A DNA stretch of 64,000 bases from Pseudomonadota bacterium. GTDB taxonomy: Bacteria; Myxococcota_A; Polyangia; JAAYKL01. The position numbers and the translations under genes were made by a program. How positions within the stretch are numbered: position 1 is the first letter of the stretch; the number at the start of each line of letters is the position of its first letter. This document shows, piece by piece, positions 1 to 64,000 of the stretch. The notes beneath the pieces were generated by a model. It was not told the DNA's origin and did not search any database. It saw nothing but the letters and a program-made list of their open reading frames with translations. Where the stretch lies: positions 62,343 through 126,342 of the forward strand of contig JALNZK010000002.1 in NCBI GenBank assembly GCA_023229365.1, read 5' to 3'.

Positions 1-73
1 TGAGCCTTGCTTGGGCACAAATAGAAGCCAGGGCGTCTCTAAATCCAATTGAATAATATATGTGTTGATCCAT

Positions 74-1480
74 CTAATCCTCCGAGGGGCTGTTATCGCC
101 ACACATTTTCACAATCTTCGGATTAAAGGTTGCAACAATTTCAACCAAATCCGATTGAGCCGCCATAACTGTATCAATATCTTTATAGACCCCAGGGCTT
201 TCGTCTGCCGTGGCGTCCAAGACAATGACACCTTGCCGATCCAAGTTACCTTGGACAGCTTTCCAAACATATTTTTCTTTGGCTTTTTTACGAGACATCA
301 ATCGCCCCGCCCCGTGAGAAGCAGAACAAAGACTCGCCGGATTACCTTTGCCCACCACAATATAAGCAGGCGTGCCCATCGAACCAGGAATTACACCCAG
401 CATACGATGGCTTGCAGGGGTTGCTCCCTTACGATGCACCACTACCTCGCCTTGATTCGGATCATGCGTTTCAAGGAAAGCGAAATTGTGATGATTCTCT
501 ACATTAAATAAAACTTTGGCTCCCAAATTCTGAGCCATAGCCTTGTGAATCAATTGATGATTGGCTTGAGCGAATCGACCCATCAATTGCATTGCGAGCC
601 AATATTCCTGCCCATCATTGGATGCCAAATCCAACCATGCCAGATTTTTCAAATCGTCATATTTCTTCGGCAACTTGGATTGAGCAACCCCGTGATACAT
701 TTGGCATACTGCTGCCCCCGGTCCCCGAGAACCTGAATGAGTCATAATTGCCACATACTCACCAGGGAGCAGCCCAGCAATATCTGCAAGCGATGGCGAA
801 TTTTGTATTTGCAGAATGCCGACATCAATAAAATGATTTCCGCTACCCGAAGTTCCTAGCTGCTTCCAGGCTTTGTCTTTTTGCTGTTTGGTGACTCTGG
901 TAATTCCCCAATCCTCATCCATAACCGGATGATTTTTGGGCTGATCGAAGACCGCATTTCCGCCGTCGCCAATACCAAAACGAGTGCTCTTGGCAATCGC
1001 TTCCCTGTACAAATTAAATTTCTTTTCCAAGGAATTGACTGGCATATCTAGGATTGACAAGCTCATACGGCAAGCAATATCGACGCCGACCGCATTCGGA
1101 CATACGGCTCCTTGCAAAGCCAAAACCCCACCAATGGGCAGTCCGTAACCAACATGACAATCTGGCATAACGGCGGCAGTAACCGCCATCGGCAATGAAC
1201 AAGCTTGCTGCATTTGTCCGTCACAACCCTCTTCCAACGACCCCCATACCTTGTAGGGGATAGCAGCAGATCGAACAAACTGTTGCTCTTGAATTAGAAG
1301 ATTGGCTAAATCTCCGAAGTGTTTATCTCCGACATATTCCTGAGGGTTGGTGAAGAAAGTCTTCATGATAGCCTTGATATTGCGATCATCGCCGCCCTCT
1401 CGGGCTACACGAATAGCATCGACCGCAAGACGGGCACAATCCTCAGGACATCCAAGTTTAACAAGCTGTTTGCCGTTCAT
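74..1480 (-). CDS. rtcB: RNA-splicing ligase RtcB (3-prime-phosphate/5-prime-OH RNA ligase)
   Basis: 468 aa with the RtcB hallmarks SGSGNHF (metal-binding His) and CSASHGAGR near the C-terminus. A GGAGG Shine-Dalgarno lies upstream and a consensus promoter sits at about 1510-1538. Confidence 0.8.
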   Translation of the reverse strand: MNGKQLVKLGCPEDCARLAVDAIRVAREGGDDRNIKAIMKTFFTNPQEYVGDKHFGDLANLLIQEQQFVRSAAIPYKVWGSLEEGCDGQMQQACSLPMAVTAAVMPDCHVGYGLPIGGVLALQGAVCPNAVGVDIACRMSLSILDMPVNSLEKKFNLYREAIAKSTRFGIGDGGNAVFDQPKNHPVMDEDWGITRVTKQQKDKAWKQLGTSGSGNHFIDVGILQIQNSPSLADIAGLLPGEYVAIMTHSGSRGPGAAVCQMYHGVAQSKLPKKYDDLKNLAWLDLASNDGQEYWLAMQLMGRFAQANHQLIHKAMAQNLGAKVLFNVENHHNFAFLETHDPNQGEVVVHRKGATPASHRMLGVIPGSMGTPAYIVVGKGNPASLCSASHGAGRLMSRKKAKEKYVWKAVQGNLDRQGVIVLDATADESPGVYKDIDTVMAAQSDLVEIVATFNPKIVKMCGDNSPSED

Positions 1481-1509
1481 GATTTTTCCTCCAATAGACT
1501 ATCTCCCTC

Positions 1510-1538
1510 ATTATACTCCAGAAATGCCAGAATGTAAC
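1510..1538 (-). promoter_or_regulatory. sigma70-like promoter (GTTACA-N17-TATAAT read on minus strand)
   Basis: Plus strand reads ATTATA-N17-TGTAAC, so the minus strand reads GTTACA-17nt-TATAAT. It lies about 30 nt upstream of the rtcB ATG and is one of seven near-identical motifs in the window. Confidence 0.6.
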
Positions 1539-1618
1539 CCCAAAAAACTGCAATTCTTGCTCTAATAAGGCATTAGATTGTTTTAAAATAAGGACAAGTC
1601 GCTGCATATCTATCAATC

Positions 1619-2275
1619 ATGCAATCATACCAAAACTGGAAAGCGAACGAACAGTTATTGACCGAAGCAGTCGAGCTTCTGGAGGCTGTTCGTGTCGATG
1701 TTGGCGAATTAGAAAAAATTCTCTCTAAGGCCCAGAGCGGCGATCCAGAAGCCAGTGAATATTGGCCAATTTTAGTAAAAGCTTTCTTGGAAGGCTATTT
1801 GAATAAATTTGGCTTCCAAGCTGGCTTAAACCATCAGGAAAAAGAAGAGGTTATGCAAAACGTCCTAATGCAACTCACTCGTAACCTTAGAGGCTCATTC
1901 GGCCAAGCAATGGAAATTGGAAGAAACACAAGAGGATGGTTGGTCACCATTTTGAAAAATGCCATTATAGATCGACAAAGAAAAACAATTAAAAACAAAA
2001 AAACCAAAAGTCTTACCTTAGACTTTGATGACGATCATCCAAAATCTTCGGAACCAAATCCACACGACGTTATGAGTCGCATGGAAACTGCGGAAAAAGT
2101 GCGAAGTGCCATCGCTTCTTTGGACCCAATCCATCAAGAGGTTTTGATAATGTTTTATCAAAATGGCATGAAGTATGATGATATAGCTCAGACGCTACAC
2201 ATTCCGCCAGGAACCGTCAAAAGTCGAATAGCTGCGGCTAAAGACAGATTGCGAAAAAAGATAGAAGAAATTTAA
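1619..2275 (+). CDS. RNA polymerase sigma factor, ECF/sigma-70 family
   Basis: The C-terminal sigma-70 region 4 helix-turn-helix is clear (EVLIMFYQNGMKYDDIAQTLHIPPGTVKSRIAAAKDRLRKK). A region-2-like segment lies in the middle. A GC hairpin sits downstream at about 2283-2310. Confidence 0.75.
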   Translation: MQSYQNWKANEQLLTEAVELLEAVRVDVGELEKILSKAQSGDPEASEYWPILVKAFLEGYLNKFGFQAGLNHQEKEEVMQNVLMQLTRNLRGSFGQAMEIGRNTRGWLVTILKNAIIDRQRKTIKNKKTKSLTLDFDDDHPKSSEPNPHDVMSRMETAEKVRSAIASLDPIHQEVLIMFYQNGMKYDDIAQTLHIPPGTVKSRIAAAKDRLRKKIEEI

Positions 2276-2521
2276 TGCAAGAGCCGCCCTTTTGGGACGG
2301 CTCTCGATCTGTCTCTACGCATGGCAGAGCAGGCTATTCGACTACAAGCAGCATTGCTTCGACAGAATCACCGAGAGGAATAAAAACAGCATCAAAACTC
2401 TCTGATGCCAGTGGTTCTGTCCATTTGTCGTCCTCAAAACCATTGCATTGAACGTCACGCATCACTTCTGCAAATTGATGAAGAGCGGCAGTAAATTCTT
2501 TGACTTTCATCTGGTAGTTTC

Positions 2522-3361
2522 CTAGTCCAAGAAAGCAACGTGTCGCATTGCTCTGGCTTTGGTTTCCTCATTCGGCAAAACTCGATACCAACCATCCAAG
2601 AGAACGGTTTTGTGGTCACTGTGGCGGATTTTGCCCCGCACATAAACCTCGGGGTCACGCACCATCGTTCTCCACAACACACCCTTGCGTTGATCCAGCG
2701 GCAGAGCAGCGTAAGCCTTTGCGGTAATTCCATTGGGGTGACTGCCATTGACATAAACGGTGGTGCCACCGATGCGATACAACTCCTCAGCCATGTGCGG
2801 CTTGCCACGTCCACGCTGCAAGGGTTCGTTTTTCAAAATGAGGCTTTTGTCTACCTTCAAGTTTTTGGCGGGCATAAAAAACCATTCACCTTGACGAATA
2901 TAAGCTTCGGTCTTGCGACGTTTCTTGTCCCTGGCCTTCATTTTCTTGGTCGATTGAGCCTGCAAAACCTGTGCGGGTTTCAGGGCCTCCATCGCTTGGG
3001 GGACACTCGACGCACCGGAGGTCTCGGGAATGGCAGCGGTGAACCAATCCCGCTCATCGTGACCACAGAGGAATTTGCTCTTCGTATCGTGGCCTTTGCC
3101 GTCGTCAATCTTCGTGAGCAGAAGCAGGTGGCGGTCCTTGGGACGAACATCCAGAACCTGCAATTCGACATCGTTCCCCACTTGGAGATCGAAGTAAGTA
3201 CCTTCTTTGTCCTTGCGAACATCGACTCTTACCGACTGATTGCGTGGCAATCCTGCGGTGAATCGCTGACCAGCCCGCAAGCGGGGGTCGTCGCCCAAAG
3301 TCGCAACCTTGACCCGTGCCCCCATCGCTTCAAATTTTTTGGATAATGCCGTAGTGTTCAT
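2522..3361 (-). CDS. hypothetical protein
   Basis: 279 aa ORF. Its ATG lies 6 nt downstream (in transcription sense) of the consensus -10 box at 3368-3373, so the transcript is probably leaderless. Confidence 0.5.
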   Translation of the reverse strand: MNTTALSKKFEAMGARVKVATLGDDPRLRAGQRFTAGLPRNQSVRVDVRKDKEGTYFDLQVGNDVELQVLDVRPKDRHLLLLTKIDDGKGHDTKSKFLCGHDERDWFTAAIPETSGASSVPQAMEALKPAQVLQAQSTKKMKARDKKRRKTEAYIRQGEWFFMPAKNLKVDKSLILKNEPLQRGRGKPHMAEELYRIGGTTVYVNGSHPNGITAKAYAALPLDQRKGVLWRTMVRDPEVYVRGKIRHSDHKTVLLDGWYRVLPNEETKARAMRHVAFLD

Positions 3362-3367
3362 GCCCTT

Positions 3368-3395
3368 ATTATACTCCAGATTCTTTGTTTGTAAA
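3368..3395 (-). promoter_or_regulatory. sigma70-like promoter (TTTACA-N16-TATAAT on minus strand)
   Basis: Plus strand reads ATTATACTCCAGATTCTTTGTTTGTAAA, immediately upstream of the 2522..3361 gene. Confidence 0.6.
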
Positions 3396-3398
3396 CCA

Positions 3399-3587
3399 TC
3401 ATTTCCAGAATTTCCAGACGGTTTTTAATTCCTCATCTGGGGATGCTTTCCACTCAGGAAGACTACATCCATGTTCTCGGCTAAAAGACAGATACAAACT
3501 CTCTTCCCTGCCGCAACGATGACACTGCTTTCTAGTAGGGCTCATCATAACCCAACTATGACCAATAAGTTTGCAAAATAATTTCAT
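3399..3587 (-). CDS. small zinc-finger protein (GHSW...CxRCG motif, DUF1660-like)
   Basis: 62 aa carrying LIGHSWV....CHRCGRE, which resembles the GHKW zinc-finger family found in prophages. Confidence 0.3.
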   Translation of the reverse strand: MKLFCKLIGHSWVMMSPTRKQCHRCGREESLYLSFSREHGCSLPEWKASPDEELKTVWKFWK

Positions 3588-3839
3588 TTAAGTAGGCGAA
3601 GCATAATCGTGAAATTTCTTCTGATCGGCTGGATTTATTCGAACCTCTTTGACCATCACTGTGTTTTTCAACAACATCGGCAAAGAACCATTTAATATCT
3701 CCAATGCCGTCAAAGCATCCAATTCTGTACCATACCAATTACCCTGCAATACCGTATCATCGTCATATGTGCTGGCATCTTGGCGGAACAATCCCCATTT
3801 AGTAGTACGATCAGCAACTGTAGGTGTTCGTTGTGTCAT
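3588..3839 (-). CDS. hypothetical protein
   Basis: 83 aa ORF co-directional with its neighbours. Confidence 0.3.
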   Translation of the reverse strand: MTQRTPTVADRTTKWGLFRQDASTYDDDTVLQGNWYGTELDALTALEILNGSLPMLLKNTVMVKEVRINPADQKKFHDYASPT

Positions 3840-4018
3840 ACATTATTTAGTTGTTGTAAAGCCAAAACTATTTTGTCAAAATCTAAAACAACAATATGCT
3901 TGGCTACTTTGCATTCCACACCTTCCTTAGTAATAGCTGTTACTACAGCCGGGTGTCCAGAAACCTCCAAAGTAGTACCAACACCAATCAACGGCGTTAC
4001 TGGCTCTTTGTCTTTCAT
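3836..4018 (-). CDS. hypothetical protein
   Basis: 60 aa ORF whose stop/start overlaps the neighbouring gene by 4 nt. Confidence 0.3.
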   Translation of the reverse strand: MKDKEPVTPLIGVGTTLEVSGHPAVVTAITKEGVECKVAKHIVVLDFDKIVLALQQLNNV

Positions 4019-4068
4019 GTTTTTAATATAGCAACTTTTATAAAAAAATGCAACTATGATAAAAAAGA

Positions 4069-5145
4069 ATGTACGATTATTTAATAGTGGGAAGTGGTTT
4101 GTTTGGAAGCACTTTTGCCAGAAAAGCCAAGGATGCAGGACAATCTGTGCTTGTAATCGAGAAAGAAAAACATGTTGGCGGGCATGTACGCACAGAAATT
4201 ATGGATGGAATCATAGTCTCACTATTCGGACCCCACATTTTTCACACCAAACACAAACATGTGTGGGATTTCGTCAACAAATTTAGTGAATTTAATCATT
4301 ATCGTCATCAAGTCAAAGCTAATTACAATGGAAAAATTATTTCTTTGCCATTTAATATGATGACATTCCACCAATTATGGGGGTGTATCACACCTGCTGA
4401 TGTTGAGGCTGAATTAGCAAAACGTCAAATTCCTATCGACAACCCACAAAATATGGAAGAATGGTGTTTAAGCCAATTGGGAGAGGAAATTTACCATACA
4501 TTAATATATCACTATACCAAAAAACAATGGAATCGTGATCCCAAGACACTTCCTGCCTCTATTATTAAAAGGCTGCCAATTCGTATGTCGTATGATGAAT
4601 CATACTTCGATGATCCCTATCAGGGCATGCCCATACATGGTTATACGCCACTAGTGGAAAAAATGTTAGATGGTATAGCCGTGCAGTTGGGAACTGATTT
4701 TAAAGAAATAAAAAATGATTGGAGGAAAATAGGAAAAAAACTTGTATACAGCGGAAAAATAGACGAATTCTTTGATTTTTGTTATGGAGAATTGGATTAT
4801 AGGACTATAGATTTCCAAACTACCGTTTTAGATGGCAATTTTCAAGGCGTAGCTCAAATGAATCACACTGGTGAATTACCAGTTTATACAAGAACCATAG
4901 AACACAAACATTTTTATTTTATAAATTCACCAAAAACAGTCATCACCTACGAGTTTTCGCAAGCCGCAACAAACACAAGTGCTCCAGATTATCCTGTGAT
5001 TGATGATAAAAATAAAAAAATATCTGGACTCTACAAGGCTATGCAAAGTCCAGATATTCTATTTGGAGGAAGATTGGGCACCCATAGTTATTTAAACATG
5101 GATGACTGCATTGATATGGCTTTAAGACTGTCCAGCTTCATATAA
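4069..5145 (+). CDS. glf: UDP-galactopyranose mutase
   Basis: The N-terminus MYDYLIVGSGLFGSTFARKAKDAGQSVLVIEKEKHVGGHVRTE is the typical Glf FAD-binding Rossmann start. The 358 aa length also fits Glf. Confidence 0.85.
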   Translation: MYDYLIVGSGLFGSTFARKAKDAGQSVLVIEKEKHVGGHVRTEIMDGIIVSLFGPHIFHTKHKHVWDFVNKFSEFNHYRHQVKANYNGKIISLPFNMMTFHQLWGCITPADVEAELAKRQIPIDNPQNMEEWCLSQLGEEIYHTLIYHYTKKQWNRDPKTLPASIIKRLPIRMSYDESYFDDPYQGMPIHGYTPLVEKMLDGIAVQLGTDFKEIKNDWRKIGKKLVYSGKIDEFFDFCYGELDYRTIDFQTTVLDGNFQGVAQMNHTGELPVYTRTIEHKHFYFINSPKTVITYEFSQAATNTSAPDYPVIDDKNKKISGLYKAMQSPDILFGGRLGTHSYLNMDDCIDMALRLSSFI

Positions 5146-5320
5146 ATAAATTATTTTTTCCAATTCCACAATATCACGACATCTCTGACAAGTGATATTA
5201 TATCGCCAACAAGCCGTTGGATTCGTGGCCAAACTATGTGAACACCCACAAGGCTGCCAAGCTAATTCCTGCCTCTTTTTCCAAGCACGCAAATATTGCA
5301 ATTCAGCTATTGATTCCATT

Positions 5321-5572
5321 TTAGCCTTGCGGTCCAGTCTGACCTGTAGCATTGCTTTCGGAAACAGAATTGGCGGGTCCAGAGCCCTCTATGACTATTG
5401 GTTTGCTCATACAACATTTGCCAAATTTCTTGCCCGAACCACACTTGCAGGGCTCAGTATACATTTTAGCATACCTTTCTTTTTGCAATTGCTCTGCCAG
5501 TTGTTTGGGCAAACAACATTTTTTGAACTTTATATTGCTTCCGCACGGACATGGACTGTTTCTAACACTCAT
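5321..5572 (-). CDS. SEC-C metal-binding motif protein
   Basis: Two copies of the SEC-C motif are present: CPCGSNIKFKKCC and CKCGSGKKFGKCC. Confidence 0.5.
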   Translation of the reverse strand: MSVRNSPCPCGSNIKFKKCCLPKQLAEQLQKERYAKMYTEPCKCGSGKKFGKCCMSKPIVIEGSGPANSVSESNATGQTGPQG

Positions 5573-5578
5573 AATTAT

Positions 5579-5893
5579 TTACCTATGAAAGTGATGTGGT
5601 TGATATGATGGACGATAATAATAGGATGGATATGGTTGATAATATCGATAATAATATGGCTGATACACTGGGCGAGACCAGAACATTGGTGGATAATTAT
5701 CAAAGGGCCTTGCATAACTTTGTCGAGCTAAGCCTGGATAATAATCATAAAGCGTCCTGGGCGTTCTCACAGCCCTATTTCTTTCCATATCTCCATATAC
5801 TTGATCGATCCTCATCTGTGGAGTTGGTGTAAAACCCATGCTCGGTGGCTGGGCGGATACAAGCACTACGCTTAATAATAAAGCTGAAATCAT
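5579..5893 (-). CDS. secreted Tyr/Pro-rich small protein
   Basis: An N-terminal hydrophobic signal-like segment (MISALLLSVVLVSAQP) is followed by a low-complexity Y/P/Q-rich tail (YQPYYYRYYQPYPSYYYRPSYQP). Confidence 0.4.
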   Translation of the reverse strand: MISALLLSVVLVSAQPPSMGFTPTPQMRIDQVYGDMERNRAVRTPRTLYDYYPGLARQSYARPFDNYPPMFWSRPVYQPYYYRYYQPYPSYYYRPSYQPHHFHR

Positions 5894-5962
5894 AATAATA
5901 CCTCATAAATGTTTATATTTTAAATATAGCGTAAAATAAATTAAATTGCAATATGAATCAAT

Positions 5963-5999
5963 AAAAAAAGGAGAGGCAATTTTGCCTCTCCTTTTTTTT
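5963..5999. terminator. bidirectional rho-independent terminator
   Basis: A perfect 9-bp stem (GGAGAGGCA / TGCCTCTCC) encloses a 4-nt loop. It is flanked by an A-run on one side and a T-run on the other. It lies just downstream of the minus-strand gene 6015..6344. Confidence 0.7.
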
Positions 6000-6014
6000 A
6001 TTCAGTTTGTTTAG

Positions 6015-6344
6015 TTATTCATCGTCATCGTCTTCCCAATCCTCTTCGTCGTCGTCATCATCGTCATCGTCTTCCCAATCCTCTTCGTCGTCATCATCGT
6101 CATCGTCGTCTTCCCACTCCTCTTCATCGTCATCGTCGTCTAAATCGTCATATTCGTCGTCGTCATCGTCATCGTCGTCATCGAAATCCTCATCCTCATC
6201 ATCGAAATCCTCATCGTCATCTGCCATAGAGCAATTTGCTTGATTGGATTGGACTCGTTCCCACGCACAAGCAGCCACCCGTCGAACTTCTCGCCGGGCT
6301 TCTTCCGACAAGCCACTGTCGAATACTTTCAATCGAATACTCAT
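6015..6344 (-). CDS. hyper-acidic Asp/Glu-repeat protein (possible DNA mimic)
   Basis: 109 aa with a normal N-terminal 40 aa followed by about 65 aa of EEDWEDDDDDDDD repeats. An AAGGAG Shine-Dalgarno lies upstream and the terminator lies downstream. The plus-strand poly-Ser ORF 6007..6243 is its antisense shadow. Confidence 0.55.
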   Translation of the reverse strand: MSIRLKVFDSGLSEEARREVRRVAACAWERVQSNQANCSMADDDEDFDDEDEDFDDDDDDDDDEYDDLDDDDDEEEWEDDDDDDDDEEDWEDDDDDDDDEEDWEDDDDE

Positions 6345-6385
6345 GGATAATCTCCTTTAAAAATAAATCCTTGGTATGTAGCAAC

Positions 6386-6688
6386 CTATGTTGGTTTTTT
6401 CTTTTGTTGTACCTTTTTTTTCAGCACTAATTCTGTAAACTCCAACAAATCAGACCGCATCAGAAGCATATCTCTGTGCATTTCCTCTAGTTTTTCTTCT
6501 GTGTTAAACTCTTGCACTTCTTCCCCAGCTTTTACAACAGATCGCTCGCCATTACACACCAACTCCAACCAATCACCCCACTCCTCATCAAAAAAAGCTA
6601 CGTGTCCCCGAATGTTTACTGCGTGTTCCTTACATAGGCGGTCAAGTTTCCGTAAGAATGACCCCACCCGTTGTTTGTCGGTTATCAT
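6386..6688 (-). CDS. hypothetical protein
   Basis: 100 aa ORF. Confidence 0.4.
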   Translation of the reverse strand: MITDKQRVGSFLRKLDRLCKEHAVNIRGHVAFFDEEWGDWLELVCNGERSVVKAGEEVQEFNTEEKLEEMHRDMLLMRSDLLEFTELVLKKKVQQKKKPT

Positions 6689-6714
6689 AACGCACCACTG
6701 TGTCCTTGGTTAAT

Positions 6715-6951
6715 TCAACAATGTTTCGGATTTCCAAGCCCAAACTCCACGGTGTACTTCCCCGGCAACAAACTGGTTTCCAAGAACCCTACCCCTTTCT
6801 GCACAAAATTTCCCTTATCATCCCCGATCCATATCTCTATGTCGGAAACCCCAGCATCAATCGTCAATTTGCAATAAGGATTACTCAAGGTTCTGAACAT
6901 CTGATTAGAAGATTCGCCCCACCCAACCGGCCCACAAATCACACCATTCAT
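6715..6951 (-). CDS. hypothetical protein
   Basis: 78 aa ORF. Confidence 0.3.
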   Translation of the reverse strand: MNGVICGPVGWGESSNQMFRTLSNPYCKLTIDAGVSDIEIWIGDDKGNFVQKGVGFLETSLLPGKYTVEFGLGNPKHC

Positions 6952-7241
6952 AGTTGATATCCACTATATTTGCCGTAAGCTGGCAACACGTCTGGTTTTT
7001 TCTTGGCACGGCGTCTTTCAGTGCGTACTTTGAGCTTCTTCAAAGCAGTTTTAACTTTTCCAGAATATCCATCAGCCTGTTCTGCCAGTCCCATGCTTTG
7101 TTACCTCTATCTTCCCGTTCTTTCGCCTCAATGTAGTGCAACGAAACTTTTTTGTCAAATCGTCGCCATTCTTTAAGGCTTCGTTGAATTCCTTCAACCC
7201 CTTGATGATCTTTTTGCCTACTTTACTCATTTGGTTTACCC

Positions 7242-7685
7242 TTACCCAGGCGAGAAACCACCAAAAAGCCCGCCGAAAAGCTGTCGCAACATGTCGTTGG
7301 GCTCTGCTGATTTATCAGAAGCAACAACCATGAAGCCTTTTCTAATCCCCACTCGGGCCTTGTTCACCGCTTCGGGATACTGCTTGTATATAGCCTGCCA
7401 AAGCATCCCATCCCAGAGATTCGCCATAGTTTTATAGTTTCCTGCTTTGTGGCACAAGCAAATTGCTTTCTCTTTATCTCTTTCGTATTTTGCCGACAAC
7501 ATCAATTCGTCAGCGTTGCGATGACAAAGGTCTCGCAAAGTATACATTTTCTTTGCCTCATCATTGGCAACTCCGATTTCTATGTCGCTAGGGTCCACTT
7601 CGGCAACGGGATCATTGAAATCTTCAGGGCCAATGCTGTCTAGCTCATGCTGCAACCACGACAAAAATGTTGTAGGATTATCCAT
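7242..7685 (-). CDS. hypothetical protein
   Basis: 147 aa ORF. Confidence 0.45.
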   Translation of the reverse strand: MDNPTTFLSWLQHELDSIGPEDFNDPVAEVDPSDIEIGVANDEAKKMYTLRDLCHRNADELMLSAKYERDKEKAICLCHKAGNYKTMANLWDGMLWQAIYKQYPEAVNKARVGIRKGFMVVASDKSAEPNDMLRQLFGGLFGGFSPG

Positions 7686-7696
7686 TTTATTGTCCT

Positions 7697-8017
7697 TTAT
7701 CGAAAATCATCAGGTCCACTTGCCACAACTTCACCAAAATCACACTTGCGTTCCTGTGTCGGCTGTGTCGGCTCTGTGCGAAAACGCAAATAGGTTGTCA
7801 TGCCCTTGGTTTCCCTCACATCAACAAACCACCCAGCTTTCTCAAACTTCCTCACCACCCTTGTAAGCAATTTAGCATCCTGCAAATTGCTTATAGCCCT
7901 GTTTTCAGAGCCCGAAATCTTGATGAGACACTTTTGCTGCCGCAATTCCTTGTTAATTGCTTTAACAGCCTCTTTGACACCAAGCTTATGCACTCTTTGG
8001 GGGGTAGTTGCTTTCAT
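7697..8017 (-). CDS. hypothetical protein
   Basis: 106 aa ORF with a GGAGAAAT Shine-Dalgarno and a consensus promoter just upstream. Confidence 0.45.
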   Translation of the reverse strand: MKATTPQRVHKLGVKEAVKAINKELRQQKCLIKISGSENRAISNLQDAKLLTRVVRKFEKAGWFVDVRETKGMTTYLRFRTEPTQPTQERKCDFGEVVASGPDDFR

Positions 8018-8028
8018 ATTTCTCCCTG

Positions 8029-8056
8029 GGCTGCTCCTATTATACTTCAGAAACAG
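8029..8056 (-). promoter_or_regulatory. sigma70-like promoter (TTTACA-N16-TATAAT on minus strand)
   Basis: Plus strand reads ATTATACTTCAGAAACAGAGGTTGTAAA. Confidence 0.6.
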
Positions 8057-8267
8057 AGGTTGTAAACTCTTTTCGTTTAAACCAATAAAAACCCCTGTGT
8101 TTTACCCAGCCGCCTACGGAAATGTAGAAGAAATACTTCCACAACATCGCAAGCCACCCAACCCCATAAATATAGGCAACCCACTCAGAATGGTTGCTGA
8201 ACATCAACAACAATGGCAGAATGATGAGAATAGTTAAAACAATCACAATCTGTAGCGTTGTTTTCAT
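8040..8267 (-). CDS. small membrane protein
   Basis: 75 aa with two hydrophobic helices. Its 3-prime end overlaps the promoter of the downstream gene. Confidence 0.35.
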   Translation of the reverse strand: MKTTLQIVIVLTILIILPLLLMFSNHSEWVAYIYGVGWLAMLWKYFFYISVGGWVKHRGFYWFKRKEFTTSVSEV

Positions 8268-8270
8268 AGG

Positions 8271-8341
8271 GTGGCCGACGAGAATCGAACTCGTATACCC
8301 GGATTCACAGTCCAGTTCCTAAGCCATTCGGACACGGCCAC
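8271..8341 (-). tRNA. tRNA-His (GTG)
   Basis: Cloverleaf readable on the minus strand: acceptor GTGGCCG/CGGCCAC, anticodon loop CTGTGAA, T-arm ACGAG-TTCGATT-CTCGT, discriminator C. The genome does not encode a G at position -1. Confidence 0.6.
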
Positions 8342-8343
8342 AG

Positions 8344-8416
8344 TGAGACCAGACGGACTTGAACCGTCACCTACTTCCTTAAGAGGGAAGAATGCTGCCG
8401 CTAACACCTTGGTCCC
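8344..8416 (-). tRNA. tRNA-Lys (CTT)
   Basis: Acceptor GGGACCA/TGGTCTC, anticodon stem CTTCC/GGAAG with loop CTCTTAA, T-arm GACGG-TTCAAGT-CCGTC. Confidence 0.6.
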
Positions 8417-8421
8417 AAAAA

Positions 8422-8703
8422 TCATTCAAAATCCACAATCTGACAACGACGATCAGAGTGATATTTTCCCAACACAACTTCCAACATTTCTTTATCAGAA
8501 AGAATTCCCTTGTCCGACAAAGTAGAAACTAAATTGCCGAGCACTTCGGCAAGTCTTTTGATCCTATCTTCGATTCCATTGTGCCTGTCGTAGAAGTCAT
8601 CCTTTCCTTCCATGACAAAATGCTCAACAAATTGTTCAACAGAAAATTCCTCAACAAATTCACCAGTGCTTGGGTGCGGAGTACCAAATCTTACTGTTTT
8701 CAC
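8422..8703 (-). CDS. hypothetical protein
   Basis: 93 aa ORF. Confidence 0.35.
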   Translation of the reverse strand: MKTVRFGTPHPSTGEFVEEFSVEQFVEHFVMEGKDDFYDRHNGIEDRIKRLAEVLGNLVSTLSDKGILSDKEMLEVVLGKYHSDRRCQIVDFE

Positions 8704-8918
8704 GATTCACCTCCTCCAAATAACGCTTCCAAATCTTCAGCGTCAATCACTCGCTGTCCATCGCTCAGTTGATAGACTTTCAGCTTCACGCCACCTAAAT
8801 CCAAAACGCCTCTGTGTGTGGCGAATGGAACTTCACCATCCAATTCTGGCGGTTCGGCAGGAAGAGACTCCCACTCCACCCCATCCAACAAAATTTGTAT
8901 TGGAGATTTGGATTCCAT
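8700..8918 (-). CDS. hypothetical protein
   Basis: 72 aa ORF with a consensus promoter 9 nt upstream. Confidence 0.4.
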   Translation of the reverse strand: MESKSPIQILLDGVEWESLPAEPPELDGEVPFATHRGVLDLGGVKLKVYQLSDGQRVIDAEDLEALFGGGES

Positions 8919-8927
8919 ATTGCCCTC

Positions 8928-8955
8928 ATTATACTTCAGAAATTGACGTTGTAAA
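8928..8955 (-). promoter_or_regulatory. sigma70-like promoter (TTTACA-N16-TATAAT on minus strand)
   Basis: Plus strand reads ATTATACTTCAGAAATTGACGTTGTAAA. Confidence 0.6.
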
Positions 8956-9207
8956 CCAATTCATTACCACGGCTTTCATTTGATCGCCAAACTCTTCAAT
9001 AGCTGCCTCAACCTCCCTGAAATCATCCCCTTCCTGCCACAAAACATCAGAACACTCCATCATCCCCTTCGGACTAAAATCAAACAAACGCTCAACAACT
9101 TCAAGTTTCTGCTCTCTTGTTAGTTGCATCTCATCCTCCACAACCACAAGGACTAAAATCCATATTTCGTTCTTTGGATAATTTATCAATACTTCCGTCT
9201 TCTGCAC
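8929..9207 (-). CDS. hypothetical protein
   Basis: 92 aa ORF. Confidence 0.3.
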   Translation of the reverse strand: MQKTEVLINYPKNEIWILVLVVVEDEMQLTREQKLEVVERLFDFSPKGMMECSDVLWQEGDDFREVEAAIEEFGDQMKAVVMNWFTTSISEV

Positions 9208-9400
9208 ATGTTTTACAAATTACCACATGTTCTTGACCATCGTGATATAATCGACAACCAACAAATATTCCGCACGACTCACAAGGAAATCCATCTCTGG
9301 CTTCGTTGGCTAAATTCCAATTACTCATTTTACATGTCCCCAATTTGCTATAGCAAGTGATTCTGTCCAGCGTCCAAACAGTGGATGCTCCCAAAACCAC
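9131..9400 (-). CDS. Cys-rich zinc-ribbon protein
   Basis: 89 aa with CESCG...CKTC...CGCGG cysteine pairs. Confidence 0.3.
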   Translation of the reverse strand: MVLGASTVWTLDRITCYSKLGTCKMSNWNLANEARDGFPCESCGIFVGCRLYHDGQEHVVICKTCAEDGSIDKLSKERNMDFSPCGCGG

Positions 9401-9525
9401 TCGTTATTCACCAATGGCGGATTTAATATCCTTTTCCATCCATTGGCCCTCAACTTTGCACGCCTTTGCCAACTATCTGTCAGCATTTCAGCAACTTCTG
9501 TCAGTGCTTTTTCACCAATAGTCAT
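9325..9525 (-). CDS. hypothetical protein
   Basis: 66 aa ORF. Confidence 0.3.
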   Translation of the reverse strand: MTIGEKALTEVAEMLTDSWQRRAKLRANGWKRILNPPLVNNEWFWEHPLFGRWTESLAIANWGHVK

Positions 9526-9539
9526 GATTATTCTCCAGG

Positions 9540-9611
9540 GTGACTAACGGGAGTCGAACCCGCTAAAACCTGATCCACAGTCAGGCCCCTAACCGTTCGG
9601 GATTAGCCACC
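9540..9611 (-). tRNA. tRNA-His (GTG)
   Basis: The extra 5-prime G(-1) is encoded and pairs with discriminator C. Acceptor GTGGCTA/TAGTCAC, anticodon stem CCTGA/TCAGG with loop CTGTGGA. Confidence 0.6.
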
Positions 9612-9866
9612 ATATTTCGTAATCCTAATCGACACCCACTCTGACTCTCCTCTTGGAAGAATACCAACCTGAAGCACGTTGTCCATTTTCCAATCAACAA
9701 CGGAATCATCGCAATATAACGAAAATTCCGATATAATGTCCTCAACATACAATCCTAAATCTTCCCAAAAAGCTGCTGATTGGAAAGCAATTCTCTGAAT
9801 TGACAAAAGCAATCGTCTTATTTGTACTCTGGTTATATTTTTTCCACATAACAATGCCAAGTCCAT
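9603..9866 (-). CDS. hypothetical protein
   Basis: 87 aa ORF. Its 3-prime end overlaps the tRNA by a few nucleotides. Confidence 0.3.
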   Translation of the reverse strand: MDLALLCGKNITRVQIRRLLLSIQRIAFQSAAFWEDLGLYVEDIISEFSLYCDDSVVDWKMDNVLQVGILPRGESEWVSIRITKYGG

Positions 9867-10018
9867 GTCACACCTCCATGATCTAAATCGATGTTATAGC
9901 CAGTTTTAGTGATTTTGATTATAACACCATCACCCGCCCGTTTGGGACACAACACCTTAACCCTATCGCCAATTTCAAGTAATTTTTTCATAAGCAGGAG
10001 TGCTAGGATTCGGACCAA
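9833..10018 (-). CDS. hypothetical protein
   Basis: 61 aa ORF. Its 3-prime end overlaps the tRNA-Trp 3-prime end, so the exact stop is uncertain. Confidence 0.25.
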   Translation of the reverse strand: MVRILALLLMKKLLEIGDRVKVLCPKRAGDGVIIKITKTGYNIDLDHGGVTWTWHCYVEKI

Positions 10019-10065
10019 GATCGACGGTTTTGGAGACCGTTATGCTACCATTGCACCACACTCCT
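9995..10065 (-). tRNA. tRNA-Trp (CCA)
   Basis: Acceptor AGGAGTG/CACTCCT is perfect. Anticodon stem ACGGT/ACCGT with loop CTCCAAA. T-arm TTCGAAT-like. Confidence 0.6.
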
Positions 10066-10071
10066 TCGCAG

Positions 10072-10146
10072 CAGCACCGCCAGGACTCGAACCCGGATCG
10101 CCTCGATTTGGAATCGAGTGCCCTAAGCCATTTGGACCACGGTGCT
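10072..10146 (-). tRNA. tRNA-Trp (CCA), second copy
   Basis: Acceptor AGCACCG/CGGTGCT, anticodon stem CTCGA/TCGAG with loop TTCCAAA, T-arm CCGGG-TTCGAGT-CCTGG. Confidence 0.55.
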
Positions 10147-10223
10147 GTATTTGAATGCTGTGGGTCGTGTGGGCGTGGCATTGCTAGGCAACGGCGTTTC
10201 CTCGGAACACCACAGCATTCAAG

Positions 10224-10302
10224 AGTCGGCAGGCGGAATCGAACCACTTAACATCTGATTTGCAATCAGACCCCCAGCCTTCGGAGATTAGTTTCTGCCG
10301 AC
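10224..10302 (-). tRNA. tRNA-Cys (GCA), atypical long D-region
   Basis: Perfect acceptor GTCGGCA/TGCCGAC. Anticodon stem TCTGA/TCAGA with loop TTGCAAA. T-loop TTCGATT. At 79 nt it carries about 6 extra nucleotides in the D-arm region. Confidence 0.45.
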
Positions 10303-10308
10303 AATTCA

Positions 10309-10386
10309 GTGGAGCTAGAGGGAGTCGCACCCTCAGTTACCAACGTACCCATTGTAGGTTTTACGTTAGACTCGCTTTGTAGCCCC
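10309..10386 (-). tRNA. tRNA-like element, anticodon undetermined
   Basis: Acceptor GGGGCTA/TAGCTCC (one G-U pair) and T-arm GAGGG-TGCGACT-CCCTC are clear. No canonical 5-bp/7-nt anticodon arm can be folded, so this may carry an insertion or intron or be a decoy. Confidence 0.35.
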
Positions 10387-10614
10387 TTATCTTTTTGGAC
10401 CTTGCCAATCATCCCTGTATTTATATGTAAATTCAGCATCAATTGGCGTGTTCAATCCTTCCTCTCGCAACATTTCCTCAAGAGCATCAGCCACTTCATC
10501 ATAAACATCACAACGCTCTTGTTCTACGGCCCAAGTCCATGTGCTGCCGGTAGGCGTATGACTTGCTTTTTCCCTTAATTGAGCAATATATGCTCTAATC
10601 TTTTCCGACTTCAT
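10387..10614 (-). CDS. hypothetical protein
   Basis: 75 aa ORF. Confidence 0.35.
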   Translation of the reverse strand: MKSEKIRAYIAQLREKASHTPTGSTWTWAVEQERCDVYDEVADALEEMLREEGLNTPIDAEFTYKYRDDWQGPKR

Positions 10615-10813
10615 CTTTCTTTCCCTTTTTCTTCTTTTCTTTTGGTGCTGATTTCAAACTTTCAATCAAAACTTTTACCTCAGCATTTTCCGCAAGTTTA
10701 GTTATCAACTCATTCAATCCATGAATCTCCAAACCTTGCCTTGTCGTTTGTTTCACAAGGTCTTGTATTACACCCTGTGGATCAGTTTGACAGCGTTCTT
10801 CAAAGGTTATCAT
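10595..10813 (-). CDS. hypothetical protein (Lys-rich C-terminus)
   Basis: 72 aa ORF. Confidence 0.35.
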   Translation of the reverse strand: MITFEERCQTDPQGVIQDLVKQTTRQGLEIHGLNELITKLAENAEVKVLIESLKSAPKEKKKKGKKDEVGKD

Positions 10814-10814
10814 T

Positions 10815-10997
10815 TTACCCTCTCACAACATCATGGATTTTTGACGGAGCTTGAACAACATCTATGATTTCAAAACCAGGAGGCATATATTTTTGTGCCT
10901 CATCCCAAGCTTCGCTCACACAAGCGGCGGCTACACTGATCTTTGGTGTCTTAACCTTTTCCTTGATGTTTTTCTTGAACTTTACAAGATATTGCAT
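10815..10997 (-). CDS. hypothetical protein
   Basis: 60 aa ORF. Confidence 0.3.
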   Translation of the reverse strand: MQYLVKFKKNIKEKVKTPKISVAAACVSEAWDEAQKYMPPGFEIIDVVQAPSKIHDVVRG

Positions 10998-11166
10998 GTT
11001 TCATCCTTTGCATCAAAATTTACACAATCACATTCCCAGCAGCAGCCTTCTTCGTCATGTGCTTCTGAAAGATGCCCACAGGAACATATCATTTTCTTAT
11101 ATCGACTGCAAGAGGGGTCGTGACCACCTCTCAAATCCCTTTCGCATTCGCTACATTCGATGCTCA
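10982..11166 (-). CDS. Cys-rich small protein
   Basis: The listed ORF's N-terminal extension runs through two tRNA genes. I shortened it to the internal Met MSIECSECERD..., which has an AAGGAG Shine-Dalgarno upstream. The protein is 61 aa with multiple CxxC pairs. Confidence 0.35.
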
Positions 11167-11182
11167 TATCATTCTCCTTTAG

Positions 11183-11253
11183 CTGCCCCGTAAGGAATCG
11201 AACCTTATCTTTCTCGTTCAGAGCGAGACGTGCGGCCACTACACCACGGGGCA
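11183..11253 (-). tRNA. tRNA-Gln (CTG)
   Basis: Acceptor TGCCCCG/CGGGGCA is perfect. Anticodon stem TCTCG/CGAGA with loop CTCTGAA. T-arm TAAGG-TTCGATT-CCTTA. Confidence 0.6.
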
Positions 11254-11259
11254 AAATAG

Positions 11260-11331
11260 CTGGGCTGGAAGGATTCGAACCTTCACGAACAGATTCAAAG
11301 TCTGTCAGGCTAACCGTTACCTCACAGCCCA
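11260..11331 (-). tRNA. tRNA-Gln (TTG)
   Basis: Acceptor TGGGCTG/CAGCCCA is perfect. Anticodon stem ACAGA/TCTGT with loop CTTTGAA. T-arm GAAGG-TTCGAAT-CCTTC. Confidence 0.6.
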
Positions 11332-11429
11332 AAAATTTGGTAAATATTTCGGTGTTCCACAGCTTAAACTGCCGAGGTTAGAGGCTGTCCATCCTCACCG
11401 AGGTTATCGGCCACCGTATCGCCAACTTG

Positions 11430-11510
11430 GGACATTTAGCAGGGGCAGAAGGAATTGAACCTCCGAGTGCTTTCGCATGCAGCTTCAAAGACTGCCGGGG
11501 TCTGCCAACA
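11430..11510 (-). tRNA. tRNA-like element, anticodon undetermined (possible degenerate or insert-containing tRNA)
   Basis: A T-arm (GGAGG-TTCAATT-CCTTC) and a G-rich acceptor are present. The putative anticodon region contains a GCATGC palindrome inside a 13-nt loop, so no canonical anticodon arm forms. Confidence 0.3.
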
Positions 11511-11529
11511 ACCCCAATACCCCCATGTT

Positions 11530-11612
11530 TGCAACCAACTGGAATCGAACCAATATTTCTCCGGTGTCGGGAACGTTTTGCCTTAGGCCGCTTTTTGCCA
11601 ACCCTTGTTCTA
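11530..11612 (-). tRNA. tRNA-like element or tRNA pseudogene
   Basis: A T-arm (ATTGG-TTCGATT-CCAGT) and a 3-prime acceptor strand TGGTTGC are present. No matching 5-prime acceptor strand or anticodon arm was found. Confidence 0.25.
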
Positions 11613-11654
11613 GAATTGAATTAGTTATTACGACCCCTTAAACTATAGTTGCAA

Positions 11655-11728
11655 GTGAGACCGTTGGGATTCGCACCCAAAACCTACGGCTTAAAAGGCC
11701 GTTGCTCTACTAATTGAGCTACGATCCC
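11655..11728 (-). tRNA. tRNA-Lys (TTT)
   Basis: Acceptor GGGATCG/CGGTCTC with G-U pairs. Anticodon stem ACGGC/GCCGT with loop CTTTTAA. T-arm TTGGG-TGCGAAT-CCCAA. Confidence 0.55.
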
Positions 11729-11818
11729 ATATAAGGAAAAGATTGCCAATCTTTATTACAGCAGCACAACCTTTGCAGGAAACCCTGGGAAAAGGATTTT
11801 ATGGCCACAAACCTTGAG

Positions 11819-11890
11819 TGGGTCCACTCGGAATCGAACCGAGGTCAAAACATTAAGAGTGTTCTATTCTAGCCGCTGAACTATGGACCC
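11819..11890 (-). tRNA. tRNA-Lys (CTT), second copy
   Basis: Acceptor GGGTCCA/TGGACCC, anticodon stem GAACA/TGTTT with loop CTCTTAA, T-arm CTCGG-TTCGATT-CCGAG. Confidence 0.55.
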
Positions 11891-11922
11891 AAAGGATAAA
11901 CCAAATTGTCAAAGATCACAAG

Positions 11923-11993
11923 TGGGTCCACGGGGAATCGAACCCCGATAAACTGGGTAAAAGCCAGTTATTCTGCCATTGAATTACGAACCC
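11923..11993 (-). tRNA. tRNA-Lys (TTT), second copy
   Basis: Acceptor GGGTTCG/TGGACCC, D-stem ATTC/GAAT, anticodon stem ACTGG/CCAGT with loop CTTTTAC, T-arm CGGGG-TTCGATT-CCCCG. Confidence 0.55.
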
Positions 11994-12643
11994 TACAACC
12001 ACTCTTCATTCACAAAACCACAATATTCTTGAATTGCTCCATAAATGTGTTGCACCATATGAGTGTCGCACACCCTTAAAGAACAAACTCCAAACTTATG
12101 CTTATTCTTTTTATACCCGCCACCTTCTCCCTCTTTGAAAACTCCCTTTCGCAAACTGCTATGGTCTAATTTCAAAATTCCAAGCCAATAATCTTCAATC
12201 TCTTTTTTTGATAGACCATTGTTTAAATAACAATTGATGCATATTGTATACTTTTGTTTTGGGAAGTAGGTATCCACAAATTTTTTAAATGCACAAATGA
12301 CATTCGCATCCGTATTCGCCAAGCTTGCCACATTTCTACTTTTTGTTCCTTCTGCCCAATACAGCGTACAACCCAACAAATGCTGCAACTCTCCCTTTTT
12401 CGCCTGCTCCCTCCCCTCTTGCTGATATTGTTTCCTAATTGCCAAATATTTTTTTCTTGTTCCTTCTTTGCCAGCAAACCCTATTCTTCCATCTAAATTC
12501 TTGCGTTTCGTTTGCGACATTTTTATGGGGCGTGTCCATACACTTGCTGTTGATTTAGACACACCCAACAAATTCACTATTTCACCAAGCGACTTACCTT
12601 CTTTCCTCAATTGTTTGGCTTTTTCTTTTAACTCTTTTTTCAT
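11993..12643 (-). CDS. HTH-domain protein, putative LAGLIDADG-like homing endonuclease
   Basis: An N-terminal helix-turn-helix (SLGEIVNLLGVSKSTASVW) is followed by an LLGCTLYWAEGTKS segment that resembles the LAGLIDADG/GEG dodecapeptide. The gene abuts the 5-prime end of tRNA-Lys inside the tRNA array. Confidence 0.4.
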   Translation of the reverse strand: MKKELKEKAKQLRKEGKSLGEIVNLLGVSKSTASVWTRPIKMSQTKRKNLDGRIGFAGKEGTRKKYLAIRKQYQQEGREQAKKGELQHLLGCTLYWAEGTKSRNVASLANTDANVICAFKKFVDTYFPKQKYTICINCYLNNGLSKKEIEDYWLGILKLDHSSLRKGVFKEGEGGGYKKNKHKFGVCSLRVCDTHMVQHIYGAIQEYCGFVNEEWL

Positions 12644-12698
12644 AATAGAACCTTGCCTTTCTACCTATATATAATAGCAAAGTTCTATTTTTTTCAAG

Positions 12699-12772
12699 TC
12701 GTGGCTTTGAGAGTCGAACTCAACACGGAATCCTTATCAGGGATTCCAGGGCAAACCGGCCCGTCAGCCACG
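12699..12772 (-). tRNA. tRNA-Ile (GAT)
   Basis: Acceptor CGTGGCT/AGCCACG is perfect. Anticodon stem (GG)AATCC/GGATT(CC) with loop CTGATAA. T-arm TTGAG-TTCGACT-CTCAA. Confidence 0.6.
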
Positions 12773-12777
12773 TATTT

Positions 12778-13488
12778 TCAATTCAAACTCGGATCGCACT
12801 TTGGAAACATATCAAAGAACGAACTTTTCCTTTCTTTCAATGGTTTTGATTCATACTTATACTTTTCATCAAGAGACCCCAGTCCCCTGGGATAACCCTC
12901 CAAAACTGTCAAACAACCTACAGCATCGCCCCAGGTCCAGTTGTTGGCAAGAGACTCTTTTGCAAACTCTGCCATGTAAGCTCTTGCTCTTGGAACCAAG
13001 CCATCATCCATCTTGTCGTTATACAAATCTTTTGCATAACTTAGAAGCCTGATAGCTTCCATAAGCACCAACAAATAACTTTTTTTTCCAAAATCCAATG
13101 GCACACCCAGAAGCATGTTACCTTCTGTTGCCACAACGCAAACAAAGGAAAAATCACCCAAAGCCACAGGAGTCACACCTGAAAGCATCAATTTTGAACT
13201 AAATTGTGACAATTCCTTCAAAGCATCGAGTGGTATAGTATTAAATTTATCAAACAAATGTTGAAGCAACTTCATTACCCTCCGTCCTTGCAAAGCAACA
13301 GGATCATCGGGTGGCAAATTATCAATCCTTGGAATTGTGTCCATCATAATGCTCCTAAAGCCAATAAAAAAAGCCCTGTCCAGTTTTTTACCTGAACGGG
13401 GCTTTTCAATACCAACCCGGCTCAGGCATTTGTCCTGAGCCACGGTGCAACTCAGAACAGATCGCCAGTAATGCAGCAATGCTGCCAC
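12778..13488 (-). CDS. hypothetical protein
   Basis: 236 aa ORF with a probable GTG start. Confidence 0.45.
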   Translation of the reverse strand: MAALLHYWRSVLSCTVAQDKCLSRVGIEKPRSGKKLDRAFFIGFRSIMMDTIPRIDNLPPDDPVALQGRRVMKLLQHLFDKFNTIPLDALKELSQFSSKLMLSGVTPVALGDFSFVCVVATEGNMLLGVPLDFGKKSYLLVLMEAIRLLSYAKDLYNDKMDDGLVPRARAYMAEFAKESLANNWTWGDAVGCLTVLEGYPRGLGSLDEKYKYESKPLKERKSSFFDMFPKCDPSLN

Positions 13489-13537
13489 TTTTGTTTCTGT
13501 TGTTTTTGTTGCTTCGACATTATTCTTTTTCCTTCAG

Positions 13538-13611
13538 TGGCGGGAGTAGGATTTGAACCTACGGCCTCAAGGTTATGAGCCTTGCGAGCTACCAGACTGC
13601 TCCACCCCGCA
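13538..13611 (-). tRNA. tRNA-Met (CAT), initiator-like (1:72 mismatch)
   Basis: A standard 73-nt cloverleaf. Acceptor TGCGGGG/TCCCGCC has an unpaired position 1:72. D-stem GAGC/GCTC. Anticodon stem CAAGG/CCTTG with loop CTCATAA. T-arm GTAGG-TTCAAAT-CCTAC. Confidence 0.55.
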
Positions 13612-13632
13612 TCATGTTTTCAAAAATTAAGT

Positions 13633-13703
13633 GGCAGGGGCGGGGGATGATCCCGCTTTCATTTGGTTATGAGCCAAATAAGATAACCGTACCTACCCCC
13701 TGC
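13633..13703 (-). tRNA. tRNA-Met or tRNA-Ile2 (CAT)
   Basis: Acceptor GCAGGGG/CCCCTGC is perfect. Anticodon stem TTTGG/CCAAA with loop CTCATAA. The T-loop is atypical (ATCATCC). Confidence 0.45.
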
Positions 13704-13996
13704 GTCATGTTCATATATATGAGTATAGCTTGAAATTTTTTTCTGTCAATCCCTATTTTTCGGATTTTTTTCGGCGTAAACCAAAAATGGCTCCGAGTCG
13801 CCTTGCCACTATTCCCGCTCCAATGGAGACATTAGCTTATCGGGGTTTGCTGTCGCCGTTTCTCGGAGGTTGCCAGCTTGCTCTTCCATTAAATTTGTCA
13901 ATCAACAACCCTTCTGATTCCGAAGAATCCGCACATGGTTAAGAGGCGTGCCGTGCGTAGCAAAACCCTCATATTGTTGATTGACAAATTGACAAA

Positions 13997-14629
13997 TTAT
14001 CCCAATGGTCCATCAATGTGCTTGACATCCTCAGCACGAATTCGTTTGCCAAAACAAGATTCCCGCCCAAAGCCATCCATCAACTCATGTGCCCGCTTTT
14101 CTCCATAGCACCACACCATTTCCTGTTCTCTGGAAATGTCCTCCACCTTCATCATACGCATCAACCAAATGAAGTGTTGCAGATAGCTGATCCACGGGTC
14201 GATTTGTTCTTGCAGTTGCTCTCTTGAATATCTTACCAACGTTGAGGGCAACATCGACTTTTCAAGTTTTGTCAACTCCCGATCTTTCGTAATACGCAAA
14301 ATCTCCAACTCTTGTTTTACTTTTGCGAAACCCTCAGCAAGATGATGCCAAATAAAATGAGCATCGTCCTTGTCCAGCTTCAACATCACAATCGTTTCTG
14401 CCAATGCGGCCTCGGCGGCTTCTTTTGTGCTAAACACACTCAGTCGCCAATCCTCCCTTTCCTCGTTCTCAAACCTCAAAGTTCCTTTTCTACATATGCC
14501 GTCAGGGCTGGGAAACAGCATTTCAACGGTTGCTTTTGCTGGCTGCTTATCTATGGCAGCACAGTCTCCACGTAAAACCCAAACGGTATCTCCACGACCA
14601 AATTCAACACCGTCAATTGTGGTTGGCAT
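13997..14629 (-). CDS. hypothetical protein
   Basis: 210 aa ORF. Confidence 0.45.
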   Translation of the reverse strand: MPTTIDGVEFGRGDTVWVLRGDCAAIDKQPAKATVEMLFPSPDGICRKGTLRFENEEREDWRLSVFSTKEAAEAALAETIVMLKLDKDDAHFIWHHLAEGFAKVKQELEILRITKDRELTKLEKSMLPSTLVRYSREQLQEQIDPWISYLQHFIWLMRMMKVEDISREQEMVWCYGEKRAHELMDGFGRESCFGKRIRAEDVKHIDGPLG

Positions 14630-15366
14630 TATTTCCCCAGGGCTTTTGTCAAAATGTCATTTGATTCAATGCTCTCAACCGGCGTCTTAGGTTGCCCACC
14701 CCTTTTATCAGCGATACTCGCTAATAATTCTTCCAATTCTTTGTCGGAAATCTCCGATGTATTGGTTTCCAACTGCTCTATCCCACGGTCTATTTCATCA
14801 AGCTTCGTGGAAATAATTTTTTTTGCTTTGTCAAGATTGTCCCGATCCTTTGTCATAGCGACCAAATCTTGAGCAAGCTGTCTGGTTTCGGTGTCTTTTA
14901 TATCTGCGGAGGATTTAATGCCCAAACTTTTTAGTTTTTGTGTTTTAGTTGCAATTTGGGTACTCATCGTCAACAACACCGTATCCAATTTCTCCAGTTT
15001 CCCCGCACACACTTTTCTTTTGATTTTTAATTGTTTTAATTCATCTATTGGCACCGGCTTTGTGCTGTTATCGTCCTTGATATAAACCCCCGAAAGATCA
15101 TTGTGGCCGATATTTGTTTTGGCTGTTAAAACAAATTTAGTGGAACTCGGCACTTCCACATAATAGACGACTTCTACTCCATCCACAGTAGCTTTCAAAG
15201 TCTGTTCTGGATGCGTGGTATAATGAATGCAATCCTTTCCATCAACCTGCAAAGTGGCATCGCTGGCAACTTCGATGGTATGCTTGTCGCTGACATAGAC
15301 CCCCTTGTGCAAGTCTGGGGCACAACCACAAAAGCACAGCAATGTCAAAATAATTGTCTTATTCAT
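14629..15366 (-). CDS. putative lipoprotein with coiled-coil C-terminal region
   Basis: The N-terminal signal peptide carries a lipobox-like LLCFCGC. The C-terminal half is charged and heptad-rich. A promoter lies about 100 nt upstream. Confidence 0.45.
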   Translation of the reverse strand: MNKTIILTLLCFCGCAPDLHKGVYVSDKHTIEVASDATLQVDGKDCIHYTTHPEQTLKATVDGVEVVYYVEVPSSTKFVLTAKTNIGHNDLSGVYIKDDNSTKPVPIDELKQLKIKRKVCAGKLEKLDTVLLTMSTQIATKTQKLKSLGIKSSADIKDTETRQLAQDLVAMTKDRDNLDKAKKIISTKLDEIDRGIEQLETNTSEISDKELEELLASIADKRGGQPKTPVESIESNDILTKALGK

Positions 15367-15463
15367 GGTCTACTCCTTTTAAGAGTGCAAAAGAACCACT
15401 GACCGTGCCCTCTTCTGCCTAGATGATGTTATTAAACCGCATCCGGTCAGTGGCTCCTGTTAC

Positions 15464-15491
15464 ATTATACTCCAGAAACTTGCCTTGTAAA
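15464..15491 (-). promoter_or_regulatory. sigma70-like promoter (TTTACA-N16-TATAAT on minus strand)
   Basis: Plus strand reads ATTATACTCCAGAAACTTGCCTTGTAAA. It sits directly downstream (in transcription sense) of the terminator hairpin at 15493-15528. Confidence 0.6.
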
Positions 15492-15492
15492 C

Positions 15493-15528
15493 CAAAAAAA
15501 AATGCCGGATTTTATGGATAATCCGGCA
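15493..15528 (-). terminator. rho-independent terminator
   Basis: Stem GCCGGATT/AATCCGGC with the following A9 run on the plus strand, which is a U-run on the minus transcript. It ends the long 3-prime UTR of gene 15843..16397. Confidence 0.6.
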
Positions 15529-15530
15529 AA

Positions 15531-15740
15531 AACCTCTGGTGGTTAGGACGACCAGATGCGTCCCAGTGTGTTGAGGAACAACTGACAAATCCCAGATGTT
15601 GTGGAGACACCTGACAAAACCTCTGGCTAGGTAGGCGAAACCAGTAATGCCCAGGTGTTGTGGTGACACCTGCTGAAACCTCTGATTTATAGGCAATCAG
15701 ATAAAAGCCTCGGGTTTATGTGGAGAAAACCAGATGAAAA
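15531..15740 (-). repeat. tandem array of about 7 degenerate 29-33 nt hairpin repeats in the 3-prime UTR
   Basis: Two interleaved unit types. Type A is AAACCTCTGG-hairpin-CCAG(A)TG. Type B is CCCAGNTGTTGNGGNNACANCTGNCAAA. Each unit forms a short stem-loop. The array is non-coding, and the listed ORF 15460..15696 across it is implausible. Confidence 0.55.
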
Positions 15741-15842
15741 CCCCCACTTTATAGTCGAGGGAAGACCGCCTTTTAAGTTAAAAAGACTAACCCCGCTTTA
15801 AGGGATAGCAGTAACCCCCTTTTAAGGAGAAAGGGAAACCTC

Positions 15843-16397
15843 CTATGCGGCTCCCACAGGAAGGAGCCGGTTCACACATGATTTGTTTCTGCAAATTAGG
15901 AAAATTGCACCAATGCCAAGCAGAACGATAGTAGATGGTTCGGGACAATCCGTGGCAACATCAATTCCAGTGACACCAGCCCACGAAAACGAGTTGGGGA
16001 ATTGAATAATCTCTGCACCCGACTGGGGTGTGATAATCCACTCCCAGACATAAGTATTAGCAAAATGAACAGAATCACTACCCGTAACAGTAAATCCTTG
16101 AGGCACCCACACAATAGGATCGACTACATTGGAATCACTCTGCCACTCTACTTGCAACCACAAATGCTTTACTCTGTCCAACTGTTCGTTATTCGGAATA
16201 AAAAGCCACTTATCTTGGTTGGAAGGAATTGTAAACCACTCGGGCATTCCATAACCAGGATCAGTAATTTTTGTCCACGTCCACATCGATCCATTCAATT
16301 CGCCATGATATTGATAATCAACGACAGCAGGAATGATATCAGCAGACGCACAATTGCAGATCGACATTGCCAGCAAAATCAATAATGTTCGTTTCAT
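15843..16397 (-). CDS. secreted protein with PEP-CTERM-like sorting tail
   Basis: Start reassigned to MKRTLLILLAMSICNCASA (signal peptide), because the residues upstream of it are translated from the promoter. The C-terminus DCPEPSTIVLLGIGAIFLICRNK is PEP motif, then transmembrane helix, then basic residues. Confidence 0.5.
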   Translation of the reverse strand: MKRTLLILLAMSICNCASADIIPAVVDYQYHGELNGSMWTWTKITDPGYGMPEWFTIPSNQDKWLFIPNNEQLDRVKHLWLQVEWQSDSNVVDPIVWVPQGFTVTGSDSVHFANTYVWEWIITPQSGAEIIQFPNSFSWAGVTGIDVATDCPEPSTIVLLGIGAIFLICRNKSCVNRLLPVGAA

Positions 16398-16403
16398 GTT
16401 CCC

Positions 16404-16432
16404 ATTATACTTCAGAATCAATCAAGTGTAAA
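16404..16432 (-). promoter_or_regulatory. sigma70-like promoter (TTTACA-N17-TATAAT), leaderless arrangement
   Basis: Plus strand reads ATTATACTTCAGAATCAATCAAGTGTAAA. The -10 box ends 6 nt from the ATG at 16397. Confidence 0.55.
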
Positions 16433-17102
16433 CCACCGTTTTCAGAATTTTAATCAGCTTTTCCATATCCACATCTGCGGGCAACGAACGATATTCCACC
16501 CGCCCATCGTGCTTGATCTCGTAGAAACCCGGTCGTCGCTTAGCTTCTTTGATTTCTTCGGCAAATGCAGCATCCAACTTCAAGAAAATTTGTGGCCAAT
16601 CAAAATTGACGTTGTAGATACGTTCTTTGCAATGTCCGCATGACTCACAAGCATCTTCTGTAAAACTGGTCTCTTGGGTGAAGCTGACATGTACGCCCGC
16701 TGTGCCTTCCAGCATTGCATTTTTGTGTGTTTCGTATCCATAAAAGTTTTGATACTTCACCAACGGCTTAGTGAAATATCTTGCGGATTGCAACCTTACG
16801 GTCTTAGGAACCTTCATGATTGGCACATCTGACAATCTGAATGGTAATCCAGCAAAGAAGGTTTCGGCGTTAATTTCTGCCAGCGTCTGCTCAATCTTGT
16901 AAATTTCTGCCTTTAAGCTAAACACGGCATCAACAGGGTTGCTAAAAGGTTCGCCCCTTGCTTCAACCAACCAGCCGCAATCATCGTGTGGTAAACGAAG
17001 TAAGGAATGCCCGCCAGTCCCGGTCGGATTTACAGCAGCCAGAGAAACAGGCTCGCCGTCTTTTGTTAAAAGAAAAAATTCTTTTTCTAAACCAATTCTC
17101 AT
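16422..17102 (-). CDS. hypothetical protein, possible carboxylate-amine ligase (GCS2-like)
   Basis: The N-terminus MRIGLEKEFFLL resembles the G(I/V)E.EF start of glutamate-cysteine-ligase family 2 and amidoligase enzymes. This is a weak call. Confidence 0.3.
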   Translation of the reverse strand: MRIGLEKEFFLLTKDGEPVSLAAVNPTGTGGHSLLRLPHDDCGWLVEARGEPFSNPVDAVFSLKAEIYKIEQTLAEINAETFFAGLPFRLSDVPIMKVPKTVRLQSARYFTKPLVKYQNFYGYETHKNAMLEGTAGVHVSFTQETSFTEDACESCGHCKERIYNVNFDWPQIFLKLDAAFAEEIKEAKRRPGFYEIKHDGRVEYRSLPADVDMEKLIKILKTVVYT

Positions 17103-17134
17103 ATTTGTTCCTCCATGACAAAACTATAACTAAA

Positions 17135-17839
17135 TCAGCCCTGCAATGCAATACCAAACTTCTCTCGCATCAACAGCTTTGCTTTTTGAAGCAATTGATG
17201 GATATACGGACTTGATACCCCCAATTGCTTGGCAATCTCTTTCAGTGTTTTTCTTTCAATATAATGTTCGTGAAGAATTTGTTTTGCTCTTGTTGTAAAA
17301 AATGTATCGCCAGAATGCATGGTGAACAATTCATCTACCAAGTCTGCGTTTGAAGACCGTGGATCAACAATTTGCATTTCAGTGAAGTCTACCAACTCTT
17401 CATGATATTTTATTTTTCTTTGTTTATATCCATCAAGAATGGCATTTCGCATACAGCGAATAGCATAACTAGACCATGTGCATTCATGTTGCTGGGCTAA
17501 GTCTGGTGTCCAGCTTTCCACGGCTCTCCACAAGCCCATCAAAGCATCGGAATATTCTTCGCTATTTTCTACATCTTCATTAGACTTGAGAAAAGTTAAA
17601 GCCGAAGAGCGAGCCAGCTTCAAATTGGCCTCGACGGTTGGCTTGACGAACCTTAGCTCTTGTGTGCTTTGGTCGTCTTGCAGTCCCGATGTAGAAATAG
17701 GGGACGGAAGAGTGAACGATTTTTTCTTCAAAGCAATTGTCATAAAGCCCTCGCAGACCAAAGTGTTTTTGCACTTCGGACCAACTTGCTTACACGACAA
17801 GCACTTCGGACCAACCTGCGTTGATGATTTAATAGACAT
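17135..17839 (-). CDS. sigma-70 family sigma factor (second copy)
   Basis: C-terminal region 4.2 helix-turn-helix (TLKEIAKQLGVSSPYIHQLLQKAKLLMREKF) and a region-2-like segment (ALMGLWRAVESW...YAIRCMRNAILDGYKQRK). Confidence 0.55.
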   Translation of the reverse strand: MSIKSSTQVGPKCLSCKQVGPKCKNTLVCEGFMTIALKKKSFTLPSPISTSGLQDDQSTQELRFVKPTVEANLKLARSSALTFLKSNEDVENSEEYSDALMGLWRAVESWTPDLAQQHECTWSSYAIRCMRNAILDGYKQRKIKYHEELVDFTEMQIVDPRSSNADLVDELFTMHSGDTFFTTRAKQILHEHYIERKTLKEIAKQLGVSSPYIHQLLQKAKLLMREKFGIALQG

Positions 17840-20037
17840 TACAACAAATTCTTCAAGGTGTCAACATCAATGATGGGAATTCCTAACGCCGTTGCCTCAG
17901 CCGACTTATCACCACTACCATCTCCAGCCACCAGATATTTTACTTTTTTGGATACACTTCCAGCACACTTGCCACCCAATTCTTCGATCTTTGCTTTCCA
18001 GAATGTTTTACCTTGCGGCAAACTACCACTGAGGCAGAAGGTCACGCCTGTTAGTTTTCCGATTTTGGGAAGTTGCAAGTCAAAATGTTGCAGCAGCCGG
18101 TTGATTTCTTGCGAATGCAATTGCAGGTAAGAATAAATGATTTCGGCTGTCTTTTTACCAACCCCATCCGTGCCCTCAAGTTCATTAACGCTAGCTGCCT
18201 GTATCTTGTCAATACCCCGAAAGTGAGAAATTAAAGATTTTCCCGAATCCTCCCCTGCTGTGGGAATACCCAGGGCAGCAAAGAACTTCCAGGCATCCAC
18301 CTTCTTGGGGGTTTTAATTGCTGCTGTTATTTGTGTCGCAAGCTCTTTATCATCAATATGTTCGGGATCGTGAATCATATGAATGGCAGCCACGGTCAAC
18401 AGTGATTCTCGCTCCGAAAGCCCTGCCGCCATGCAATCTGCGGCGGAAAGAGAATAAAAATCGGCTCTGGTGGTAATTTTACCACTGGACATGAGCATTT
18501 CAACAGTTGCCTCTCCCAATCCCAGGCAACCCAAGACCTTAAACCAATGACAATAATTGCTCAATTGCTTCGCTGGACAGTCGGAATTCTCACATCGAAG
18601 TTCCCACATTTCCTCCCTATTACCTTTGGCGGGGGTGTGAATACTGGCCGTAGGCTTGCCACACGATGGGCAAGTTTTGGGATAGGTTGGGTCACACGAA
18701 TTAGATTTGACACCCACCACCTTGGGGATAATGTTCCCGGCTTTTTGGACAAGTATTTCTGTGCCCAGGCCAATTTTCTTACGAATCATAAATCCGAGAT
18801 TATGGAGCGTGGCACGGGCTACATTCGTGTCGGCCAAGCGAATGGGAGCAAAAATAGCAACGGGTTTAATGACCCCAGTGCGACCCACATTCCACTCAAT
18901 GGCTTTAATGATTGCAGGCTCACGTTCCTCAGCGAATTTCCAAGCAATCTTGCCCCGTGGATTACCATCGGGTTTATCACCGTGGGTGCCCAAGTGACTC
19001 TGTTCATCCAAGCTTTCTACACCAATCACAATCCCGTCAACCCGATAATCCAGAGAGGGGACTTCTGCCTCCATCTTTGCCAAATCAAAGAAATTAAAGC
19101 TTCTGCTTTGCACAAATCGAATGCATGGCTCATTCGGATGTGCTGAATCGTAGCCCAGATTTTTATTGACCCAAATAGCCTTTTCGGTTTCGGTACTGTA
19201 AGGAATAGGGGAACTATCATTCCACGTAATCCCATGAGCAATGCAAGTTACCAAATGATATTTGGTTTTCTCGGGATCATTGAATTGTCGGATACCACCG
19301 ACTGCCGCTGATCGTTGGTTAGAAAATTCTTTTTCCCCCTGTTGTCGCTTCCAATCTTGAACCTTGGGGAAATCGGAAGTCAAAACAATCAATTCACCCC
19401 GAATGGCACATGTGATCGGAACTTTGAGCTTTGTGGGAATGCCCTTCACATATTTGGCTTGCTCTGTGACATCTTCCCCATATTCTCCATCCCGTGGACG
19501 CAAACCAGCCGAAACCAATTCCCCCTTCTCATAATAGAATTGAATAGAAACTCCATCCAATTTCCATTGCTGATAAAAATAGCCACGGGGATAAGTTACG
19601 TTGCTGCCCTTGTATTTCTCTCCATCCAGAACATAAAACTTGCCTTCCCGAACCGACTTGGGGGCTTTCTCTGTGCAATCTGAAATCCACTTCCAAAGTT
19701 GTGCTTTTTGGATTTCCAAATCCTCATGGCTTGCTTTGTCGATGGAGGTCAGCAATGGGACGTGTTTTACCTTCTTTGTGGAAATTACCCGCTTTGAAGC
19801 CGTAACAGTTTTGAAGATTTTGGAGTCAGAACGATTAGCCTGGAGGGTGCCCTTGAGCATATCGTATTTTGGGTCGGATACGGGGGTTGCAGCATCCAAC
19901 CCCAAGAGTTTCAACATATCATCCGATGTATCGGCGGGGATTAGGCAATCTTCGCCGTCATCAAATCGAGTATCCAACTCAGCAATAATGGCTTCCAACT
20001 CATCGCACTGACTGGCATTCAATTTCGGGTAATTCAT
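17839..20037 (-). CDS. ligA: NAD-dependent DNA ligase LigA
   Basis: 732 aa with the ATLHN OB-fold motif, a Cys4 zinc finger (CPSCG...CENSDCPAK), helix-hairpin-helix repeats and a C-terminal BRCT domain (FCLSGSLPQGKTFWKAKIEELGGK). Confidence 0.85.
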   Translation of the reverse strand: MNYPKLNASQCDELEAIIAELDTRFDDGEDCLIPADTSDDMLKLLGLDAATPVSDPKYDMLKGTLQANRSDSKIFKTVTASKRVISTKKVKHVPLLTSIDKASHEDLEIQKAQLWKWISDCTEKAPKSVREGKFYVLDGEKYKGSNVTYPRGYFYQQWKLDGVSIQFYYEKGELVSAGLRPRDGEYGEDVTEQAKYVKGIPTKLKVPITCAIRGELIVLTSDFPKVQDWKRQQGEKEFSNQRSAAVGGIRQFNDPEKTKYHLVTCIAHGITWNDSSPIPYSTETEKAIWVNKNLGYDSAHPNEPCIRFVQSRSFNFFDLAKMEAEVPSLDYRVDGIVIGVESLDEQSHLGTHGDKPDGNPRGKIAWKFAEEREPAIIKAIEWNVGRTGVIKPVAIFAPIRLADTNVARATLHNLGFMIRKKIGLGTEILVQKAGNIIPKVVGVKSNSCDPTYPKTCPSCGKPTASIHTPAKGNREEMWELRCENSDCPAKQLSNYCHWFKVLGCLGLGEATVEMLMSSGKITTRADFYSLSAADCMAAGLSERESLLTVAAIHMIHDPEHIDDKELATQITAAIKTPKKVDAWKFFAALGIPTAGEDSGKSLISHFRGIDKIQAASVNELEGTDGVGKKTAEIIYSYLQLHSQEINRLLQHFDLQLPKIGKLTGVTFCLSGSLPQGKTFWKAKIEELGGKCAGSVSKKVKYLVAGDGSGDKSAEATALGIPIIDVDTLKNLL

Positions 20038-20073
20038 GATTTTGTCCTTTCATCTTCCCAATGTACAGGAAAA

Positions 20074-20367
20074 CTATGTTCCCGGCTTTTTCTGGGCTTC
20101 TTCGATTTTCTCAAGAGCATTGTTCATCCTGTCTATTCTAATTTCGATGGCAGGCTTGATATTGAGACAAATCATGGAAAAATGTTGAGCAAGGGTATCG
20201 TTTCCGTAGCCATGTTGGGGGTCATTTTTTATTGCCCTAAGAAACTCACGGGCTTCGTGAATCTCTATAATTTCTCCGCAGAGAAACAAATCGGCTGACT
20301 GCATATAAAGCCAGTCAATAATTGCCCTCAACTGTTCGCACTGTGTTTTTTCTGTATCGTTCATCAT
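20074..20367 (-). CDS. hypothetical protein
   Basis: 97 aa ORF. Confidence 0.35.
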   Translation of the reverse strand: MMNDTEKTQCEQLRAIIDWLYMQSADLFLCGEIIEIHEAREFLRAIKNDPQHGYGNDTLAQHFSMICLNIKPAIEIRIDRMNNALEKIEEAQKKPGT

Positions 20368-20662
20368 GACCTTTGGAGTTTGATAACAGAAAGTTGCCCC
20401 AACAAATAAGCCTTATACAGAGCCTGAGTTGATCGGTCGCATCATCCTTGATTGGCTCAGGAAAAAAAAGACCAATATTTTTGGACAAGGATGTGTCTTT
20501 AAATTCATCCCATACCAACGCAAGTTGTGCCTCCAATGCAGCTTCTTCGCTGCCGCCCAGCACCAAACATTCGGTACGTTTTTTGGCAAACTCGACTGCC
20601 CTTGCCATAACCTCAGCGGCATTCTCTGGCTCTTTGGGCTCTTTTCTGGTTTCAATATTCAT
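20315..20662 (-). CDS. hypothetical protein
   Basis: 115 aa ORF. Confidence 0.35.
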   Translation of the reverse strand: MNIETRKEPKEPENAAEVMARAVEFAKKRTECLVLGGSEEAALEAQLALVWDEFKDTSLSKNIGLFFPEPIKDDATDQLRLCIRLICWGNFLLSNSKGHDERYRKNTVRTVEGNY

Positions 20663-21027
20663 TTTTCCACCTTTGTTATCTTCCCAAAAATGTTATCGGC
20701 ACCAATGGTGCCATTGGTGTGTTTTTTGTTATTGCCGATTTGATAAAGCACACAACCCATTTTTTGTTTAACAGCTTCTACCAAGTGAATATAATAATGC
20801 CCCTTCACCTTGCAGAATACTATATCACCTTTTTCAACAATTGCAATACGGTGGTCTTTTTCTTTGATTGGCTCGATAGTCACCAAATCACCGCTGCTGA
20901 TCTTTGGCTCCATTGAATTACCTTTGGGTCGAATCTGGACTCTTTTTCCAGCCTTCAGGTCATCAACGTGTTTTAACCAATCCATTATTCTACATCTTTC
21001 AGAAAAACTTTTCACTTTGATTCCCAC
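20659..21027 (-). CDS. S24 family peptidase (LexA/UmuD-like protease domain)
   Basis: RPKGNSMEPKISSGDLVTIE matches the GDSMxP/GD motif of S24 peptidases. No N-terminal helix-turn-helix is evident. Confidence 0.5.
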   Translation of the reverse strand: MGIKVKSFSERCRIMDWLKHVDDLKAGKRVQIRPKGNSMEPKISSGDLVTIEPIKEKDHRIAIVEKGDIVFCKVKGHYYIHLVEAVKQKMGCVLYQIGNNKKHTNGTIGADNIFGKITKVEK

Positions 21028-21395
21028 CCGTGGTGCCCAAACCCAGTCACATCCTCTCGGTGGTCGGGATCGGGCACCATTTTTGCCGTAAGATGTTCTC
21101 CCTCATGCACAATTCGCACTTCGCCTTCAAATGTATCGGCAACTACATCCATCATTTCAATGTATCCCAAACCTCGCATGTATGTGTGAAATTCATTGAG
21201 CAAATCGTCTTCGGAAATAAATTTACTTTCAAAAAATGCAGCAACATCCAGACGCCATTCCTGCACGGTCTGGCTGGGATGTATCCAATACTCCGTTTCC
21301 AATCCATAGCTGCTTTGTATCCGCACAGAAAAAATGCGAACACCTTGATCCGACAACAATTTGTGAATTTCTTTTGCGTTCATGCTGTTTGCCAT
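21012..21395 (-). CDS. hypothetical protein
   Basis: 127 aa ORF. Confidence 0.35.
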   Translation of the reverse strand: MANSMNAKEIHKLLSDQGVRIFSVRIQSSYGLETEYWIHPSQTVQEWRLDVAAFFESKFISEDDLLNEFHTYMRGLGYIEMMDVVADTFEGEVRIVHEGEHLTAKMVPDPDHREDVTGFGHHGWESK

Positions 21396-21568
21396 GTATC
21401 ATCGAGAATCACGCTCTCATCCACAACCAAACACTGTCCTTTTTCTGGCCCTTCGGAAAACACCAACACCCACCCTTGCGTTGGATCGTTTATCCATTCA
21501 ACAATCCCAATAATGGGATGTTGCAGTTTGCACGGCTCTTGGGTGGTGATAATTTCAAAAATCTTCAT
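21380..21568 (-). CDS. hypothetical protein
   Basis: 62 aa ORF. Confidence 0.25.
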   Translation of the reverse strand: MKIFEIITTQEPCKLQHPIIGIVEWINDPTQGWVLVFSEGPEKGQCLVVDESVILDDTWQTA

Positions 21569-21569
21569 T

Positions 21570-22010
21570 TTAGCCCACCTTTGTCAAGTATTCCCGCACT
21601 TTTTGTTTTCTATTCAACAACTCAACCTTGTCGTTCAAACGACGCATGACCACAAGCCAATTCTCTAATTTCTTTTTTCTTGCTGCTGCCACTTCCTGCA
21701 AATGCTTTAATTCCTCCGCTTGCCTTTTCACTTGGGCCTTCAGCTTTTCGTTTTCGGCCAACAGTGCTTTTTCGTCTTTTGATTTCTTTTCACCATAATA
21801 ATATCCCCAAAACCAATCTACGAATTTTGCCACATCCGAGAGACAGTTGACCAATGGCACAAATCTATCCAAGGCACGACAATTACGCTGGGATACATCC
21901 TGGGGTGATTGGCTGGCATTGGATTTTGCAATCAATTCTGCATCCACACGTAGGTGCTTGCGTTGCCCAGAAAGTATGTTGTCTAGCTCTTGTTTTAAGC
22001 TTTGCATCAC
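21570..22010 (-). CDS. hypothetical coiled-coil protein
   Basis: 146 aa with a charged heptad-rich C-terminus. Confidence 0.35.
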   Translation of the reverse strand: MMQSLKQELDNILSGQRKHLRVDAELIAKSNASQSPQDVSQRNCRALDRFVPLVNCLSDVAKFVDWFWGYYYGEKKSKDEKALLAENEKLKAQVKRQAEELKHLQEVAAARKKKLENWLVVMRRLNDKVELLNRKQKVREYLTKVG

Positions 22011-22018
22011 TACCTCCT

Positions 22019-22516
22019 CTATTGTTCGACAATTTCAACTATGTCTCTATACCAATCAAACCCAGGATATTTACTTTCAAACTTTTTTGCCTTTTGGCAA
22101 CAATCTTTGACTCTCTTGTTAAAATCCTTGAATAATTTTAATTGCCATATTGCATCCTCGACCGTACCGTTGTGCCCAACCATATCATCAAATGCTTGCT
22201 GCTGTTCCTGAAAAAACGTTTTTTCCAAAAATGTTGGATCAATGATGTTCACGCCCTCAATTTCAAAACTGGCGTAGTCGTCTTCTTCCCAATAAATGTG
22301 CAGATGCAATCTTAGTTTTAACGCAGGAAAATCAACCTTCTGTTGTATTCCTTTGCTTAAAAACTTGTACTCTTTTCTCATTGCCGACAATTCGACCACG
22401 GAAGGCATCAACGCACAACCTTTTAAAGCATTTGATACTTCCGGTGGTTCAGCAACACCTGCTGCTTTGCAACGTTTTCTAATGTCCAAAAATTCTTTAA
22501 TTTTAACGCTATTCAT
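22019..22516 (-). CDS. hypothetical protein
   Basis: 165 aa ORF. Confidence 0.35.
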   Translation of the reverse strand: MNSVKIKEFLDIRKRCKAAGVAEPPEVSNALKGCALMPSVVELSAMRKEYKFLSKGIQQKVDFPALKLRLHLHIYWEEDDYASFEIEGVNIIDPTFLEKTFFQEQQQAFDDMVGHNGTVEDAIWQLKLFKDFNKRVKDCCQKAKKFESKYPGFDWYRDIVEIVEQ

Positions 22517-22739
22517 TTGTCTGTTTCTTTTTGCGAAGTGCCAATAAAACCATCACACCAATGATGGAATAAAGAACTAAAATCGATGCTACAAACGCTG
22601 CTCCGAAAGCACAAAGCAAACACAAAAACGCATTATGTGGCTCAAATAACTTGACCAGACCTATATAAAGCAACAGTCCAATCGGCGTAGCCGGAATAAG
22701 CACTATTAAATACACCGTTATTTTAGCAATGCCACTCAT
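22509..22739 (-). CDS. small membrane protein
   Basis: 76 aa with two hydrophobic helices. Confidence 0.3.
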   Translation of the reverse strand: MSGIAKITVYLIVLIPATPIGLLLYIGLVKLFEPHNAFLCLLCAFGAAFVASILVLYSIIGVMVLLALRKKKQTNE

Positions 22740-23536
22740 TCGTCTGTCCCCGGCTCAATTGCTAAAGTAAGTCCCACAATCTCTTTTACGGACTCTTTCC
22801 ATTTAACAACCTTGCGATCCTGCAAGGCTTCATAAATTTCCCATATTTTATCATCGGTCTGTCCAGCCTCAATACGGGCGACCTGCCGCTCGTCTTCCTC
22901 TGTTTCAATGATTACTCTCTGTCTGACTTTGTTCATCTTCCCGATCCAAATGCTATCGGTGACAAACAACTCCAACGTGTTGAATAATTCAACCATATTG
23001 GGAGCATCCAACATGGGCTCACAACTTACGCTTGTTTTGAACCCAGCTACAAATGCGTATTTCAGGGCAGCCATACGCTCAAAGAAATTCGGGGCTCCTG
23101 GTTCCCAATATTTTAGGATTGCATCGTCAAATGCCCCAATAGTAAATCGGAAAAGAATGTGATCCTTATACTCTTCAAACTCATGGCAAAGTCGTTTAAT
23201 GCACTCCAAATGAGGCTTGGACACAATGAGAATATCGTTGCCAGCTTCCAGAAGTTTTCGCAACACAATGACGCAAGGCTCAATCATTTCTGGAACAATG
23301 TCATGCGTGGTGGGGAACATCACTGTTCCATCTTCTTTTTTTCGATTCTTTTTGACATCATGCTCTCGGACTTCCGGCTTAGTCCAATCCTCGGGAGTGT
23401 TGATTTGCTTGAACCGCATAGCTCGGGAGCGTGCGTAGCAATAGCGGCAATTGTGGCTACAGCCTTTGATGCAATTCACATTTGCCACTGCCCACTCCAA
23501 GGTGCCACTAATTTTTTTTGGCTTGCTTGACATCAT
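22736..23536 (-). CDS. radical SAM protein (SplB/DNA-photolyase-like Cx3CxYC type)
   Basis: CSHNCRYCYA matches the C-x3-C-x-Y-C cluster motif of spore-photoproduct-lyase-like radical SAM enzymes. Confidence 0.5.
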   Translation of the reverse strand: MMSSKPKKISGTLEWAVANVNCIKGCSHNCRYCYARSRAMRFKQINTPEDWTKPEVREHDVKKNRKKEDGTVMFPTTHDIVPEMIEPCVIVLRKLLEAGNDILIVSKPHLECIKRLCHEFEEYKDHILFRFTIGAFDDAILKYWEPGAPNFFERMAALKYAFVAGFKTSVSCEPMLDAPNMVELFNTLELFVTDSIWIGKMNKVRQRVIIETEEDERQVARIEAGQTDDKIWEIYEALQDRKVVKWKESVKEIVGLTLAIEPGTDE

Positions 23537-23729
23537 TTGCTTCCTTCATTGCTCTGCCATTTGGACAAATACAAAAAAACTCACCGCCCGCAGGAAAACC
23601 CGCTGGTGAGGTTACTTTTCCCACAGTATCGATACGACCTGTGTTGCCACACAATCCGCATAAATTATTTTGCCCTATAAATTCATCAAACCACAAATCC
23701 GTCAGAAACTTCTTCTGCTTGGGTGTCAT
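23508..23729 (-). CDS. zinc-ribbon protein
   Basis: 73 aa with CGLCGNTG...CICPNG. Confidence 0.3.
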   Translation of the reverse strand: MTPKQKKFLTDLWFDEFIGQNNLCGLCGNTGRIDTVGKVTSPAGFPAGGEFFCICPNGRAMKEANDVKQAKKN

Positions 23730-24081
23730 TTTGTTCCTCGTCTTCGGCCAACTTCTCCAACGCTATATCTTCTGCTGTGTGAATCTTATCAATAATTTTG
23801 ATAAATTCAAACTCACCATTGGCATGCTCTTCCCAAATATTCCAAACTATTTGGAATTTATTTTCATCTTCCAGATCATCCACAGCATCATTGAATGCTT
23901 TGATAAATTCTGGCATATAGGACCAATCCAAATCATCTTGATACCACTCTGCCATATAGGCTAGAGCTTGCTTTCGAGCCGTCGCCTTATCCTTGCACAA
24001 GATCAAATCAACATTGCTTTGCAGAGCAATAATACATGGACACTGACCTACTGGTGCAGTTTGCTCACCCACGTTCATCAT
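23686..24081 (-). CDS. hypothetical acidic protein
   Basis: 131 aa ORF. Confidence 0.35.
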   Translation of the reverse strand: MMNVGEQTAPVGQCPCIIALQSNVDLILCKDKATARKQALAYMAEWYQDDLDWSYMPEFIKAFNDAVDDLEDENKFQIVWNIWEEHANGEFEFIKIIDKIHTAEDIALEKLAEDEEQNDTQAEEVSDGFVV

Positions 24082-24760
24082 CTTCTCCTTTTCTCAACAA
24101 TCCAAACCCAGATCGGGTGGACATTATGGATTCAATTTCATCAAGGGAAAAAGGTCGATATTCACCCAGAAGTTTGAATGCATTGTCTATGCCCACATCC
24201 ATTGAAAATCGACCGGGCATAATGGAATCAAGCCAAGCCTCAGCACGGGCATGAGAATGTCCGTATAGGTTTCTTGCTCCGTGGTGGCGACGATCCCAAA
24301 TCGCATAAGCATAATGGGACGCTACATAATTTTTGTCCCCAATTCTCAAAGACAACATATCGGCATGCGTTCGAAAATACCCGGACGCATCAATTGCCTC
24401 TCTGCCCGCAGAAAATTGCTTAGGATCATGGTTTCCCCAAACCAAAACAACATTGCGACATTTAATCTGCTTTCTGTAATAGATGAAAGCACCAGCTATT
24501 CGGTGGGGGTCGCCACGCACCCAACAGAAGTCTCCCACATGAATAAGTCGATCCTTTTCCCCCACCACAGAGTTAATGTGGTCAAGCATTCCCCGATCCA
24601 TTCGGCTAATGCTTTCTTGGCTTATCCTCAACTGGGATATAGCTTTATGATCGCCGCTTGCCATAACAGCCCGTTCGGAATCTGTCATGAATTGCAGCCG
24701 GTGGCAATATTTCAGAATATTGCCGTGTCCAAAATGAGTATCTGCTGTGAAATAGTCCAT
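24065..24760 (-). CDS. calcineurin-like metallophosphoesterase
   Basis: Carries the DTHFGH, VGDFCW and WGNHD motifs (D-x-H, GD, GNHD). A consensus promoter lies 6 nt upstream of the ATG. Confidence 0.8.
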   Translation of the reverse strand: MDYFTADTHFGHGNILKYCHRLQFMTDSERAVMASGDHKAISQLRISQESISRMDRGMLDHINSVVGEKDRLIHVGDFCWVRGDPHRIAGAFIYYRKQIKCRNVVLVWGNHDPKQFSAGREAIDASGYFRTHADMLSLRIGDKNYVASHYAYAIWDRRHHGARNLYGHSHARAEAWLDSIMPGRFSMDVGIDNAFKLLGEYRPFSLDEIESIMSTRSGFGLLRKGEDDERG

Positions 24761-24765
24761 GCCCC

Positions 24766-24793
24766 TATTATACTTCAGAAGGGATTTTTGTAA
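24766..24793 (-). promoter_or_regulatory. sigma70-like promoter (TTTACA-N16-TATAAT), leaderless arrangement
   Basis: Plus strand reads ATTATACTTCAGAAGGGATTTTTGTAAA. Coordinates are within about 2 nt. Confidence 0.55.
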
Positions 24794-24890
24794 ACCTAAG
24801 AAAGGTAGTATTCTACCGTCTTTTGTAGCCCCTCTTCAAGATTAAATTGAGGCTTCCATCCGAGCGACATAATTTTGCTGATAGTATTGT

Positions 24891-25478
24891 TTATCTCCAA
24901 AGGCTGCCTTGGCCTACTACAGAAGGTTCGCTGACCTTCTTTGAAACCAACGCCCTTCTGACTTCTTCTGTTGATTTATTCACAAAAGTAGCCCACCATC
25001 CTGTGCTCCAATCGGGGCCAGCACTTGGAAATTCTGTAAAACCGAAAAGAAACCGCATAACAGCCGGTTTGCTGTCTTTAAGGTATTTGTTGGAATACAA
25101 GGCTTCCTCATAATTATCAGTTTTTGGATCATAGGCAGTTCCAGCCCGCAGCAACAAAGTAAGCAAAGACCGTCGAATAAAATTATCTTTCCAGAATAAA
25201 GATGGAGCAATCCAAGTAATATAATCTCGATTAGTGGGGGCAAACTCAGAATATGAAACACCCAATATTACTTCCGTTTTATACATAAAAGCAGAAACTT
25301 TTACAGCATCGCCAGCCAAATGAGACACGTAAAAACCTTCTGTATCTTCTGTGAAATAACACGTATTAAAACGATCTCTGCATGCTATCCAAACCAATGC
25401 GTGGTTGGCTTGTGGTTCAATGGCAAATTGACCAGGATTTGGGCGTTTTAAAGATTCTTTAATTATACGAGTTAGCAT
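24891..25478 (-). CDS. hypothetical protein
   Basis: 195 aa ORF. Confidence 0.4.
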   Translation of the reverse strand: MLTRIIKESLKRPNPGQFAIEPQANHALVWIACRDRFNTCYFTEDTEGFYVSHLAGDAVKVSAFMYKTEVILGVSYSEFAPTNRDYITWIAPSLFWKDNFIRRSLLTLLLRAGTAYDPKTDNYEEALYSNKYLKDSKPAVMRFLFGFTEFPSAGPDWSTGWWATFVNKSTEEVRRALVSKKVSEPSVVGQGSLWR

Positions 25479-26439
25479 GGGCAGAGCAACGAGCGTTCCT
25501 TTCGTGTGAATTGCAAACTATTATTCGATTATCTACAGTTTTAATAATTTTGTTTTCGCCAACATATTCTACAGTTTCACAATCTTCAAATTCACCACCT
25601 ATTTCTTCTAGTATAACATTTTTACAATATGGAACAACTGTATTTTGAACAGATGGAATAGATAGTCCTTTGTTTTTTGTGTCTTTTCTTCGCAATTTGA
25701 GATTTAAATTAATTTGCCCTTCATTTTCTACTCCTTCGCAATAAATCCTTCCAGCATTATAGGCACCAGCGGGCCAATTAGCACCAGCAAGAAAATTTCT
25801 ATACCAAGAATGCATTGCACATCCTGTTACCTTAGGCATCACTCGCACCGGCTCTTGATCGCTGCCAATGTTGACCGTATAGATTCCCTCTGCCTCTTTA
25901 GTGCCATTGCATTTCATGCACTCTTCATTTATTTCCATTGAGGCACAAGCAACTTTATGATAAAAACACTGCGAGCTTGAGAGTCCAGTTGCACAATAAT
26001 GACAAGTTCCCTTATTGCCCGATAAAACTATTTCTAAAATTTGTTTTGGACGTAATGTGAGGGTGATATTGTCTGGGTCGATAATTGTAAGTATATCATT
26101 GACCTTGGGTGTAGATTGTTCTAAAACAACCACCATGTTAGATTGTCCGTGCTGTCGCACAACACATATTTCGCCCAACACGACCGAAGAATATTTCGCC
26201 CAATCATCCATGATATCTGGATATAATTGACGAAAACGCATATCAACTGGTCCATCGGGACGATCTTTGTTTAAATTTTCCTCACACTCCAAATATTCAC
26301 TATTCCAAGTAAAATCCAGAATCTGCTCTGCTGGATTATTGCCAAATATGGAGGAAAAATGGAGGAAAAATTCCTGATGCGGCTTTATTTTAATGTAGGA
26401 AAAGCTCGACTTAGGATTGCGAATTTTTAGTATTTCCAT
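25459..26439 (-). CDS. hypothetical Cys-rich protein
   Basis: 326 aa with several CxxC pairs. Confidence 0.4.
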   Translation of the reverse strand: MEILKIRNPKSSFSYIKIKPHQEFFLHFSSIFGNNPAEQILDFTWNSEYLECEENLNKDRPDGPVDMRFRQLYPDIMDDWAKYSSVVLGEICVVRQHGQSNMVVVLEQSTPKVNDILTIIDPDNITLTLRPKQILEIVLSGNKGTCHYCATGLSSSQCFYHKVACASMEINEECMKCNGTKEAEGIYTVNIGSDQEPVRVMPKVTGCAMHSWYRNFLAGANWPAGAYNAGRIYCEGVENEGQINLNLKLRRKDTKNKGLSIPSVQNTVVPYCKNVILEEIGGEFEDCETVEYVGENKIIKTVDNRIIVCNSHERNARCSAHANSYN

Positions 26440-26986
26440 GTACTAACTCCGCTAACCAATTGGCATATTCCTTTGAATATCTTCTCATATCCATGTTTAA
26501 CGCCTCTACAAACAACGGCAACTTATTTTGAAAATATATCAAAATTTTATCTAAAGATTCTAGTCGGGATTCAACAGACAAACTCGGGTCTATAGTGGAA
26601 AGAAAGTCCTGTTTTGACACATAACTTGCCAACAAACCATCATAACAATAGAGGCAAATTTCCCATGTAATTAATCGTAATTCTTTTTGCCAAGGCAGTC
26701 TTACAACATTTTTTCTCCATTCGAGAAAAAAATCTTCATATTCATCCAAAAACAATTTATTTTCAGTTAATTGTTCAAACAAAACACCATCTCTGTATCC
26801 GTTATGTATTGGCTCGTAAGTTTTTATATAATATACCCCCGGACGCCATGTTGGCTCTTGCCAATTAATGGTCAATAAATACCAATTGTTGTCGGCGGGC
26901 TTGAAAAAAGCACATCCTGATCGGATGTGTTTAACATAAGGTATATCGATACCGTGCCGTTTAAGATATTCTTCGCAGAGATACAT
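26411..26986 (-). CDS. hypothetical protein
   Basis: 191 aa ORF. Confidence 0.4.
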   Translation of the reverse strand: MYLCEEYLKRHGIDIPYVKHIRSGCAFFKPADNNWYLLTINWQEPTWRPGVYYIKTYEPIHNGYRDGVLFEQLTENKLFLDEYEDFFLEWRKNVVRLPWQKELRLITWEICLYCYDGLLASYVSKQDFLSTIDPSLSVESRLESLDKILIYFQNKLPLFVEALNMDMRRYSKEYANWLAELVHGNTKNSQS

Positions 26987-27219
26987 TACTTTTCTACAAT
27001 TTTTTTCAATTCATTTAATCGAATAGGATCAGCCACAGCCCAGCAACGAGTTTGTTCGTCCCAAGCCACAGGGTATTTTTTAGGAAAACTTTCTAAAATT
27101 TCAAAAAGCTCTCCTGTGTCTTTGGCATGCTCCACTGATCTCAAAAAAATCAAAGGATGCAAATCAACATATCTTTCTCTTAGCTTATCAATCACTTCCT
27201 GATTCATTTGCCATTCCAA
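26986..27219 (-). CDS. hypothetical protein
   Basis: 77 aa ORF. Confidence 0.3.
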   Translation of the reverse strand: MEWQMNQEVIDKLRERYVDLHPLIFLRSVEHAKDTGELFEILESFPKKYPVAWDEQTRCWAVADPIRLNELKKIVEK

Positions 27220-27482
27220 AAACTAACACCAGCTTGTTGCGTGTTCCACCATCGCCATATCCACAGGGCAACAATGCCGCCAACGATGCCAAGAATGATG
27301 CCAGAAGTTTGTCCAAATTCACCTCTACCAATCAGGAAATTAATAAGCCCTCCAACATAAGAGCCAACAACACCAACCACAATTGTTGATAATAGCCCTA
27401 CAGGGGCAGCCGCAGGCATGATAGCTTTCGCAATCAATCCCACAATTATAGCATAAAATAAAAATCCAATCAACCAAAGCAT
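27204..27482 (-). CDS. GlsB/YeaQ/YmgE family membrane protein (transglycosylase-associated)
   Basis: 92 aa with the characteristic Gly-rich double transmembrane segment (LIGFLFYAIIVGLIAKAIMP...VVGVVGSYVGGLINFLIG...ILGIVGGIVALWIWRWW). Confidence 0.6.
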   Translation of the reverse strand: MLWLIGFLFYAIIVGLIAKAIMPAAAPVGLLSTIVVGVVGSYVGGLINFLIGRGEFGQTSGIILGIVGGIVALWIWRWWNTQQAGVSFWNGK

Positions 27483-27536
27483 AACTCACCTCCCTTTTTA
27501 ATTATATATGATTCACAAGTGGCAAACCTCTTGTGT

Positions 27537-28583
27537 TCATAGCTCCATAAATTTCAACTTCTTTTGTGCTTCTTTTTTGTGCTTCAAATTACCCCATTGA
27601 ACCATACGATTCAATATCCACTTTTTTAATTCAAATAACTCATCCGACAATAAATAAACACCTTTATCTTTTTCTAGTCCCAAATACCTCAAAAATTCCT
27701 CCAAAGTAGGTACTTGGGAAAAATCAGTCGGCATAATTTTGTTTTTTGAAAAATCCACAAACCACAAATATAAATATGTCCAATTAATAATTTCCGAACT
27801 GGTTAATGTGCCCTCTGGCATCCGTAATTCTACTGTTTTACGACTCGTATCATATCCCCCATGCCCTGCTTCACCCCTTATGGCAGCCGCATAGTTCACC
27901 AAATTTATTGCCAATTTTTTTTGAGGATTCTCATGTACATTGAGATTTGAAGGCTTAATATAACGCCAATAATCTTCTGGAGTTTCAAATACTCCTTCAT
28001 ACTTAAAATGTTTTCCCAATAATTTGCAATATTTATTTGTGCGGCGATGTGGTGGAAGCATTTGGCATATCCACGGCTCTATTTTAATCCATCGAGCAAC
28101 AAGAACGGCAACTTGCTCTGGGGCAAAATCTTTAACTTCTGCGTGAATATGAAGCCCACAATTATTGTTGACTTCTACACCAGCTTTTCGCAAAGCATCT
28201 GCCACATTACCTATGTGCAAAAGATCACGCTGGCCCTGGGCGATAAACGAAGCAACTTCCCATCCACCATTGTCTTTTTTCTTGCCGAGCGGACCACAGG
28301 TGCTGTCATACTTGACATGCCAATAATCATTTTGGCTGGTTTGTGCCCATCCTGGGCAATCGTCACCAAAAATACCATCTGTTACCACAATGTGCCGAGA
28401 AGATTTTTTGGCAATAATATCTCTAATGTATTGTTTGCTAATACATGGATGACGATAGCCAAACTGATCGGTCCACACTGATTCTTTGGAAGAACCACGG
28501 ATAACTTGATTTTTTACGCTGCTGACTTCTAATTCAATACCAAAACGACGCTTGCTATTAAATTTTTTGTATTCTATGAGCAT
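27537..28583 (-). CDS. hypothetical protein, possible amidoligase-family enzyme
   Basis: The N-terminus RRFGIELEV resembles the G.E.E start of the putative amidoligase family. This is a weak call. Confidence 0.3.
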   Translation of the reverse strand: MLIEYKKFNSKRRFGIELEVSSVKNQVIRGSSKESVWTDQFGYRHPCISKQYIRDIIAKKSSRHIVVTDGIFGDDCPGWAQTSQNDYWHVKYDSTCGPLGKKKDNGGWEVASFIAQGQRDLLHIGNVADALRKAGVEVNNNCGLHIHAEVKDFAPEQVAVLVARWIKIEPWICQMLPPHRRTNKYCKLLGKHFKYEGVFETPEDYWRYIKPSNLNVHENPQKKLAINLVNYAAAIRGEAGHGGYDTSRKTVELRMPEGTLTSSEIINWTYLYLWFVDFSKNKIMPTDFSQVPTLEEFLRYLGLEKDKGVYLLSDELFELKKWILNRMVQWGNLKHKKEAQKKLKFMEL

Positions 28584-28615
28584 GATTATAGGATAGCATA
28601 AAACTCAGACAAAAG

Positions 28616-28831
28616 TCAAGATTGATCCCTGTTTTCATCGCCCACGCCACCAACCCAATTCATCAATCGACTAACGTTCGATCTTTGGGCTTGCACAACT
28701 TCCCACAATTCGCCCAATTCGTTAGAGAGCTTGACCAACAAAAAGCATGCCGCAACTAAAAGAGCCAATGTTATCAACACCAAAACAAGAATAACAACCA
28801 ATAAAATAACCATATGTGCCTCCGAATACAT
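28616..28831 (-). CDS. small membrane protein
   Basis: 71 aa with one long hydrophobic helix. Confidence 0.3.
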   Translation of the reverse strand: MYSEAHMVILLVVILVLVLITLALLVAACFLLVKLSNELGELWEVVQAQRSNVSRLMNWVGGVGDENRDQS

Positions 28832-28839
28832 TATAGCAT

Positions 28840-31800
28840 TTAAGCCGTAAAAATAGAAACTGGAATTGACGGAATCGATAGATTGACTATTTGGCTACCA
28901 ATATAAATCCTAAGGGCGGTATTACCCTCCCAAGCAGAAGCATCAAACAAGCCTATATTATCTACTAGTTGTGCGTCTACTGCTGCTTCTCCGGTAATAG
29001 GATTGATGGCTGTTCCACCACCATAATAGAAGAATTCAAACTTTATTCCAAATTGTAATGTTTTGTTGCAATACGGATTGATCGCAAAATTTACTCTCAA
29101 TTTCGCTGATGTGTTCTTGGTTGTACCAAGCAAATTCTGCAACCTGTGTGCTGTTAGCACATATTGCCAAGTCCAATCAGCTATGCTGACATCTCCTATG
29201 ACACTTGTGCAATTCCACTCATATTGCAATGTCCATTTTTCAGTGGTGTGTTCTTCCAATCCTACGCCAGCAAAATGACTTGTTCCCCGCCAATAGGGAT
29301 CAAAATTCCCACCATACAATAAATTGACAACATTAGGAAACACTAAATTATTTTTAAGCAAGAAAAACTTTAATTTAGACAATCTATTAAAATCGTGCTG
29401 CATATACAAAATCTGTGGAATTGGCTGGCACTCACAAGAAGTGGATACATTCTCTTGCGGCAACCAAATAATTGGCTGTGAATTGTACAAATCTGAATCA
29501 GGGTACTTTGGAGCTTCTACAATTGCAACGTCTGCACCGCCGAAAGTATCAAACTCACCCTTGTAGCTACAATCTGTTTCGGACAAACCTTCAACATCTA
29601 TCTCCCCCAAAGCATGCCATGTATATGCTGAACTTATCACAAGGGATGTTCCACCTATTGTTATGCCACCTTCTGCCCTAATATCCAATAATGAATTTCC
29701 GCCAATCACTAAACTTCCAGCAGACACATGAGTAAATGTACCAAAATATCCCCCCTCTAATGTTATTGTTCCACTTGCAGTAGCTGCCCAAGCAGAAGAA
29801 ACTACTATAGCACTCCCGCCCAAGGAGAAAGGTGTTGGAACAACCACATACGGCACAGGATAAGCAAGAGAAGTGCCTTTTATTTCCAACTCGCCAGAAG
29901 ATGTGTATAAATAATCCATTGTGACAATGTTGGAATTTGCAGAGCCAATTAAAGCGACCACTCCTTCAGCAAGATGAATATATGTTGCTTTTTCAGAAGA
30001 TACGCCACTTAGCCCTAAACCACCTGAGGCTTCCCACTCCCACACGGGTGACACTACACTCGACATTCCTGTAATCAAAACCGTTCCATTGGCCACTGCT
30101 TCCCATGCACTACACGCCAACAGAGATAAGCCATCTATGCTTAAAGACCCAGAAGCCACACAATCATAGTGGCTGCTAATCACAGGTGAAGTCCCAGTAA
30201 TTAAAATACCACCAATTAGCTCACATACGCCACTGCTGTCAAATTCTAAACTGAATGCATTTGAAAAAGCCCCAGGAGGCAAACACCACTGTGCAGGTGA
30301 AGTGCCGCCTATTTCAATTTTGACAACACTCTCAACAATATCGACAGTTAAGAAAAATGTTTTTATACCACCGCTAACATTAGGAGCAACAGCTATTGAA
30401 GTAGTAGTAATTGATGCTGGGGGTATTGTGTAACCAACAGGTCGATGAAAAATAGGTGCAACAGCAGTATCGACACTTGTAGTGGTGGTTACTGTTCCTG
30501 CCCCTAATCCGGTAGAAAGTGTGAACTCTAAACATTCGGGCACTGTTTGCCATCCGACTTGATCTTCGCAAACTATCCAGGGTCCAGTTTGCCCCAATAT
30601 TACATCATTTTTTGAATCCAGCGGCTTTAAATATTTTTTAATAGATTTAACACGCCAATACAACAATGGACGATCTGCCTGTATTTTCTTTAATTTGGTG
30701 CATACATCCTGAATGTTTGCGGCGGTCAAATACCTAATATAATACATGCCACAAGTGCCAGTACAAACTGGTCCCCACACTGTCCCTGGAAAACCACCAC
30801 CACCACCACCACCTGAACTTGACGTTGAGCTACTTGAACTTGATTTTGAGCTACTTGAACTTGATTGTAAAAAGTTCAAGCTCAAGTAGTTCGAACTTGA
30901 ACTTGAATTTTTTGAACTTGAACTACTTGAACTGCTACTTGAACTTAACTTTGAACTACTTGAACTTGGAATTGGTGGATAATCCGCCACTATCGTAGGA
31001 AGTGGATTTCCTATAGTCCCTGGCATAGGGTCATAATAATTCCCAAAGGGTATCCACGGAAAATAGGGTGGTTGTGTGGAATCACAAATTCCAATGCCAT
31101 AACCTGGGTCACGCCACTCTGGATTTGCATGTATACCAACTTGTGTGCTAAGATTCCATTTACAAATTTCGGGATCATACCAAAATACAAACGCCCCATC
31201 ATCTCGTGTGTATGTCAGTCCCTTGCCATACTTACCAGAACAATAATAATCACCCATGCAATTTGGCTGAGGGCTTACATGTCCACTGGCTCCCAATACT
31301 CTAATATGCTCGTAAGGATTTAAACCACTACACTCTTGTCCATCTGGTCCGTAAAGGAATGATCTAAGAGCCTCTGGTGGTATCAATCCTAAATTCACAA
31401 CCTCACCATCAGTTGTTTCTTTAGAAATATTTGAATCTACGAAAGATACATCCACATCAAGAGGCAACTCTTCGGCAAATAATAAATGTGGGCTTTCTAC
31501 CCCTCCTAAAATAACAATAAAACCATTAAATCTATAGTCAGGAGGAGCAAGAGGAATCTTAATCCTTATGGTGTCAGAATCAATATGCTCAACACTTTGA
31601 ACATCCACTAATGTTGCTGGCGAAGTAGTTTCATCCCAAATCTCGACAACAACCCCATTAGAGTGAAGATTGTGAACAAATGTAATTTCATACATGCCCC
31701 CACTCGAAACCCAATCAGATATGGAAAATGCATGTCTATAATAATATAGATTTACATAAGACTGTGATGAACTTGAAGAGCTACTACTGCTACGGCTTGA

Positions 31801-32313
31801 AGAAGAGCCCGAAGTAGAGCTAGAATGTCCTCCAGAGCTTGTGGATGGCACTGTGCCGTCACAACATGTGACAGATGGGCCACAATTATCTATATAAACA
31901 GTTTCTAAATTCTCAACTACTTCGCTTTCTACTCGCCACCAAAAAAGCACTGGATCATTGTTGTGAACATTCTTTCCATAACCATCCCAATAAAAGTCTA
32001 TGGATCGAGATGCAATACCGGGCACATCCCAATAAACCTGCAAAGTTGGAAAATACACAGCCTCTAATCCTGTTGGATCAAAGGGGTTTGTTTTAATGTA
32101 TATTGCACCTGTTGCCACATAGGAATAATCTGATGTTTCGGAGCTTGAGCTTGAGCTTGAGCTTGAGCTTGAGCTTGAGCTTGAGCTTGAGCTTGAGCTT
32201 GTAAACATCATTTTGCTTAAAACTGAATCGAACATTAACTCTCCAATTTGGCCAACATCGCTGATACTAATGGATGCCTCACAATAGAGTCCTCTTTGAA
32301 TCGCACGACACAA
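28840..32313 (-). CDS. giant Ser/Gly-rich repeat protein, probable tail fibre/adhesin
   Basis: About 1130-1157 aa. The listed N-terminus overlaps phoH by 79 nt, so the true start is probably an internal Met near 32235. It has poly-Ser linkers and repeated I(G/T)GTS-x-VISS beta-strand motifs. Confidence 0.55.
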   Translation of the reverse strand: MCRAIQRGLYCEASISISDVGQIGELMFDSVLSKMMFTSSSSSSSSSSSSSSSSSSSSETSDYSYVATGAIYIKTNPFDPTGLEAVYFPTLQVYWDVPGIASRSIDFYWDGYGKNVHNNDPVLFWWRVESEVVENLETVYIDNCGPSVTCCDGTVPSTSSGGHSSSTSGSSSSRSSSSSSSSSQSYVNLYYYRHAFSISDWVSSGGMYEITFVHNLHSNGVVVEIWDETTSPATLVDVQSVEHIDSDTIRIKIPLAPPDYRFNGFIVILGGVESPHLLFAEELPLDVDVSFVDSNISKETTDGEVVNLGLIPPEALRSFLYGPDGQECSGLNPYEHIRVLGASGHVSPQPNCMGDYYCSGKYGKGLTYTRDDGAFVFWYDPEICKWNLSTQVGIHANPEWRDPGYGIGICDSTQPPYFPWIPFGNYYDPMPGTIGNPLPTIVADYPPIPSSSSSKLSSSSSSSSSSSKNSSSSSNYLSLNFLQSSSSSSKSSSSSSTSSSGGGGGGGFPGTVWGPVCTGTCGMYYIRYLTAANIQDVCTKLKKIQADRPLLYWRVKSIKKYLKPLDSKNDVILGQTGPWIVCEDQVGWQTVPECLEFTLSTGLGAGTVTTTTSVDTAVAPIFHRPVGYTIPPASITTTSIAVAPNVSGGIKTFFLTVDIVESVVKIEIGGTSPAQWCLPPGAFSNAFSLEFDSSGVCELIGGILITGTSPVISSHYDCVASGSLSIDGLSLLACSAWEAVANGTVLITGMSSVVSPVWEWEASGGLGLSGVSSEKATYIHLAEGVVALIGSANSNIVTMDYLYTSSGELEIKGTSLAYPVPYVVVPTPFSLGGSAIVVSSAWAATASGTITLEGGYFGTFTHVSAGSLVIGGNSLLDIRAEGGITIGGTSLVISSAYTWHALGEIDVEGLSETDCSYKGEFDTFGGADVAIVEAPKYPDSDLYNSQPIIWLPQENVSTSCECQPIPQILYMQHDFNRLSKLKFFLLKNNLVFPNVVNLLYGGNFDPYWRGTSHFAGVGLEEHTTEKWTLQYEWNCTSVIGDVSIADWTWQYVLTAHRLQNLLGTTKNTSAKLRVNFAINPYCNKTLQFGIKFEFFYYGGGTAINPITGEAAVDAQLVDNIGLFDASAWEGNTALRIYIGSQIVNLSIPSIPVSIFTA
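32141..32210. repeat. (GAGCTT)x11 perfect hexanucleotide tandem repeat
   Basis: It lies inside the giant gene and encodes a poly-Ser run. Confidence 0.8.
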
Positions 32314-32879
32314 ATACCAGGAACTACATCTAAACGACTTACAACATCCATCAATCCCGAGCTTTCTCCGATATCGCTTTGACTGGGGTCACCTGTAATG
32401 ATAATTTTGCTATTTTCTCCCAGACGAGTTAAAAACAATTTTAATTGCATACGACTGGCATTTTGGGCTTCATCAAAAATAGCAATAGCGTTATCAAATG
32501 TGCGACCTCTGAGATATGCTAGGGGAGCAACCTCAATAGCAGCAGCTACTGTATCGTGTTGGAGAGGATTTGGAGCAAGCTTCTTCATGGAGTCAACCAA
32601 AGGAAGCATATAAGGCCCAGTTTTTTCATGCAAATCTCCAGGCAAATAGCCCAAAGATTCACCAGCTTCTACAATAGGTCTGGTGAGAATTATTTTTTTA
32701 TGACTGCCTTGTAGCAGTTCATGAATGGCAAAAGCCATCGCAAGATATGTTTTGCCAGTACCTGCTGGACCTATCATAAACATTACATCATGTTGTTGAA
32801 ATCCAGCCCATGCCAGTTTTTGTGCGGCATTGAGAAATTCAATATGGAATTTCCCCACATTTTTCTTAATTTTACTCAT
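32235..32879 (-). CDS. phoH: PhoH-like ATPase
   Basis: Walker A motif MIGPAGTGKTYLAMAFAI, the FDEAQN motif and the IITGDPSQSD motif. Confidence 0.85.
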   Translation of the reverse strand: MSKIKKNVGKFHIEFLNAAQKLAWAGFQQHDVMFMIGPAGTGKTYLAMAFAIHELLQGSHKKIILTRPIVEAGESLGYLPGDLHEKTGPYMLPLVDSMKKLAPNPLQHDTVAAAIEVAPLAYLRGRTFDNAIAIFDEAQNASRMQLKLFLTRLGENSKIIITGDPSQSDIGESSGLMDVVSRLDVVPGICVVRFKEDSIVRHPLVSAMLAKLES

Positions 32880-33168
32880 AATGATATTTATACTCCGTCT
32901 GCAAATAAAGAAAGCCCTGTCAAAGAAGAAATCCTCAACAGGGCCAAAATGCAGGACACACTCTCGAAATTATGGCTTGTTTGCAGTTCGCTACCCCCAC
33001 GCATCGGGAAGAACTGGGAACCTATGCTTACACAAGTGATTTTTACCCCAGATAATTCCAAAGTTTAGTGTGAATTATGAACACAAGCTTGAATTTTAGC
33101 AAAAATATACAATTGTGAAACCAGTATTACACCATGCATGGATTTAGTGCCCACACCGGATAGGGAAC

Positions 33169-33690
33169 TTGTGCCACAGGTCTAGAATTGTAACATTTAC
33201 GCATATATTCAATGTCTTGCATACAAATATTATAGATAGAAAACATAGATATTACAACATGGAATTCAGGCAATTTGTAGAAAATTACGAAAAAGACATC
33301 AAAGAAACATTAGGCAAATTGCCTAAAAAATATCAAAAATTGATACATGGCTATAAATTCAAGTTCCAATCTGGAAATACTCTTAGCGGCGATAACGATC
33401 ACATCGGTGTTATGGATGAAAAGAAGAAAACAATTACTATAGCAGCACCCTGGAATTATGGAAGAGAATTCACTTTCCTGCATGAATTGGGGCATCGATT
33501 ATGGGAAACATTGCCTTCAGAGTTGAAAAACGAGTGGGCGAAAATGGTAAAACAAACCAAGATGACACACAAAGATCGTCAGAACCCCGAGGAATTATTT
33601 TGCCACGGATTTGCCAACCAATATGCTAAACACAAGCATGTAATGTTTACTCATCCCGAATGGGAAAAATTTATCAAGAAGCTTTCTTAG
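33169..33690 (+). CDS. hypothetical protein with HExxH zinc-metallopeptidase motif
   Basis: FLHELGHRLWE. The start may be the internal Met at about 33250 (MEFRQFVE...). Confidence 0.35.
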   Translation: MCHRSRIVTFTHIFNVLHTNIIDRKHRYYNMEFRQFVENYEKDIKETLGKLPKKYQKLIHGYKFKFQSGNTLSGDNDHIGVMDEKKKTITIAAPWNYGREFTFLHELGHRLWETLPSELKNEWAKMVKQTKMTHKDRQNPEELFCHGFANQYAKHKHVMFTHPEWEKFIKKLS

Positions 33691-34540
33691 CCAAATTCTC
33701 GTGAATCAATTCAACAAGGTTCAAAAACTCATTTTCAAACATATCTATTTTCATAAAATTCACTTGATTATATACCCATTGCAAATTGGAAACATCTTCA
33801 GAACCGCCCCGAGATTTTGGAACAATATGATCCAATGAAGCATCCACTCCTAATGTTAGTTTTTTGCCAGTATACGGACATATGCCATTTTGTTTCAAAA
33901 ACAGATTATACAAATCATTTGCTTTGCTGATGTTTTTAAAATGCGATTGAGATGTTATTTGTAAATAATGTTTTAAACAAGTTTGACCATTTATTCTTTT
34001 GTTTTCACAATAAGCACATCGCCCCTCCGACAGTCTTTTTTGTTTTTTTGCATTAACATTTACAAGATACGCCTGATGGCACTCGTCGCATTTTTGTGTT
34101 GTAGTTGCCTTGTTGCTTCCGCATGTCACACACAATCCTTGTTGTTTTCTTCTTGTATATGTGTCTTTTTTTTCTTGTTTGCATTTTTTGCAATATATTC
34201 CTTTTTCCTCCTGCATAGAGCCGAAACAAGTTTTGCACTTTCTCTCTTGCTTCATTTTTTTATATCGTTCATTCGATCTTTCCCTTGCCTTGGCTAAACA
34301 TTTCAAACAACTCTTATTGCCAAAAGCGGCACCATTAGAACATGTATTACACCTCATAAATTTTCTCCTTGAAGAACTATTTCTATTATTATATATAATA
34401 GTTCTTCCAAAAATAACAAAAAAAAATGGATACGCCCATTTTTGCTTAACAGGCGTATCCTTTACCCCATAGTTTACTAATACTGATTCGCACCAAAGGC
34501 TTATTTGATTTCCGCCAAGAAATACAACTTCACCCCTCAC
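33674..34540 (-). CDS. HNH endonuclease with N-terminal zinc ribbons
   Basis: C-terminal DHIVPKSRGGSEDVSNLQWVYNQVNFMK is the HNH motif. The N-terminus has multiple CxxC pairs. Confidence 0.7.
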   Translation of the reverse strand: MRGEVVFLGGNQISLWCESVLVNYGVKDTPVKQKWAYPFFFVIFGRTIIYNNRNSSSRRKFMRCNTCSNGAAFGNKSCLKCLAKARERSNERYKKMKQERKCKTCFGSMQEEKGIYCKKCKQEKKDTYTRRKQQGLCVTCGSNKATTTQKCDECHQAYLVNVNAKKQKRLSEGRCAYCENKRINGQTCLKHYLQITSQSHFKNISKANDLYNLFLKQNGICPYTGKKLTLGVDASLDHIVPKSRGGSEDVSNLQWVYNQVNFMKIDMFENEFLNLVELIHENLAKKAS

Positions 34541-34638
34541 GAACTCCTTTTTTCGCTATAAGGCTGATGTGTACACATCATCCCTTATATATCCAACCCG
34601 GAACTTGAAATGCTTTGTGGAAGTCAAAAAATAACCCA

Positions 34639-34830
34639 TCAATATCTTTTCCCGCTTAGAATATCATCAACTAAATCACGCAACTGAATCAACAAATCCT
34701 GAGAATCTGCAACTTCTTTTGGTTCTAAACCAGTCAATAAGTTATACATCTGGGCAATACTGGTGCGGGGATCACTCGGACCAACAAAAACAGACATATT
34801 TTCCCGCATGAAATCTTTAAATGTTCTCAT
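34639..34830 (-). CDS. hypothetical protein
   Basis: 63 aa ORF. Confidence 0.3.
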   Translation of the reverse strand: MRTFKDFMRENMSVFVGPSDPRTSIAQMYNLLTGLEPKEVADSQDLLIQLRDLVDDILSGKRY

Positions 34831-34849
34831 GCCTTATTTATACAAGACA

Positions 34850-35095
34850 TTAGTGATTTTTGGCACTACTTGAGCTATATTGTTTTTTGATAAAATTCTG
34901 ATGTTCTGCAATATCGACATGAGACATTCCACTACCACCAGAACCAATCGAGCCAGATGAGCCACCAACAACTGGGCATTCTGCGACTAAGCCGCAACGA
35001 TTGCAAAATATGCCATAGTGTCCATCGCTCCCATTCCAATTTACAGGAATCGGGTTGGAACACTGGCATTTTTCTAATGAACTAGAGCTTTTCAT
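34850..35095 (-). CDS. hypothetical Cys-rich small protein
   Basis: 81 aa ORF. Confidence 0.3.
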   Translation of the reverse strand: MKSSSSLEKCQCSNPIPVNWNGSDGHYGIFCNRCGLVAECPVVGGSSGSIGSGGSGMSHVDIAEHQNFIKKQYSSSSAKNH

Positions 35096-35829
35096 TTTCC
35101 TAAACTTTCGCTTTGAAGACCACGAAGTATTTTGGGAATATTACCACTAGCCCCTTCCAACATTTTTTCCCACACGCTCACGTCCTCCAAAGAGAAGATA
35201 TGATAATGGTGAACAATTGGATTTTTCATTATTTGAGGTGAATACCCCAATCGGTTGGCATTAAAACTATAAATAAAAGAATGCCCAATCATAGGCAACT
35301 CATCGGGAAAACCACCACATGCTTTCCAGCAATCTCGGGTGGTAAGCATGCACCATTCAGGCACAAAATCCATTTTCTGCCCCTGTAGGTAATAAGATGC
35401 TTGGTCAATACCAACCAATCCTGAATTACGAGCCTGTGAAACACTCACCAATAAATCTATCCAACCAGGATTGAGAACAACAGTATCACAATGCAAGAAA
35501 ATTAAATATTTAGATGCTTTACTGGCCGCCTCGGCACCTCTATTCGCCGCCGATGACCAGTATAAATTTTTGTCATTTTTGACCAAGGTGACCTCATCCT
35601 TGATTTCTTCCAAAAAGTCCTGACTCTCCTTGCCAGAAGCATTGTCTACAACTACAATTTCATAATTATTGTTATTGCTGCAAATAGAAATAGACTGCAA
35701 ACAAATGTTTAAATGGGCTGGGCGGTCCTTATGAACAATTATGATGGATATTTGCTCGTCTGTGCCATCGTGCAGGTCCAGGGTGAGATCAGCGGGTGGT
35801 CCTTCTAAAGGATTGTGTGGAGAATTCAT
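35092..35829 (-). CDS. glycosyltransferase family 2
   Basis: ISIIIVHKDRPAHLNICLQSI...YEIVVVDNASG is the typical GT2 N-terminal fold. Confidence 0.55.
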   Translation of the reverse strand: MNSPHNPLEGPPADLTLDLHDGTDEQISIIIVHKDRPAHLNICLQSISICSNNNNYEIVVVDNASGKESQDFLEEIKDEVTLVKNDKNLYWSSAANRGAEAASKASKYLIFLHCDTVVLNPGWIDLLVSVSQARNSGLVGIDQASYYLQGQKMDFVPEWCMLTTRDCWKACGGFPDELPMIGHSFIYSFNANRLGYSPQIMKNPIVHHYHIFSLEDVSVWEKMLEGASGNIPKILRGLQSESLGK

Positions 35830-35879
35830 ATTTTTTCCTCTGTTAACTACTATAAGATAGTATTTAGAAGGAAAAAAAT

Positions 35880-36110
35880 ATGATAGTTTATGCAGTCATC
35901 ACAGTAGCCCGACAAATTGAGGGAGAAGTGACCTTTATCAAAACAGAAAAAGCTTTTAAACAAGCCAGCAAAGCTGATGAACTTGTAAAAAAGCTAAATT
36001 CTGATTTTAGAATAGGCGATAAATATAAACCAATGAAATTCAGCAGTGAATTTGGTGATGTAGAATGCTTCTGCACAGCGGGTGGGTTTGAAATCGAGGT
36101 GGAAGAATGA
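35880..36110 (+). CDS. hypothetical protein
   Basis: 76 aa ORF on the plus strand. Confidence 0.3.
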   Translation: MIVYAVITVARQIEGEVTFIKTEKAFKQASKADELVKKLNSDFRIGDKYKPMKFSSEFGDVECFCTAGGFEIEVEE

Positions 36111-36298
36111 AGACATATCAAGAGTGGCAAGACAAAGATTGTTGCCCTGTATGCAGCGAAAGGGCCAATGAACGTTGTCGTTGCATTGGCCCTCATACTG
36201 TAGAAGATTTAGAACGAGGCCACGGATTAAAATGCCCAAATGGACACCGTTGGTCTTATAGCACAGAAGATAAAAAACTCATTATATTAGCCGACTAG
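36107..36298 (+). CDS. zinc-finger small protein
   Basis: 63 aa with CCPVCSE...CRC...H and CPNGH. Confidence 0.3.
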   Translation: MKTYQEWQDKDCCPVCSERANERCRCIGPHTVEDLERGHGLKCPNGHRWSYSTEDKKLIILAD

Positions 36299-36972
36299 GC
36301 TCCGGTGCTACCAAAGCCACCACTTCCTCGTGCGGTTTCTTCCAAAGCGTCAACTACCAGCCAGTCAAAGAGATAAACAGGCTCTATTTCCATTTGAGCA
36401 ATTCGATCACCATGTTTCAAGGTAATTGGGTTGACATTACCTACATTTGTTACAATAACTTGTATACGACCCCTATAATCAGCATCTATACACCCCGGCG
36501 AATTAGTAACAATCAAGCCCTGCGTTGCCAAACCGCTTCTTGCTCTCACATTGGCCTTCCACCCTGGTTTTAGCTCCATAGAGAAGCCACAATCAATTTT
36601 AATGGTGTTTCGATGATTAAGTCTAATTTCACCCGCTGGGATATTGGCAACCAAATCAACGCAAGCTGCACCCTCTGTTTTGTATTGTGGAATGAACATA
36701 GGATCATCTACCACAATTTTAGTCACCACCTTATGCAATGGTGGCTCATAGAAATCTTTAGCTGGGCAGGGGACCGGCAAGGGGCTCGCCATCACCCGTT
36801 TCTTTTCCTTCGGGATATGGCAAGGGTTGGTATTGAACTCCTTCGCTTCCTGCATTACCAATTTCTGGCACTGGTCCTTCATCGATACATTCGACTCCTG
36901 GCAACTCGGCTGCAACTGATCCTTCGTTGGATTCTTGCATTGGCACTGACATTGACATTCTTTCTCGTTCAT
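36295..36972 (-). CDS. dut: dUTP diphosphatase (dUTPase) with N-terminal Cys/Gln-rich extension
   Basis: The C-terminal 150 aa carries the dUTPase motifs AACVDL, RSGLA, GLIVTNSPGCIDADYRG and QMEIEPV. The listed N-terminal 60-80 aa (CQCQCQC...) overlaps the upstream gene, so the true start may be MASPL at about 36792. Confidence 0.8.
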   Translation of the reverse strand: MNEKECQCQCQCKNPTKDQLQPSCQESNVSMKDQCQKLVMQEAKEFNTNPCHIPKEKKRVMASPLPVPCPAKDFYEPPLHKVVTKIVVDDPMFIPQYKTEGAACVDLVANIPAGEIRLNHRNTIKIDCGFSMELKPGWKANVRARSGLATQGLIVTNSPGCIDADYRGRIQVIVTNVGNVNPITLKHGDRIAQMEIEPVYLFDWLVVDALEETARGSGGFGSTGA

Positions 36973-37270
36973 CTTTTTCCTTTCTTAGTTTTTCTCTTTC
37001 CTCTCGAACTTTAATAACTTGCTGATTGATATTGTCAGCAAAATACTTCATAGCATTGTAAGGATATGCCGACGCCTTTTTTATCAATTCTCTCTTTGTG
37101 TATTCGTCGTAATTTTGCTCATTTATCCAATCAGTCAACATCTTGAAAGTAATTCTTTTTTCAAAACGTGGTCTAACTCGGCCCTTATTGTCTTTTCCAC
37201 TCCCTATGGCACCCACCTGAGCATTAAAAGCTTCTGGCATAATTATAGTTCCTTTTCTAAAACAAATCAA
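36758..37270 (-). CDS. hypothetical charged protein
   Basis: 170 aa ORF. It overlaps the annotated dut extension in another frame. Confidence 0.35.
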   Translation of the reverse strand: MICFRKGTIIMPEAFNAQVGAIGSGKDNKGRVRPRFEKRITFKMLTDWINEQNYDEYTKRELIKKASAYPYNAMKYFADNINQQVIKVREEREKLRKEKDERERMSMSVPMQESNEGSVAAELPGVECIDEGPVPEIGNAGSEGVQYQPLPYPEGKETGDGEPLAGPLPS

Positions 37271-37282
37271 TATATAATAGTG

Positions 37283-37756
37283 ATGAAAATATCATTTAGA
37301 CAATTTGTAGAACAGAACGTGCCGGGAACACATAACGACGGTCCTGGTGGGGCATTTAATCTAGGCACAGGTGGGGCATTTATTACAAGCGACCAATCAG
37401 GGAGCGAAACACAAAGCAATTTAACTCCCGTCCTGCCAGCCTATGAGTTAACCACTCAAGTAGTTCCCCACACTAAATTCACTGGTAAAATAGCACAAAT
37501 AAAAGAATACCAAGACCCATATAAAACCCAAGTTCAAATACGAGTGGAACAAAAAATTCAAAGAAAAACTGCTGATGGCAAACTGGTGAATGTTGTCAAA
37601 TCAGAAACTATTTTAATCAACACAGACCAATACCGCACAATGCAAATAATGAATGGTGGCAAAAAACCCAAAGAAGGTGATGTTGCTATAATCACATTAC
37701 TAAGATTGCCCAACGATCAAAAAAGCCAAGCTACTGTGATGGGAATGCGATATTGA
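37283..37756 (+). CDS. hypothetical protein
   Basis: Start reassigned to MKISFRQFVEQN, which is preceded by a TATATAAT box. It shares an N-terminal FRQFVE motif with ORF 33169..33690. Confidence 0.35.
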   Translation: MKISFRQFVEQNVPGTHNDGPGGAFNLGTGGAFITSDQSGSETQSNLTPVLPAYELTTQVVPHTKFTGKIAQIKEYQDPYKTQVQIRVEQKIQRKTADGKLVNVVKSETILINTDQYRTMQIMNGGKKPKEGDVAIITLLRLPNDQKSQATVMGMRY

Positions 37757-38732
37757 TATGTGCTTTTTCCCAACTAGCTAATTTTTGCACTATTTCATCA
37801 TATTCTTTGTCAGTTTGATCTGGGAATTTTGGTTCTAAAACTGCGTACATATCACCATGTTGTCTGGCTATTCCCATTCCACGTAGACGAAGCTTCTTGT
37901 TTGCCACAGTCCTGGGAGGGATCGTCATCTTGACTTCACCAGTAAGTGTAGGGACCACTATATCAGCACCCAAAACCAATTGAGTATATGTTACAGGCAC
38001 ATGGCAAAAAATATGGGGTCCGTGCCGAGTATAAAACGGATGTGATTGCACCGTGACTTTAATGTGCAAATCACCTTTTCTGCCATTTGAATCAACTTCT
38101 CCTGCATGTGGTACTTGCAACACACTTCTGTCTTCAATCCCCGAAGGAATATCAACAGATACGATATTCTCCTCTGTGCCTTTGTATCCGCTTCCTGAGC
38201 AAGCGTCACATTTTGTTTGGGCAACTTTGCCTTGCCCGCCACAAGCGGTGCATGTTGTATGTATAACAAATGGCCCTTGATGTGATGTTTGTCCACCAGA
38301 ACCATGACAAACATCACAGGTTTTCCACTCTTTGACGCCATCAGTACATTCTTTGCACTTAGCACGAACTTTTACAGGAATATCTTTTCTACAACCTAAT
38401 ATAGATTCCTGAAAAGTAAGAACTACCTCGACAACTATAGGATGTTGTCGGGAGCGACCCATTGGCCCTCGAAACATGTTGCCGAAAATGTCGCCACCAA
38501 AGTTGAAACCAAAGGGCGTCCCAATACCCGATCTTTGACGATCATATTGAGCCCTTTTTTGAGGATCGCCCAAGGTTTCAAAAGCTTTGGCAACTTCTTT
38601 AAATTGCTCAACCAATTCTGGCTTATTTGGGTTGATATCTGGGTGTGAAGCTACTGCTTTCTCTCGAAAGGCTTTGTTAATCTCTTCTTCGCTAGCATCT
38701 TTATTGACACCAAGAACATCATAATAATCCAT
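37731..38732 (-). CDS. dnaJ: chaperone DnaJ
   Basis: J-domain with HPD (MDYYDVLGV...ASHPDINP), four CxxCxGxG zinc-finger repeats and a C-terminal domain. Confidence 0.85.
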   Translation of the reverse strand: MDYYDVLGVNKDASEEEINKAFREKAVASHPDINPNKPELVEQFKEVAKAFETLGDPQKRAQYDRQRSGIGTPFGFNFGGDIFGNMFRGPMGRSRQHPIVVEVVLTFQESILGCRKDIPVKVRAKCKECTDGVKEWKTCDVCHGSGGQTSHQGPFVIHTTCTACGGQGKVAQTKCDACSGSGYKGTEENIVSVDIPSGIEDRSVLQVPHAGEVDSNGRKGDLHIKVTVQSHPFYTRHGPHIFCHVPVTYTQLVLGADIVVPTLTGEVKMTIPPRTVANKKLRLRGMGIARQHGDMYAVLEPKFPDQTDKEYDEIVQKLASWEKAHINIAFPSQ

Positions 38733-38740
38733 ACAATCGA

Positions 38741-39061
38741 TTATTCCTCTTCGGGAGCTTGTAACAATACAGCCCTGACGTTATGGGGTTCAATAATACC
38801 CATTTCTCGCACTTGGTCATCACTAACCTTTGGAACAGGATTATAGCTTCCCACCACCATTACACGATCACCCTTGTCATAACCCCATGTTTTGGGATCA
38901 AATGACGGCCCATAATCTAATACTATGGATTGTTGCACTTCATGCCCAGATGTTTTGCCACCGGGCAAAATCATGGTGGTGCCCAACATTTCATTGTCGG
39001 TAAGATGCTCTACAAGAACTTGCGAACCCACAGGTCTACAACCAATAATTTTCGGAACCAT
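38741..39061 (-). CDS. GroES/Gp31-like co-chaperonin
   Basis: 106 aa with a GroES-like pattern (RPVGSQVLVE...MILPGG...GDRVMV). It is adjacent to dnaJ. Confidence 0.5.
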   Translation of the reverse strand: MVPKIIGCRPVGSQVLVEHLTDNEMLGTTMILPGGKTSGHEVQQSIVLDYGPSFDPKTWGYDKGDRVMVVGSYNPVPKVSDDQVREMGIIEPHNVRAVLLQAPEEE

Positions 39062-39074
39062 TTGTTTTTCCTTT

Positions 39075-39437
39075 TTAGTTTGAGTCTTCTGGTGGTGGTG
39101 GTATATTTATGTCATTTGCCGTCCACATATCGAATGTAGACCAATTACTTGTACCAACCCACCCTTGTCCATTAACAAATAAAGAAGGCGATGTATAAGC
39201 CAATGGTTCTTTTTTTTCTTTGTATTTTGACAACAATTCTTGCACCACGGCTTCTTTCAAGTCACAATAACCCATCCATCCCCTGTCAAAAGCTGTTTCT
39301 AAAAGCTCTTTCAATTCTTCTGTTGTGATCTGGACCATAACTTTACCTATAATAGTATAAATTTCAAAATATCGAAATAAAATAACATTTTCCATCTCTT
39401 TCGCCCAATAAAACTGGGCAAATAGATTTGTCAGCAA
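39075..39437 (-). CDS. hypothetical protein
   Basis: 120 aa ORF. Confidence 0.35.
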   Translation of the reverse strand: MLTNLFAQFYWAKEMENVILFRYFEIYTIIGKVMVQITTEELKELLETAFDRGWMGYCDLKEAVVQELLSKYKEKKEPLAYTSPSLFVNGQGWVGTSNWSTFDMWTANDINIPPPPEDSN

Positions 39438-40302
39438 TGGATTCCGATAATTTTCCCGGCGTATCTATCTTAGGAGAGACGACAATATAATAATCAAAAA
39501 TAGGATTACCGGCTGCCTCTGGGAAGTTTTCTGTTATGCCAATAGCATTTTTGATTCTATCTGGTAAGTCTAAAAGATGGGCGGGATAAGCAGCAGGCAC
39601 ATAATTTGAAGATATAGAACACCCGTGCATTTTCCCCAAAATTAAAGCAATAAGCGTCATGGTAATTCTGCGAAATCCATAGTGTGTGTCACCAAAGGAT
39701 TCCTGAAAAACATCCAATGATTTTTTAATCTCTGCACACATGGACTCACAGCCCAAACGCTTGAAATGCTCGGCCTGTTTCTCAAATTTTTCTATTTCTG
39801 CCTTGTAAGCCATGTTGTGCCTCACATATAGGTCAAAATTAAGAGGGATATTATCGCTCCATTTCCTATAGGCATTAGTCAAATCAATGGCTTGCGTGCT
39901 TTTCACCAGTCGTGCAGCTTCTTTTTCTCCTCTTTGCAAAAGCCGGGCACACATCTTCATCAGTCTTATTTTGTCCTCTATATCCTTGATTTCCGGCTTG
40001 AGAACCCTAAAAAGCTCTTGATGCAAAAGAACATAGCCCCTTTTCCTAGCAAAGGTGGCTGCCTCTATTGCTTGTGTAATTTTGGCGACATGACAATAGC
40101 CAAGCACATCTTGAAGATCAGGATGTAACAGATTCAAGACGGGGCACAAGCCGTGTAAAAAAGAGCCAAGGTCACGCCCCAAAACTGCTTTTACATCTTC
40201 TACGTCTGTATCGCCAATAAATCTAAAGAATTCAGAATAAATTTTGCGAACTTCGCCCGTCTGAGCGAGAGCAGCATCTATTTCTTCTCGAATATCATTC
40301 AT
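39364..40302 (-). CDS. hypothetical protein
   Basis: 312 aa ORF. Confidence 0.4.
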   Translation of the reverse strand: MNDIREEIDAALAQTGEVRKIYSEFFRFIGDTDVEDVKAVLGRDLGSFLHGLCPVLNLLHPDLQDVLGYCHVAKITQAIEAATFARKRGYVLLHQELFRVLKPEIKDIEDKIRLMKMCARLLQRGEKEAARLVKSTQAIDLTNAYRKWSDNIPLNFDLYVRHNMAYKAEIEKFEKQAEHFKRLGCESMCAEIKKSLDVFQESFGDTHYGFRRITMTLIALILGKMHGCSISSNYVPAAYPAHLLDLPDRIKNAIGITENFPEAAGNPIFDYYIVVSPKIDTPGKLSESIADKSICPVLLGERDGKCYFISIF

Positions 40303-40303
40303 T

Positions 40304-40825
40304 TTATTTCTTCATGGGTTCAATAATACAACTCACCCCTTTTCCCTCTAATCGGGGAGTGCTCAGGGGTTTCCCACAAGAAACCAAAGAATCAATCATT
40401 TTCTGCATAAGGCTAAAACCCAGGTCTTTGTGAGCATTTTCTGCACCTTTGAATCTTACCATAAGTTGAACCCTATTTCCAGCCTCAAGGAATCTTTGTG
40501 CAGAATTTATCTTCACATCAAGATCATGAGTGGCTATAGAAGGCCGCAAACGTATTTCTTTAAGTTGCTGAGCCTTTGTTTGCGACTTACTCTTCTTTTC
40601 TTTAATGCTTTGCTCATAGCGAAATTTGCCATAATCCATTATTTTGCAAACTGGTGGTCGAGCATTTGGAGCCACTTCTACAAGGTCCAAACCTTCTCTC
40701 ACCGCAATTTCTAATGCCTGAGAAGTAGGCATTGTGCCCAATTTTTCTTCGCCTAAGATAACCATTACTGGCGAGAATCTGATTTGTCGATTAACACGAC
40801 AGAACTTTTGCTGATCTTTTTGCAT
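40304..40825 (-). CDS. infC: translation initiation factor IF-3
   Basis: Readily alignable with bacterial IF3: VMVILGEEKLG / LDLVEVAPNARPPVCKIMDYGKFRYE / KEIRLRPSIATHDLDVK / MVRFKGAENAH. Confidence 0.85.
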   Translation of the reverse strand: MQKDQQKFCRVNRQIRFSPVMVILGEEKLGTMPTSQALEIAVREGLDLVEVAPNARPPVCKIMDYGKFRYEQSIKEKKSKSQTKAQQLKEIRLRPSIATHDLDVKINSAQRFLEAGNRVQLMVRFKGAENAHKDLGFSLMQKMIDSLVSCGKPLSTPRLEGKGVSCIIEPMKK

Positions 40826-40828
40826 AAA

Positions 40829-42433
40829 CTATTTGCTTGTCTTTATACCCTTTCTCATTCTTTGTAAAACAGGCGACACATCATCACTATCAATTTTTAC
40901 ATTGATAACACACACAGACTCATTCACAAGGGCTGCACTCATAACAGAGTGTAGCGTTTGTTCATCTTCTACTAAAGCTCCCATACCTCCAGAAATTACA
41001 TCCACCATTTTTTCATAGTCCCATTCATGAATATCATAAAAAGGACCAGTAATTGAATTGCTTGCATAACCACCATTGTTTAACACACATACTATGGGGT
41101 TCAAACGACGAGCAACAATTGTGCTTAGTTCACTACAAGACATTTGAAAAGCCGCATCTCCCAAAATAACTATTGGACGCATCTTGGGAACGGCGGTTTG
41201 TAATCCTAGAGCGGCTGGTAGAGCGAAACCCATGCTTGGATAATATGCTGTTGCAAAGAATCCATGTTGATGGGTAATTAAATCACTTGCACCGAATAAT
41301 GAATCCCCCACATCGGATACAATAATAGAATTGGCATTCAAAATACTATTTATTTTTTCAAAAAACCTCGCCACAGTAATTTTAACACCACTGCGTGGTC
41401 GGAACTCTTTGTTGATTGGGGCTGCAATGACTGTGGCTAAGCCCTCCCGGCGAATTGAGGCTTTAAATAAAGCCCGGATAAAATCTTCAAAACCAACCTT
41501 ATCTGCATAGAAATGATTTTTAATACACAGTTCTGAAGAACACGTAACTGTGTGTTTATTAGCGGGCAAATTCTGGCAAGAAGATACGCCTAAAACCAAC
41601 AAACAATCAGATGTATCAATTGTTTCCTGAACTTTTGGATTGCTTCCTGCTCCTGCATAAACCCCAATCGCCAAGGGATGACTTTCATCAATTAGAGATT
41701 TGCTTAAAAGCGTGGTAACTACCGGAATGTTATATTTCTCGGCAAACTTCAAAAGAAGGGCACCCAAGCCATGACGATCTAATTGAATTCCGCCCAAAAT
41801 AACGGGCTTTTTAGCTTCATTCAACCAGTCTACCACTTCTGCCAACGCTTCTTCTAAAATCTCTTTATTACTTTCGGGAGCAGAGGGTGTGCCCTGTTTG
41901 TAAACATCATATACCAAAGTCTTATCAGCAATATCTTCTGCCAATTCAATGAATACTGGTTGTTTGTGATATTTTAATTTTTCCAACACAGAATCTATTT
42001 GATAGCCAGCAGTGCTAACATTATTCAATGTGGTGGAGGCACAGGTCAAATATTGAAACACTTTATTGTGATAGCTCTCCTGGCATTGGCCCTGTGATTT
42101 AGCCCCAGAAATAACAATAACAGGAGAATGCTCTGCTTTTGCACAAGCTATGGCATTTGCTATTTTCAAAGCTGACATTTGTGATACACAAACACATCCA
42201 ACACCACGAATACGAGCATAAGCATCGGCGGCAAACGCCGCATTTATTTCTTGTGTAGTATGAACTACTTCAACGTCTGATTTGGACAATTTTTTGAAAA
42301 AATTAGTAATATGGTCTCCAGGCAAGCCAAACACATGTTTTACGCCCGCATTTTCCATTCTTTCTACTAAAAAGTCTGACACACTCGACATGAAATATTC
42401 CTTACAACAAGATTTCTGAAGTTGGACTATCAA
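40829..42433 (-). CDS. thiamine-pyrophosphate-dependent enzyme (acetolactate synthase / pyruvate decarboxylase family)
   Basis: N-terminal TPP-pyrimidine-binding domain (GVKHVFGLPGDHITNFF) and the C-terminal GDAAFQM TPP-binding motif. Confidence 0.65.
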   Translation of the reverse strand: MIVQLQKSCCKEYFMSSVSDFLVERMENAGVKHVFGLPGDHITNFFKKLSKSDVEVVHTTQEINAAFAADAYARIRGVGCVCVSQMSALKIANAIACAKAEHSPVIVISGAKSQGQCQESYHNKVFQYLTCASTTLNNVSTAGYQIDSVLEKLKYHKQPVFIELAEDIADKTLVYDVYKQGTPSAPESNKEILEEALAEVVDWLNEAKKPVILGGIQLDRHGLGALLLKFAEKYNIPVVTTLLSKSLIDESHPLAIGVYAGAGSNPKVQETIDTSDCLLVLGVSSCQNLPANKHTVTCSSELCIKNHFYADKVGFEDFIRALFKASIRREGLATVIAAPINKEFRPRSGVKITVARFFEKINSILNANSIIVSDVGDSLFGASDLITHQHGFFATAYYPSMGFALPAALGLQTAVPKMRPIVILGDAAFQMSCSELSTIVARRLNPIVCVLNNGGYASNSITGPFYDIHEWDYEKMVDVISGGMGALVEDEQTLHSVMSAALVNESVCVINVKIDSDDVSPVLQRMRKGIKTSK

Positions 42434-43190
42434 TAATGCCTATCACAAAGCCTTCCGAAGATGTTGGAAATCGTCTTTCCCACTCTATCCCCTCGCCAGC
42501 AACACAACCAAAATCTGTTGGTGTATAGGTGCTTGGAGTAAAACTGGGTATTATCTCTGGTGCAAAAGTCAACTGAACTGAAGGTTCCGGCTCGGCCATT
42601 TTCAATAATCTGAATTCTAACAAAAAACACCCAGGAACACAAGTGTCGAGTGCGGAGAAATTATAAACCAAGTAAGAATCTATAAGTTGATCTGTGCTTG
42701 TGCTACCATCTACATTAAGAATGTCATCGTAAACTAATTCTATTTCACCGGGTGAATTCAAAATACGAAACGCTTTTAAAGTTTGTCCTTTTTTATACGA
42801 TGCTGGCAAAGTACCATGATAACCTCTCTGCACACGTATTAATTTGTTGGCTTCATCAAATCCCGTTACCAGCATTTGTTCGGGCAATCTTGTGCGATCT
42901 ACCACTATGATATCATTCTGCATAATTTGTTGAAAACCAACATCGTCAGCCAGCCTAAAATACTCATCTGTTTCGCTAATGCTGGTCTTTAATTTAACAT
43001 TACTCCACATGCTGGCTTCTACCACCAGTAACTCACTGGTAAGGTCCATAGGACCATCACAGTCAGAAACCGAGACTTTGAAGGCAGGTCGAGTATCATG
43101 ACGCTTGATGCAGAAATCAGAACTGCAAGTAGTGCCGCAATTGTTTTGGCTGTAGCCAGGAACGCCGAGTTGTGTGTTGCAAACTGTCAT
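42402..43190 (-). CDS. hypothetical protein
   Basis: 262 aa ORF. Confidence 0.4.
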   Translation of the reverse strand: MTVCNTQLGVPGYSQNNCGTTCSSDFCIKRHDTRPAFKVSVSDCDGPMDLTSELLVVEASMWSNVKLKTSISETDEYFRLADDVGFQQIMQNDIIVVDRTRLPEQMLVTGFDEANKLIRVQRGYHGTLPASYKKGQTLKAFRILNSPGEIELVYDDILNVDGSTSTDQLIDSYLVYNFSALDTCVPGCFLLEFRLLKMAEPEPSVQLTFAPEIIPSFTPSTYTPTDFGCVAGEGIEWERRFPTSSEGFVIGIIDSPTSEILL

Positions 43191-43215
43191 ATCCTATATA
43201 TGTTCACAAAAAACA

Positions 43216-43734
43216 TTAAAAAATTCCTATTCTATCCATGTCTGCAACCGCATCTTTCACACAGTTTAAGTTTCCAGAAAATTCTGTAAGCTGAATCCCG
43301 GCTTTCTTGGCAATTTCCTCTATTTTAGCTAATGCTTCAGCATTAACAGAAGAACCAGCATCTGCCCTGAAATTGAAATATATTATTTTGTCAATTCCAG
43401 CCGCTATAATTTCCAGCATACATCTGGGACAGGGAGGGGCCGTAATATAAATAGTTGCTTCTTTTAATGAACCAAAAGAGTGGTTAATAGCATTGATTTC
43501 CGAATGCACAATCATGTCGTATTTTTCTGGGCGGCTCCAATCCACTTCGTCATCTGCAATGCTTTGTGGTGGACCATTGTATCCCCAGCCCTTAGGACGA
43601 TTTTCATCACCCACAATTACTGATGCTACTTGTGTGTGTGGGTCTTTAGAAAACAATTGAGCAATACAAAATGCCAGCCCCATATAACGCTCGTCTCGGG
43701 TAGGTACTTCTCGTGGTGGTGTTCTTTTTTTCAT
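43216..43734 (-). CDS. dCMP deaminase (cytidine/deoxycytidylate deaminase zinc-binding)
   Basis: HSEINAIN (H-x-E) and PCPRC (PCxxC) zinc ligands. Confidence 0.75.
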   Translation of the reverse strand: MKKRTPPREVPTRDERYMGLAFCIAQLFSKDPHTQVASVIVGDENRPKGWGYNGPPQSIADDEVDWSRPEKYDMIVHSEINAINHSFGSLKEATIYITAPPCPRCMLEIIAAGIDKIIYFNFRADAGSSVNAEALAKIEEIAKKAGIQLTEFSGNLNCVKDAVADMDRIGIF

Positions 43735-44207
43735 TCTATTAATTGCACATATTGAAAAATGTGATCTTTGTAAACAGCTTTAAAAGCTTTTAATTTGTTG
43801 CTGGCATCTGGGCTTAAATTGCGTATCAACAATGCTTCCGGCAAAGGAACATACATTTGCCAAAAGTTATTATCTTTCATTCTCAACAAACAAGCGAGCG
43901 GCACATAAGACAGTGATAGAAAATCAACACATCTGACATAATAGCAATCATTTACATTATCGTAAACATACCCGCCCAAAGGGGAGCCACATTCGCATCT
44001 TATTTTTTGCAAAGCATTTCTTCCCAATTCCTTATGCAAAGCCAACACGATTACAAAAGTACGATCTTTAGTACGAGTAAGTTGCAGATTTGTCTTGATG
44101 GCTCTTGTGTCTTTTTCCGACAATAAAGCAGGAACATTTGTCATATTGTCTAGTGATTGTTCATGTGCAATATCTGATAAATCACTGTAGTTCATAATTT
44201 TCTCCAC
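43731..44207 (-). CDS. hypothetical protein
   Basis: 158 aa ORF. Confidence 0.35.
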   Translation of the reverse strand: MEKIMNYSDLSDIAHEQSLDNMTNVPALLSEKDTRAIKTNLQLTRTKDRTFVIVLALHKELGRNALQKIRCECGSPLGGYVYDNVNDCYYVRCVDFLSLSYVPLACLLRMKDNNFWQMYVPLPEALLIRNLSPDASNKLKAFKAVYKDHIFQYVQLIE

Positions 44208-44500
44208 TTATATTTGCCATTTTCTATATCAGCTAATGCATCTAAATCAAAATTTTTCTTGGCCACAGCGTGAGCGGCTTCAATTTTTTCCATTTTAACA
44301 CGCATTGCAAACATCCACCGCACACTGCACTTATGCCCTGTGTGCTCAGTAAAACGAAAATAATCGCCATAGAGAAGATAATATGATAAAAAACACTGCT
44401 GAACGGAGGTTCTGAAATACTTGAGCAAATAAAGTTTTTCTTTTGGAATAGCCACTTCTTTGTTGGCAATAAATTTTAGCTCAGCATCTGAATCTAACAT
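44192..44500 (-). CDS. hypothetical protein
   Basis: 102 aa ORF. Confidence 0.3.
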   Translation of the reverse strand: MLDSDAELKFIANKEVAIPKEKLYLLKYFRTSVQQCFLSYYLLYGDYFRFTEHTGHKCSVRWMFAMRVKMEKIEAAHAVAKKNFDLDALADIENGKYKWRKL

Positions 44501-44925
44501 ATTTGTATTCTATCAGAAGAGATATCATCTCTGCAAATAAATGTTTTTTGTTTTCCATTTGGATAAAATTTTGGGTGCAAATAAACAGTATTCCAATCAT
44601 ATTCTGGCTCTATATCCAACCCCGAACAATTTACCTTCAACAAAATACAATGCGAATGCACATGTATATCCATTGTGTCAACTATGTATTGCGGATCATC
44701 AGTTAAAAAAATGGGCTGCATTCCATAACGCTCTATATAATACCTTACATTTCCTAGTCCTTTGTGTCCTGTATTTATTCGTAATCCCTGCACAAGAATT
44801 GATGTCAGGTGTATTTTTTCAGCAAAGTGATATAAAATCATTATATCACTACCCCATAACACAGTTCCAGGTTTACCAATAAAATACCAGCCCTGAAACA
44901 TTTGGGAATGCCTAACTGACTGCAT
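44494..44925 (-). CDS. hypothetical protein
   Basis: 143 aa ORF. Confidence 0.35.
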   Translation of the reverse strand: MQSVRHSQMFQGWYFIGKPGTVLWGSDIMILYHFAEKIHLTSILVQGLRINTGHKGLGNVRYYIERYGMQPIFLTDDPQYIVDTMDIHVHSHCILLKVNCSGLDIEPEYDWNTVYLHPKFYPNGKQKTFICRDDISSDRIQIC

Positions 44926-45218
44926 CTATTCAACACACCCAACACCAGTTGAACACCTCCTTTTATGCCTTCCCTTTCAATCAATTCATAGGCTAAAGGC
45001 ACGCCTTCTTCAATAGAGGTGTTTAATGCTCGATCAATACAGGCAGCGGATTTGAAAATATTGGGACTAATTCTGCCGCCACAATGAAGTTGCTTATTGG
45101 CAAAAAAATCTTGCAAGTATCCTACTGCCAATTCCTCCACATTTTCCAAAAAATAATCATCAACGAACTCGACCCCTTGCTCTTCTGTTTCTTCGTAAAA
45201 AAGAGTAGACACAGACAT
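44841..45218 (-). CDS. hypothetical protein
   Basis: 125 aa ORF. Confidence 0.35.
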   Translation of the reverse strand: MSVSTLFYEETEEQGVEFVDDYFLENVEELAVGYLQDFFANKQLHCGGRISPNIFKSAACIDRALNTSIEEGVPLAYELIEREGIKGGVQLVLGVLNRCSQLGIPKCFRAGILLVNLELCYGVVI

Positions 45219-45283
45219 TTTATGCTCCTGTAAAGGGTACTGGTCTATTATTTAAATAATTATGACATCATAAAAAAAATGTG

Positions 45284-45601
45284 TCAAGGGGATTTGTCGT
45301 ACCCTTGCTCTATATTCTTGAATATCGGATAGCCAGGGCAATTATCCCCCAAAGCTACTCCCTGAACATGGGGGTCAATACCTGTTATTTTGCAGTTTTC
45401 TAAAAATTCGTTTACCGTCTCATCCATGCGTTTTTTTGCGACTTTTTTGTGTTTTATGCAATACCACTGCCATGCCAATGGGTCTTCTTGTAAATATCGG
45501 CATTGTCGATGATCTCCCACAAACATTAAACAAATATCTTGCAACTGTTTTTGACTCAACATAATGTTTTCCTTACATCCAAATGTGTTGTTCTTCTCCA
45601 A
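45284..45601 (-). CDS. hypothetical protein
   Basis: 105 aa ORF. Confidence 0.35.
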   Translation of the reverse strand: MEKNNTFGCKENIMLSQKQLQDICLMFVGDHRQCRYLQEDPLAWQWYCIKHKKVAKKRMDETVNEFLENCKITGIDPHVQGVALGDNCPGYPIFKNIEQGYDKSP

Positions 45602-46106
45602 TGTCAGATATCAGCACTCCCTCACCGTGTGAAATTTCATGCTGATGGGCGACACACAAAATACCATCCTCTTCAGCAGACAATACCATATCTACCGCAT
45701 CTATTCTGATTTTTCCGTCCACATACAGTTGTTGGCCTTCCACTCGGATTTTTTTAAACCGATCTACCTTAAACCAACGAGACGATCCATCAGGATTTGT
45801 GAGAGATAAGCACCCCTCAAAAGATGATACCTTTTCATCTTCTATGGGCGTATATTTGCAGTTTAAATAGTAGCCAAATGGCATCTCTGCCGATTTTCTG
45901 ACAACGTACATATTCCAAGGCAACCCCACCTGTACCGCATGAAGACCAATTCCTTTGCGTAATTTGCACAAAATTTCTAATGCAGCAAATATCTTATACA
46001 ATTCCACGGGGGATTTATCAGCAGAGCCAGCTTTGGGAATTTGGTCAACTGGAATTATTTTTGGGATAGTTTGGTCGTTATCGCATCGCTCTTTTGATAC
46101 AGCCAT
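45573..46106 (-). CDS. def: peptide deformylase
   Basis: GIGLHAVQVG (motif 1), EGCLS (motif 2) and QHEISHGEG (HExxH, motif 3). Confidence 0.8.
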   Translation of the reverse strand: MAVSKERCDNDQTIPKIIPVDQIPKAGSADKSPVELYKIFAALEILCKLRKGIGLHAVQVGLPWNMYVVRKSAEMPFGYYLNCKYTPIEDEKVSSFEGCLSLTNPDGSSRWFKVDRFKKIRVEGQQLYVDGKIRIDAVDMVLSAEEDGILCVAHQHEISHGEGVLISDIGEEQHIWM

Positions 46107-46315
46107 TTACGTAATACCTCGGGTTGTCCCCTAAGTTCGTTAGGAATTTTCAGGATTACAGGAATTTCTTCTCCATCCACTACCACAAGGTCCAATCCCT
46201 TGGTAATCAGTTTTCTGAGCAATTCAGATTTGTTCCATCCCATTTTTTTCGCAGATACATCTAGTAATTCTTGCATCTCTAATGGAAGCGATATACTCAT
46301 TACATTCTGTGCCAT
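46055..46315 (-). CDS. hypothetical protein
   Basis: 86 aa ORF. Confidence 0.3.
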   Translation of the reverse strand: MAQNVMSISLPLEMQELLDVSAKKMGWNKSELLRKLITKGLDLVVVDGEEIPVILKIPNELRGQPEVLRKWLYQKSDAITTKLSQK

Positions 46316-46325
46316 ATTTTACACC

Positions 46326-46550
46326 TTATACTGTTTTTGGTCTATTTGCTTTTATGCGTTTCATTTGGGCCGCTTTTTCTTTTCGCCTACGGCGTTCTCC
46401 CTTGCTTTCAAAATACTGTTTTGATTTCCACAAGGTCATCACACCAGAATCCGTTGTTTTTTTTCTAAACTTACCCAACAAATTCCTAAAGTTTTCTTCG
46501 GGCGACTTTCCATGTTCCACCCGCAAAATCGCTCTACAATTCACTGCCAT
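46326..46550 (-). CDS. rpsU: 30S ribosomal protein S21
   Basis: 74 aa basic protein with the S21-like pattern (FRNLLGKFRKK...YFESKGERRRRKEKAAQMKR). A GAGGAG Shine-Dalgarno lies upstream. Confidence 0.65.
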   Translation of the reverse strand: MAVNCRAILRVEHGKSPEENFRNLLGKFRKKTTDSGVMTLWKSKQYFESKGERRRRKEKAAQMKRIKANRPKTV

Positions 46551-47704
46551 GTTGTACTCCTCAAGTCTCTATTTACTTTTAAAAATTTTGCACCCATTTT
46601 ATTGGTTCGCATTTGTCGTACATTATCATAGAGTACGATCTCTTCTCTTTCTACTGGCGATGGCCACTTTTCTCGATCTAATTCCTTCAAAAATGACCCC
46701 ACAGTAGATAGTATAACATCAAAAAAGTTATTTTTCCATACATCTACGCTATTTTCTGGTACAATATTAGGAAAAGAAAATATATATCGCCTTGGAAGTG
46801 TTTTATCCGCCAATAAATCATCTATCTCATACTCTTTTTGCCCATTATACCTTAAACGCTCATCTAATGCCACAAACGGGGCTCTTGCTGCCATAGACCA
46901 ACGAGAAATACCAGAAAACACATCTAACACACATCCTACTGTTCTCATGACACCCATTAATTTTACCACATCCTTCTCAGTTGTATACATGCAACTGGGT
47001 AGTTCTGTGGAAAGATCATGAGTTGTAAAATTTTGATAAATAATGGGAGTAATACCACTGTCAACCAAGCTTTCTGCTAATTTTACCCAAAAACTCTTCG
47101 GACTCTTTATGTAAGTCAAAGACCCCTGCCGCCAGGACCGTATCTGTTCTACAGGATATAATAAAACTTTTGCACCACTTGCAATCAATTGCCTATTAAA
47201 TTCGGCCCCTAAAATACCAGATGAAGGAACGCTCATCAAATATCTGCGAACATGTTTGAACTTATCCCAAAATTCCTTCTTGATTCCATTGTCATAAACT
47301 GACAAAAATACTTCTGGCCCGGCGACATCTTCCAACCAATAATTCAATTCCCTTCTAAAATGCACACTTAACTCAGATTCGTTGTCAAAACCATTGGCAG
47401 ACAAAGCAAACTTTTTCAAAACACTTTCTTCACGTATCGTCCACACTTCATTCACATAAGGAAAAAGATGCTCATAACCGGGCCAAGTGCAGACAATGAA
47501 ATATTTAGAAGTTTTTACTTGTTCACGATAACGCTTTAACAACATAGAAGAAAGTATAAAACTGGATCGTATGTCCCCAAAAAATAAAACAGTACAAATA
47601 TTGGACAAATTGCCAGGGATGTCCTTCTCCACCCATCGGGTGCGAGTAAAACCACATTTATCTGCGGCTCGGGTTAGTATGGATGGGACATCAACATCTA
47701 TCAT
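46541..47704 (-). CDS. hypothetical protein
   Basis: 387 aa ORF. Confidence 0.4.
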   Translation of the reverse strand: MIDVDVPSILTRAADKCGFTRTRWVEKDIPGNLSNICTVLFFGDIRSSFILSSMLLKRYREQVKTSKYFIVCTWPGYEHLFPYVNEVWTIREESVLKKFALSANGFDNESELSVHFRRELNYWLEDVAGPEVFLSVYDNGIKKEFWDKFKHVRRYLMSVPSSGILGAEFNRQLIASGAKVLLYPVEQIRSWRQGSLTYIKSPKSFWVKLAESLVDSGITPIIYQNFTTHDLSTELPSCMYTTEKDVVKLMGVMRTVGCVLDVFSGISRWSMAARAPFVALDERLRYNGQKEYEIDDLLADKTLPRRYIFSFPNIVPENSVDVWKNNFFDVILSTVGSFLKELDREKWPSPVEREEIVLYDNVRQMRTNKMGAKFLKVNRDLRSTTWQ

Positions 47705-48846
47705 GTGTAAGCTCCAATTCTTTTATCATTCTCTTTTTTCCATTGTTGTGCCACATGTTCCGTCTCTAGTAATCCAAAAATATCTTCATAGTTTCCAATA
47801 TTCATTTCTAAAATAGCCCTCTTAGTCAAATCGATAAATGCCTCATTGTCATTATACGCATTCCAGAAATGAGAAACTATAAGTTTTCTTGGTCCGAAAT
47901 CACATAAATTTCTTCTATAACCTTCTTGTCCTATTCCCCAAATTTGATCTGGACTTTCTGCTAAAATATAAGGCACTCCCATCATTCCAGCCAAACGTGT
48001 AGAAGCTGTCCAAAACTGCACTGTGAATTCGCATTGTTTCACAATCGCAAATGTTAGTTCTAAATCTCTGGCTTCTATCTTGCGAGACATGTCTATGATT
48101 CCATCAACAGGACAGGCTTGTGTACTCTGTTTTTCGCCCAACCAAATTGGATTATAACCCATGTCACGCAATAATTTAACCAATTTAACGTAAAATTCAG
48201 GCTGTAAATTCCTGCCATAGGTGGCTCTGCCTCTAGCGAAAACAGCCACACTTTTTGGCTTTAAATATTTTTTTGCTTCCTCCATCTTATCAGGCGAAGG
48301 AGGTGGCAAAGGAATTGCCAATCGTTTCCAAAAATGTATATCATTAAATAAAGATTTGACAAAAGTTGCGTTTTTACAATTAGGACATTCTTCGGTGTCT
48401 TCACGCCAATAATGATTGCATTTTTTACAAGAATTGACTATCGCACAAGCCGCCAAATGCTCAGGTGGGCAAAAATTACCCAATTTTGCCACTTCTTTAT
48501 GCAAAAGGGCAATGTTTTTTGAGGAATTGCTAAATGCATTAGAGTAATCTCTAAGCCACTGATGTTCCTCTTTTAGTTCCCAAAACTCATCTGCCAAGTG
48601 TCGATACAAATAAGAACGACCGTACCATCCTAAGACAATTACATACAAACCGCCATAATTCTGTAATACTTTTGGGATGCTATAAAGCACAGATAATGTT
48701 TCACACCCAAACTCAAAAAGCGTAGAAATAATTAGAATTTTGCGAATATCTTTGGGCTTAGGCCGAGCATTAAATTTATGGACATTAAAACTAATATCCT
48801 CCATTGTTTCTTCTTTGGCTTTGGGGGGCGACTTGATTAACCTCAT
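47701..48846 (-). CDS. hypothetical protein
   Basis: 381 aa ORF. Confidence 0.4.
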   Translation of the reverse strand: MRLIKSPPKAKEETMEDISFNVHKFNARPKPKDIRKILIISTLFEFGCETLSVLYSIPKVLQNYGGLYVIVLGWYGRSYLYRHLADEFWELKEEHQWLRDYSNAFSNSSKNIALLHKEVAKLGNFCPPEHLAACAIVNSCKKCNHYWREDTEECPNCKNATFVKSLFNDIHFWKRLAIPLPPPSPDKMEEAKKYLKPKSVAVFARGRATYGRNLQPEFYVKLVKLLRDMGYNPIWLGEKQSTQACPVDGIIDMSRKIEARDLELTFAIVKQCEFTVQFWTASTRLAGMMGVPYILAESPDQIWGIGQEGYRRNLCDFGPRKLIVSHFWNAYNDNEAFIDLTKRAILEMNIGNYEDIFGLLETEHVAQQWKKENDKRIGAYT

Positions 48847-49028
48847 GTATTTCCCCGAATTCTAATAAGCTTGACTTGCGTGTTGCATTTAGGGCATTTG
48901 AAAACTCTTGGACCGCCACAATTAGCACACTTTTTTACTTCGGCAAGATGAGCCAAATCAGCAGATATGCCAGTAGATAGCTCTGTCCACTTGCAATGAC
49001 GACAGTGCATTTTGAAGCATTTTTCCAT
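48843..49028 (-). CDS. zinc-ribbon small protein
   Basis: 61 aa with CRHCKW...CANCGG...CPKC. Confidence 0.3.
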   Translation of the reverse strand: MEKCFKMHCRHCKWTELSTGISADLAHLAEVKKCANCGGPRVFKCPKCNTQVKLIRIRGNT

Positions 49029-49082
49029 GCTTTAGCAGAGTAAGCTGTAAAAAAATTGCATTCCTAAAACGAAAACAAATCT

Positions 49083-50396
49083 CTAACCCCCGCCACCAGC
49101 TACCGCACCATAGTTGGGGAAAGAATAACTGGCGACTGCGGTTTGATCTAATCTATTTGCACCAATTTGAATAGTATTAGCCACCTCCAGCACATCCATT
49201 GATGTAGAAACATTACAAACACTCAATTCTGAATTTCTGATTATTGCTCTGGCAAATAGAGCAGATATGCTGGTGCCTGCGGTGTTAATGAACGGTCGAT
49301 AAAACCCAGTTAATACAACATTACTTACATTTACATTGCCCGATGTTGAATTATCATCAATGATAATGGGTCGATTGTTTGGTGTTGCGTCAAAATCAGT
49401 AGATGCTGATAATTTGCCAACTCTAATATTTCTATCTAAATTATATACTCGACCAGTATTATAATACCTGCCTGTGTAGGCTTCCGCAATTTGAATGTCA
49501 GTATTTGCACTATTTGAACTATTAGCGACCAATGAGACAATTGTAGCTGGTCCCAATCCTGCGTCGGCAAAACTATCGTAAATATTTTGTGAATATGTCC
49601 CGTTCTTATGAATTAACAACTCCTGCCCATTGGCCCATGTTGTTGTCACATCTCCCACTACTGTAAATGTCAATCCTAATGATGGTTGCCACCCATTGAT
49701 ACAAGTGCCCACTCCAGTAGAATTGCCGCCAGGGTTGAACGTAGAATTCAATATGGCACTGGCTGAAAGCCATCGATATGGCAAAATACCTCCTACTTCA
49801 GCCGACAATCTCCAACGACTCACATCTGCATCGTACCAAATAAAATATTGAGCCCCGCCAACAAGGCCATCTCTTTGATAAACTGTATGATCGTTCCATC
49901 CAGATGGATAATCAGAGGTTGGGTAGTAATATCCAGTCACATCGGGGCTTAATGTGCCAGTCACGGTACAAAAATCCGCTATACTTGTGCATAAAATATT
50001 GCTATACAATAACGGATCGCCATATAAGGTCAATTTTCCACCATCGGCAATTGTTATACCGTTCGCTCCATCCGTAGTTGTATCCCACAATATTTCGGCT
50101 GTATATGCTTTATCTAACACAGAACCTACCGTACCAATTCGCAATTCCCCAGTGGCACCAATCGCAATAGTATAATTACCCATTGTAAGCTTGGTTGATG
50201 CAGTCGTAGAAAAACTTAAAATCCCATTAACTACAATGCCTTTACTTGGTGTTGTGCTGTTGAGATCACAAGTCACAGTATCAGTAGACGCTATAACAAC
50301 ATCATCTGTGCCTATGGTTGGTGCAACACCACCCGACCATGTTGCACCAACCGACCATGTTCCACCACCAGTGCCATTGGATGTTTTTGTTGCCAT
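49083..50396 (-). CDS. Gly/Thr/Ser-rich repeat protein, probable fibre/structural protein
   Basis: 437 aa of low-complexity beta-rich sequence (GTGGGTWSVGATWSGGVAPTIGTDDVVIASTD...). Confidence 0.4.
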   Translation of the reverse strand: MATKTSNGTGGGTWSVGATWSGGVAPTIGTDDVVIASTDTVTCDLNSTTPSKGIVVNGILSFSTTASTKLTMGNYTIAIGATGELRIGTVGSVLDKAYTAEILWDTTTDGANGITIADGGKLTLYGDPLLYSNILCTSIADFCTVTGTLSPDVTGYYYPTSDYPSGWNDHTVYQRDGLVGGAQYFIWYDADVSRWRLSAEVGGILPYRWLSASAILNSTFNPGGNSTGVGTCINGWQPSLGLTFTVVGDVTTTWANGQELLIHKNGTYSQNIYDSFADAGLGPATIVSLVANSSNSANTDIQIAEAYTGRYYNTGRVYNLDRNIRVGKLSASTDFDATPNNRPIIIDDNSTSGNVNVSNVVLTGFYRPFINTAGTSISALFARAIIRNSELSVCNVSTSMDVLEVANTIQIGANRLDQTAVASYSFPNYGAVAGGGG

Positions 50397-50398
50397 AA

Positions 50399-51025
50399 TT
50401 AATCTCCCTGTGGGCTAATAGAATAGGGGAAACTTTGCGTCATAGCTGTGCTTAAAGCATCTATTTTACCTTTAAGAACTTGAATTTGTTTCTCAAATTT
50501 AGAAGCATTTTCCCCTCGACTCTCAAAAGCATTTAATTTGCACTCCATTTCGTGCAATTGAATTTTTAATGCATCCAAATTCTTGATATCTTCTTCGGAG
50601 AAAGTCAGCCCCAAAGAACCGGGCTCCAAAGACTGATCCATACCCACAGTATTTTGTCTTATGGGATTTGGTGTTTGAGCAATACTTTTCGCCACATTAG
50701 CAACATCTTCGGTGCTTTCTACAATGTCCTTTGTAGAAAGCCCAACCATACGACGCCATTCTTTGACTAATTTGGGGTCTATTGCCTCATTCAAAACAGA
50801 AGGATTTTCTGCCTTTTTGGTTACTTGATTCCAATATTTAACATCCTGCTCGGCTGGCTTATCGGTGGGGTGCGTATTTTGCAGCCCAAAGAAGCTTTCC
50901 TCGGAGGTTTTGGGAGAAGGAGTTACATTTGCTGCATTCTTAAACTTACCATCTGCTGTTGCTTTTTCTATAATTTGAGCCCATTTTTCTAGCTCTTCTC
51001 TATCTTGATAATACATATTTGCCAT
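50399..51025 (-). CDS. hypothetical protein
   Basis: 208 aa ORF. Confidence 0.4.
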   Translation of the reverse strand: MANMYYQDREELEKWAQIIEKATADGKFKNAANVTPSPKTSEESFFGLQNTHPTDKPAEQDVKYWNQVTKKAENPSVLNEAIDPKLVKEWRRMVGLSTKDIVESTEDVANVAKSIAQTPNPIRQNTVGMDQSLEPGSLGLTFSEEDIKNLDALKIQLHEMECKLNAFESRGENASKFEKQIQVLKGKIDALSTAMTQSFPYSISPQGD

Positions 51026-51066
51026 ATTTTTGACCTCTCGAATAATTAGTCACAGATATATATGTT

Positions 51067-51471
51067 CTAATTATTTATTTTCGGCCTTATTAATTCTATT
51101 ACCTCCCATTGTGGATCATCAGGCGGCACACATTCCCTATCTGTGTAGTAATAGAACTCGGCAACAAACTCATAAGGCTTCTGAGCCACTTCGTCTTCTG
51201 ACATGCCATCTAATAGGTCTTGGGCTATCTCAGCAGGGGTATGCCAAGAACTCTCCTTATTAGCATAAAATAGTTTAGACATTATGTTGGCAGCGGATTG
51301 AGCCGAATTGGGACGCTGCAATGTCTGAATGAGGAATTTCTTTTCTTCGCCATTTATTAGCTCACAAACGGCGTGAAAACAAGCCATTACCTGCCCTGGT
51401 TTGGGCTGGTGCTCCCGAATGTTGAAAAAATATTCGTTGAAATTAGATTGATCGATATCTTGATAGGTCAT
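51067..51471 (-). CDS. hypothetical protein
   Basis: 134 aa ORF. Confidence 0.35.
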   Translation of the reverse strand: MTYQDIDQSNFNEYFFNIREHQPKPGQVMACFHAVCELINGEEKKFLIQTLQRPNSAQSAANIMSKLFYANKESSWHTPAEIAQDLLDGMSEDEVAQKPYEFVAEFYYYTDRECVPPDDPQWEVIELIRPKINN

Positions 51472-51520
51472 GAAAAACCCTTTCTTGTTCTATATAAGAA
51501 AGTTAGCAAATTAAAAAATT

Positions 51521-52624
51521 ATGATATTTGCTCCATTATCTCCGCAATATATTCGCAATTATGAACATTTGACACATTACCAAACAGTGGCTCTCCGTTA
51601 CCTAAAAAAAAAGGCCGGAACATCAACAAACAATGTTGTTTTACATACCTCTGGCACAACCACTGGTTGTGCAAAAATGTACAAATATTCTGTGCCTGAA
51701 TTTGTAAATATTGAAAAATATCATTTTAATAAAATTTGTTACCTAAACAACCTAAATCCCAGGCTACGCATTGCATGGATGGTGTCAACAGCCAATTCAC
51801 AGTCTTTAAGCATTGATGGTCCATCCACTATTGCATCTCTAAACAACAATGTTTATACAATTTCAATCCCTTACAATGCCAATAAACAACAGTGGGAAGA
51901 AGCGTATGACATAACTGCCCAAATATGTCCAGATTTGGTCTATACGACACCATCTACTTTTATGGCGTCTTATTTTGCCACAGAAAACAAAACACCACTT
52001 AACTGTGTGGTTATGTTTAGCTGTGAGACCTTGTTTGACGACACTCGTGATAAATCACTCAAAATATACACATCTGTTATAGATAAAATGAGAGCGTGGG
52101 ATACGGGGCTAAGCTTTATAGAATGCAGGTACGGAACAAAACATATTGATGACGAATTATGTCTTGTTGAACAAAATAACTACAACGAAATTACAAGCAC
52201 AGATTTTTTCAATTACAGCCAACCATACGCCTCTTGTAAAACCGATGATCTGGGCGTAATACAAACAAAGAGTTGCCAATGCGGCATTTATGGCAGGGTC
52301 TTTACAGAATTTACAGGAAAGTCTATACAATGTCTTTGGGATAATAACAAAACGCCTTGTGACCCACATACAATTACATCATTTATATCTTCATTTCTTA
52401 AATCAAAAAATCAAACACCTGTGCCGTATATGATTCGACAAAACAAAAAAGGAATAATCACCTTATTTATAGATCAGCAAAATGAGACATCTGTATTGAT
52501 AACAAAAGATGTGTTAAAAGGATTATTGCATCAACCAGTGCAAATAGAACAATATGAGAATGCTCCAAGAAACAGCGACAATAAATTACTCTTTATCTCC
52601 TCCGAGTTCTCCTCTGTGCAATAA
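51521..52624 (+). CDS. adenylate-forming enzyme (PaaK / F390-synthetase-like)
   Basis: VVLHTSGTTTGCAKM matches the AMP-binding SGTTGxPK motif. The 367 aa size fits the PaaK/CapK family. It is convergent with the radical-SAM maturase. Confidence 0.4.
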   Translation: MIFAPLSPQYIRNYEHLTHYQTVALRYLKKKAGTSTNNVVLHTSGTTTGCAKMYKYSVPEFVNIEKYHFNKICYLNNLNPRLRIAWMVSTANSQSLSIDGPSTIASLNNNVYTISIPYNANKQQWEEAYDITAQICPDLVYTTPSTFMASYFATENKTPLNCVVMFSCETLFDDTRDKSLKIYTSVIDKMRAWDTGLSFIECRYGTKHIDDELCLVEQNNYNEITSTDFFNYSQPYASCKTDDLGVIQTKSCQCGIYGRVFTEFTGKSIQCLWDNNKTPCDPHTITSFISSFLKSKNQTPVPYMIRQNKKGIITLFIDQQNETSVLITKDVLKGLLHQPVQIEQYENAPRNSDNKLLFISSEFSSVQ

Positions 52625-53917
52625 GAAATAATACAATCCTACAATTGCATTATTGATAGTCCATCGAATTGTTTGACAACCACCATAATGGCATTTTTCA
52701 CAATTGTATTTCTTGTGTCGTTCTACACAACCTCCACCACAACTAGGTAATATGGGGCAATGAACACACTCCGTATCTTCACAGGGACTAATTGCTATAG
52801 CACTGTCTTCCTCTGCCAGTTTCATGTCATATATGGTTCCAATGGCGTCTTCGTCGCTTATTCCACCAATACATTTGGTCACATTACCGTTTGGAGCTAT
52901 TGTGTAATAAAATCTCATATTCTTCATGCACCCCGGTAAGGTAGGAGCAAGAAACCTATATACTTCTGTCTTTCCTTTCAATGCTTGAATAGTATCATTG
53001 GTCACAATGGCAAAATCTTCTTGCTTCATGCCCAATTGATTTGGAAATCGAGTCATCGCTGGCGATGGATTAACAATACCACCGGCAGAATTTCTCTGAT
53101 TGAGACCTTTGTTTAATATATCATCTAAAAATTGCTTGTATTGTTCAGAGTTTGAGTAATCAAGATTACTTCGCACATCTATTTCCAATCCCTTAGAATA
53201 TCCAGCAATTAAGTTCTCCATAATAATGTCATAAGAAGATGGGTTGGCACCAATTAAAGGTCTTCTTGCGTCATGTATTTCACGCATCCCATCAATAGTA
53301 ATTTGAACACTACGACAATTGATTGACAGCAATCGATCTATCATTTCGTTGTCTAATAATGTGCCGTTAGTAATAATATTGTTTGAGAATTTCACCCCTC
53401 TATTTTTGCAAACATCTTTAATTTTTTTGGCAAGATCACATACTATATTTGGGCACAACAACGGCTCGCCGCCATACCAAGTTATAGAAAAATTTATTGT
53501 AGGGGTGGAAGAAATACAATGGTCAATAAATCGCACAAGCTGATCTTGTACATCGGATGACATGTCGGTAGCCATGCAATATTCTTTGCACTCTTTTTCA
53601 TAACAATAAAAACAAGCTGCATTGCAGCGACTAGTCACAACAATGACAAATTTCTTCTCTTGATTGTTGTTAAGATGATCTACATCAGTTTGTCGAAAAG
53701 TTGCAAACTCATCCTCATCAACAGGCACTAAAAATTTGTGTTTGCGAAGCTTTCTTTTGAACTTACTTAAACATAATGTGCTGTCGGCTATTTTTTGAAA
53801 ATCCTTTAATCGATCATTCAATTTTATCAATGTGCCAGACACTTGGTTGTACAATAACCAAACATCTTCATGCTGCACCAATATGTTGTATTTAGAAAGT
53901 TTATACCTTTTAAACAT
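52586..53917 (-). CDS. radical SAM/SPASM peptide-maturase-like enzyme
   Basis: CNAACFYC (Cx3Cx2C) follows a roughly 95 aa N-terminal extension that looks like an RRE. The C-terminal SPASM region carries extra cluster cysteines (CEDTECVHCPILPSCGGGC...CEKCHYGGC). Confidence 0.75.
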   Translation of the reverse strand: MFKRYKLSKYNILVQHEDVWLLYNQVSGTLIKLNDRLKDFQKIADSTLCLSKFKRKLRKHKFLVPVDEDEFATFRQTDVDHLNNNQEKKFVIVVTSRCNAACFYCYEKECKEYCMATDMSSDVQDQLVRFIDHCISSTPTINFSITWYGGEPLLCPNIVCDLAKKIKDVCKNRGVKFSNNIITNGTLLDNEMIDRLLSINCRSVQITIDGMREIHDARRPLIGANPSSYDIIMENLIAGYSKGLEIDVRSNLDYSNSEQYKQFLDDILNKGLNQRNSAGGIVNPSPAMTRFPNQLGMKQEDFAIVTNDTIQALKGKTEVYRFLAPTLPGCMKNMRFYYTIAPNGNVTKCIGGISDEDAIGTIYDMKLAEEDSAIAISPCEDTECVHCPILPSCGGGCVERHKKYNCEKCHYGGCQTIRWTINNAIVGLYYFLLHRGELGGDKE

Positions 53918-53929
53918 CTTATCCCTTTA

Positions 53930-54133
53930 TCAAGCTACCATATTGCTACAACAACCACTACAACCACAAACGCTACTAAAATCTGCTAATACAGTCTGAC
54001 AAGCGTGGGGAGCATCTGTTCGAACAAATACTTCACACTCATCAAAGGAAAACAATCCATTAAACAAAATACGAAACAACTTGGGATACCATTTTCGTTG
54101 TTGAGTGCAGGATTTTTCACTTGTTGCTAACAT
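53930..54133 (-). CDS. Cys-rich small peptide, candidate RiPP precursor
   Basis: 67 aa with a strong AAGGAGG Shine-Dalgarno. Its stop lies 13 nt upstream of the radical SAM gene. The C-terminus is cysteine-dense (SSVCGCSGCCSNMVA). Confidence 0.45.
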   Translation of the reverse strand: MLATSEKSCTQQRKWYPKLFRILFNGLFSFDECEVFVRTDAPHACQTVLADFSSVCGCSGCCSNMVA

Positions 54134-54162
54134 TGTACCTCCTTTAGGACAAGCATATATAG

Positions 54163-56781
54163 CTAGTCTATAATAGTAAAATCTTCCTTGATTTTATCTA
54201 TTACATCTTGTTTGACTATGGCACTTTCCGGCCAACGCAAAACATTCAAACGACCATCTTGGCTTTTTTCCTTAGGCACCATTTCTTTCCTAAGCTCTCT
54301 GGGGAAACTTTCAAATGTGTAATCTTTCCAATCCCCCATAGGCTTTTTAAGCCTCATTTGTAATAAATTGCCCCACTCGCATGTCGGCTCCCACCAAGCA
54401 ATTTCTTCCTCAAATCTTTCAAAATCATCTTTCCAAATAGTAACAGTTTCTGCTCTTCCATTGCCGTCCACAACTTTGACCTTGTATCCTTTCTTAGACT
54501 TCATAATTCGAGGCTTCTCTATTATCTGCACCTCCACCGGCTTAATGGCATGATCGCCCTGTGCAATTGCTATATCGAACTCCTCAAAGGTTCTTCCTTT
54601 ATAATCAGGAGATTGCGTCAACACATAATCCCAAGGAAAACCATAATATTTGTTTTCGGCAATAGACAAGTGATGTGATAATAAAACCTGCATTTCGTGA
54701 TCTATTTTTCCCGATGGATTCCAATTATCCATTGTGATAACGGTATCGAGTGCTACCTTTTTCTCATTGTTGGCTTTAGATTTGTTATATTGATTGATGG
54801 CTGTAAAAACATCTTCGGCCATGCCGTCCAAACACATAGCACTATGCTTTTCAATAAATTCCTTTTTCTTCAGGTCTTTAAACTGAGCACACCAATCGCC
54901 ATCTATTATTTTCTCATATTCTGATTGTACTAAGGATATAATTTCATCTAGACGATCTTGTTGAGAAGTAATATATCTCTTATCTCGATCTTTGCGTGAT
55001 TTGCTTTTGCAACGATAGAATTCAGCAAATTCATACAAAACCATCGGTTCATCAGAAAAAACCCGTAAAGCAATCAGTGGCTTCAAAACATCAGCATAAG
55101 TGCCAAATCGTTCCATAAAATCTACAAAAGAACTATAGGGCTGTCCTGCCACGATTTTTTCAGCAACCTCATCACCAACACCCTTAATGTCCGCAAACCC
55201 TAAATATATTTCATTGTCTATAATTTCAAAATGAACCTTCGACTTATTGATATCAATACGATTGATCGGCACCCCAAATCTTTGGGCTTCTAATCTGTAT
55301 TCTTTAATCTTGTCAGCATTTTTTTCACAACTCAAAATAGCTGCAAAGAACTCTAAAGGATAATGAGCTTTCAAATACAACAGCATTGCAGAAACAAACG
55401 AATATGAAGTAGCATGACTTAAATTGAAAGCATATCCCGAAAACTTTGCTATACTCTCAAAAAATTCATTAGCTTCTTGCTCAGAATAATCCAATCTTTG
55501 TTGGCATTGTTCCAAAAATTGAACTTTGGCTTTTTGGAAAACCTCGCCTTTTTTCTTGGAAATAGCCTTCACAATTTTATAACATTGAGGCAATGGAAAA
55601 CCCCCAATAACATTGAAGATTTTCATGATCTGTTCTTGGTAACACATCACCCCATATGTTTTTTCCAAAATAGGCTTTAACAATGGATGCAACTCGTATG
55701 GCTCGCCCTTTTTTCGCTTACAATAGGTGGTGTGGAGTTGAGAGCCCATAGGACCAGGACGATATAAACTAGTGAATGCCACTAGATCATCAAATGAAGT
55801 CACACCACCCTTTTTTGCCAAATCCCTAATGCCGGGAGAATCAAATTGGAAAATGCACTTTAATTTTGCTTCGTTTGCCAAAGCAATAGCATCAGGATCA
55901 TTTTGGTACTTCTCTGTGTCCGACCAATCATCCTGTGCCTCTAAATTACACATCCTGTCGATACCGTATCGCTCACGAATCAATTTCAAGCACTTAGCTA
56001 TTTGCACTAAGTTTGTAATAACCAATACATCGACTTTCACCAATCCTACAGGGGCCAAGTCTTGAGCATGCAGTCCTTCAGTCCATGCTGAAAGCGGATT
56101 GCCTTGCTTGTCCACAACCAATGGAACAAAATCAGCCAAGGGCATGCTAGAAATAATCAAACCACCAGCATGTTTGCCCATTCCCCTTACCCTGCCATAC
56201 AATCGCTTGGCAGCATCATATACCTCTGGATATTGCTCGCAATAAGCAGCCAATTCCTTGTTTAGCTCCAAAGCTTTTTCCCACGTAATGGGTTTATTTT
56301 CATCATCTTTATCTTCAATCTGGGTGGTAACCGTGTTGACTTCATCATGACTCAAGCCATAAACTCTGGCCATATCCTGTAAAGCAGATTTGATGCCATA
56401 AGTGGCATAATTACCAATATTACAAACATATTCCGCCCCAAAGGTTTGGGGAGCCCAGACATTTTTTAACCACTGTTGAATTTCAGGCAAGAAATCTGAA
56501 TCTATGTCGGGGAACTCGGCAATAAACGTAAACTTTGGCGGTTGGCTGATATCAAATTCATCGGCTAGTCCTAAAAGATGGACCACCAACATATTGTTTT
56601 CATTTTTGGCAAACTTACATTTTCTTTCGTACAAATCCACTAAATAATAGTGCTCATCTTGCCAGTCGATATGTCTAAACTCCAATTTCAGACGATCTGC
56701 ATATTGAGCGTTTGAACATAGTCCTAAGCTCTCTATTTTTTGCTGGCACAACAACTGTAGCTCTTTTTTATAATCTCTCAT
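54163..56781 (-). CDS. dnaE: DNA polymerase III alpha subunit, lacking N-terminal PHP domain
   Basis: Pol III alpha palm and fingers signatures (GMGKHAGGLIISSMPLADFVPL, GLVKVDVLVI, FDSPGIRDL, LYRPGPM). At 872 aa it has no PHP-type N-terminal region. Confidence 0.8.
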   Translation of the reverse strand: MRDYKKELQLLCQQKIESLGLCSNAQYADRLKLEFRHIDWQDEHYYLVDLYERKCKFAKNENNMLVVHLLGLADEFDISQPPKFTFIAEFPDIDSDFLPEIQQWLKNVWAPQTFGAEYVCNIGNYATYGIKSALQDMARVYGLSHDEVNTVTTQIEDKDDENKPITWEKALELNKELAAYCEQYPEVYDAAKRLYGRVRGMGKHAGGLIISSMPLADFVPLVVDKQGNPLSAWTEGLHAQDLAPVGLVKVDVLVITNLVQIAKCLKLIRERYGIDRMCNLEAQDDWSDTEKYQNDPDAIALANEAKLKCIFQFDSPGIRDLAKKGGVTSFDDLVAFTSLYRPGPMGSQLHTTYCKRKKGEPYELHPLLKPILEKTYGVMCYQEQIMKIFNVIGGFPLPQCYKIVKAISKKKGEVFQKAKVQFLEQCQQRLDYSEQEANEFFESIAKFSGYAFNLSHATSYSFVSAMLLYLKAHYPLEFFAAILSCEKNADKIKEYRLEAQRFGVPINRIDINKSKVHFEIIDNEIYLGFADIKGVGDEVAEKIVAGQPYSSFVDFMERFGTYADVLKPLIALRVFSDEPMVLYEFAEFYRCKSKSRKDRDKRYITSQQDRLDEIISLVQSEYEKIIDGDWCAQFKDLKKKEFIEKHSAMCLDGMAEDVFTAINQYNKSKANNEKKVALDTVITMDNWNPSGKIDHEMQVLLSHHLSIAENKYYGFPWDYVLTQSPDYKGRTFEEFDIAIAQGDHAIKPVEVQIIEKPRIMKSKKGYKVKVVDGNGRAETVTIWKDDFERFEEEIAWWEPTCEWGNLLQMRLKKPMGDWKDYTFESFPRELRKEMVPKEKSQDGRLNVLRWPESAIVKQDVIDKIKEDFTIID

Positions 56782-56844
56782 AATTCTACTATCACTATAT
56801 CAGTTTGCTTGCATCAAATCAACAGATAATCACTAATTTAAATT

Positions 56845-57987
56845 ATGAAAAACCTATCTTTTTATGTCTGCCAAACTGTCAATGAGAGTGGGGAAAAAGT
56901 CTATTTTAACACCCTCACAAGGCAACAACTGCCCATTTCTGCGACCTTTGACGAGTTGGAGTCCAATTTGTTTTTATCGGGACAAGAAAGAGAGTCCTTG
57001 TTGAAATTGTTGATAATTCATGACCCCCCAAAGTTTCTAAACTTTAACATAGCACCAACATTGGAATGTAACTTACGATGCACACACTGCAACTTCTCGC
57101 ATCTTTTAGAAGCAAAGCAACAAAAACCATTAAATGTTGATAAAATTTGTGATTTTATAATACGATCTAATGTCAAAGATATCTGCATATTTTTTTATGG
57201 TGGAGAAAACCTACTGGAAGAAGAAAAATGCCATGAAGTTATAGACAAGATCAAATCTCATGCAAACATTTTACACATAGGCATGGTCTCTAATCTAACG
57301 ATTGATCTAAATGAAAGAAGATTATCTTTAATTGAAAAATTAAGCCAACTAAGCATTAGTTTAGATGGTGGTAATGATTTGTTGAACGATGCACAAAGAA
57401 TACCACTCACAGGTAATTGGAGTCCATTTGAAAAAACAACCAATAATTTGAAAATATTAATAACCAAAGGACTGAGGCACAAAATCAATTTGAAAGCTTC
57501 TTTTGGCGATGCATCCAATACACCAGAACTACGAAAAGAATATTATCTCTTTGCTCTTCAGTTTGGATTTAAACCTGAACAAATAAACATAGGGCTTATC
57601 GGACCACATTCCGAGTGCAGGAAAACCACCAAATCTTTTGCTGATATATTGTTAAAACCTATATTCACGCCTACATGGTGTTGTAAATACAGACATGAAG
57701 TATTATTAACCGACTATACAGAAAATATATTTAGCGATTATTATACATATACAAAGATAGGAAATTTATCAGATAGTTTGAGTACAATCATAGAGAGAAG
57801 AAATGACCTAATTTTAAAAACCATGCCCTTGCTAAATGACACAAAATGCATGAAGTGTCAAGCAGCAGGGTATTGCTGGGGAAGCTGTGCGATGTTGGAT
57901 TTTGTTGGGGGAAAAAGCAATTTTTGCGATCCAGTAGCTCTTCAACACCAAATACAAAAAATGGCCAATGACAACAAACTATGCTAA
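56845..57987 (+). CDS. radical SAM/SPASM peptide-maturase-like enzyme (second copy)
   Basis: CNLRCTHC (Cx3Cx2C) follows a roughly 70 aa N-terminal extension. The C-terminal SPASM motif is CMKCQAAGYCWGSC. Confidence 0.7.
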   Translation: MKNLSFYVCQTVNESGEKVYFNTLTRQQLPISATFDELESNLFLSGQERESLLKLLIIHDPPKFLNFNIAPTLECNLRCTHCNFSHLLEAKQQKPLNVDKICDFIIRSNVKDICIFFYGGENLLEEEKCHEVIDKIKSHANILHIGMVSNLTIDLNERRLSLIEKLSQLSISLDGGNDLLNDAQRIPLTGNWSPFEKTTNNLKILITKGLRHKINLKASFGDASNTPELRKEYYLFALQFGFKPEQINIGLIGPHSECRKTTKSFADILLKPIFTPTWCCKYRHEVLLTDYTENIFSDYYTYTKIGNLSDSLSTIIERRNDLILKTMPLLNDTKCMKCQAAGYCWGSCAMLDFVGGKSNFCDPVALQHQIQKMANDNKLC

Positions 57988-57996
57988 GGAAAAAAA

Positions 57997-58170
57997 ATGA
58001 TGACAACACTAACAGATGCAGAAAAAATCACTTTTGAGTGTCCAGATGCAGAAAAACTACAACAATTGCTGGACGAGTGCTTGTGTATGGAAATTAATGC
58101 GGGCACCAATTCAAATTCTACTGCTGGCTATGTTTGTGCTTGCCCCGTATATACAATTTCAATAACCTAA
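57997..58170 (+). CDS. Cys-rich small peptide (57 aa), candidate RiPP precursor; absent from the supplied ORF track
   Basis: An AAGGA Shine-Dalgarno precedes ATGATG, 9 nt after the radical SAM stop. The peptide is MMTTLTDAEKITFECPDAEKLQQLLDECLCMEINAGTNSNSTAGYVCACPVYTISIT. Its stop overlaps the ATG of the next gene (TAATG). Confidence 0.4.
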   Translation: MMTTLTDAEKITFECPDAEKLQQLLDECLCMEINAGTNSNSTAGYVCACPVYTISIT

Positions 58171-59258
58171 TGAATCTTTTGCAATGTTATAATCAATATT
58201 ACAAAAACCCAACCCTTGAAAGTGCCAAACTTTTATGGCAAGAAATTCAGTCCTATAACTTTTGCGATTATGTCGATTTTGCTTCAGATGTAAAAGCTGC
58301 CCGTGAGGATTGTAAAAATTTTAGTTCAATTTCTCTAAGGACAAATGGCTCCACAAATATACCTCGGGAATATAAATTTGGTCCGTTTTTCGATTTTTGG
58401 ATCAATAGCATGGAGTCTGCAATCAAGCCAAGCATAGGGAAAACAATATACATTCAATCAATGTTTCCTTGCGGAGATAAAAAAAATGCTATTATGCGTG
58501 TTAAAGATAATTCTCTTATGGATTATGCTGGCATTTTTTATTGGGACCAAAACAATGCCCTATCTTTTTTGATAAATTTCCTTCATAGCGTAAAAGAGCC
58601 AATCACTATCAGCACCGTCTCTAATACACTACTTTTTCTATTAGAACAAAAAAGTTTCTTAGAGTTCTTAAAACAAGACAAAATACTTGCTATCCGTACT
58701 TTAGATTGGGAGCCTTTTTTCAAATCCAGCAAAATACCATCCTCGATCCACCTTAATAACAACATGGTTGATTGGTCAATCACATCTAACTTTTACACCT
58801 GCCCATTTCGCACATTGCATTTTTTTCCAACTTTTTCTGGAAACACAAGCTTAATCAATCTTGCAAATAATCAAATTGAATCTGATGATTTATTTGAAAT
58901 CAATCCGCAAGTCAGAGTGTGTAATTGTGGAAAGTCATATTTAAACTTCAAATTTATACCGCATGTCAACAATGCAATAAAAATAAACAATAAAATAATA
59001 TACGAACCAAGTTTTATAGAAAAATTAGATTCTTGCTATTTAAACCTTCAGTTTGTTCAAACAGGGCAAGAAACTATTGATATATTATATATTGGAAATA
59101 TATCACAACATGACAAAGATGCCATCAACACATTGTTTGAAGGTAGAACTAATTTTGTAAGAAACAAATATCTCGTAATTGGAAGAAAACTAATTTGCTT
59201 TTACCGCAATTCCAATAACATTCCTTACCAATCATATTCTGGCATCACAATTTTATAA
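58170..59258 (+). CDS. hypothetical protein (possible second PaaK-like enzyme, weak)
   Basis: Start reassigned to MNLLQCYN, which is translationally coupled to the peptide ORF. The listed upstream part overlaps the peptide in another frame. Confidence 0.4.
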   Translation: MNLLQCYNQYYKNPTLESAKLLWQEIQSYNFCDYVDFASDVKAAREDCKNFSSISLRTNGSTNIPREYKFGPFFDFWINSMESAIKPSIGKTIYIQSMFPCGDKKNAIMRVKDNSLMDYAGIFYWDQNNALSFLINFLHSVKEPITISTVSNTLLFLLEQKSFLEFLKQDKILAIRTLDWEPFFKSSKIPSSIHLNNNMVDWSITSNFYTCPFRTLHFFPTFSGNTSLINLANNQIESDDLFEINPQVRVCNCGKSYLNFKFIPHVNNAIKINNKIIYEPSFIEKLDSCYLNLQFVQTGQETIDILYIGNISQHDKDAINTLFEGRTNFVRNKYLVIGRKLICFYRNSNNIPYQSYSGITIL

Positions 59259-59892
59259 TCAACTTCTTTAATGATCCTATTTCCGTCTTCGACAAAGGCT
59301 TGGATTTCCTGCCCTCCCAATTGGTTGTTCTCACACCATGCTCAATATGCTGTATCACCAACTTTTGTAATGTTTTTTTAGAATCCCAGTAATCTGCAAA
59401 CACATCATCATACCATCCAGCAGTGTCCCAATCTTCTGGATAGTATTTTAGCCTCGTAGCATGAAACAACTGAAAAAACCCAAGTATACGCATGTTGTCA
59501 CCATCAATATACATTTGTTTGCCAGAAATATTGTCAATTTCATACCTTACCGCCCCATATAAAAACTCTTTATCTAAAGTCAATCCTTCGATTATTTCCC
59601 TAAAGTTATCTGGAAGAATGATATCTGCGTCTAAAGCAAGCATCCAATCTTTTTTATCCAAATAACTTATGGCATCATTTAGTCCCTTACCTTTGTTAAA
59701 TGCTGCACCGCCTTCATAAAATCGACTTGATTCAACACATTCTATTTGATGCTTTTTACACACACTCTTGGTTGCCACATCTTCTGTCGAAGTAATGATT
59801 ACCCATCTGTCAAAATGCTTTTTGTTTGAATATAAACACACATCCAAAAAATCACTATAACCCACGCAAGATGTAAAAACTTCTAAATACAT
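59245..59892 (-). CDS. DxD-motif nucleotide-sugar transferase-like protein (paralog A)
   Basis: LALDADIILP DxD motif. It is about 60% identical in amino-acid sequence to the adjacent gene. Confidence 0.4.
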   Translation of the reverse strand: MYLEVFTSCVGYSDFLDVCLYSNKKHFDRWVIITSTEDVATKSVCKKHQIECVESSRFYEGGAAFNKGKGLNDAISYLDKKDWMLALDADIILPDNFREIIEGLTLDKEFLYGAVRYEIDNISGKQMYIDGDNMRILGFFQLFHATRLKYYPEDWDTAGWYDDVFADYWDSKKTLQKLVIQHIEHGVRTTNWEGRKSKPLSKTEIGSLKKLIIKL

Positions 59893-59894
59893 AA

Positions 59895-60563
59895 TTAGGC
59901 GAATTTAATTACCGATTTGCTGAAAGTGCTAACATCGTTTTTGGATAATATTTTTGATCTTCTGCCACACCAATTTGTTGCAACAATCCCATGTGGCATA
60001 TGTTCGACTACTACATCTTCCAACATTCTATGTCTTCCGTTCCAATAAGACACAAATTCCAAATCATAATTTCCAGCATGGGGATAAGATTCTGGATAGA
60101 CCTTGGCCCTTTGCATAACATCAGAATGTCCATTAAACAATTGAAAATAACCCCAGGGCGAAATTACAGGAGTCACATCAGTCCAACATTGGCATGTATC
60201 CAAACTTTTCCTTGGAACTCCATATAAAAAATCATTATTCAGTTTTTTAGCACCAATCATTTCCCTAAAATCAGCAGGAAGAATAATATCAGCATCTAAG
60301 GCAAGAACCCAATCTTTCTTAAACAAATGATTTATAACATCGTTTAGTGCTTTTCCTTTATTAAATTTATCTCCATTATTATAAAATCTTCGAGACTCCA
60401 CACACTCAACACCACTTTTCTTGCATATGTTTTTTGTGTTTTCATCTTCTGAGCTTGTGACAACAACCCATCTGTCAAAGTGCTTTTTATTTGCACTTAT
60501 GCAAATGTTTAAGAAATCACCATAATTCACACATACTGTAAAAACTTCCAAATAATTAATCAT
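59895..60563 (-). CDS. DxD-motif nucleotide-sugar transferase-like protein (paralog B)
   Basis: It is a tandem duplicate of 59245..59892 (YLEVFT.CV.Y.DFL..C...NKKHFDRWV). Confidence 0.4.
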   Translation of the reverse strand: MINYLEVFTVCVNYGDFLNICISANKKHFDRWVVVTSSEDENTKNICKKSGVECVESRRFYNNGDKFNKGKALNDVINHLFKKDWVLALDADIILPADFREMIGAKKLNNDFLYGVPRKSLDTCQCWTDVTPVISPWGYFQLFNGHSDVMQRAKVYPESYPHAGNYDLEFVSYWNGRHRMLEDVVVEHMPHGIVATNWCGRRSKILSKNDVSTFSKSVIKFA

Positions 60564-61623
60564 ATGCCCTTAGTGTGAAATCAATAAAACTACTGTTAAT
60601 GTTTTCTATTCTATCGCCTTTTATTTTATATCCTATTTGATTGGTTCCCTCATAATGAGTCATATCTTCATTTAATTTTAATTCGTCCCGCCAAATACCT
60701 TTGTCTGTTGGCCATCTAAGACTGAGATTTAAACCATCAATGGACCAAGTTTCTGGACCTTGTGGAGTGTTTAATGTTCCATTTGGATAAGCCACAAATC
60801 GTCTGTGTTTTCGACCATTAACATAGTGTTCCCAAACTCCATCAAAAGAAAACTTGGGCATTCGCTCTTTAACCACGCCTTTTTTAAAAAATGGCTCCAA
60901 AACATCTTGCACAACATCTTCCACAACTATCGATAAATTTGCCTGTTTAAACCAATCTCTATAAGTCACTAGTGGCTGATTTGTTTTCTGAAAATTTCCT
61001 TCGAAACCATATCCCATTTCTTGCAACTCATCTTCTGTAAAGACTAAATGCACATAAGCCTTATTGATATGTTTGTATAAGTGTCCACCATGTCTTGATA
61101 AAAACGGATGACAACGAACAAAAATATCTGTATTTTTATTTGCTACCTCTCTTACTTTGGTTAGGATGCCTACAGGATCAGTTGAATGATCTAGAACATC
61201 ATAAAGCATGATAAAATCAAATGGCGACATTGCTTTAATTTTATCAAAATTAGTGGTCAATAAATACTTACCCTCTTTTTCCCACTCAAAAGAAGAACTC
61301 TCCACAATGTCGTACCCTGCTGCTTGTGATCCCAACTGAGAAGCCACAACAGCAACATGTCCTAAGCCACAACCAAAATCTAAGAACTTTTTGCCATCAA
61401 CCTCCCAATTAGAGAAATTAATGATTGAATCGGCACGTTCAAATAAATCATCTTCAGATTCCATGCATATTAGTTCTTGGGGCACCGCAACAGGCCAACT
61501 TTCACTATGTAACAAATCTTTTAATTGTAGAATTTTAAACTGGGCATCCCAAACTTTACATTTTGTCAAAAATGTTCTGATTTCATCCAAAGATTGCAGC
61601 ACTTGCTCTACTGTTTCTATCAT
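60556..61623 (-). CDS. class I SAM-dependent methyltransferase
   Basis: LDFGCGLGHVAVVASQLG is SAM-binding motif I, and an acidic motif II (YDIVE) follows. Confidence 0.65.
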   Translation of the reverse strand: MIETVEQVLQSLDEIRTFLTKCKVWDAQFKILQLKDLLHSESWPVAVPQELICMESEDDLFERADSIINFSNWEVDGKKFLDFGCGLGHVAVVASQLGSQAAGYDIVESSSFEWEKEGKYLLTTNFDKIKAMSPFDFIMLYDVLDHSTDPVGILTKVREVANKNTDIFVRCHPFLSRHGGHLYKHINKAYVHLVFTEDELQEMGYGFEGNFQKTNQPLVTYRDWFKQANLSIVVEDVVQDVLEPFFKKGVVKERMPKFSFDGVWEHYVNGRKHRRFVAYPNGTLNTPQGPETWSIDGLNLSLRWPTDKGIWRDELKLNEDMTHYEGTNQIGYKIKGDRIENINSSFIDFTLRAYD

Positions 61624-61633
61624 AATTACACCA

Positions 61634-62428
61634 TTAAAAAAGCGGCTTATTATATCTACTAATTCTGTTACTTTTTATCAAATTGTAATAATTCCACCCT
61701 CTGTGAAATTGATTACGATTAGATTCTACAAAATGATATCCATCAAAATTATTCATGTTAAAATTTTTGTAACTACAACACACCTTACTATCTAAGTGTA
61801 TTTCATTGGGATGTAGCTCAAGAATTTTGTCTTTCGATATGGTAATTTGATCCTTATGCAAAAAAACCAATGCTAATAATCCTTGCTCGTCCGCAGAGTT
61901 TAAATTTTCAAGCTCGCCATACTTACGCCACACTCTACATATATCTTTTTGAAAATCATGACCAGGAACCAATCCAATCAAACCAGAGTTGTATTTTTTT
62001 GTCTTTGGTAGATAACAACTATATCGTCCAAAATATCGAGTTGGCTCATCCAAACACAAACACCTTTTGCCGCCAAGAAAATCGTCTATTTCTGGCAAAT
62101 GTTTGCAAATTACAACATCATTATCCATTATAATTTCATATGACTCTATCCTTATTCTAGCTGGGCAAAGTTTCCATAGCGTTCCGAGATTTTCCTGTGA
62201 GAGAGGGCAATCACAAATCTTCTGCTCATATAATGTGAGTAAATGAATTTTGGCAACTTCTCTAAGCCTATCAAGCTGTGCTTCAGTCAAATTATTGTAA
62301 CACACAAACCAATCAAAATTATCTCTGCCCAATGCGTTTATTGTTTGAATGACCGATTCCTCAAAAATATGAAACCCAACCCTTGAGGGCCTTCCAATTG
62401 TCCATCGAAATATCGGCTTTAAAATCAT
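61634..62428 (-). CDS. hypothetical protein, possible glycosyltransferase
   Basis: The N-terminus KPIFRWTIG resembles the DXD sugar-transferase family start. This is a weak call. Confidence 0.3.
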   Translation of the reverse strand: MILKPIFRWTIGRPSRVGFHIFEESVIQTINALGRDNFDWFVCYNNLTEAQLDRLREVAKIHLLTLYEQKICDCPLSQENLGTLWKLCPARIRIESYEIIMDNDVVICKHLPEIDDFLGGKRCLCLDEPTRYFGRYSCYLPKTKKYNSGLIGLVPGHDFQKDICRVWRKYGELENLNSADEQGLLALVFLHKDQITISKDKILELHPNEIHLDSKVCCSYKNFNMNNFDGYHFVESNRNQFHRGWNYYNLIKSNRISRYNKPLF

Positions 62429-62429
62429 A

Positions 62430-63242
62430 TCAGTTAAATTTCACTTCATTTTTATCTACCACATTAGATAAAAAATCATCCAATGTTTTGTGTTTTTCAG
62501 GGTGTAAATGACCGGCATATACCCTGATTTTTGGATCAATGGGCAGTTTCCACTTGCTACAATAATAATAGTAACTCCACACATTGCTTAAGTCATAAAG
62601 TCTTTGGTCGGAAAGATTGTGTTTTTGATGCAACTCCACACAATCAATAGGTAAAAATCTTCCGCCACAAACAATAGCTTTTCTCCAAAAATCATAGTCC
62701 TTATACCCCCATGCCTCAAAATCAGCACTAAATCCCCCATATTCCCAATAAGTTTTTTTTGCAAACAATACGCATCCAGCAAACGGGTTTTTATGCCCCA
62801 CAATATCTACATTTTCTACCCTATGATCCGGCACCAATAAAGACTCATGCTTATATGGATTATCTCTCACCATTCGTATAGAAGAAATATCTACATCTTC
62901 TTTAAAAGAAAACAGATATTTGGGAAAGATAAACAATCCATCTTCTATCAATGATGCATTGTTTAAAAAGTTTGTAGGAAGAATTCTATCGCTGTCCAAG
63001 TACCATATGTGATTGCCACTACTGGCCTCAATGGCTGCATTAAGGGCTTCGCCAAGCCGATAAAACTTTCCTCTTCTCTCTATCTCTAAAACTCTCCACC
63101 CCTCTGGATGTATGTCTGTTTGTCCATCCACACATAAAATTTTTTCACATGTGGCAACATAATCCATATCATTCAGACAATCAATCGTATTAATAAGCTG
63201 TCTGTGACGATCTGTAGAGTATAAAACAACAATACTGAGCAT
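62430..63242 (-). CDS. hypothetical protein, possible glycosyltransferase
   Basis: The N-terminus LSIVVLYSTDR is a GT2-like start. This is a weak call. Confidence 0.3.
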   Translation of the reverse strand: MLSIVVLYSTDRHRQLINTIDCLNDMDYVATCEKILCVDGQTDIHPEGWRVLEIERRGKFYRLGEALNAAIEASSGNHIWYLDSDRILPTNFLNNASLIEDGLFIFPKYLFSFKEDVDISSIRMVRDNPYKHESLLVPDHRVENVDIVGHKNPFAGCVLFAKKTYWEYGGFSADFEAWGYKDYDFWRKAIVCGGRFLPIDCVELHQKHNLSDQRLYDLSNVWSYYYYCSKWKLPIDPKIRVYAGHLHPEKHKTLDDFLSNVVDKNEVKFN

Positions 63243-63245
63243 ACT

Positions 63246-63938
63246 TTATTTAGCAAGAAATTCATCAGGTTTTGTTATTTTGTCGCCAGGACATGGACAA
63301 ACCTCTTCTGTTCCGAATTTTCTTGCATAATTCTTGTTTAATCCGTCACAAATTAAAGACAATCTACAATCCATGCACTTGGGGGAATATGTGTAGCTTT
63401 CTCCCGTAAAAACTTTGGCCAAATGTTCATACGCACCTGAGTCTTCCATGAAATTATACAAACCTCTTGACACCTTTGGTGCAGGTGCGGAAGAGTTTAC
63501 ATCCGACCAAGATTTATAATCCCACTCGTAGTTGTCATATGGTAATTGTCGATAATTATAACATTTGTTTTCATGCCCATATAGAAAACAAAATGGCATA
63601 TACCTTACGGCAGTATGCATGCTGTGTATATCGCAATAATTTAATGCCTCATGTAAACAATCTTTCATTTCAGAAAAACGAGCTATTAAATCAAATGTTT
63701 CATCATGATCTCTGAATAAATTACAGGAAATATAATTGATTGTGCGACACCCCTTTGTGTATACAAATTCTGCTATGTTTTTTAAAGCTTTAAAATTAGT
63801 TTTATTGATAGTGACATTTGTGCGAAATGGTATGCTCAAATGAACCAAATTATCTAACGCCTTCTCAACCCTGGAAAAACTGCCATTCACACCAACGACA
63901 TCATCATAAGCAACCCCCAAATTATGAACAGAACACAA
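63246..63938 (-). CDS. SPASM/twitch-like C-terminal domain protein (possible split radical SAM)
   Basis: It has a TTG start, CMDCRLSLIC (Cx2Cx5C) and CPCPG. An upstream minus-strand gene ends at 63948 and runs off the window edge. Confidence 0.3.
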   Translation of the reverse strand: MCSVHNLGVAYDDVVGVNGSFSRVEKALDNLVHLSIPFRTNVTINKTNFKALKNIAEFVYTKGCRTINYISCNLFRDHDETFDLIARFSEMKDCLHEALNYCDIHSMHTAVRYMPFCFLYGHENKCYNYRQLPYDNYEWDYKSWSDVNSSAPAPKVSRGLYNFMEDSGAYEHLAKVFTGESYTYSPKCMDCRLSLICDGLNKNYARKFGTEEVCPCPGDKITKPDEFLAK

Positions 63939-64000
63939 AAAATCCTCTATTCCAGCATCCTTAAATTGTTTGGCAACATCCAGATCGGCAAGAGCTTGCA

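What the first reader, a model, noticed from the sequence alone, without database searches (positions are those of the whole stretch)
1..64000. Overall architecture consistent with a huge phage
More than 95% of genes lie on one strand. There are many sub-100-aa ORFs, a tRNA island, HNH and homing endonucleases, dut and dCMP deaminase, phoH, ligA and dnaE, translation factors and no cellular housekeeping operons. This is inference, because no capsid or terminase gene lies in this window.
Basis: inference. Interest (0 to 1): 0.5.

Follow-up and report, generated by a model that had tools for sequence, protein, structure and literature searches.

The report
Huge phage fragment mislabelled as bacterium
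This 64-kb stretch is part of a very large (at least 340 kb) bacteriophage genome from a known, widespread group of "huge phages", although public databases file it under a bacterial genome bin; it is a valid but fairly ordinary identification.

Summary
The window is 100% identical to Logan contigs of run SRR18595299 and near-identical to a 100-kb ENA contig. Its proteins also sit on a 340,072-bp contig that NCBI labels "MAG: Proteobacteria bacterium". Confirmed genes: ligA, dnaE, phoH, dut, dCMP deaminase, IF3, one HNH endonuclease and a 15-tRNA island, plus rpS21, peptide deformylase, DnaJ, RtcB and three sigma-like proteins. There is no rRNA and no ribosomal-protein operon. Two details were overstated. 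Strand bias is 88-90%, not above 95%, and only one endonuclease was found.

The decisive evidence is comparative. Twenty-six of 105 ORFs match the 595-kb "uncultured phage" LR756511.1, mostly in the same order, and that phage has terminase, portal and baseplate genes. The conserved block (IF3 to DnaE) recurs on more than 60 IMG/VR viral contigs up to 572 kb. Ten of these also carry the clade's T4-type terminase motif; seven showed a near-full-length terminase.

No terminase, portal or capsid gene lies in the 83 kb I could read, and I could not retrieve the rest of the 340-kb contig. The direct test therefore remains open.

Verdict: a new, deep-branching member of a known kind. Side observations: a DnaE lacking its PHP domain, and cargo islands encoding radical-SAM/SPASM enzymes beside Cys-rich peptides.

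The parts
74..1480 (-). RtcB RNA ligase (468 aa), probably for tRNA repair
   Evidence: Pfam PF01139. NCBI names it 'RtcB family protein', MCK9458268.
1619..2275 (+). Sigma-70 region-4 protein (218 aa), on the minority strand
   Evidence: Pfam Sigma70_r4 and r4_2.
3368..24795 (-). Family of six sigma70-type promoter motifs, GTTTACA-N16/17-TATAAT, at 3368-3396, 8039-8067, 8928-8956, 15464-15492, 16404-16432 and 24767-24795
   Evidence: the repeat finder families D4/D9. Five perfect matches; 10 sites at up to 2 mismatches against 3.1 expected, and 0 of 100 shuffles reach 10. Promoter scan.
4069..5145 (+). UDP-galactopyranose mutase in a low-GC patch (a moron-like gene)
   Evidence: NCBIfam TIGR00031, 321 bits, above the 303.75 cutoff. 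GC is 0.369 at 4-6 kb against about 0.45 on either side.
8269..13703 (-). tRNA island: 15 tRNAs (His x2, Lys x4, Trp x2, Cys, Gln x3, Ile, Met x2) interleaved with small ORFs
   Evidence: ARAGORN. Thirteen pass the Rfam gathering score. Same-anticodon copies are only 54-70% identical.
17135..17839 (-). Sigma-70-family factor (234 aa)
   Evidence: Pfam Sigma70_r2 (weak) and r4.
17839..20037 (-). NAD-dependent DNA ligase LigA (732 aa)
   Evidence: Pfam DNA_ligase_aden, OB, HHH_2 and BRCT.
20659..21027 (-). CI-like/S24-like repressor candidate (122 aa)
   Evidence: phrog_6201 at 3e-5. Pfam Peptidase_S24, weak. Homolog in LR756511.1.
24065..24760 (-). Phage-type phosphoesterase (231 aa)
   Evidence: phrog_547 at 8.5e-38. 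48% identity to LR756511.1.
28840..32313 (-). Largest ORF (1131-1157 aa), function unknown, with Ser-rich repeats near the N-terminus
   Evidence: No hit in Pfam, PHROGs, NCBIfam, INPHARED or LR756511.1. Repeats are families D2/D5.
32235..32879 (-). PhoH-like ATPase (214 aa)
   Evidence: Pfam PF02562.
33674..34540 (-). HNH/endonuclease VII-type nuclease (288 aa)
   Evidence: phrog_1035 at 1.2e-16 plus ten HNH PHROGs.
36295..36792 (-). dUTPase/dCTP-deaminase-fold protein (165 aa)
   Evidence: Pfam dUTPase and DCD.
37731..38732 (-). DnaJ chaperone (333 aa)
   Evidence: Pfam DnaJ and DnaJ_C.
39364..49028 (-). Clade-conserved collinear block: 312-aa protein, IF3 (40304-40825), TPP decarboxylase-like enzyme (40829-42433), 262-aa protein, dCMP deaminase (43216-43734), small ORFs, peptide deformylase (45573-46106), CopG-like protein, rpS21 (46326-46550), the 387-aa/381-aa pair (46541-48846) and a 61-aa zinc-ribbon ORF (48843-49028)
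   Evidence: Pfam. Collinear with LR756511.1 at 324.9-334.9 kb, 23-52% identity. Together with the 208- and 134-aa genes and DnaE further on, 13-17 of these genes are shared per IMG/VR locus.
49083..54133 (.). Region between the 61-aa gene and DnaE. The 208- and 134-aa genes (50399-51471) are shared with 39-62 IMG/VR loci. The rest is specific to this phage: G8-domain protein, a 367-aa plus-strand ORF, an rSAM/SPASM peptide-maturase-like enzyme (52586-53917) and an adjacent 67-aa Cys-rich ORF (53930-54133).
   Evidence: Nothing here matches LR756511.1. Sharing of the 208/134-aa genes. TIGR04463 full-length match, 195 bits, below the 525 cutoff. Peptide C-terminus ...VCGCSGCCSNMVA.
54163..56781 (-). 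DNA polymerase III alpha (DnaE) core, 872 aa, lacking the N-terminal PHP domain
   Evidence: Pfam DNA_pol3_alpha, finger and HHH_6. 42% identity to LR756511.1 DnaE residues 406-1173. No PHP similarity in the window or flanks.
56845..64000 (.). Cargo island (continues to about 66 kb): rSAM (56845-57987, +), 57-aa Cys-containing ORF (57997-58170, +), 362-374-aa ORF (+), tandem paralogs 59245-59892 and 59895-60563, methyltransferase (60556-61623), 264-aa ORF, GT2-like protein (62430-63242), and an rSAM/SPASM enzyme (63246 onward, runs off the window)
   Evidence: Pfam. NCBIfam. In LR756511.1 the AAA ATPase homolog lies directly next to DnaE, so this block is an insertion. It has no homologs in 85 IMG/VR loci, and only the methyltransferase matches LR756511.1, at a distant site. 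GC is 0.34-0.37.

Best explanation
The window is an internal segment of the genome of a huge tailed bacteriophage (Caudoviricetes; contig at least 340 kb). The phage belongs to a widespread, metagenome-only clade that includes the 595-kb phage LR756511.1 and packages DNA with a T4-type large terminase.

Shown:
- Nearly all genes are transcribed in one direction.
- The first 25 kb hold many small ORFs and 15 tRNAs behind six copies of a near-consensus sigma70-type promoter.
- The remainder encodes DNA replication and nucleotide-pool functions (DnaE core, LigA, PhoH, dUTPase, dCMP deaminase) and a conserved block of translation-related genes (IF3, rpS21, peptide deformylase, DnaJ).
- Lineage-specific cargo islands are inserted into this conserved backbone.

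Inferred from established knowledge of phage biology:
- The repeated promoters are read by the host RNA polymerase early in infection.
- The phage's own sigma-like proteins then redirect transcription.
- The tRNAs, RtcB, IF3, S21 and PDF bias or sustain translation in favour of the phage. RtcB would repair tRNAs cut by host defences.
For: (1) Identity and size. The window is 100% identical to Logan contigs of SRR18595299 and matches ENA contig k141_1665208 (100,493 bp) apart from two indels. The same proteins lie on a 340,072-bp contig in NCBI and JGI.

(2) Gene content. It matches the huge-phage repertoire described in PMC7162821 (Pfam).

(3) Homology to a verified phage. Twenty-six of 105 ORFs hit LR756511.1, mostly collinear (window 24-57 kb against LR 293-338 kb). 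LR756511.1 encodes TerL (phrog_2, 1e-41), portal (phrog_213, 1e-72) and a baseplate wedge subunit (2e-31).

(4) Clade in IMG/VR.
- The 381-aa marker has 60 relatives and DnaE has 17, all on IMG/VR viral contigs up to 572 kb.
- 13-17 window genes are shared per locus at 35-46% mean identity.
- Ten such contigs (44-511 kb, including 340,934, 343,421 and 340,341 bp) also carry the clade-specific TerL Walker-A motif.
- A near-full-length TerL was confirmed on seven of them; two gave only the ATPase part and one stretch was cut short.

(5) Plasmids. The marker has no match in 72,556 plasmids, and its only match among GenBank phages is LR756511.1.

(6) Same-contig phage families. A 219-aa ORF about 5 kb upstream matches phrog_1383 'virion structural protein' (8.5e-22), with homologs only in large phages. 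A downstream SPFH protein matches phrog_11908 (5e-57).

(7) No cellular signature. There is no rRNA or ribosomal operon. IF3, S21 and PDF are not in their bacterial operon contexts (gene order; the operon contexts are from general knowledge).
Against: - No terminase, portal, capsid or tail gene was found in the 83 kb I could read (window plus about 10 kb on each side).
- Searches seeded with the LR756511.1 terminase did not return the 340,072-bp contig. Calibration shows the expected identity (about 50-55%) falls at the 52% cut-off of the list, so this absence is uninformative.
- The depositor's label is 'Proteobacteria bacterium'.
- The contig was not found in IMG/VR by a close-relative scan.
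- Most ORFs have no PHROG family.
- The phrog_1383 family is annotated 'LemA' in one record, so it is a soft hallmark.
Confidence: 0.93

Rival explanations
1. It is a fragment of a proteobacterial chromosome, as the NCBI record label implies. On this reading the cellular-type genes (DnaE, LigA, IF3, S21, PDF, DnaJ) are the host's own.
For: NCBI names the proteins 'MAG... [Proteobacteria bacterium]'. Several genes are of bacterial type.
Against: - There is no rRNA, no ribosomal-protein operon and no bacterial core metabolism across about 83 kb.
- The DnaE lacks its PHP domain.
- The nearest relatives of the gene block are all viral contigs or LR756511.1.
- About a third of the genes are under 100 aa, and most have no family.
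- Huge-phage contigs of this clade are demonstrably mis-binned into bacterial MAGs, for example a 546-kb contig in a 'Bacteriovoracaceae' MAG.
Confidence: 0.02
2. It is a megaplasmid or another non-viral extrachromosomal element that shares replication and translation genes with huge phages.
For: No virion gene was seen directly in the readable 83 kb. PMC7162821 mentions plasmid-like sequences above 200 kb in the same kinds of samples.
Against: - The clade marker has no hit in PLSDB.
- No rep, par or conjugation genes appear among the Pfam calls.
- Relatives sharing 13-17 genes of the block carry TerL on the same contig.
- A phrog_1383 'virion structural protein' homolog lies 5 kb upstream.
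Confidence: 0.03
3. It is a giant virus of eukaryotes (Nucleocytoviricota), which can also carry tRNA clusters and translation factors.
For: There is a tRNA island and there are translation-related genes.
Against: All informative genes are of bacterial or phage type: C-family DnaE, sigma-70 factors, IF3, rpS21, PDF and NAD-dependent LigA. The promoters are sigma70-like. Relatives have a T4-type terminase and portal. Coding is dense and uninterrupted under the bacterial code (93%).
Confidence: 0.005

Closest known systems
LR756511.1, 'uncultured phage', 595,163 bp (GenBank, unannotated)
   Same: Twenty-six of 105 window ORFs have homologs, mostly in the same order and orientation (window 24-57 kb against LR 293-338 kb). 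These include the IF3 - TPP enzyme - dCMP deaminase - PDF - 387/381-aa pair - DnaE block at 23-55% identity. GC content is similar (0.42 against 0.34-0.47). The AAA ATPase neighbour of DnaE is also conserved.
   Different: About 75% of window ORFs have no counterpart. LR756511.1 has a fused 1179-aa DnaE with a PHP domain, while the window has an 872-aa core only. The window carries unique material at 49-54 kb and an island at 56.8-66 kb. LR756511.1 is 595 kb, against a contig of 340 kb here.
IMG/VR huge viral contigs sharing the block (e.g. IMGVR_UViG_3300015615_000629, 572 kb; 3300014202_001521, 340,934 bp; 3300047160_036266, 343,421 bp)
   Same: They share 13-17 genes of the window's 24.9-56.8 kb region (mainly the 39-57 kb backbone) within a 21-kb locus. 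They have the same split-DnaE core architecture. Ten contigs carry the clade TerL motif, and seven of these showed a near-full-length TerL.
   Different: The best marker identity is only 59-60% and mean identity is 35-46%. Marker identities across the clade form a star-like radiation, and the window phage falls in no tight subclade. Its cargo islands are not shared.
Huge phages of Al-Shayeb et al. 2020 (Nature 578:425; PMC7162821)
   Same: Genome above 200 kb, tRNA arrays, IF3, rpS21, PDF, sigma70 and tRNA-ligation genes.
   Different: I could not assign the window phage to one of that paper's named clades. No CRISPR-Cas system, tRNA synthetase or alternative genetic code is evident in this window.
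T4-like phages (Straboviridae): terminase gp17 and early-promoter style
   Same: The clade's TerL is of the T4 gp17 type (phmmer 1.6e-27 against a gp17 sequence I recalled from memory; phrog_2). The repeated GTTTACA-N16-TATAAT motif resembles the T4 early-promoter consensus as I recall it; this was not tested.
   Different: T4 uses a B-family polymerase, not DnaE. Its genome is about half the size or less. No T4 structural gene was seen in the window itself.

Membership tests
Huge/jumbo tailed phage (Caudoviricetes, genome above 200 kb) | Genome or contig longer than 200 kb | tested here: met
   The longest contig carrying 8 of the 10 proteins checked, including all seven window proteins, is 340,072 bp. 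This is database metadata; I could not read the sequence of that contig.
Huge/jumbo tailed phage (Caudoviricetes, genome above 200 kb) | Virion and packaging hallmark genes (large terminase, portal, major capsid protein) on the same genome | tested here: inconclusive
   None found in the window plus about 10 kb on each side. A soft hit to phrog_1383 'virion structural protein' lies 5 kb upstream. The rest of the contig could not be reached. TerL-seeded searches did not return the contig, but the expected identity falls at the list cut-off.
Huge/jumbo tailed phage (Caudoviricetes, genome above 200 kb) | Homology and synteny with a genome that demonstrably encodes a virion | tested here: met
   Collinear block with LR756511.1, which has TerL, portal and baseplate genes. 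Ten IMG/VR contigs carry both the block markers and the TerL motif, seven with a near-full-length TerL.
Huge/jumbo tailed phage (Caudoviricetes, genome above 200 kb) | Absence of cellular signature (rRNA operons, ribosomal-protein operons, core metabolism) | tested here: met
   Rfam finds only tRNAs. The Pfam calls across about 83 kb show only an isolated S21.
Bacterial chromosome (the record's label: Proteobacteria MAG) | Housekeeping genes in conserved operon contexts, rRNA and ribosomal proteins | tested here: not met
   infC, rpsU and def homologs are flanked by clade-specific unknown genes rather than their usual operon partners (gene order; the usual contexts are from general knowledge). 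No rRNA.
Plasmid / megaplasmid | Replication-initiator, partition or conjugation genes; relatives among known plasmids | tested here: not met
   No such Pfam families. The clade marker has no tblastn hit in 72,556 PLSDB plasmids.
Radical-SAM/SPASM RiPP cluster (side observation) | Maturase scoring above a curated family cutoff | tested here: not met
   The best match, TIGR04463, scores 195 bits against a cutoff of 525. The match is full-length but divergent.
Radical-SAM/SPASM RiPP cluster (side observation) | Adjacent small precursor ORF with a Cys-rich core | tested here: met
   A 67-aa ORF at 53930-54133 ends ...SSVCGCSGCCSNMVA. A 57-aa ORF at 57997-58170 ends ...GYVCACPVYTISIT. Expression and modification were not tested.

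The most novel reading that the evidence does not exclude
This deep-branching huge phage runs its replicative polymerase without a nearby PHP domain. DnaE is split at the PHP-palm boundary across most relatives examined, and here the PHP gene is absent from at least 16 kb upstream. On this reading the fission gap is a cargo hot spot, which in this phage holds a unique ~9.5-kb island with radical-SAM/SPASM maturase-like enzymes and Cys-rich precursor-like peptides. That would mean a huge phage makes its own ribosomally synthesised, modified peptide(s).
Probability: 0.3. Interest if true: 0.55.

Novelty: new member of a known kind. Interest (0 to 1): 0.3.

Why it matters
Scientifically this adds one more lineage to an already large, known group of huge phages, and it is a divergent one (at most 60% identity in the best-conserved marker). 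Its practical value is for curation. A 340-kb phage contig sits in GenBank inside a 'Proteobacteria bacterium' MAG, and the same clade's terminase turns up on contigs of up to 546 kb in GTDB genomes labelled as bacteria. Such mis-binning inflates bacterial gene inventories with phage translation and replication genes. It can also hint at hosts. The side observations (a split, PHP-less DnaE and radical-SAM peptide islands) are leads for studying how huge phages replicate and what cargo they carry.

Tried and rejected
1. Megablast of 20 kb against GenBank phages found no match.
3. A concatenated TerL+portal+flank query to the large protein database was a mistake. Candidate selection favoured long intein-bearing terminases, and even identical flank proteins were not returned.
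4. LR756511.1 TerL alone gave 1998 hits. The top 120, down to 52% identity, contained no 340,072-bp contig.
5. Two TerL hits chosen by source signature (P0097, P0133) came from unrelated samples.
6. The DNA search on the collections returned only a 3.5-kb stretch in my test, not the whole contig, so it could not fetch the 340-kb record.
7. TerL-alignment scans of JGI metagenome contigs and GTDB genomes did not return the contig.
8. The closest relative's 'TerL' (L480) is only a 338-aa ATPase-domain ORF and was unusable as a probe.
9. The marker identity matrix shows a star-like radiation, so no terminase probe would rank the window phage's ortholog inside a 120-row list. I therefore left the third large protein search unused.
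10. Looking up window-specific protein variants to expose the 340-kb record returned nothing, or only a Logan fragment.
11. Literature searches by accession or sample ID found nothing. Keyword searches on phage radical-SAM RiPPs and on split DnaE in jumbo phages returned nothing directly relevant among the listed results.
12. I considered and rejected a group I intron or intein as the cause of the DnaE split. The gap is 3.6 to at least 9.4 kb and holds genes on both strands, Rfam finds no intron, and the two ORFs overlap by about 95 homologous residues.

Full report
**1. What the window is and where it occurs**

A mechanical survey shows long ORFs mostly on the minus strand. There are 15 tRNA genes at 8269-13703, all on the minus strand. 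The GC skew falls steadily across the whole window, and GC declines from about 0.45 to about 0.35. Rfam finds no family other than tRNA.

Exact-protein look-ups place the window on ENA metagenome contig ERZ27247350:k141_1665208 (100,493 bp) and on Logan contigs of run SRR18595299. The Logan contigs are 100% identical to the window. The ENA contig differs by a 39-nt repeat-unit indel inside the acidic-repeat ORF 6015-6344 and by a 4-nt indel near 20416.

Cluster look-ups show the same proteins in NCBI as MCK9458268 (RtcB) to MCK9458354, named "MAG... [Proteobacteria bacterium]" with locus tags M0R80_.... The longest contig carrying them is 340,072 bp.

**2. Checking the observation**

The precomputed Pfam calls on those contigs, plus my own family searches, confirm the following genes:

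| Gene | Window coordinates | Basis |
|---|---|---|
| RtcB | 74-1480 | |
| Sigma-70 region-4 protein | 1619-2275 (+) | |
| Sigma factor | 17135-17839 | |
| LigA | 17839-20037 | |
| PhoH | 32235-32879 | |
| GT2 | 35092-35829 | |
| dUTPase | 36295-36792 | |
| DnaJ | 37731-38732 | |
| IF3 | 40304-40825 | |
| TPP enzyme | 40829-42433 | |
| dCMP deaminase | 43216-43734 | |
| Peptide deformylase | 45573-46106 | |
| rpS21 | 46326-46550 | |
| DnaE | 54163-56781 | |

- A further sigma-like region-4 protein gives three sigma-like proteins in all.
- There are four radical-SAM proteins.
- There is one HNH/endonuclease VII protein at 33674-34540 (phrog_1035, 1.2e-16).
- The ORFs interleaved with the tRNAs gave no endonuclease signal, so "homing endonucleases" in the plural is not supported.

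Strand bias is real but smaller than stated. Counting the database gene calls, 84 of 95 protein genes (88%) are on the minus strand, or 99 of 110 (90%) with tRNAs. My own codon-scored gene call gives 91 of 105 (87%) with 93% coding. About a third of genes are under 100 aa: 31 of 95 in the database calls and 41 of 105 in mine.

No terminase-, portal- or baseplate-like sequence exists in the window or in about 10 kb on either side (tblastn; PHROGs).

**3. Relatives**

There is no near-identical phage in GenBank. By tblastn, the DnaE's best hit is LR756511.1, an unannotated 595,163-bp "uncultured phage", at 42% identity over 91% of the protein. Every other phage hit is about 31% or lower and partial.

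I downloaded LR756511.1 in full.
- Twenty-six of 105 window ORFs have homologs in it, mostly collinear: window 24-57 kb corresponds to LR 293-338 kb on the same strand.
- I located its large terminase with a T4 gp17 sequence recalled from memory (phmmer 1.6e-27) and verified the candidates against PHROGs.
- The results were TerL (phrog_2, 9.6e-42), portal (phrog_213, 1.1e-72, carrying an intein-like insertion), a baseplate wedge subunit (2e-31) and tail proteins.

LR756511.1 is therefore a genuine tailed phage, and the window shares its backbone.

**4. The clade**

Alignments of the window protein with its LR ortholog were used to scan IMG/VR.
- The conserved 381-aa protein (47701-48846) has 60 relatives at 37-60% identity on viral contigs up to 572,167 bp. 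Three are 340,341, 340,934 and 343,421 bp.
- DnaE has 17 relatives at 40-52% identity.
- Local tblastn shows 13-17 window genes shared per 21-kb IMG/VR locus at 35-46% mean identity. The shared genes lie mainly in the IF3-to-DnaE stretch.
- A clade-specific segment of TerL (Walker-A variant KFRQGGLTT) finds 202 IMG/VR contigs.
- Ten contigs carry both this TerL motif and a window-block marker: 340,934; 343,421; 340,341; 261,680; 210,307; 458,813; 511,233; 381,443; 144,363; and 44,367 bp.
- A near-full-length TerL was confirmed on seven of these. The 44,367- and 340,341-bp contigs gave only the ATPase part, and the stretch from the 144,363-bp contig was cut short.
- The marker has no match among 72,556 plasmids, and its only match among GenBank phages is LR756511.1.
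- Pairwise marker identities are 44-73%, mostly in the 45-60% range, which is a star-like radiation. The window phage's best is 59-60%, so it is a deep-branching member with no close relative.

**5. The direct test that could not be completed**

- Searching the large protein database with the LR756511.1 TerL gave 1998 hits. The 120 listed reach down to 52% identity, and none lies on a 340,072-bp contig.
- Scans of JGI metagenome contigs and GTDB genomes with a TerL alignment did not return it either.
- In five contigs that carry both genes, TerL identity to LR tracks marker identity to LR (78/71, 66/68, 54/54, 49/47, 54/46%).
- The window phage's marker is 50% identical to LR, so its TerL would be about 50-55% identical, exactly at the list cut-off. 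Its absence is therefore uninformative.
- In relatives, TerL lies tens to hundreds of kb from the marker (coordinates).
- Because no better probe exists, I left the third large protein search unused.

Two softer pieces of same-contig evidence exist. A 219-aa ORF 4.5-5.2 kb upstream of the window (L006:10582-11241) matches phrog_1383 "virion structural protein" over its full length (8.5e-22). Its only homologs are in LR756511.1, the 235-kb Tenacibaculum phage pT24, Sinorhizobium phiM12-like phages and two other large phages, one of which annotates it as "LemA". An SPFH protein downstream matches the phage family phrog_11908 (4.9e-57).

**6. How it most likely works**

Shown:
- One dominant transcription direction.
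- Six copies of a near-consensus sigma70-type promoter, GTTTACA-N16/17-TATAAT, on the gene strand at 3.4, 8.0, 8.9, 15.5, 16.4 and 24.8 kb. Ten sites occur at up to 2 mismatches against 3.1 expected, and 0 of 100 shuffles reach 10.
- These promoters lie in the region rich in small ORFs and tRNAs.
- A replication and nucleotide set (DnaE core, LigA, PhoH, dUTPase, dCMP deaminase, and an AAA ATPase just beyond the window).
- A conserved translation-related block (IF3, rpS21, PDF, DnaJ).

Inferred:
- The repeated promoters are read by host RNA polymerase early in infection. The motif resembles the T4 early-promoter consensus as I recall it; this was not tested.
- The three sigma-like proteins then redirect transcription.
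- The tRNAs, RtcB, IF3, S21 and PDF sustain or bias translation toward phage messages, as proposed for huge phages in PMC7162821.
- A CI/S24-like protein at 20659-21027 leaves the lifestyle open.

**7. Rivals**

- Bacterial chromosome, as in the record's label. There is no rRNA, ribosomal operon or core metabolism. IF3, S21 and PDF are out of their usual operon contexts. All nearest relatives are viral. TerL genes of this clade also occur on contigs of up to 546 kb in GTDB genomes labelled Bacteriovoracaceae, Acidimicrobiaceae, Neisseriaceae and others, which shows that mis-binning is common.
- Megaplasmid or other element. No plasmid genes were called, and the marker has no PLSDB hit.
- Eukaryotic giant virus. 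All informative genes are of bacterial or phage type.

**8. Things seen along the way**

(a) DnaE is split in relatives. In five relatives where both parts were read, a 420-494-aa PHP ORF (LR residues about 4-433, checked in three) lies 3.6-8.7 kb upstream of a roughly 910-aa core ORF (one is 1077 aa). In three more the PHP match sits at the locus edge, at least 9.4 kb upstream. The core ORF restarts at LR residue about 340 with a degenerate copy of the overlapping segment. LR756511.1 has the fused form. The window has the core form, and no PHP sequence is detectable from -10 to +73 kb.

(b) Relative to the LR backbone, the window carries extra material at 49.1-54.1 kb and 56.8-about 66 kb. 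The AAA ATPase that abuts DnaE in LR lies beyond the second block. In the first block the 208- and 134-aa genes are shared with IMG/VR relatives; the rest is not. The second block has no homolog in the 85 IMG/VR loci and has lower GC.

(c) These blocks hold three radical-SAM/SPASM enzymes. One matches RiPP maturase families for Cys-rich peptides over its full length but scores below the curated cutoffs. It sits next to a 67-aa ORF ending ...VCGCSGCCSNMVA. A second is followed by a 57-aa ORF ending ...YVCACPVYTISIT. Only distant homologs (20-29% identity) exist in GenBank phage records, and no close relative turned up in an exact-peptide scan of IMG/VR.

(d) The largest ORF (1131-1157 aa) has no detectable homolog in any library tried.

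**9. Verdict**

This is a new, divergent member of a known kind of entity. Interest is modest. Its value lies mainly in correcting a mislabelled public record and in the side leads.

Noticed in passing
whole window; NCBI proteins MCK9458268-MCK9458368: The public record labels these proteins 'MAG: ... [Proteobacteria bacterium]' on a 340,072-bp contig, so a huge-phage contig appears to be binned into a bacterial MAG. TerL genes of the same clade also occur in GTDB genomes labelled as bacteria, for example CALFYV010000090.1 (546,147 bp, 'Bacteriovoracaceae').
   Followed up: partly
window 54163-56781; relatives L249, L250, L251, L253, L258: DnaE fission. Relatives encode a separate 420-494-aa PHP ORF 3.6 to at least 9.4 kb upstream of a roughly 910-aa core ORF, with about 95 overlapping homologous residues. 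LR756511.1 has them fused (1179 aa). The window has the core only, and no PHP is detectable from -10 to +73 kb.
   Followed up: partly
window 52586-54133 and 56845-58170: Two radical-SAM/SPASM peptide-maturase-like enzymes each sit next to a small ORF with a Cys-rich C-terminus (...VCGCSGCCSNMVA; ...YVCACPVYTISIT). These are candidate RiPP pairs. The maturase scores are below the curated NCBIfam cutoffs.
   Followed up: partly
window 49083-54133 and 56845-64000 (to about 66 kb in L007): Extra material relative to the LR756511.1 backbone. The second block, and most of the first, are not shared with the IMG/VR relatives and have lower GC (0.34-0.39). The AAA ATPase that abuts DnaE in LR756511.1 lies beyond the second block.
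   Followed up: yes
window 3368-3396, 8039-8067, 8928-8956, 15464-15492, 16404-16432, 24767-24795 (minus strand): A conserved promoter-like family, GTTTACA-N16/17-TATAAT followed by AGGAGCA, all oriented with the genes. The 3368-3396 copy ends at the start codon of ORF 2522-3361. Possibly early promoters.
   Followed up: partly
window 28840-32313 (minus strand): The largest ORF (1131-1157 aa) has Ser-rich hexanucleotide repeats near its 5' end and no hit in Pfam, PHROGs, NCBIfam, GenBank phages or LR756511.1.
   Followed up: partly
window 4069-5145 (plus strand): A bona fide UDP-galactopyranose mutase (above the NCBIfam cutoff) lies on the minority strand in a low-GC patch. It looks like a horizontally acquired cell-surface sugar gene.
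   Followed up: no
window 6015-6344 and about 20416: Assemblies of the same phage differ by a 39-nt repeat-unit indel in an acidic (D/E-rich) repeat ORF and by a 4-nt frameshifting indel in ORF 20315-20662. This is either population variation or assembly error.
   Followed up: partly
window 8269-13703: tRNAs with the same anticodon are only 54-70% identical, so they are not recent duplicates. tRNA-Gln at 11439-11524 (86 nt) and tRNA-Cys at 10223-10302 (80 nt) are unusually long. tRNA-Cys and tRNA-Ile do not reach the Rfam gathering score.
   Followed up: partly
window 48843-49028 (minus strand): A 61-aa ORF with two CxxC pairs (zinc-ribbon-like) is not called in the public gene set but is conserved in LR756511.1 and 57 IMG/VR loci, so it is probably a real gene.
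   Followed up: partly
window 59245-59892 and 59895-60563: Adjacent 215-aa and 222-aa genes are tandem paralogs (DNA repeats of 152 and 118 nt at 72-74% identity, 665 nt apart).
   Followed up: no
L006:10582-11241 (4.5-5.2 kb upstream of window position 1): A 219-aa ORF matches phrog_1383 'virion structural protein' (8.5e-22). Its homologs occur only in large phages, and one record calls it LemA.
   Followed up: yes
LR756511.1 531014-533587 (L020:31014-33587): The portal protein of the related 595-kb phage carries an intein-like insertion (CVAGDTLI...VMHN|C, about 230 aa).
   Followed up: no
L480:10687-11703 (IMGVR_UViG_3300029267_003851): The relative with the closest marker encodes a 338-aa ORF covering only the TerL ATPase domain (41% identity to LR TerL residues 62-314). 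It is either a truncated or a paralogous terminase.
   Followed up: partly
window 47701-48846 (minus strand): The clade-marker 381-aa protein has conserved Cys pairs. To my eye its C-terminal half looks like a GT-B/heptosyltransferase-type fold, but there is no significant Pfam hit. It is always adjacent to the 387-aa protein near DnaE.
   Followed up: no

What the first reader, a model, noticed from the sequence alone, without database searches (positions are those of the whole stretch)
1510..24793. Seven copies of a near-perfect TTTACA-N16/17-TATAAT promoter, restricted to the first 25 kb
On the plus strand the motif reads CATTATACTYCAGAA-N9-TGTAAACC. On the minus (sense) strand that is GGTTTACA-N16/17-TATAAT. 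It occurs upstream of minus-strand genes at about 1510, 3368, 8029, 8928, 15464, 16404 and 24766, and none occurs after 25 kb. This suggests a temporally distinct promoter class in this module, recognised by host sigma-70 or by one of the two phage sigma factors. The extended conservation is shown by YCAGAA between the boxes.
Basis: seen in the sequence. Interest (0 to 1): 0.6.

Follow-up and report, generated by a model that had tools for sequence, protein, structure and literature searches.

The report
Repeated strong promoter in huge phage
A huge uncultivated phage carries at least nine nearly identical copies of a bacterial-type promoter in front of RNA-repair, tRNA/tmRNA, sigma-factor and small early-looking genes. 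This is a real but fairly ordinary kind of phage promoter family, with two unusual details: an extra conserved block between the two boxes, and three genes that start exactly where transcription should start.

Summary
On the minus strand the motif is GGTTTACAA-N7/8-TTCTGRAG-TATAAT-RRG, with a purine 7 nt after the -10 box. It occurs 7 times in the window, with TATAAT at 1510, 3368, 8039 (not 8029), 8928, 15464, 16404 and 24767. Chance expectation is about 0.03. A weight-matrix scan gives these sites 38-43 bits and nothing else above the shuffle maximum of 15, so the class is discrete.

"None after 25 kb" holds inside the window only. The same contig has an eighth copy about 4.5 kb left of the window and a ninth about 6.7 kb right of it, and the ninth drives a phage tmRNA.

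All copies point into downstream genes, and several units end at intrinsic terminators. Three copies have TATAAT-N6-ATG, which predicts leaderless mRNAs. The motif, the extra TTCTGGAG block and the N6-ATG spacing recur at orthologous sites in a relative with 59-67% protein identity. In that relative the motif is again absent from the replication/translation module.

Best reading: strong promoters for the host primary-sigma RNA polymerase, probably early, launching a cascade that includes the two phage sigma genes. A phage sigma as reader is not excluded. This is a new member of a known kind and of moderate interest.

The parts
1503..1540 (-). Promoter copy 1: GGGTTACA (-35 variant), 17-nt spacer ending TTCTGGAG, TATAAT 1510-1515, predicted +1 at 1503. 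It drives RtcB (74-1480) through a 29-nt leader with a GGAGG Shine-Dalgarno.
   Evidence: RtcB
3361..3397 (-). Promoter copy 2: GGTTTACA-N16 (ending ATCTGGAG)-TATAAT (3368-3373)-AAGGGC-ATG. The predicted +1 is the A of the ATG at 3361, so the mRNA would be leaderless.
   Evidence: An in-frame TAA lies 2 codons upstream of the ATG. Homologues start at the same Met.
8032..8068 (-). Promoter copy 3: AGTTTACA-N16-TATAAT (8039-8044). A 21-nt leader with GGGAG precedes ORF 7697-8017. The unit of six ORFs ends at the bidirectional terminator 5963-5998.
8921..8957 (-). Promoter copy 4: GGTTTACA-N16-TATAAT (8928-8933)-N9-ATG, giving a predicted leader of only about 3 nt. It drives ORFs 8700-8918 and 8422-8703, then tRNA-Lys and tRNA-His (8343-8416, 8269-8341). 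The -10 box contains the stop codon of the upstream ORF 8929-9147.
15457..15493 (-). Promoter copy 5: GGTTTACA-N16-TATAAT (15464-15469), immediately after terminator 15503-15528. A 97-nt structured leader precedes ORF 14629-15366.
16397..16434 (-). Promoter copy 6: GGTTTACA-N17-TATAAT (16404-16409)-GGGAAC-ATG. The predicted +1 is the A of the ATG at 16397, so the mRNA would be leaderless. The -35/spacer overlaps the stop codon of ORF 16422-17102.
24760..24796 (-). Promoter copy 7: GGTTTACA-N16-TATAAT (24767-24772)-AGGGGC-ATG. The predicted +1 is the A of the ATG at 24760, so the mRNA would be leaderless. It heads a tightly packed run of about 8 kb of genes down to 16422. That run includes NAD-dependent DNA ligase (17839-20037) and sigma gene 17135-17839.
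2522..3361 (-). Leaderless-type gene 1: a 279-aa conserved protein of unknown function. The unit ends at terminator 2278-2306.
15843..16397 (-). Leaderless-type gene 2: a 184-aa secreted protein with a signal peptide and a PEP-CTERM motif. The unit ends at terminator 15503-15528.
24065..24760 (-). Leaderless-type gene 3: a 231-aa metallophosphoesterase. Its N-terminus MDYFTADTHFGH begins the catalytic motif.
2278..2306 (-). Intrinsic terminator closing the unit started at copy 2.
15503..15528 (-). Intrinsic terminator (stem followed by T9) closing the unit started at copy 6. It abuts copy 5.
5963..5998 (.). Bidirectional terminator hairpin closing the unit started at copy 3.
1619..2275 (+). 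Phage sigma factor 1, ECF-like (region 2 motif WLVTILKNAIIDRQR), divergent from copy 1. It has no copy of the motif upstream in this phage.
17135..17839 (-). Phage sigma factor 2, group-3-like (region 2 motif YAIRCMRNAIL). It lies inside the gene run headed by copy 7.
13722..13749 (-). Generic sigma-70-like promoter (TTGACA-N16-TATACT) in front of the tRNA array. It lacks the TTCTGRAG block and serves as a comparison, not a member of the class.
45259..45287 (-). Generic sigma-70-like promoter with a canonical extended -10 (TTGACA-N17 ending TGT-CATAAT) in the replication/translation module. The orthologous intergenic region in relative L253 has TTGACA-N16 ending TG-TATATT. It is a comparison, not a member of the class.

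Best explanation
The copies are a discrete family of very strong sigma-70-type promoters in an uncultivated huge phage (contig 340 kb; host probably Planctomycetota).

Proposed mechanism:
- The host RNA polymerase carrying its primary sigma binds GGTTTACA at -35 and TATAAT at -10, 16-17 bp apart.
- It is helped by a G-rich discriminator and by an additional conserved block, TTCTGRAG, at about -20 to -13. The partner of that block is unknown. It could be sigma region 3, the beta-prime zipper of this host's enzyme, or a regulator.
- Transcription starts at the purine 7 nt after the -10.
- At three copies that purine is the A of the start codon, so those mRNAs are leaderless.
- The units end at intrinsic terminators or run on as operons.

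Because no phage protein is needed, these would be early promoters. They switch on RNA repair (RtcB and phosphoesterases), tRNAs, tmRNA, DNA ligase, small host-takeover-type ORFs and the phage sigma factor(s), which would then direct later classes.

Shown: the sequence anatomy, copy number, orientation, terminators and conservation in relatives. Inferred: which holoenzyme reads them, the start sites, the timing and the host.
For: - **Fit to the group-1 consensus.** TATAAT is 6/6 in all nine copies. The -35 is TTTACA in 8 of 9 (5/6 to TTGACA). Spacing is 16 in seven copies and 17 in two.
- **Discreteness.** The nine sites score 38-43 bits and nothing else exceeds the shuffle maximum of 15.1.
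- **Position.** All nine lie upstream of, and co-oriented with, a gene or RNA. One lies about 112 nt upstream of a tmRNA that scores 119.6 bits in Rfam.
- **Terminators.** Promoter-to-terminator units are seen.
- **Start-site signature.** The 7th base after the -10 is A in 7 copies and G in 2, mostly preceded by a pyrimidine. In three copies it is the A of a well-supported ATG.
- **Selection rather than recent duplication.** The 7-8 nt between the blocks are unrelated among copies.
- **Conservation in close relatives.** A 97%-identical strain differs in the variable spacer and discriminator but keeps both blocks and N6-ATG. A relative with 59-67% protein identity keeps GGCTTTACA...TTCTGGAG/TTTGGAC-TATACT at the orthologous 279-aa and RtcB sites, plus a third site, and keeps N6-ATG.
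- **Conservation of the distribution.** That same relative's replication/translation module lacks the motif.
- **Unrelated phage.** A 97-kb IMG/VR phage contig with no detectable protein similarity to the window's genes in the 24 kb fetched from it has two independent copies, one with TATAAT-N6-ATG. This points to a shared host polymerase rather than a lineage-specific phage factor.
- **Phage sigmas.** They are ECF-like and group-3-like, and established knowledge of those types says they do not read TTGACA/TATAAT. One sigma gene lies in the run headed by copy 7. In relative L039 the ECF-like sigma gene is preceded by CTGAAGTATAAT-N10-ATG. This is what a cascade from host sigma to phage sigma predicts.
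- **Precedents.** T4 early promoters have excellent sigma-70 elements plus extra consensus regions (PMC2988021). Jumbo phage PA5oct has 32 conserved TTGAC/TATAATA promoters and relies on the host polymerase (PMC7318152).
Against: - No transcript data exist, so start sites, timing and the reading holoenzyme are all inferred.
- The family is unusually uniform for host-sigma promoters. There are no intermediate-scoring sites. That is the pattern expected of a dedicated factor.
- The conserved TG in TTCTGRAG sits at -17/-16, not at the canonical extended -10 position -15/-14 (one search reports 'TG before second: no'). Other promoters in the same phage do carry a canonical TGn. The block is therefore not explained by known sigma-70 contacts.
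- The group-3-like phage sigma could in principle read an ATA-containing -10.
- The host is inferred only from the nearest named homologues of RtcB and the 279-aa protein, which are Pirellulales/Planctomycetota MAGs at 50-59% identity. IF3 gave no host signal.
- No consensus for Planctomycetota promoters was found in the literature searched.
Confidence: 0.58

Rival explanations
1. The motif is a phage-specific (middle) promoter class read by host core polymerase carrying one of the phage sigma factors. The most plausible candidate is the group-3-like sigma at 17135-17839. On this reading GGTTTACA and (C)TGRAGTATAAT are its extended -35 and -10 elements.
For: - The class is all-or-none: 38-43 bits against no more than 15 for everything else.
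- Conservation extends beyond the hexamers.
- Generic sigma-70-like promoters of different make-up (TTGACA with canonical TGn) coexist in the same genome.
- The distribution is module-specific and that is conserved in a relative.
- Both carriers of the motif family encode sigma orthologues.
Against: - Sigma 1619 is ECF-like. The motif lacks the AAC -35 core and CGT-type -10, and the TCTGA block is only 9-10 nt from the -35-like block, which is too short for an ECF promoter.
- A sigma gene itself sits behind a copy in the window and in L039. That would require autoregulation plus another, unseen start-up promoter.
- A 97-kb phage contig with no detected protein similarity carries the same motif.
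- The -10 is a perfect primary-sigma hexamer in 9 of 9 copies.
Confidence: 0.22
2. The sites are host-sigma promoters whose TTCTGRAG block is an operator for a phage- or host-encoded DNA-binding protein. That protein would shut off or boost the whole class together, so the extra conservation reflects regulation rather than polymerase contact.
For: - The block is invariant in 12 of 13 positions across nine copies while the neighbouring 7-8 nt are free.
- It is kept in relatives.
- It is not at the position of any known sigma-70 contact.
- T4 early shut-off is still unexplained, which shows such factors are plausible (PMC2988021).
Against: - The block has no dyad symmetry (direct reading of the sequence).
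- No candidate regulator was identified.
- A similar block (TTTGGAG or TTCTGRAG directly before TATAAT) occurs in phages that share no detectable proteins with this one in the fetched regions. A common host polymerase feature explains that more easily.
Confidence: 0.12
3. The copies are a promoter cassette spread and homogenised by duplication or gene conversion. The shared bases outside the hexamers are then hitch-hiking and have no function of their own.
For: - Phage regulatory cassettes are known to be mobile (own knowledge, not checked in the literature here).
- In IMG/VR contig 3300021963_000042 the whole promoter plus leader is repeated as a block.
Against: - In this phage the distal spacer and both flanks are unrelated between copies. 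This is not the pattern of copied cassettes.
- The same block survives at orthologous sites at 59-67% protein identity, where neutral intergenic sequence is unalignable.
Confidence: 0.05
4. The sites are not promoters at all but some other repeated DNA site, for example for replication, packaging or partition.
For: The only support is that they are repeated, strand-biased sites.
Against: - Every copy is upstream of, and co-oriented with, a gene or RNA.
- The match to -35/-10 geometry is perfect.
- The distance to the ATG is fixed at 7 nt in three copies here, and the same spacing is seen in three other sequences (L007, L162, L003).
- Terminators immediately precede or close the units.
Confidence: 0.03

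Closest known systems
Bacteriophage T4 early promoters (Pe)
   Same: Both are many near-identical copies of a promoter with excellent host sigma-70 -35/-10 elements plus additional consensus positions. They sit in front of non-structural, host-takeover and tRNA genes (PMC2988021). From my own memory, not verified here, the T4 -35 consensus is GTTTAC-like, which resembles GGTTTACA.
   Different: T4 Pe carry a canonical TGn and A/T-rich UP elements. Here the TG is at -17/-16 and no consistent UP element is seen. T4 Pe transcripts have leaders, whereas three of these would be leaderless. The host is unrelated.
Conserved host-type promoters of jumbo phage PA5oct (Pseudomonas)
   Same: PA5oct is a jumbo phage without its own polymerase. 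It has 32 highly conserved TTGAC / TATAATA intergenic promoters around mapped start sites, and it also carries phage sigma-like factors (PMC7318152).
   Different: Those start sites were mapped by RNA-seq, while here nothing is mapped. No conserved spacer block or leaderless arrangement is reported in the passages read.
Lambda PRM-cI and other leaderless phage genes
   Same: The -10 box is followed by 6 nt and then ATG, so that +1 is the A of the start codon (own knowledge of lambda PRM). The geometry at 3368, 16404 and 24767 is identical.
   Different: PRM is a weak, activator-dependent promoter of a lysogeny gene. These are near-consensus promoters of lytic-type genes.
Phage sigma cascades (for example Bacillus phage SPO1 gp28, gp33/34)
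   Same: Host primary sigma reads the early promoters. Early genes include phage sigma factors that redirect the core enzyme to later classes (own knowledge). Here one sigma gene lies behind copy 7, and another lies behind a copy in relative L039.
   Different: No later promoter class could be found in the 80 kb examined. The cascade is an inference.

Membership tests
Primary (group 1) sigma-70-type promoter | -10 hexamer close to TATAAT with A at position 2 and T at position 6 | tested here: met
   TATAAT is 6/6 in all nine copies. It is TATACT in relative L007.
Primary (group 1) sigma-70-type promoter | -35 hexamer close to TTGACA | tested here: met
   TTTACA in 8 of 9 copies and GTTACA in one.
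Primary (group 1) sigma-70-type promoter | Spacer of 17 +/- 1 bp | tested here: met
   16 bp in seven copies and 17 bp in two.
Primary (group 1) sigma-70-type promoter | Upstream of and co-oriented with a transcription unit | tested here: met
   All nine copies qualify. Terminators close several units.
Primary (group 1) sigma-70-type promoter | Transcript 5' end 6-8 nt downstream of the -10, and dependence on primary-sigma holoenzyme | not testable with these tools
   No transcriptome or biochemistry is available. Indirect support only: a purine at the 7th base in 9 of 9 copies, which is the ATG in 3.
T4-like 'uber' early promoters (UP/-35/TGn/-10) | Extended -10 TGn at -15/-14 | tested here: not met
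   One search reports 'TG_before_second: no' for all copies. The conserved TG lies at -17/-16.
T4-like 'uber' early promoters (UP/-35/TGn/-10) | A/T-rich UP element at -40 to -60 | tested here: inconclusive
   T-runs precede copies 1510 and 15464, but no column upstream of -38 is conserved.
T4-like 'uber' early promoters (UP/-35/TGn/-10) | Active immediately after infection without phage protein synthesis | not testable with these tools
   Requires infection experiments.
ECF (group 4) sigma-dependent promoter | -35 with an AAC core and a CGT/TCTGA-type -10 about 16-17 bp downstream | tested here: not met
   The -35-like block is GGTTTACA, with no AAC. TCTGR starts only 9-10 nt after it.
ECF (group 4) sigma-dependent promoter | Autoregulation: the promoter lies upstream of the ECF sigma gene itself | tested here: inconclusive
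   No copy lies upstream of sigma 1619-2275 in the window. In relative L039 the orthologue is preceded by CTGAAGTATAAT-N10-ATG.
Leaderless mRNA genes | -10 box ends 6-7 nt before an AUG start codon, with no room for a Shine-Dalgarno | tested here: met
   TATAAT-N6-ATG at 3368, 16404 and 24767. The arrangement is kept in L162, L007 and L003. The start codons are supported by homologue N-termini, a signal peptide and the catalytic motif.
Leaderless mRNA genes | Mapped 5' end at the A of AUG | not testable with these tools
   Needs 5'-end mapping.

The most novel reading that the evidence does not exclude
TTCTGRAG at about -20 to -13, together with GG before the -35, is a previously undescribed promoter element. 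It would be read by the RNA polymerase of a poorly studied host lineage (probably Planctomycetota) or by a dedicated phage factor. The phage would couple this class to leaderless early mRNAs, whose translation is later turned down by its own IF3 and bS21. IF3 is known to discriminate against leaderless mRNAs in E. coli (own knowledge). The result would be a combined transcriptional and translational timing switch.
Probability: 0.12. Interest if true: 0.65.

Novelty: new member of a known kind. Interest (0 to 1): 0.36.

Why it matters
Huge phages known only from metagenomes have almost no defined regulatory signals. This family gives a concrete, testable set of start sites. It defines transcription units for RNA-repair, tRNA, tmRNA and sigma-factor genes. 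It also suggests the order of a sigma cascade.

If the host is a planctomycete, these would be among the best-defined candidate strong promoters for that phylum and could be useful as genetic parts. They also flag an unexplained conserved spacer block and leaderless phage genes, in a phage that encodes IF3 and bS21.

Tried and rejected
- **Megablast against 50,697 phage records.** The first 25 kb gave no match. The nearest DnaE-like polymerase is 42% identical, in a 595-kb uncultured phage.
- **GTDB genome scan with the motif.** It returned 63 loci, essentially all singletons at about the chance level. The source MAG is not in that collection. Four hits in a Metamycoplasmataceae MAG are one unrelated repeat.
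- **PVC-lineage singletons.** Those in Pirellulales, Thermoguttaceae and Victivallis lie in AT-rich intergenic islands. I keep them only as a lead.
- **First IMG/VR scan.** Only three singletons.
- **More distant homologues of the 279-aa gene.** About 40 loci in other huge phages and MAGs carry ordinary Shine-Dalgarno leaders and no motif.
- **Search for a second conserved promoter class.** K-mer enrichment in 124 upstream regions found nothing.
- **ECF-type reading of TCTGA.** Rejected on spacing.
- **IF3 homologues.** No host signal.
- **Literature.** No defined Planctomycetota promoter consensus or start-site maps were found.
- **The 29.6-kb contig of the 97% strain.** No DNA was available for it.
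- **Rfam on the structured leader and the hairpin array near 15.4-15.9 kb.** Only sub-threshold hits.

Full report
**Observation**

Searching the minus strand for TTTACA-N16/17-TATAAT gives six matches against 0.03 expected. The core 13-mer TCTGRAGTATAAT gives seven exact matches, all on the minus strand. The TATAAT boxes start at 1510, 3368, 8039, 8928, 15464, 16404 and 24767, and there is no other exact copy in the 64 kb.

The copy at 1510 has GTTACA rather than TTTACA. The plus-strand string as literally written fits only two sites, because the variable gap is one base longer in most copies.

Aligned, the consensus is GGTTTACAA-N7/8-TTCTGRAG-TATAAT-RRG, with a purine at the 7th base after the -10. 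A two-block weight matrix scores the sites at 38-43 bits. Nothing else in 80.7 kb exceeds the maximum of 20 shuffles, 15.1 bits. The class is therefore discrete and far beyond chance.

**What the window is**

The window encodes:
- RtcB, NAD-dependent DNA ligase and a DnaE-like polymerase;
- several radical-SAM enzymes;
- two sigma-70-family proteins;
- 15 tRNAs;
- IF3, ribosomal protein bS21, peptide deformylase and DnaJ.

The 279-aa protein at 2522-3361 is identical to a protein on a 340,072-bp contig of an NCBI MAG labelled 'Proteobacteria bacterium'. The polymerase's best phage match is a 595-kb uncultured phage at 42% identity. Homologues of the 279-aa protein occur in other 260-527 kb viral contigs. 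I take the element to be a huge phage, although no virion genes lie in the stretch I could read.

The nearest named homologues of RtcB (57-59%) are almost all Pirellulales/Planctomycetota. Those of the 279-aa protein are also Planctomycetota. The host is therefore probably a planctomycete, but this is inference. IF3 gave no host signal.

**Distribution**

I joined flanks from the same ENA contig (L004 and L012) to the window to give 80.7 kb. This stretch holds nine exact copies. The two extra copies are at window-equivalent -4481 and 70709.

The copy at 70709 lies about 112 nt upstream of a phage tmRNA. That tmRNA scores 119.6 bits in Rfam and has the tag ANDYVALAA. Its unit ends at a strong terminator.

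So 'none after 25 kb' is true only of the window. Even so, about 46 kb of tightly packed replication, nucleotide-metabolism and translation genes (25-70 kb) have no copy.

**Anatomy of the units**

Every copy is upstream of and co-oriented with a gene or RNA.
- Copy 3368 leads to the 279-aa gene and then terminator 2278-2306.
- Copy 16404 leads to a PEP-CTERM secreted protein and then terminator 15503-15528, which abuts copy 15464.
- Copy 8039 leads to six small ORFs and then the bidirectional terminator 5963-5998.
- Copy 8928 precedes two ORFs and two tRNAs.
- Copy 1510 drives RtcB.
- Copy 24767 heads a gap-free run of about 8 kb that includes the DNA ligase and the sigma gene 17135-17839.

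At 3368, 16404 and 24767 the sequence is TATAAT-N6-ATG, so the expected start base is the A of the start codon. These ATGs are well supported:
- An in-frame TAA lies two codons upstream of 3361, and most homologues begin at the same Met.
- The 16397 product begins with a signal peptide.
- The 24760 product begins with the metallophosphoesterase motif.

The 7th base after the -10 is a purine in 9 of 9 copies.

**Comparative evidence**

A 97%-identical strain (L162) differs in the variable spacer and discriminator. It keeps GGTTTACA, TTCTGGAG-TATAAT and N6-ATG.

A relative from JGI 3300048647 (L007) is 67% identical on the 279-aa protein and 59% on RtcB. It has GGCTTTACA-N16-TATACT-N6-ATG before the 279-aa orthologue. 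It has GGCTTTACA...TTCTGGAG-TATACT before RtcB. It also has a third TTCTGGAG-TATACT copy. A 20.5-kb contig from the same sample (L253) is syntenic with window ~32-50 kb and has none. The module-specific distribution is therefore conserved.

A third relative (L039, 62%) has CTGAAGTATAAT-N10-ATG in front of the orthologue of the ECF-like sigma. More distant homologues of the 279-aa gene have ordinary Shine-Dalgarno leaders and no motif.

A degenerate scan of IMG/VR found two further carriers:
- A 97-kb contig has two independent copies, one of them TATAAT-AGAGGA-ATG. In the 24 kb fetched from it, none of this region's 124 proteins finds a credible match.
- A 127-kb contig has at least four copies of TTTACAATAATTCAGG-TTTGGAG-TATAAT.

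A GTDB genome scan gave only chance-level singletons.

**Which polymerase**

The hexamers, the spacing and the start position fit a primary sigma. Sigma 1619-2275 is ECF-like: its best PDB match is SigE at 8e-11, and its region 2 reads WLVTILKNAIIDRQR. The motif has neither an AAC -35 nor ECF spacing.

The phage also has generic promoters with a canonical extended -10. One example is TTGACA-N17 ending TGT-CATAAT at 45287, with an orthologous TTGACA-N16 ending TG-TATATT in L253. The host enzyme therefore appears to read canonical signals. That leaves the TTCTGRAG block, whose TG is at -17/-16, unexplained by known contacts.

Two things favour the host primary sigma:
- One unrelated phage contig (the 97-kb one) shares the block, and a second (the 127-kb one) carries the variant TTTGGAG.
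- Phage sigma genes sit behind copies of the motif.

The all-or-none uniformity keeps a dedicated phage factor alive as a rival.

**Comparison with what is known**

T4 early promoters are described as having excellent sigma-70 elements plus additional consensus regions (PMC2988021). Jumbo phage PA5oct has 32 conserved TTGAC/TATAATA promoters and uses the host polymerase (PMC7318152). The TATAAT-N6-ATG geometry is that of lambda PRM-cI (own knowledge). Planctomycetes are reported to have few Shine-Dalgarno genes and a leaderless/RPS1-type signal (PMC5397173).

**Verdict**

The finding is real and its core interpretation is sound. It is a new member of a known kind: a phage family of strong host-type promoters. 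Two details are worth an experiment, namely the conserved spacer block and the leaderless starts. Interest is moderate.

Noticed in passing
L012 2652-2998 (window-equivalent ~70245-70591, outside the window): A phage-encoded tmRNA (Rfam 119.6 bits, tag peptide ANDYVALAA). It is preceded by the ninth promoter copy, and followed by two ORFs and a strong terminator.
   Followed up: partly
window 40304-40825, 46326-46550, 45573-46106, 37731-38732: The phage encodes translation initiation factor IF3 (TIGR00168, 170.6 bits), ribosomal protein bS21, peptide deformylase and DnaJ. IF3 and bS21 alongside leaderless phage genes suggest phage control of translation initiation.
   Followed up: partly
window 15495-15850, minus strand: The 3' region of the PEP-CTERM gene holds an array of short hairpins, each followed by AGAGGTTT. 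Examples are CAGGTGTCACCACAACACCTGG and CAGGTGTCTCCACAACATCTGG. Upstream are CTTAAAAGGGGG-type units. Tandem Repeats Finder gives period 29 x2, and Rfam gives only a sub-threshold anti-hemB hit (28.3 bits). Unexplained.
   Followed up: partly
window 15367-15457, minus strand: The leader of promoter copy 5 folds into a 66-nt hairpin (-33 kcal/mol, z = -3.6) followed by UUCUUUUG. It contains a 7-codon mini-ORF (MRFNNII). It may be an attenuator or a small RNA ahead of ORF 14629-15366.
   Followed up: partly
window 8269-13703, minus strand: An array of 15 tRNA genes (His x2, Lys x4, Trp x2, Cys, Gln x3, Ile, Met x2) interleaved with small ORFs. TTGACA-N16-TATACT lies just upstream of the first tRNA-Met (13722-13749).
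   Followed up: partly
window 3836-4084, and left flank at about -4000 to -3900: Further leaderless-type starts occur at divergent gene pairs. These are TATATT-N6-ATG (ORF 3836-4018), TATGAT-N8-ATG (UDP-galactopyranose mutase, 4069-5145) and a divergent pair with TATAAT-N7-ATG on both strands left of the window.
   Followed up: no
window 56781, 37240, 28583 (start codons): A TATAAT-like hexamer ends only 1 nt before the called ATG of the DNA polymerase gene and two other genes (TAGAAT-T-ATG, TATAAT-T-ATG, TATAAT-C-ATG). The starts may be mis-called, or this may be an A/T-rich initiation context.
   Followed up: no
window 6015-6344: There is a 39-nt in-frame insertion relative to the otherwise near-identical ENA contig k141_1665208 (109 aa versus 96 aa).
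   Followed up: no
window 3399-3587, 10998-11181, 48847-49082: Uncalled small ORFs rich in CxxC pairs (zinc-ribbon-like) sit in stretches that the gene caller left as intergenic.
   Followed up: no
L118 2639-2667, L135 6883-6910, L148 (GTDB loci): Single TTTACA/ATTACA-N-TTTCTGRAG-TATAAT matches lie in AT-rich intergenic islands of high-GC Pirellulales, Thermoguttaceae and Victivallis MAGs. The Thermoguttaceae one is upstream of a PilT-like ATPase. They could be native promoters of the host lineage or chance matches.
   Followed up: partly

What the first reader, a model, noticed from the sequence alone, without database searches (positions are those of the whole stretch)
6015..6344. Extreme poly-acidic protein (about 65 consecutive D/E with a periodic W): candidate DNA mimic or anti-restriction factor
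After a 40-aa ordinary N-terminus the protein is almost pure Asp/Glu with an EEDWEDDDDDDDD periodicity. It has a good Shine-Dalgarno and a strong terminator. It resembles Ocr/ArdA-type DNA mimics in charge density, or nucleoid-protein decoys.
Basis: inference. Interest (0 to 1): 0.5.

Follow-up and report, generated by a model that had tools for sequence, protein, structure and literature searches.

The report
Poly-acidic tail protein of huge phage
A huge bacteriophage encodes a real 109-residue protein made of a short ordinary head and a disordered tail that is 90% aspartate/glutamate with regularly spaced tryptophans; it probably acts as a nucleic-acid-like decoy, but it is not related to the known DNA-mimic families and its target is unknown.

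Summary
Window 6015-6344 (minus strand) is a 109-aa ORF. Residues 1-41 are ordinary, with one predicted helix. Residues 42-109 hold 61 D/E and seven hydrophobic residues (F,F,Y,L,W,W,W) and no basic residue. It has an AAAGGAG ribosome-binding site, a strong terminator hairpin and a 39-nt tandem repeat in three copies.

It is a real gene. Codon scoring favours the D/E frame over the antisense poly-Ser frame. Strain variants (96, 109, 110 aa) differ only by in-frame changes in D-run length and keep every aromatic residue. A more distant relative keeps a 109-aa gene at the same position. A still more distant one has an acidic-tail gene behind the same upstream motif.

The window is part of a huge phage. 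The protein matches no Pfam, PHROG, NCBIfam or PDB entry, so it is not an Ocr or ArdA member, and it is predicted disordered rather than a folded mimic.

The architecture is not unique. At least 39 small viral ORFs share it, and W-punctuated acidic tails also occur on gp2.5-like SSBs and T4 gp67-like prohead proteins.

My best guess (about 0.4) is an electrostatic nucleic-acid-mimic decoy, following the logic of SPO1 Gp44. The function is untested.

The parts
6015..6344 (-). Complete ORF of the poly-acidic protein (109 aa plus TAA stop)
   Evidence: ORF list, composition and codon score in favour of this frame. Alleles of 96 and 110 aa occur in other assemblies.
6222..6344 (-). Ordinary N-terminal region, residues 1-41. 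A short hydrophobic stretch IRLKVF is followed by one amphipathic helix (residues 14-33, nt 6246-6305). It contains two Cys (C26, C38).
   Evidence: AlphaFold2 on the single sequence gives helix 14-33 with pLDDT about 79 and the rest unstructured. These 41 residues are identical in L125 and L002. The lineage whose neighbouring protein is 78% identical shows 4 amino-acid changes in residues 11-17.
6018..6221 (-). Disordered polyanionic tail, residues 42-109. It holds 61 D/E and 7 hydrophobic 'anchors' (F47, F54, Y65, L68, W77, W90, W103), with no basic residue.
   Evidence: All seven anchors are kept in the 110-aa allele although four D-runs change length.
6019..6134 (.). 39-nt (13-codon) tandem repeat, 3 copies, encoding EEDWEDDDDDDDD. 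Copy number differs between assemblies.
   Evidence: TRF reports period 39, 3.0 copies, 92% matches. L002 lacks exactly one 39-nt unit. Logan contigs L003, L005 and L128 all break inside it.
6352..6358 (-). Shine-Dalgarno AAAGGAG, 7 nt upstream of the ATG
   Evidence: Read directly. It is identical in L125, L002 and L126.
6375..6388 (-). Conserved intergenic motif TAGGTTGCTACATA upstream of the gene. It overlaps the stop codon of the upstream gene.
   Evidence: The motif is unique in the window. It is identical in L126. In L127 it reads TAGGTTaCTACATA directly upstream of the acidic gene, although a 78-aa ORF has been inserted there. Its function is unknown.
5963..5998 (.). Symmetric intrinsic-terminator hairpin (9-bp G+C-rich stem, 4-nt loop, A-run on one side and T-run on the other), 16 nt after the stop codon
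   Evidence: -25.1 kcal/mol, z -7.5. The stem is kept in L125, which has a 1-nt loop deletion.
6386..6688 (-). Upstream neighbour gene (100 aa, no family match, lysine-rich C-terminal tail KKKVQQKKKPT). It ends 41 nt before the acidic gene and was used as the synteny anchor.
   Evidence: The basic C-terminus is kept in its homologues.

Best explanation
This is a genuine, expressed-looking gene of a huge phage. It encodes a two-part protein. The first part is a short N-terminal module of about 41 aa with one amphipathic helix. This module probably provides self-association or docking.

The second part is a 68-residue intrinsically disordered polyanion carrying about 61 negative charges, punctuated by aromatic or leucine residues every 6-13 positions.

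The most likely mode of action is electrostatic mimicry of nucleic acid. The carboxylates would stand in for phosphates and the W/F/Y side chains for bases. The tail would then occupy the basic DNA- or RNA-binding surface of a target protein and keep nucleic acid out.

Candidate targets are host RNA polymerase, a nucleoid protein, an SSB-tail-binding enzyme or a DNA-sensing defence protein. The same logic has been shown for the disordered acidic domain of SPO1 Gp44 and for the acidic, aromatic-tipped C-terminal tail of T7 gp2.5.

Shown here: the gene, its frame, its conservation, its composition rule and its predicted disorder. Inferred: the mimicry mechanism. Unknown: the target.
For: Evidence that the gene is real:
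- Codon score for the D/E frame.
- Ribosome-binding site and terminator.
- Same strand as all flanking genes.
- Alleles of 96, 109 and 110 aa in independent assemblies, with all substitutions synonymous and all indels in frame.
- An orthologue start with amino-acid changes but an intact frame.
- A 109-aa gene called at the syntenic position in a lineage whose neighbouring protein is 78% identical.
- An acidic-tail gene behind the same upstream motif in a lineage whose neighbouring protein is 63% identical.

Evidence for a composition rule:
- All 7 non-acidic tail residues are F, Y, L or W.
- None is N, H, G, A, V, K or Q, the residues reachable from GAY/GAR codons by a single base change. W, F and L each need at least two changes (genetic code).
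- All 7 anchors are kept while D-run lengths drift.

Evidence for disorder: AF2 finds no structure beyond helix 14-33.

Evidence for generality:
- The pattern [DE]3-W-[DE]8 finds at least 119 viral stretches.
- 39 of these are small ORFs with an ordinary head and a C-terminal acid tail.
- In those tails W, L, Y and F make up 49% of the non-acidic residues, even after removing the one W that the search demanded.
- The same tails sit on gp2.5-like SSBs (phrog_112, E 8e-46).

Precedent: in SPO1 Gp44, residues 56-122 are 57% D/E with no basic residue, are disordered, are described as an ssDNA mimic, and bind RNAP beta/beta' (PMC8208478).

From established knowledge (not tested here): the T7 gp2.5 acidic tail with its terminal Phe competes with ssDNA for the DNA-binding cleft.
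Against: There is no functional or interaction data of any kind.

No homology links this protein to any characterised mimic.

The genomic context is uninformative. The gene sits among small ORFans next to a tRNA array, RtcB and Glf, not in an identifiable anti-defence or early-gene cluster.

In-frame indels are what triplet-repeat slippage produces regardless of selection, so they are weak evidence on their own.

Extreme polyanions can do other things, such as chaperoning basic proteins, binding cations or acting as prohead core proteins.

Only a handful of relatives could be recovered, and the full sequence of the most informative one (the 109-aa orthologue in ERZ1426851) was not retrievable.
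Confidence: 0.4

Rival explanations
1. Charge chaperone or neutraliser for basic phage proteins. The polyanion would bind and shield strongly basic partners until they reach DNA or the capsid, as nucleoplasmin-type acidic IDRs do for histones. Candidate partners are the lysine-rich tail of the upstream 100-aa protein, the two small basic proteins in the same gene run, or an unidentified phage DNA-binding protein.
For: The upstream neighbour ends in KKKVQQKKKPT, and its homologues also end basic.

Two small lysine/arginine-rich ORFs lie in the same gene run, at 6948-7094 and 7072-7230, and both are called as genes in L003.

Literature precedent exists for acidic IDRs acting as DNA-charge mimics in histone chaperones (PMC10987829, listed).
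Against: In L127 a membrane ORF separates the neighbour from the acidic gene, so the pairing is not strict. No interaction has been tested. The charge is far out of proportion, about -59 against roughly +7 to +9 per candidate partner.
Confidence: 0.2
2. Prohead core or internal virion acidic protein of the T4 gp67 type, involved in head assembly or packaged with the DNA.
For: Some retrieved proteins with W-acid tails match the 'prohead' family phrog_1064 (E 1e-5 to 4e-4).

Neighbours of the 39 small acidic-tail viral ORFs that share this architecture include terminase, portal, protease and major head proteins in a few cases.
Against: The window protein does not match phrog_1064 or any PHROG. 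Its neighbours are tRNAs, RtcB, Glf and ORFans, not head genes. No structural gene was recognised among the large ORFs tested in this 64-kb window.
Confidence: 0.1
3. Ocr/ArdA-type anti-restriction protein: a dsDNA mimic that blocks type I restriction-modification enzymes.
For: Only the charge density supports it. Phages commonly need anti-restriction functions.
Against: There is no Pfam match to the Ocr or ArdA families at E<=10 and no PDB match. The tail is predicted disordered rather than a rigid DNA-shaped fold. Low-complexity repeats of variable length (96 to 110 aa) are unlike the fixed geometry on which Ocr and ArdA rely.
Confidence: 0.08
4. Divalent-cation (Mg2+/Ca2+) or polyamine sink. 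A calsequestrin-like polycarboxylate would alter ion availability in the infected cell.
For: There are 61 carboxylates in 68 residues. Poly-Asp proteins bind Ca2+ in other systems (general knowledge).
Against: It does not explain the strictly aromatic/leucine interrupters or their conservation. One small protein is unlikely to shift millimolar Mg2+ pools.
Confidence: 0.05
5. Not a functional protein. Either it is a by-product ORF of a (GAY)n simple-sequence expansion, or the real product is the antisense poly-Ser ORF (6007-6243, plus strand).
For: The tract is a slippage-prone triplet repeat whose length varies between assemblies. GAT/GAC changes are synonymous in both the D frame and the antisense Ser frame.
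Against: The codon score is +78.6 for the D/E frame against -10.8 for the Ser frame.

The Ser ORF starts with TTG inside the terminator, has no RBS, and runs against all neighbouring genes.

The RBS, ATG and N-terminus of the D/E ORF are conserved in relatives, and the gene position and length are kept in a diverged lineage.

Interrupters that need at least two base changes are conserved.
Confidence: 0.05

Closest known systems
Bacillus phage SPO1 Gp44 (host-takeover RNA polymerase inhibitor; PMC8208478)
   Same: Both are small phage proteins built as a short N-terminal module followed by a long, intrinsically disordered, D/E-rich segment with no basic residues. That segment in Gp44 is described as an ssDNA mimic binding a nucleic-acid-binding host enzyme. 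Neither has homologues outside close relatives.
   Different: No sequence similarity was found; the PDB entry of the Gp44 N-domain is among the chains that gave no hit. Gp44 is 237 aa with a third, C-terminal coil domain, and its acidic part is 57% D/E. Here the protein ends with the tail, which is 90% D/E and carries periodic W. Whether the N-terminus binds DNA is unknown.
Acidic C-terminal tails of phage and bacterial ssDNA-binding proteins (T7 gp2.5, T4 gp32, E. coli SSB tip DDDIPF)
   Same: Both have an acidic stretch with aromatic residues. W-punctuated acid tails like this one were found here on gp2.5-like SSBs in viral contigs (phrog_112). Those tails compete with ssDNA and recruit partner proteins (established knowledge).
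   Different: There is no OB-fold or any SSB domain in front of the tail. The tail is several times longer and more extreme. It would be a free-standing 'tail only' protein.
T7 Ocr and ArdA (structured dsDNA mimics, anti-restriction)
   Same: Both are very acidic, small, phage or mobile-element encoded, and candidates for blocking DNA-binding enzymes.
   Different: Ocr and ArdA are folded dimers that copy the shape and charge pattern of B-DNA. This protein is low-complexity, predicted disordered and variable in length, and it matches neither family.
T4 gp67-type prohead core proteins (phrog_1064)
   Same: Both are small phage proteins with a helical N-terminus and an acidic C-terminal part. 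Members with W-acid tails were retrieved by the same DNA pattern.
   Different: The window protein does not match the family, and it does not lie in a head-assembly gene cluster.
Uncharacterised small 'head plus W-acidic tail' ORFs in IMG/VR viral contigs (e.g. L007, L012, L016, L021, L038, L082, L091, L116, L118)
   Same: They share the same architecture and the same composition rule. Several sit on jumbo-size contigs (L009 on 210 kb, L084 on 299 kb).
   Different: Their N-termini are unrelated to this one (phmmer/blastp gave nothing) and fall into several separate families. None tested matches an informative PHROG. Their contexts differ; for example, L012 sits just upstream of a large terminase gene.

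Membership tests
Ocr (T7 gp0.3) family | Sequence match to the Ocr family model or to the solved Ocr chains | tested here: not met
   Pfam-A gave 0 families at E<=10. PDB sequence search gave 0 hits at E<=10.
Ocr (T7 gp0.3) family | Folded helical dimer whose surface carboxylates copy bent B-form DNA | tested here: not met
   AF2 predicts a single helix (14-33) and an unstructured tail with pLDDT 53-59. This was a single-sequence model, so confidence is limited.
Ocr (T7 gp0.3) family | Inhibits type I restriction-modification enzymes | not testable with these tools
   Needs an in vivo restriction assay or binding to EcoKI.
ArdA family | Sequence match to the ArdA family model or solved structure | tested here: not met
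   No Pfam, NCBIfam or PDB hit.
SPO1 Gp44-like disordered DNA mimic | Long disordered segment rich in D/E and devoid of K/R/H | tested here: met
   The tail 42-109 has 61 of 68 residues D/E and no K, R or H. It is predicted unstructured. Gp44 residues 56-122 are 57% D/E with no basic residue.
SPO1 Gp44-like disordered DNA mimic | Homologous folded N-terminal DNA-binding domain (Xis-like, PDB 6L6V) | tested here: not met
   No PDB chain matched at E<=10. The N-terminus is only 41 aa with one predicted helix.
SPO1 Gp44-like disordered DNA mimic | Third, C-terminal random-coil domain needed for full RNAP inhibition | tested here: not met
   The protein ends with the acidic tail (...WEDDDDE*).
SPO1 Gp44-like disordered DNA mimic | Binds RNA polymerase beta/beta' and stops host growth | not testable with these tools
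   Needs pull-down, ITC or a toxicity assay.
gp2.5-like / phage SSB | OB-fold ssDNA-binding domain preceding the acidic tail | tested here: not met
   No PHROG or Pfam hit for the window protein. Proteins from viral contigs that carry the same kind of tail do hit phrog_112, phrog_1192 and phrog_378.
T4 gp67-type prohead core protein (phrog_1064) | Match to the family profile and location in the head-assembly gene cluster | tested here: not met
   No PHROG hit. The neighbours are tRNAs, RtcB, Glf, a SEC-C protein and ORFans.

The most novel reading that the evidence does not exclude
The window protein is one representative of a widespread, so far undescribed class of phage 'tail-only' polyanions. 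These would be small proteins that consist of little more than a free-standing, aromatic-anchored acidic tail of the kind found on SSBs. Many unrelated phages, including huge phages, would use them as tunable decoys against host proteins that read nucleic acid or SSB tails, such as RNA polymerase, nucleoid proteins, SSB-interacting enzymes or SSB/DNA-sensing defence systems. Tail length would be adjusted rapidly by triplet-repeat slippage.
Probability: 0.25. Interest if true: 0.65.

Novelty: new variant of a known kind. Interest (0 to 1): 0.4.

Why it matters
If the tail really is a nucleic-acid decoy, it would be the most extreme and simplest example of disordered DNA/RNA mimicry by a phage. 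It would also show that mimicry needs no fold, only charge plus spaced aromatic anchors.

The survey done here suggests that such proteins are common in viral metagenomes. They appear to be systematically missed by family libraries, and were absent from the protein collections searched here, because of their low complexity. Characterising one could therefore open up a hidden class of host-takeover or anti-defence factors.

As a single gene without functional data, it is a moderately interesting lead and not yet a discovery.

Tried and rejected
1. Homologue searches with the protein itself all came back empty:
- The full protein gave 8000 word-sharing candidates, none significant.
- The N-terminal 41 aa found no candidate.
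- A full HMMER scan of 1.84 billion representatives with the N-terminus gave one hit, P0001 (E 5e-5). P0001 is a 422-aa protein with four copies of 'SEARGDLLRRGASAWERV'. I rejected it as repeat-inflated chance similarity.
- These negatives are weak. The 96-aa and 109-aa proteins are themselves absent from the protein collection although their neighbours are present. The metagenome scan also missed a JGI contig that carries an identical N-terminus.

2. Other direct searches also found nothing:
- tblastn of the protein against 50,697 phage genomes gave no match, with the low-complexity filter on.
- megablast of 8 kb around the gene gave no match.

3. Pattern-based scans for related loci found nothing useful:
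- Scans with the N-terminus, the 100-aa neighbour, the 147-aa neighbour and an alignment of neighbour homologues in viral, metagenome and GTDB genome contigs gave no result.
- RtcB found one 527-kb relative (L001, 60% identity), but without synteny.

4. I guessed that a group of the small acidic-tail viral ORFs lies between portal and protease genes, as T4 gene 67 does. This was not confirmed, because their neighbours have no PHROG match. Only L012 sits next to a large terminase.

5. I asked whether the conserved upstream motif is a general phage promoter. It occurs only once in the window, so I rejected that idea.

6. N-termini of two families of these small acidic-tail viral ORFs were searched in cultured phages, with no match.

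Full report
**What is there**

The coordinates given, 6015-6344, are those of a minus-strand ORF of 109 codons. Its product is MSIRLKVFDSGLSEEARREVRRVAACAWERVQSNQANCSMA followed by a 68-residue tail. The tail contains 61 Asp/Glu, no Lys/Arg/His and seven other residues, all hydrophobic: F47, F54, Y65, L68, W77, W90 and W103.

The D/E are therefore not strictly consecutive. The longest unbroken run is 12.

The last three tryptophans belong to a 39-nt tandem repeat encoding EEDWEDDDDDDDD. It has 3.0 copies with 92% matches at 6019-6134.

An AAAGGAG Shine-Dalgarno lies 7 nt before the ATG.

A symmetric hairpin with a 9-bp G+C-rich stem sits between an A-run and a T-run, 16 nt after the stop. Its energy is -25.1 kcal/mol, z -7.5.

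No other reading frame in the 64-kb window contains a 30-residue stretch with even 50% D/E.

**Where it sits**

The window is a piece of a huge phage genome. The evidence is as follows:
- Nearly all long ORFs are on the minus strand.
- It carries 15 tRNA genes.
- It encodes an RtcB ligase, an NAD-dependent DNA ligase, radical-SAM proteins and a DnaE-type polymerase.
- The best match of that polymerase among phage genomes is a 595-kb uncultured phage, at 42% identity.

The neighbouring 100-aa protein is in NCBI as a hypothetical protein of a 'Proteobacteria bacterium' MAG on a 340-kb contig.

The acidic gene is the last of a run of small minus-strand ORFs without family matches, downstream of the tRNA array. 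Beyond its terminator lie a Tyr/Pro-rich protein with an N-terminal hydrophobic segment, a double SEC-C-motif protein and a UDP-galactopyranose mutase.

**Is it a gene, and in which frame?**

A codon log-odds score trained on 30 long ORFs of the window gives these values:

| Region | Frame | Score |
|---|---|---|
| Tail | D/E frame (minus strand) | +78.6 |
| Tail | antisense poly-Ser frame | -10.8 |
| N-terminal 41 codons | D/E frame | +4.9 |

The poly-Ser ORF starts with TTG inside the terminator, has no ribosome-binding site and runs against all neighbours.

Relatives were found through the upstream neighbour, because searches with the protein itself failed (see caveat below).

1. An ENA contig of 100 kb (L002) is identical to the window over 16.7 kb except for the loss of exactly one 39-nt unit. 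This gives a 96-aa protein.
2. Logan contigs from two runs are 100% identical to the window but break inside the repeat.
3. A JGI contig (L125) from a slightly diverged strain encodes a 110-aa version.
   - It has four indels (+3, +9, -3, -6 nt), all inside D-runs.
   - All substitutions are synonymous.
   - The N-terminus and all seven hydrophobic residues are unchanged.
4. A lineage whose neighbouring protein is 78% identical keeps the gene order and has a gene call of 109 aa at the same position. Its DNA could not be fetched.
   - A short contig of that lineage (L126) shows an almost identical intergenic region and RBS.
   - Its first 19 codons read MSIRLKVFDSDLPKEAQRE, which is four amino-acid changes with the frame intact.
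5. A lineage whose neighbouring protein is 63% identical (L127) has a 78-aa membrane ORF inserted.
   - After it come the same upstream motif (TAGGTTaCTACATA), an RBS and an acidic-tail gene.
   - That gene has a different, shorter head: MTCKESYMWKLSKCSNVL followed by DEDDDDLEEDFDDLDELDEDDDEDDD....
   - The contig ends inside the tail.

I note that in-frame indels are what triplet-repeat slippage produces anyway. GAT/GAC changes are also silent in the antisense Ser frame. The weight therefore rests on the codon score, the RBS, the conserved start and N-terminus, and the conserved position.

**A composition rule**

Every interruption of the acid run is F, Y, L or W. Single-base changes of GAY/GAR codons give N, H, Y, A, G, V, K, Q or stop. 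W, F and L need at least two changes. None of the easy replacements other than one Y is present, and all seven anchors survive while run lengths drift. This points to selection for 'acid plus spaced aromatic/leucine' rather than to a decaying simple repeat.

**Structure and family membership**

AlphaFold2 on the single sequence gives one helix (residues 14-33, pLDDT about 79) and no structure in the tail. The sequence searches gave the following:
- Pfam: nothing at E<=10.
- PHROGs: nothing at E<=0.01.
- NCBIfam: nothing meaningful.
- All PDB chains: nothing at E<=10.

The PDB and Pfam sets include Ocr, ArdA and the N-domain of SPO1 Gp44. The protein is therefore not a member of any described DNA-mimic family.

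**Caveat on negative searches**

The protein searches returned no homologues. However, the 96-aa and 109-aa sequences are themselves not in that collection although their neighbours are. The metagenome scan also missed a JGI contig with an identical N-terminus. 'No homologue' therefore only means that none is retrievable with these resources.

**The architecture is recurrent**

Translation of the surrounding ORFs shows three groups.

(a) At least 39 small ORFs of 60-180 aa have an ordinary head of 20-80 residues and an acid tail running to the C-terminus.
- They fall into several unrelated N-terminal families, some on contigs of 200-300 kb.
- None resembles the window protein's head.
- None of ten tested matches an informative PHROG.
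- Two family heads tested have no match in cultured phage genomes.

(b) ssDNA-binding proteins carry the same kind of tail. These include gp2.5-like proteins (phrog_112, E 8e-46) and other SSB families.

(c) Small proteins match the 'prohead' family phrog_1064.

In the tails of group (a), W, L, Y and F make up 49% of the non-acidic residues, even after discarding the one W demanded by the pattern.

Neighbours of group (a) are mostly unannotated. A few are head or packaging genes; for example, L012 lies directly upstream of a large terminase.

**How it most likely works**

The best-supported reading is a disordered polyanion that imitates nucleic acid and competes for a basic nucleic-acid-binding surface. 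The aromatic residues would act as base-like anchors. The N-terminal helix would provide oligomerisation or docking.

The closest characterised precedent found in the literature is SPO1 Gp44. It has a folded 55-aa N-domain, then a disordered segment of 67 residues that is 57% D/E without basic residues. The authors describe that segment as an ssDNA mimic binding RNA polymerase beta and beta' (PMC8208478).

The acidic, aromatic-tipped tails of T7 gp2.5 and bacterial SSB work on the same principle (established knowledge). The occurrence of W-acid tails on gp2.5-like proteins here suggests that the window protein could be a free-standing copy of such a tail.

I give this mechanism about 0.4, and the target is unknown. 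The rivals are:
- a chaperone for basic phage proteins, since the upstream neighbour and two small ORFs in the same run are lysine-rich: 0.2;
- a prohead-core or internal protein: 0.1;
- a true Ocr/ArdA-like anti-restriction function: 0.08;
- a cation sink: 0.05;
- a non-functional or antisense product: 0.05.

**Novelty and score**

The gene is real and its composition is striking. It belongs to a compositional type that is common in viral metagenomes, and the proposed principle (acidic disordered mimicry) is already known. It has no homology to anything characterised and no functional evidence.

I rate it a new variant of a known kind, with interest 0.4. The more novel reading is a widespread hidden class of slippage-tunable 'tail-only' decoys. 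I give that a probability of about 0.25, and it would deserve about 0.65 if shown.

Noticed in passing
window 8269-13703 (minus strand): An array of 15 tRNA genes (His x2, Lys x4, Trp x2, Cys, Gln x3, Ile, Met x2) is interspersed with small ORFs, just upstream of the gene run that ends with the acidic gene. No tRNA-Asp or tRNA-Glu is in this window.
   Followed up: no
window 5579-5893 (minus strand): A 104-aa ORF has a hydrophobic, signal-peptide-like N-terminus and an extremely Tyr/Pro-rich remainder (…YQPYYYRYYQPYPSYYYRPSYQPHHFHR). It has no family match. It lies directly after the terminator of the acidic gene, and a 111-aa gene is called at the same place in the lineage whose neighbouring protein is 78% identical.
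   Followed up: partly
window 6375-6388 (minus strand); L126 688-701; L127 1785-1798: The intergenic motif TAGGTTGCTACATA travels with the acidic gene even where another ORF has been inserted upstream (L127). It is unique in the window. In L126 the whole 41-nt intergenic region is better conserved than the flanking coding sequence. Its function is unknown.
   Followed up: partly
window 6019-6134; L003 end, L005 and L128 starts: Short-read assemblies break or collapse at the 39-nt repeat. Logan contigs from two runs end or start inside it, and a MEGAHIT contig has one unit fewer with zero mismatches over 16.7 kb. Copy-number differences may be partly assembly artefacts.
   Followed up: partly
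protein collections (not window coordinates): The 96-aa and 109-aa acidic proteins are absent from the 15-billion-protein collection although the gene is called on the contigs and the neighbouring proteins are present. Low-complexity proteins of this type seem to be missing from the searchable protein space, which would hide the whole class.
   Followed up: partly
window 6948-7094 and 7072-7230 (minus strand); 6386-6688 C-terminus: Two overlapping small ORFs (48 and 52 aa) are strongly lysine/arginine-rich. The 100-aa upstream neighbour ends in KKKVQQKKKPT, and that basic end is kept in its homologues. They are possible partners of the polyanion, but this is untested.
   Followed up: no
window 1-64000; NCBI MCK9458276.1: The source appears in NCBI as a 'Proteobacteria bacterium' MAG contig of 340 kb. 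The gene content (DnaE polymerase closest to a 595-kb uncultured phage, 15 tRNAs, RtcB, NAD ligase, almost unidirectional genes) indicates a huge phage filed as a bacterial bin.
   Followed up: partly
window 4069-5145 (plus strand) and 5321-5572 (minus strand): A phage-borne UDP-galactopyranose mutase (GLF, E 3.5e-65) lies on the opposite strand in a lower-GC stretch (0.37). Next to it is an 83-aa protein made of two SEC-C motifs. Both are conserved in the lineage whose neighbouring protein is 78% identical.
   Followed up: no
window 2522-3361 (minus) and 2540-3346 (plus): A 279-aa minus-strand ORF with no family match is mirrored by a 268-aa open frame on the plus strand over almost its whole length. 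Gene callers pick the minus-strand one.
   Followed up: no
window 28840-32313 (minus strand): The largest ORF of the window (1157 aa) has no PHROG match at E<=1e-5. The same is true of the ORFs at 46541-47704, 47701-48846 and 49083-50396.
   Followed up: no
IMG/VR loci L012/L095/L103; L038/L053/L124; L018/L050; L017/L019/L107; L045/L083/L086/L114: There are at least five recurrent families of small viral proteins with a conserved ordinary head and a W-punctuated poly-D/E tail of variable length. Many end in an aromatic residue (…NY, …EY, …DF). None is annotated. L012's family lies immediately upstream of the large terminase gene.
   Followed up: partly
L001 4212-5498: In the 527-kb relative found through RtcB, a 428-aa ORF near RtcB carries a long, mixed acidic C-terminal region (…EDDVEEEEFESEADFEAGGDLEYDESDEVDSVVPEDDLGYVDDEDVEDEEESLI). 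It is not homologous to the window protein, and there is no synteny with the window around RtcB.
   Followed up: no
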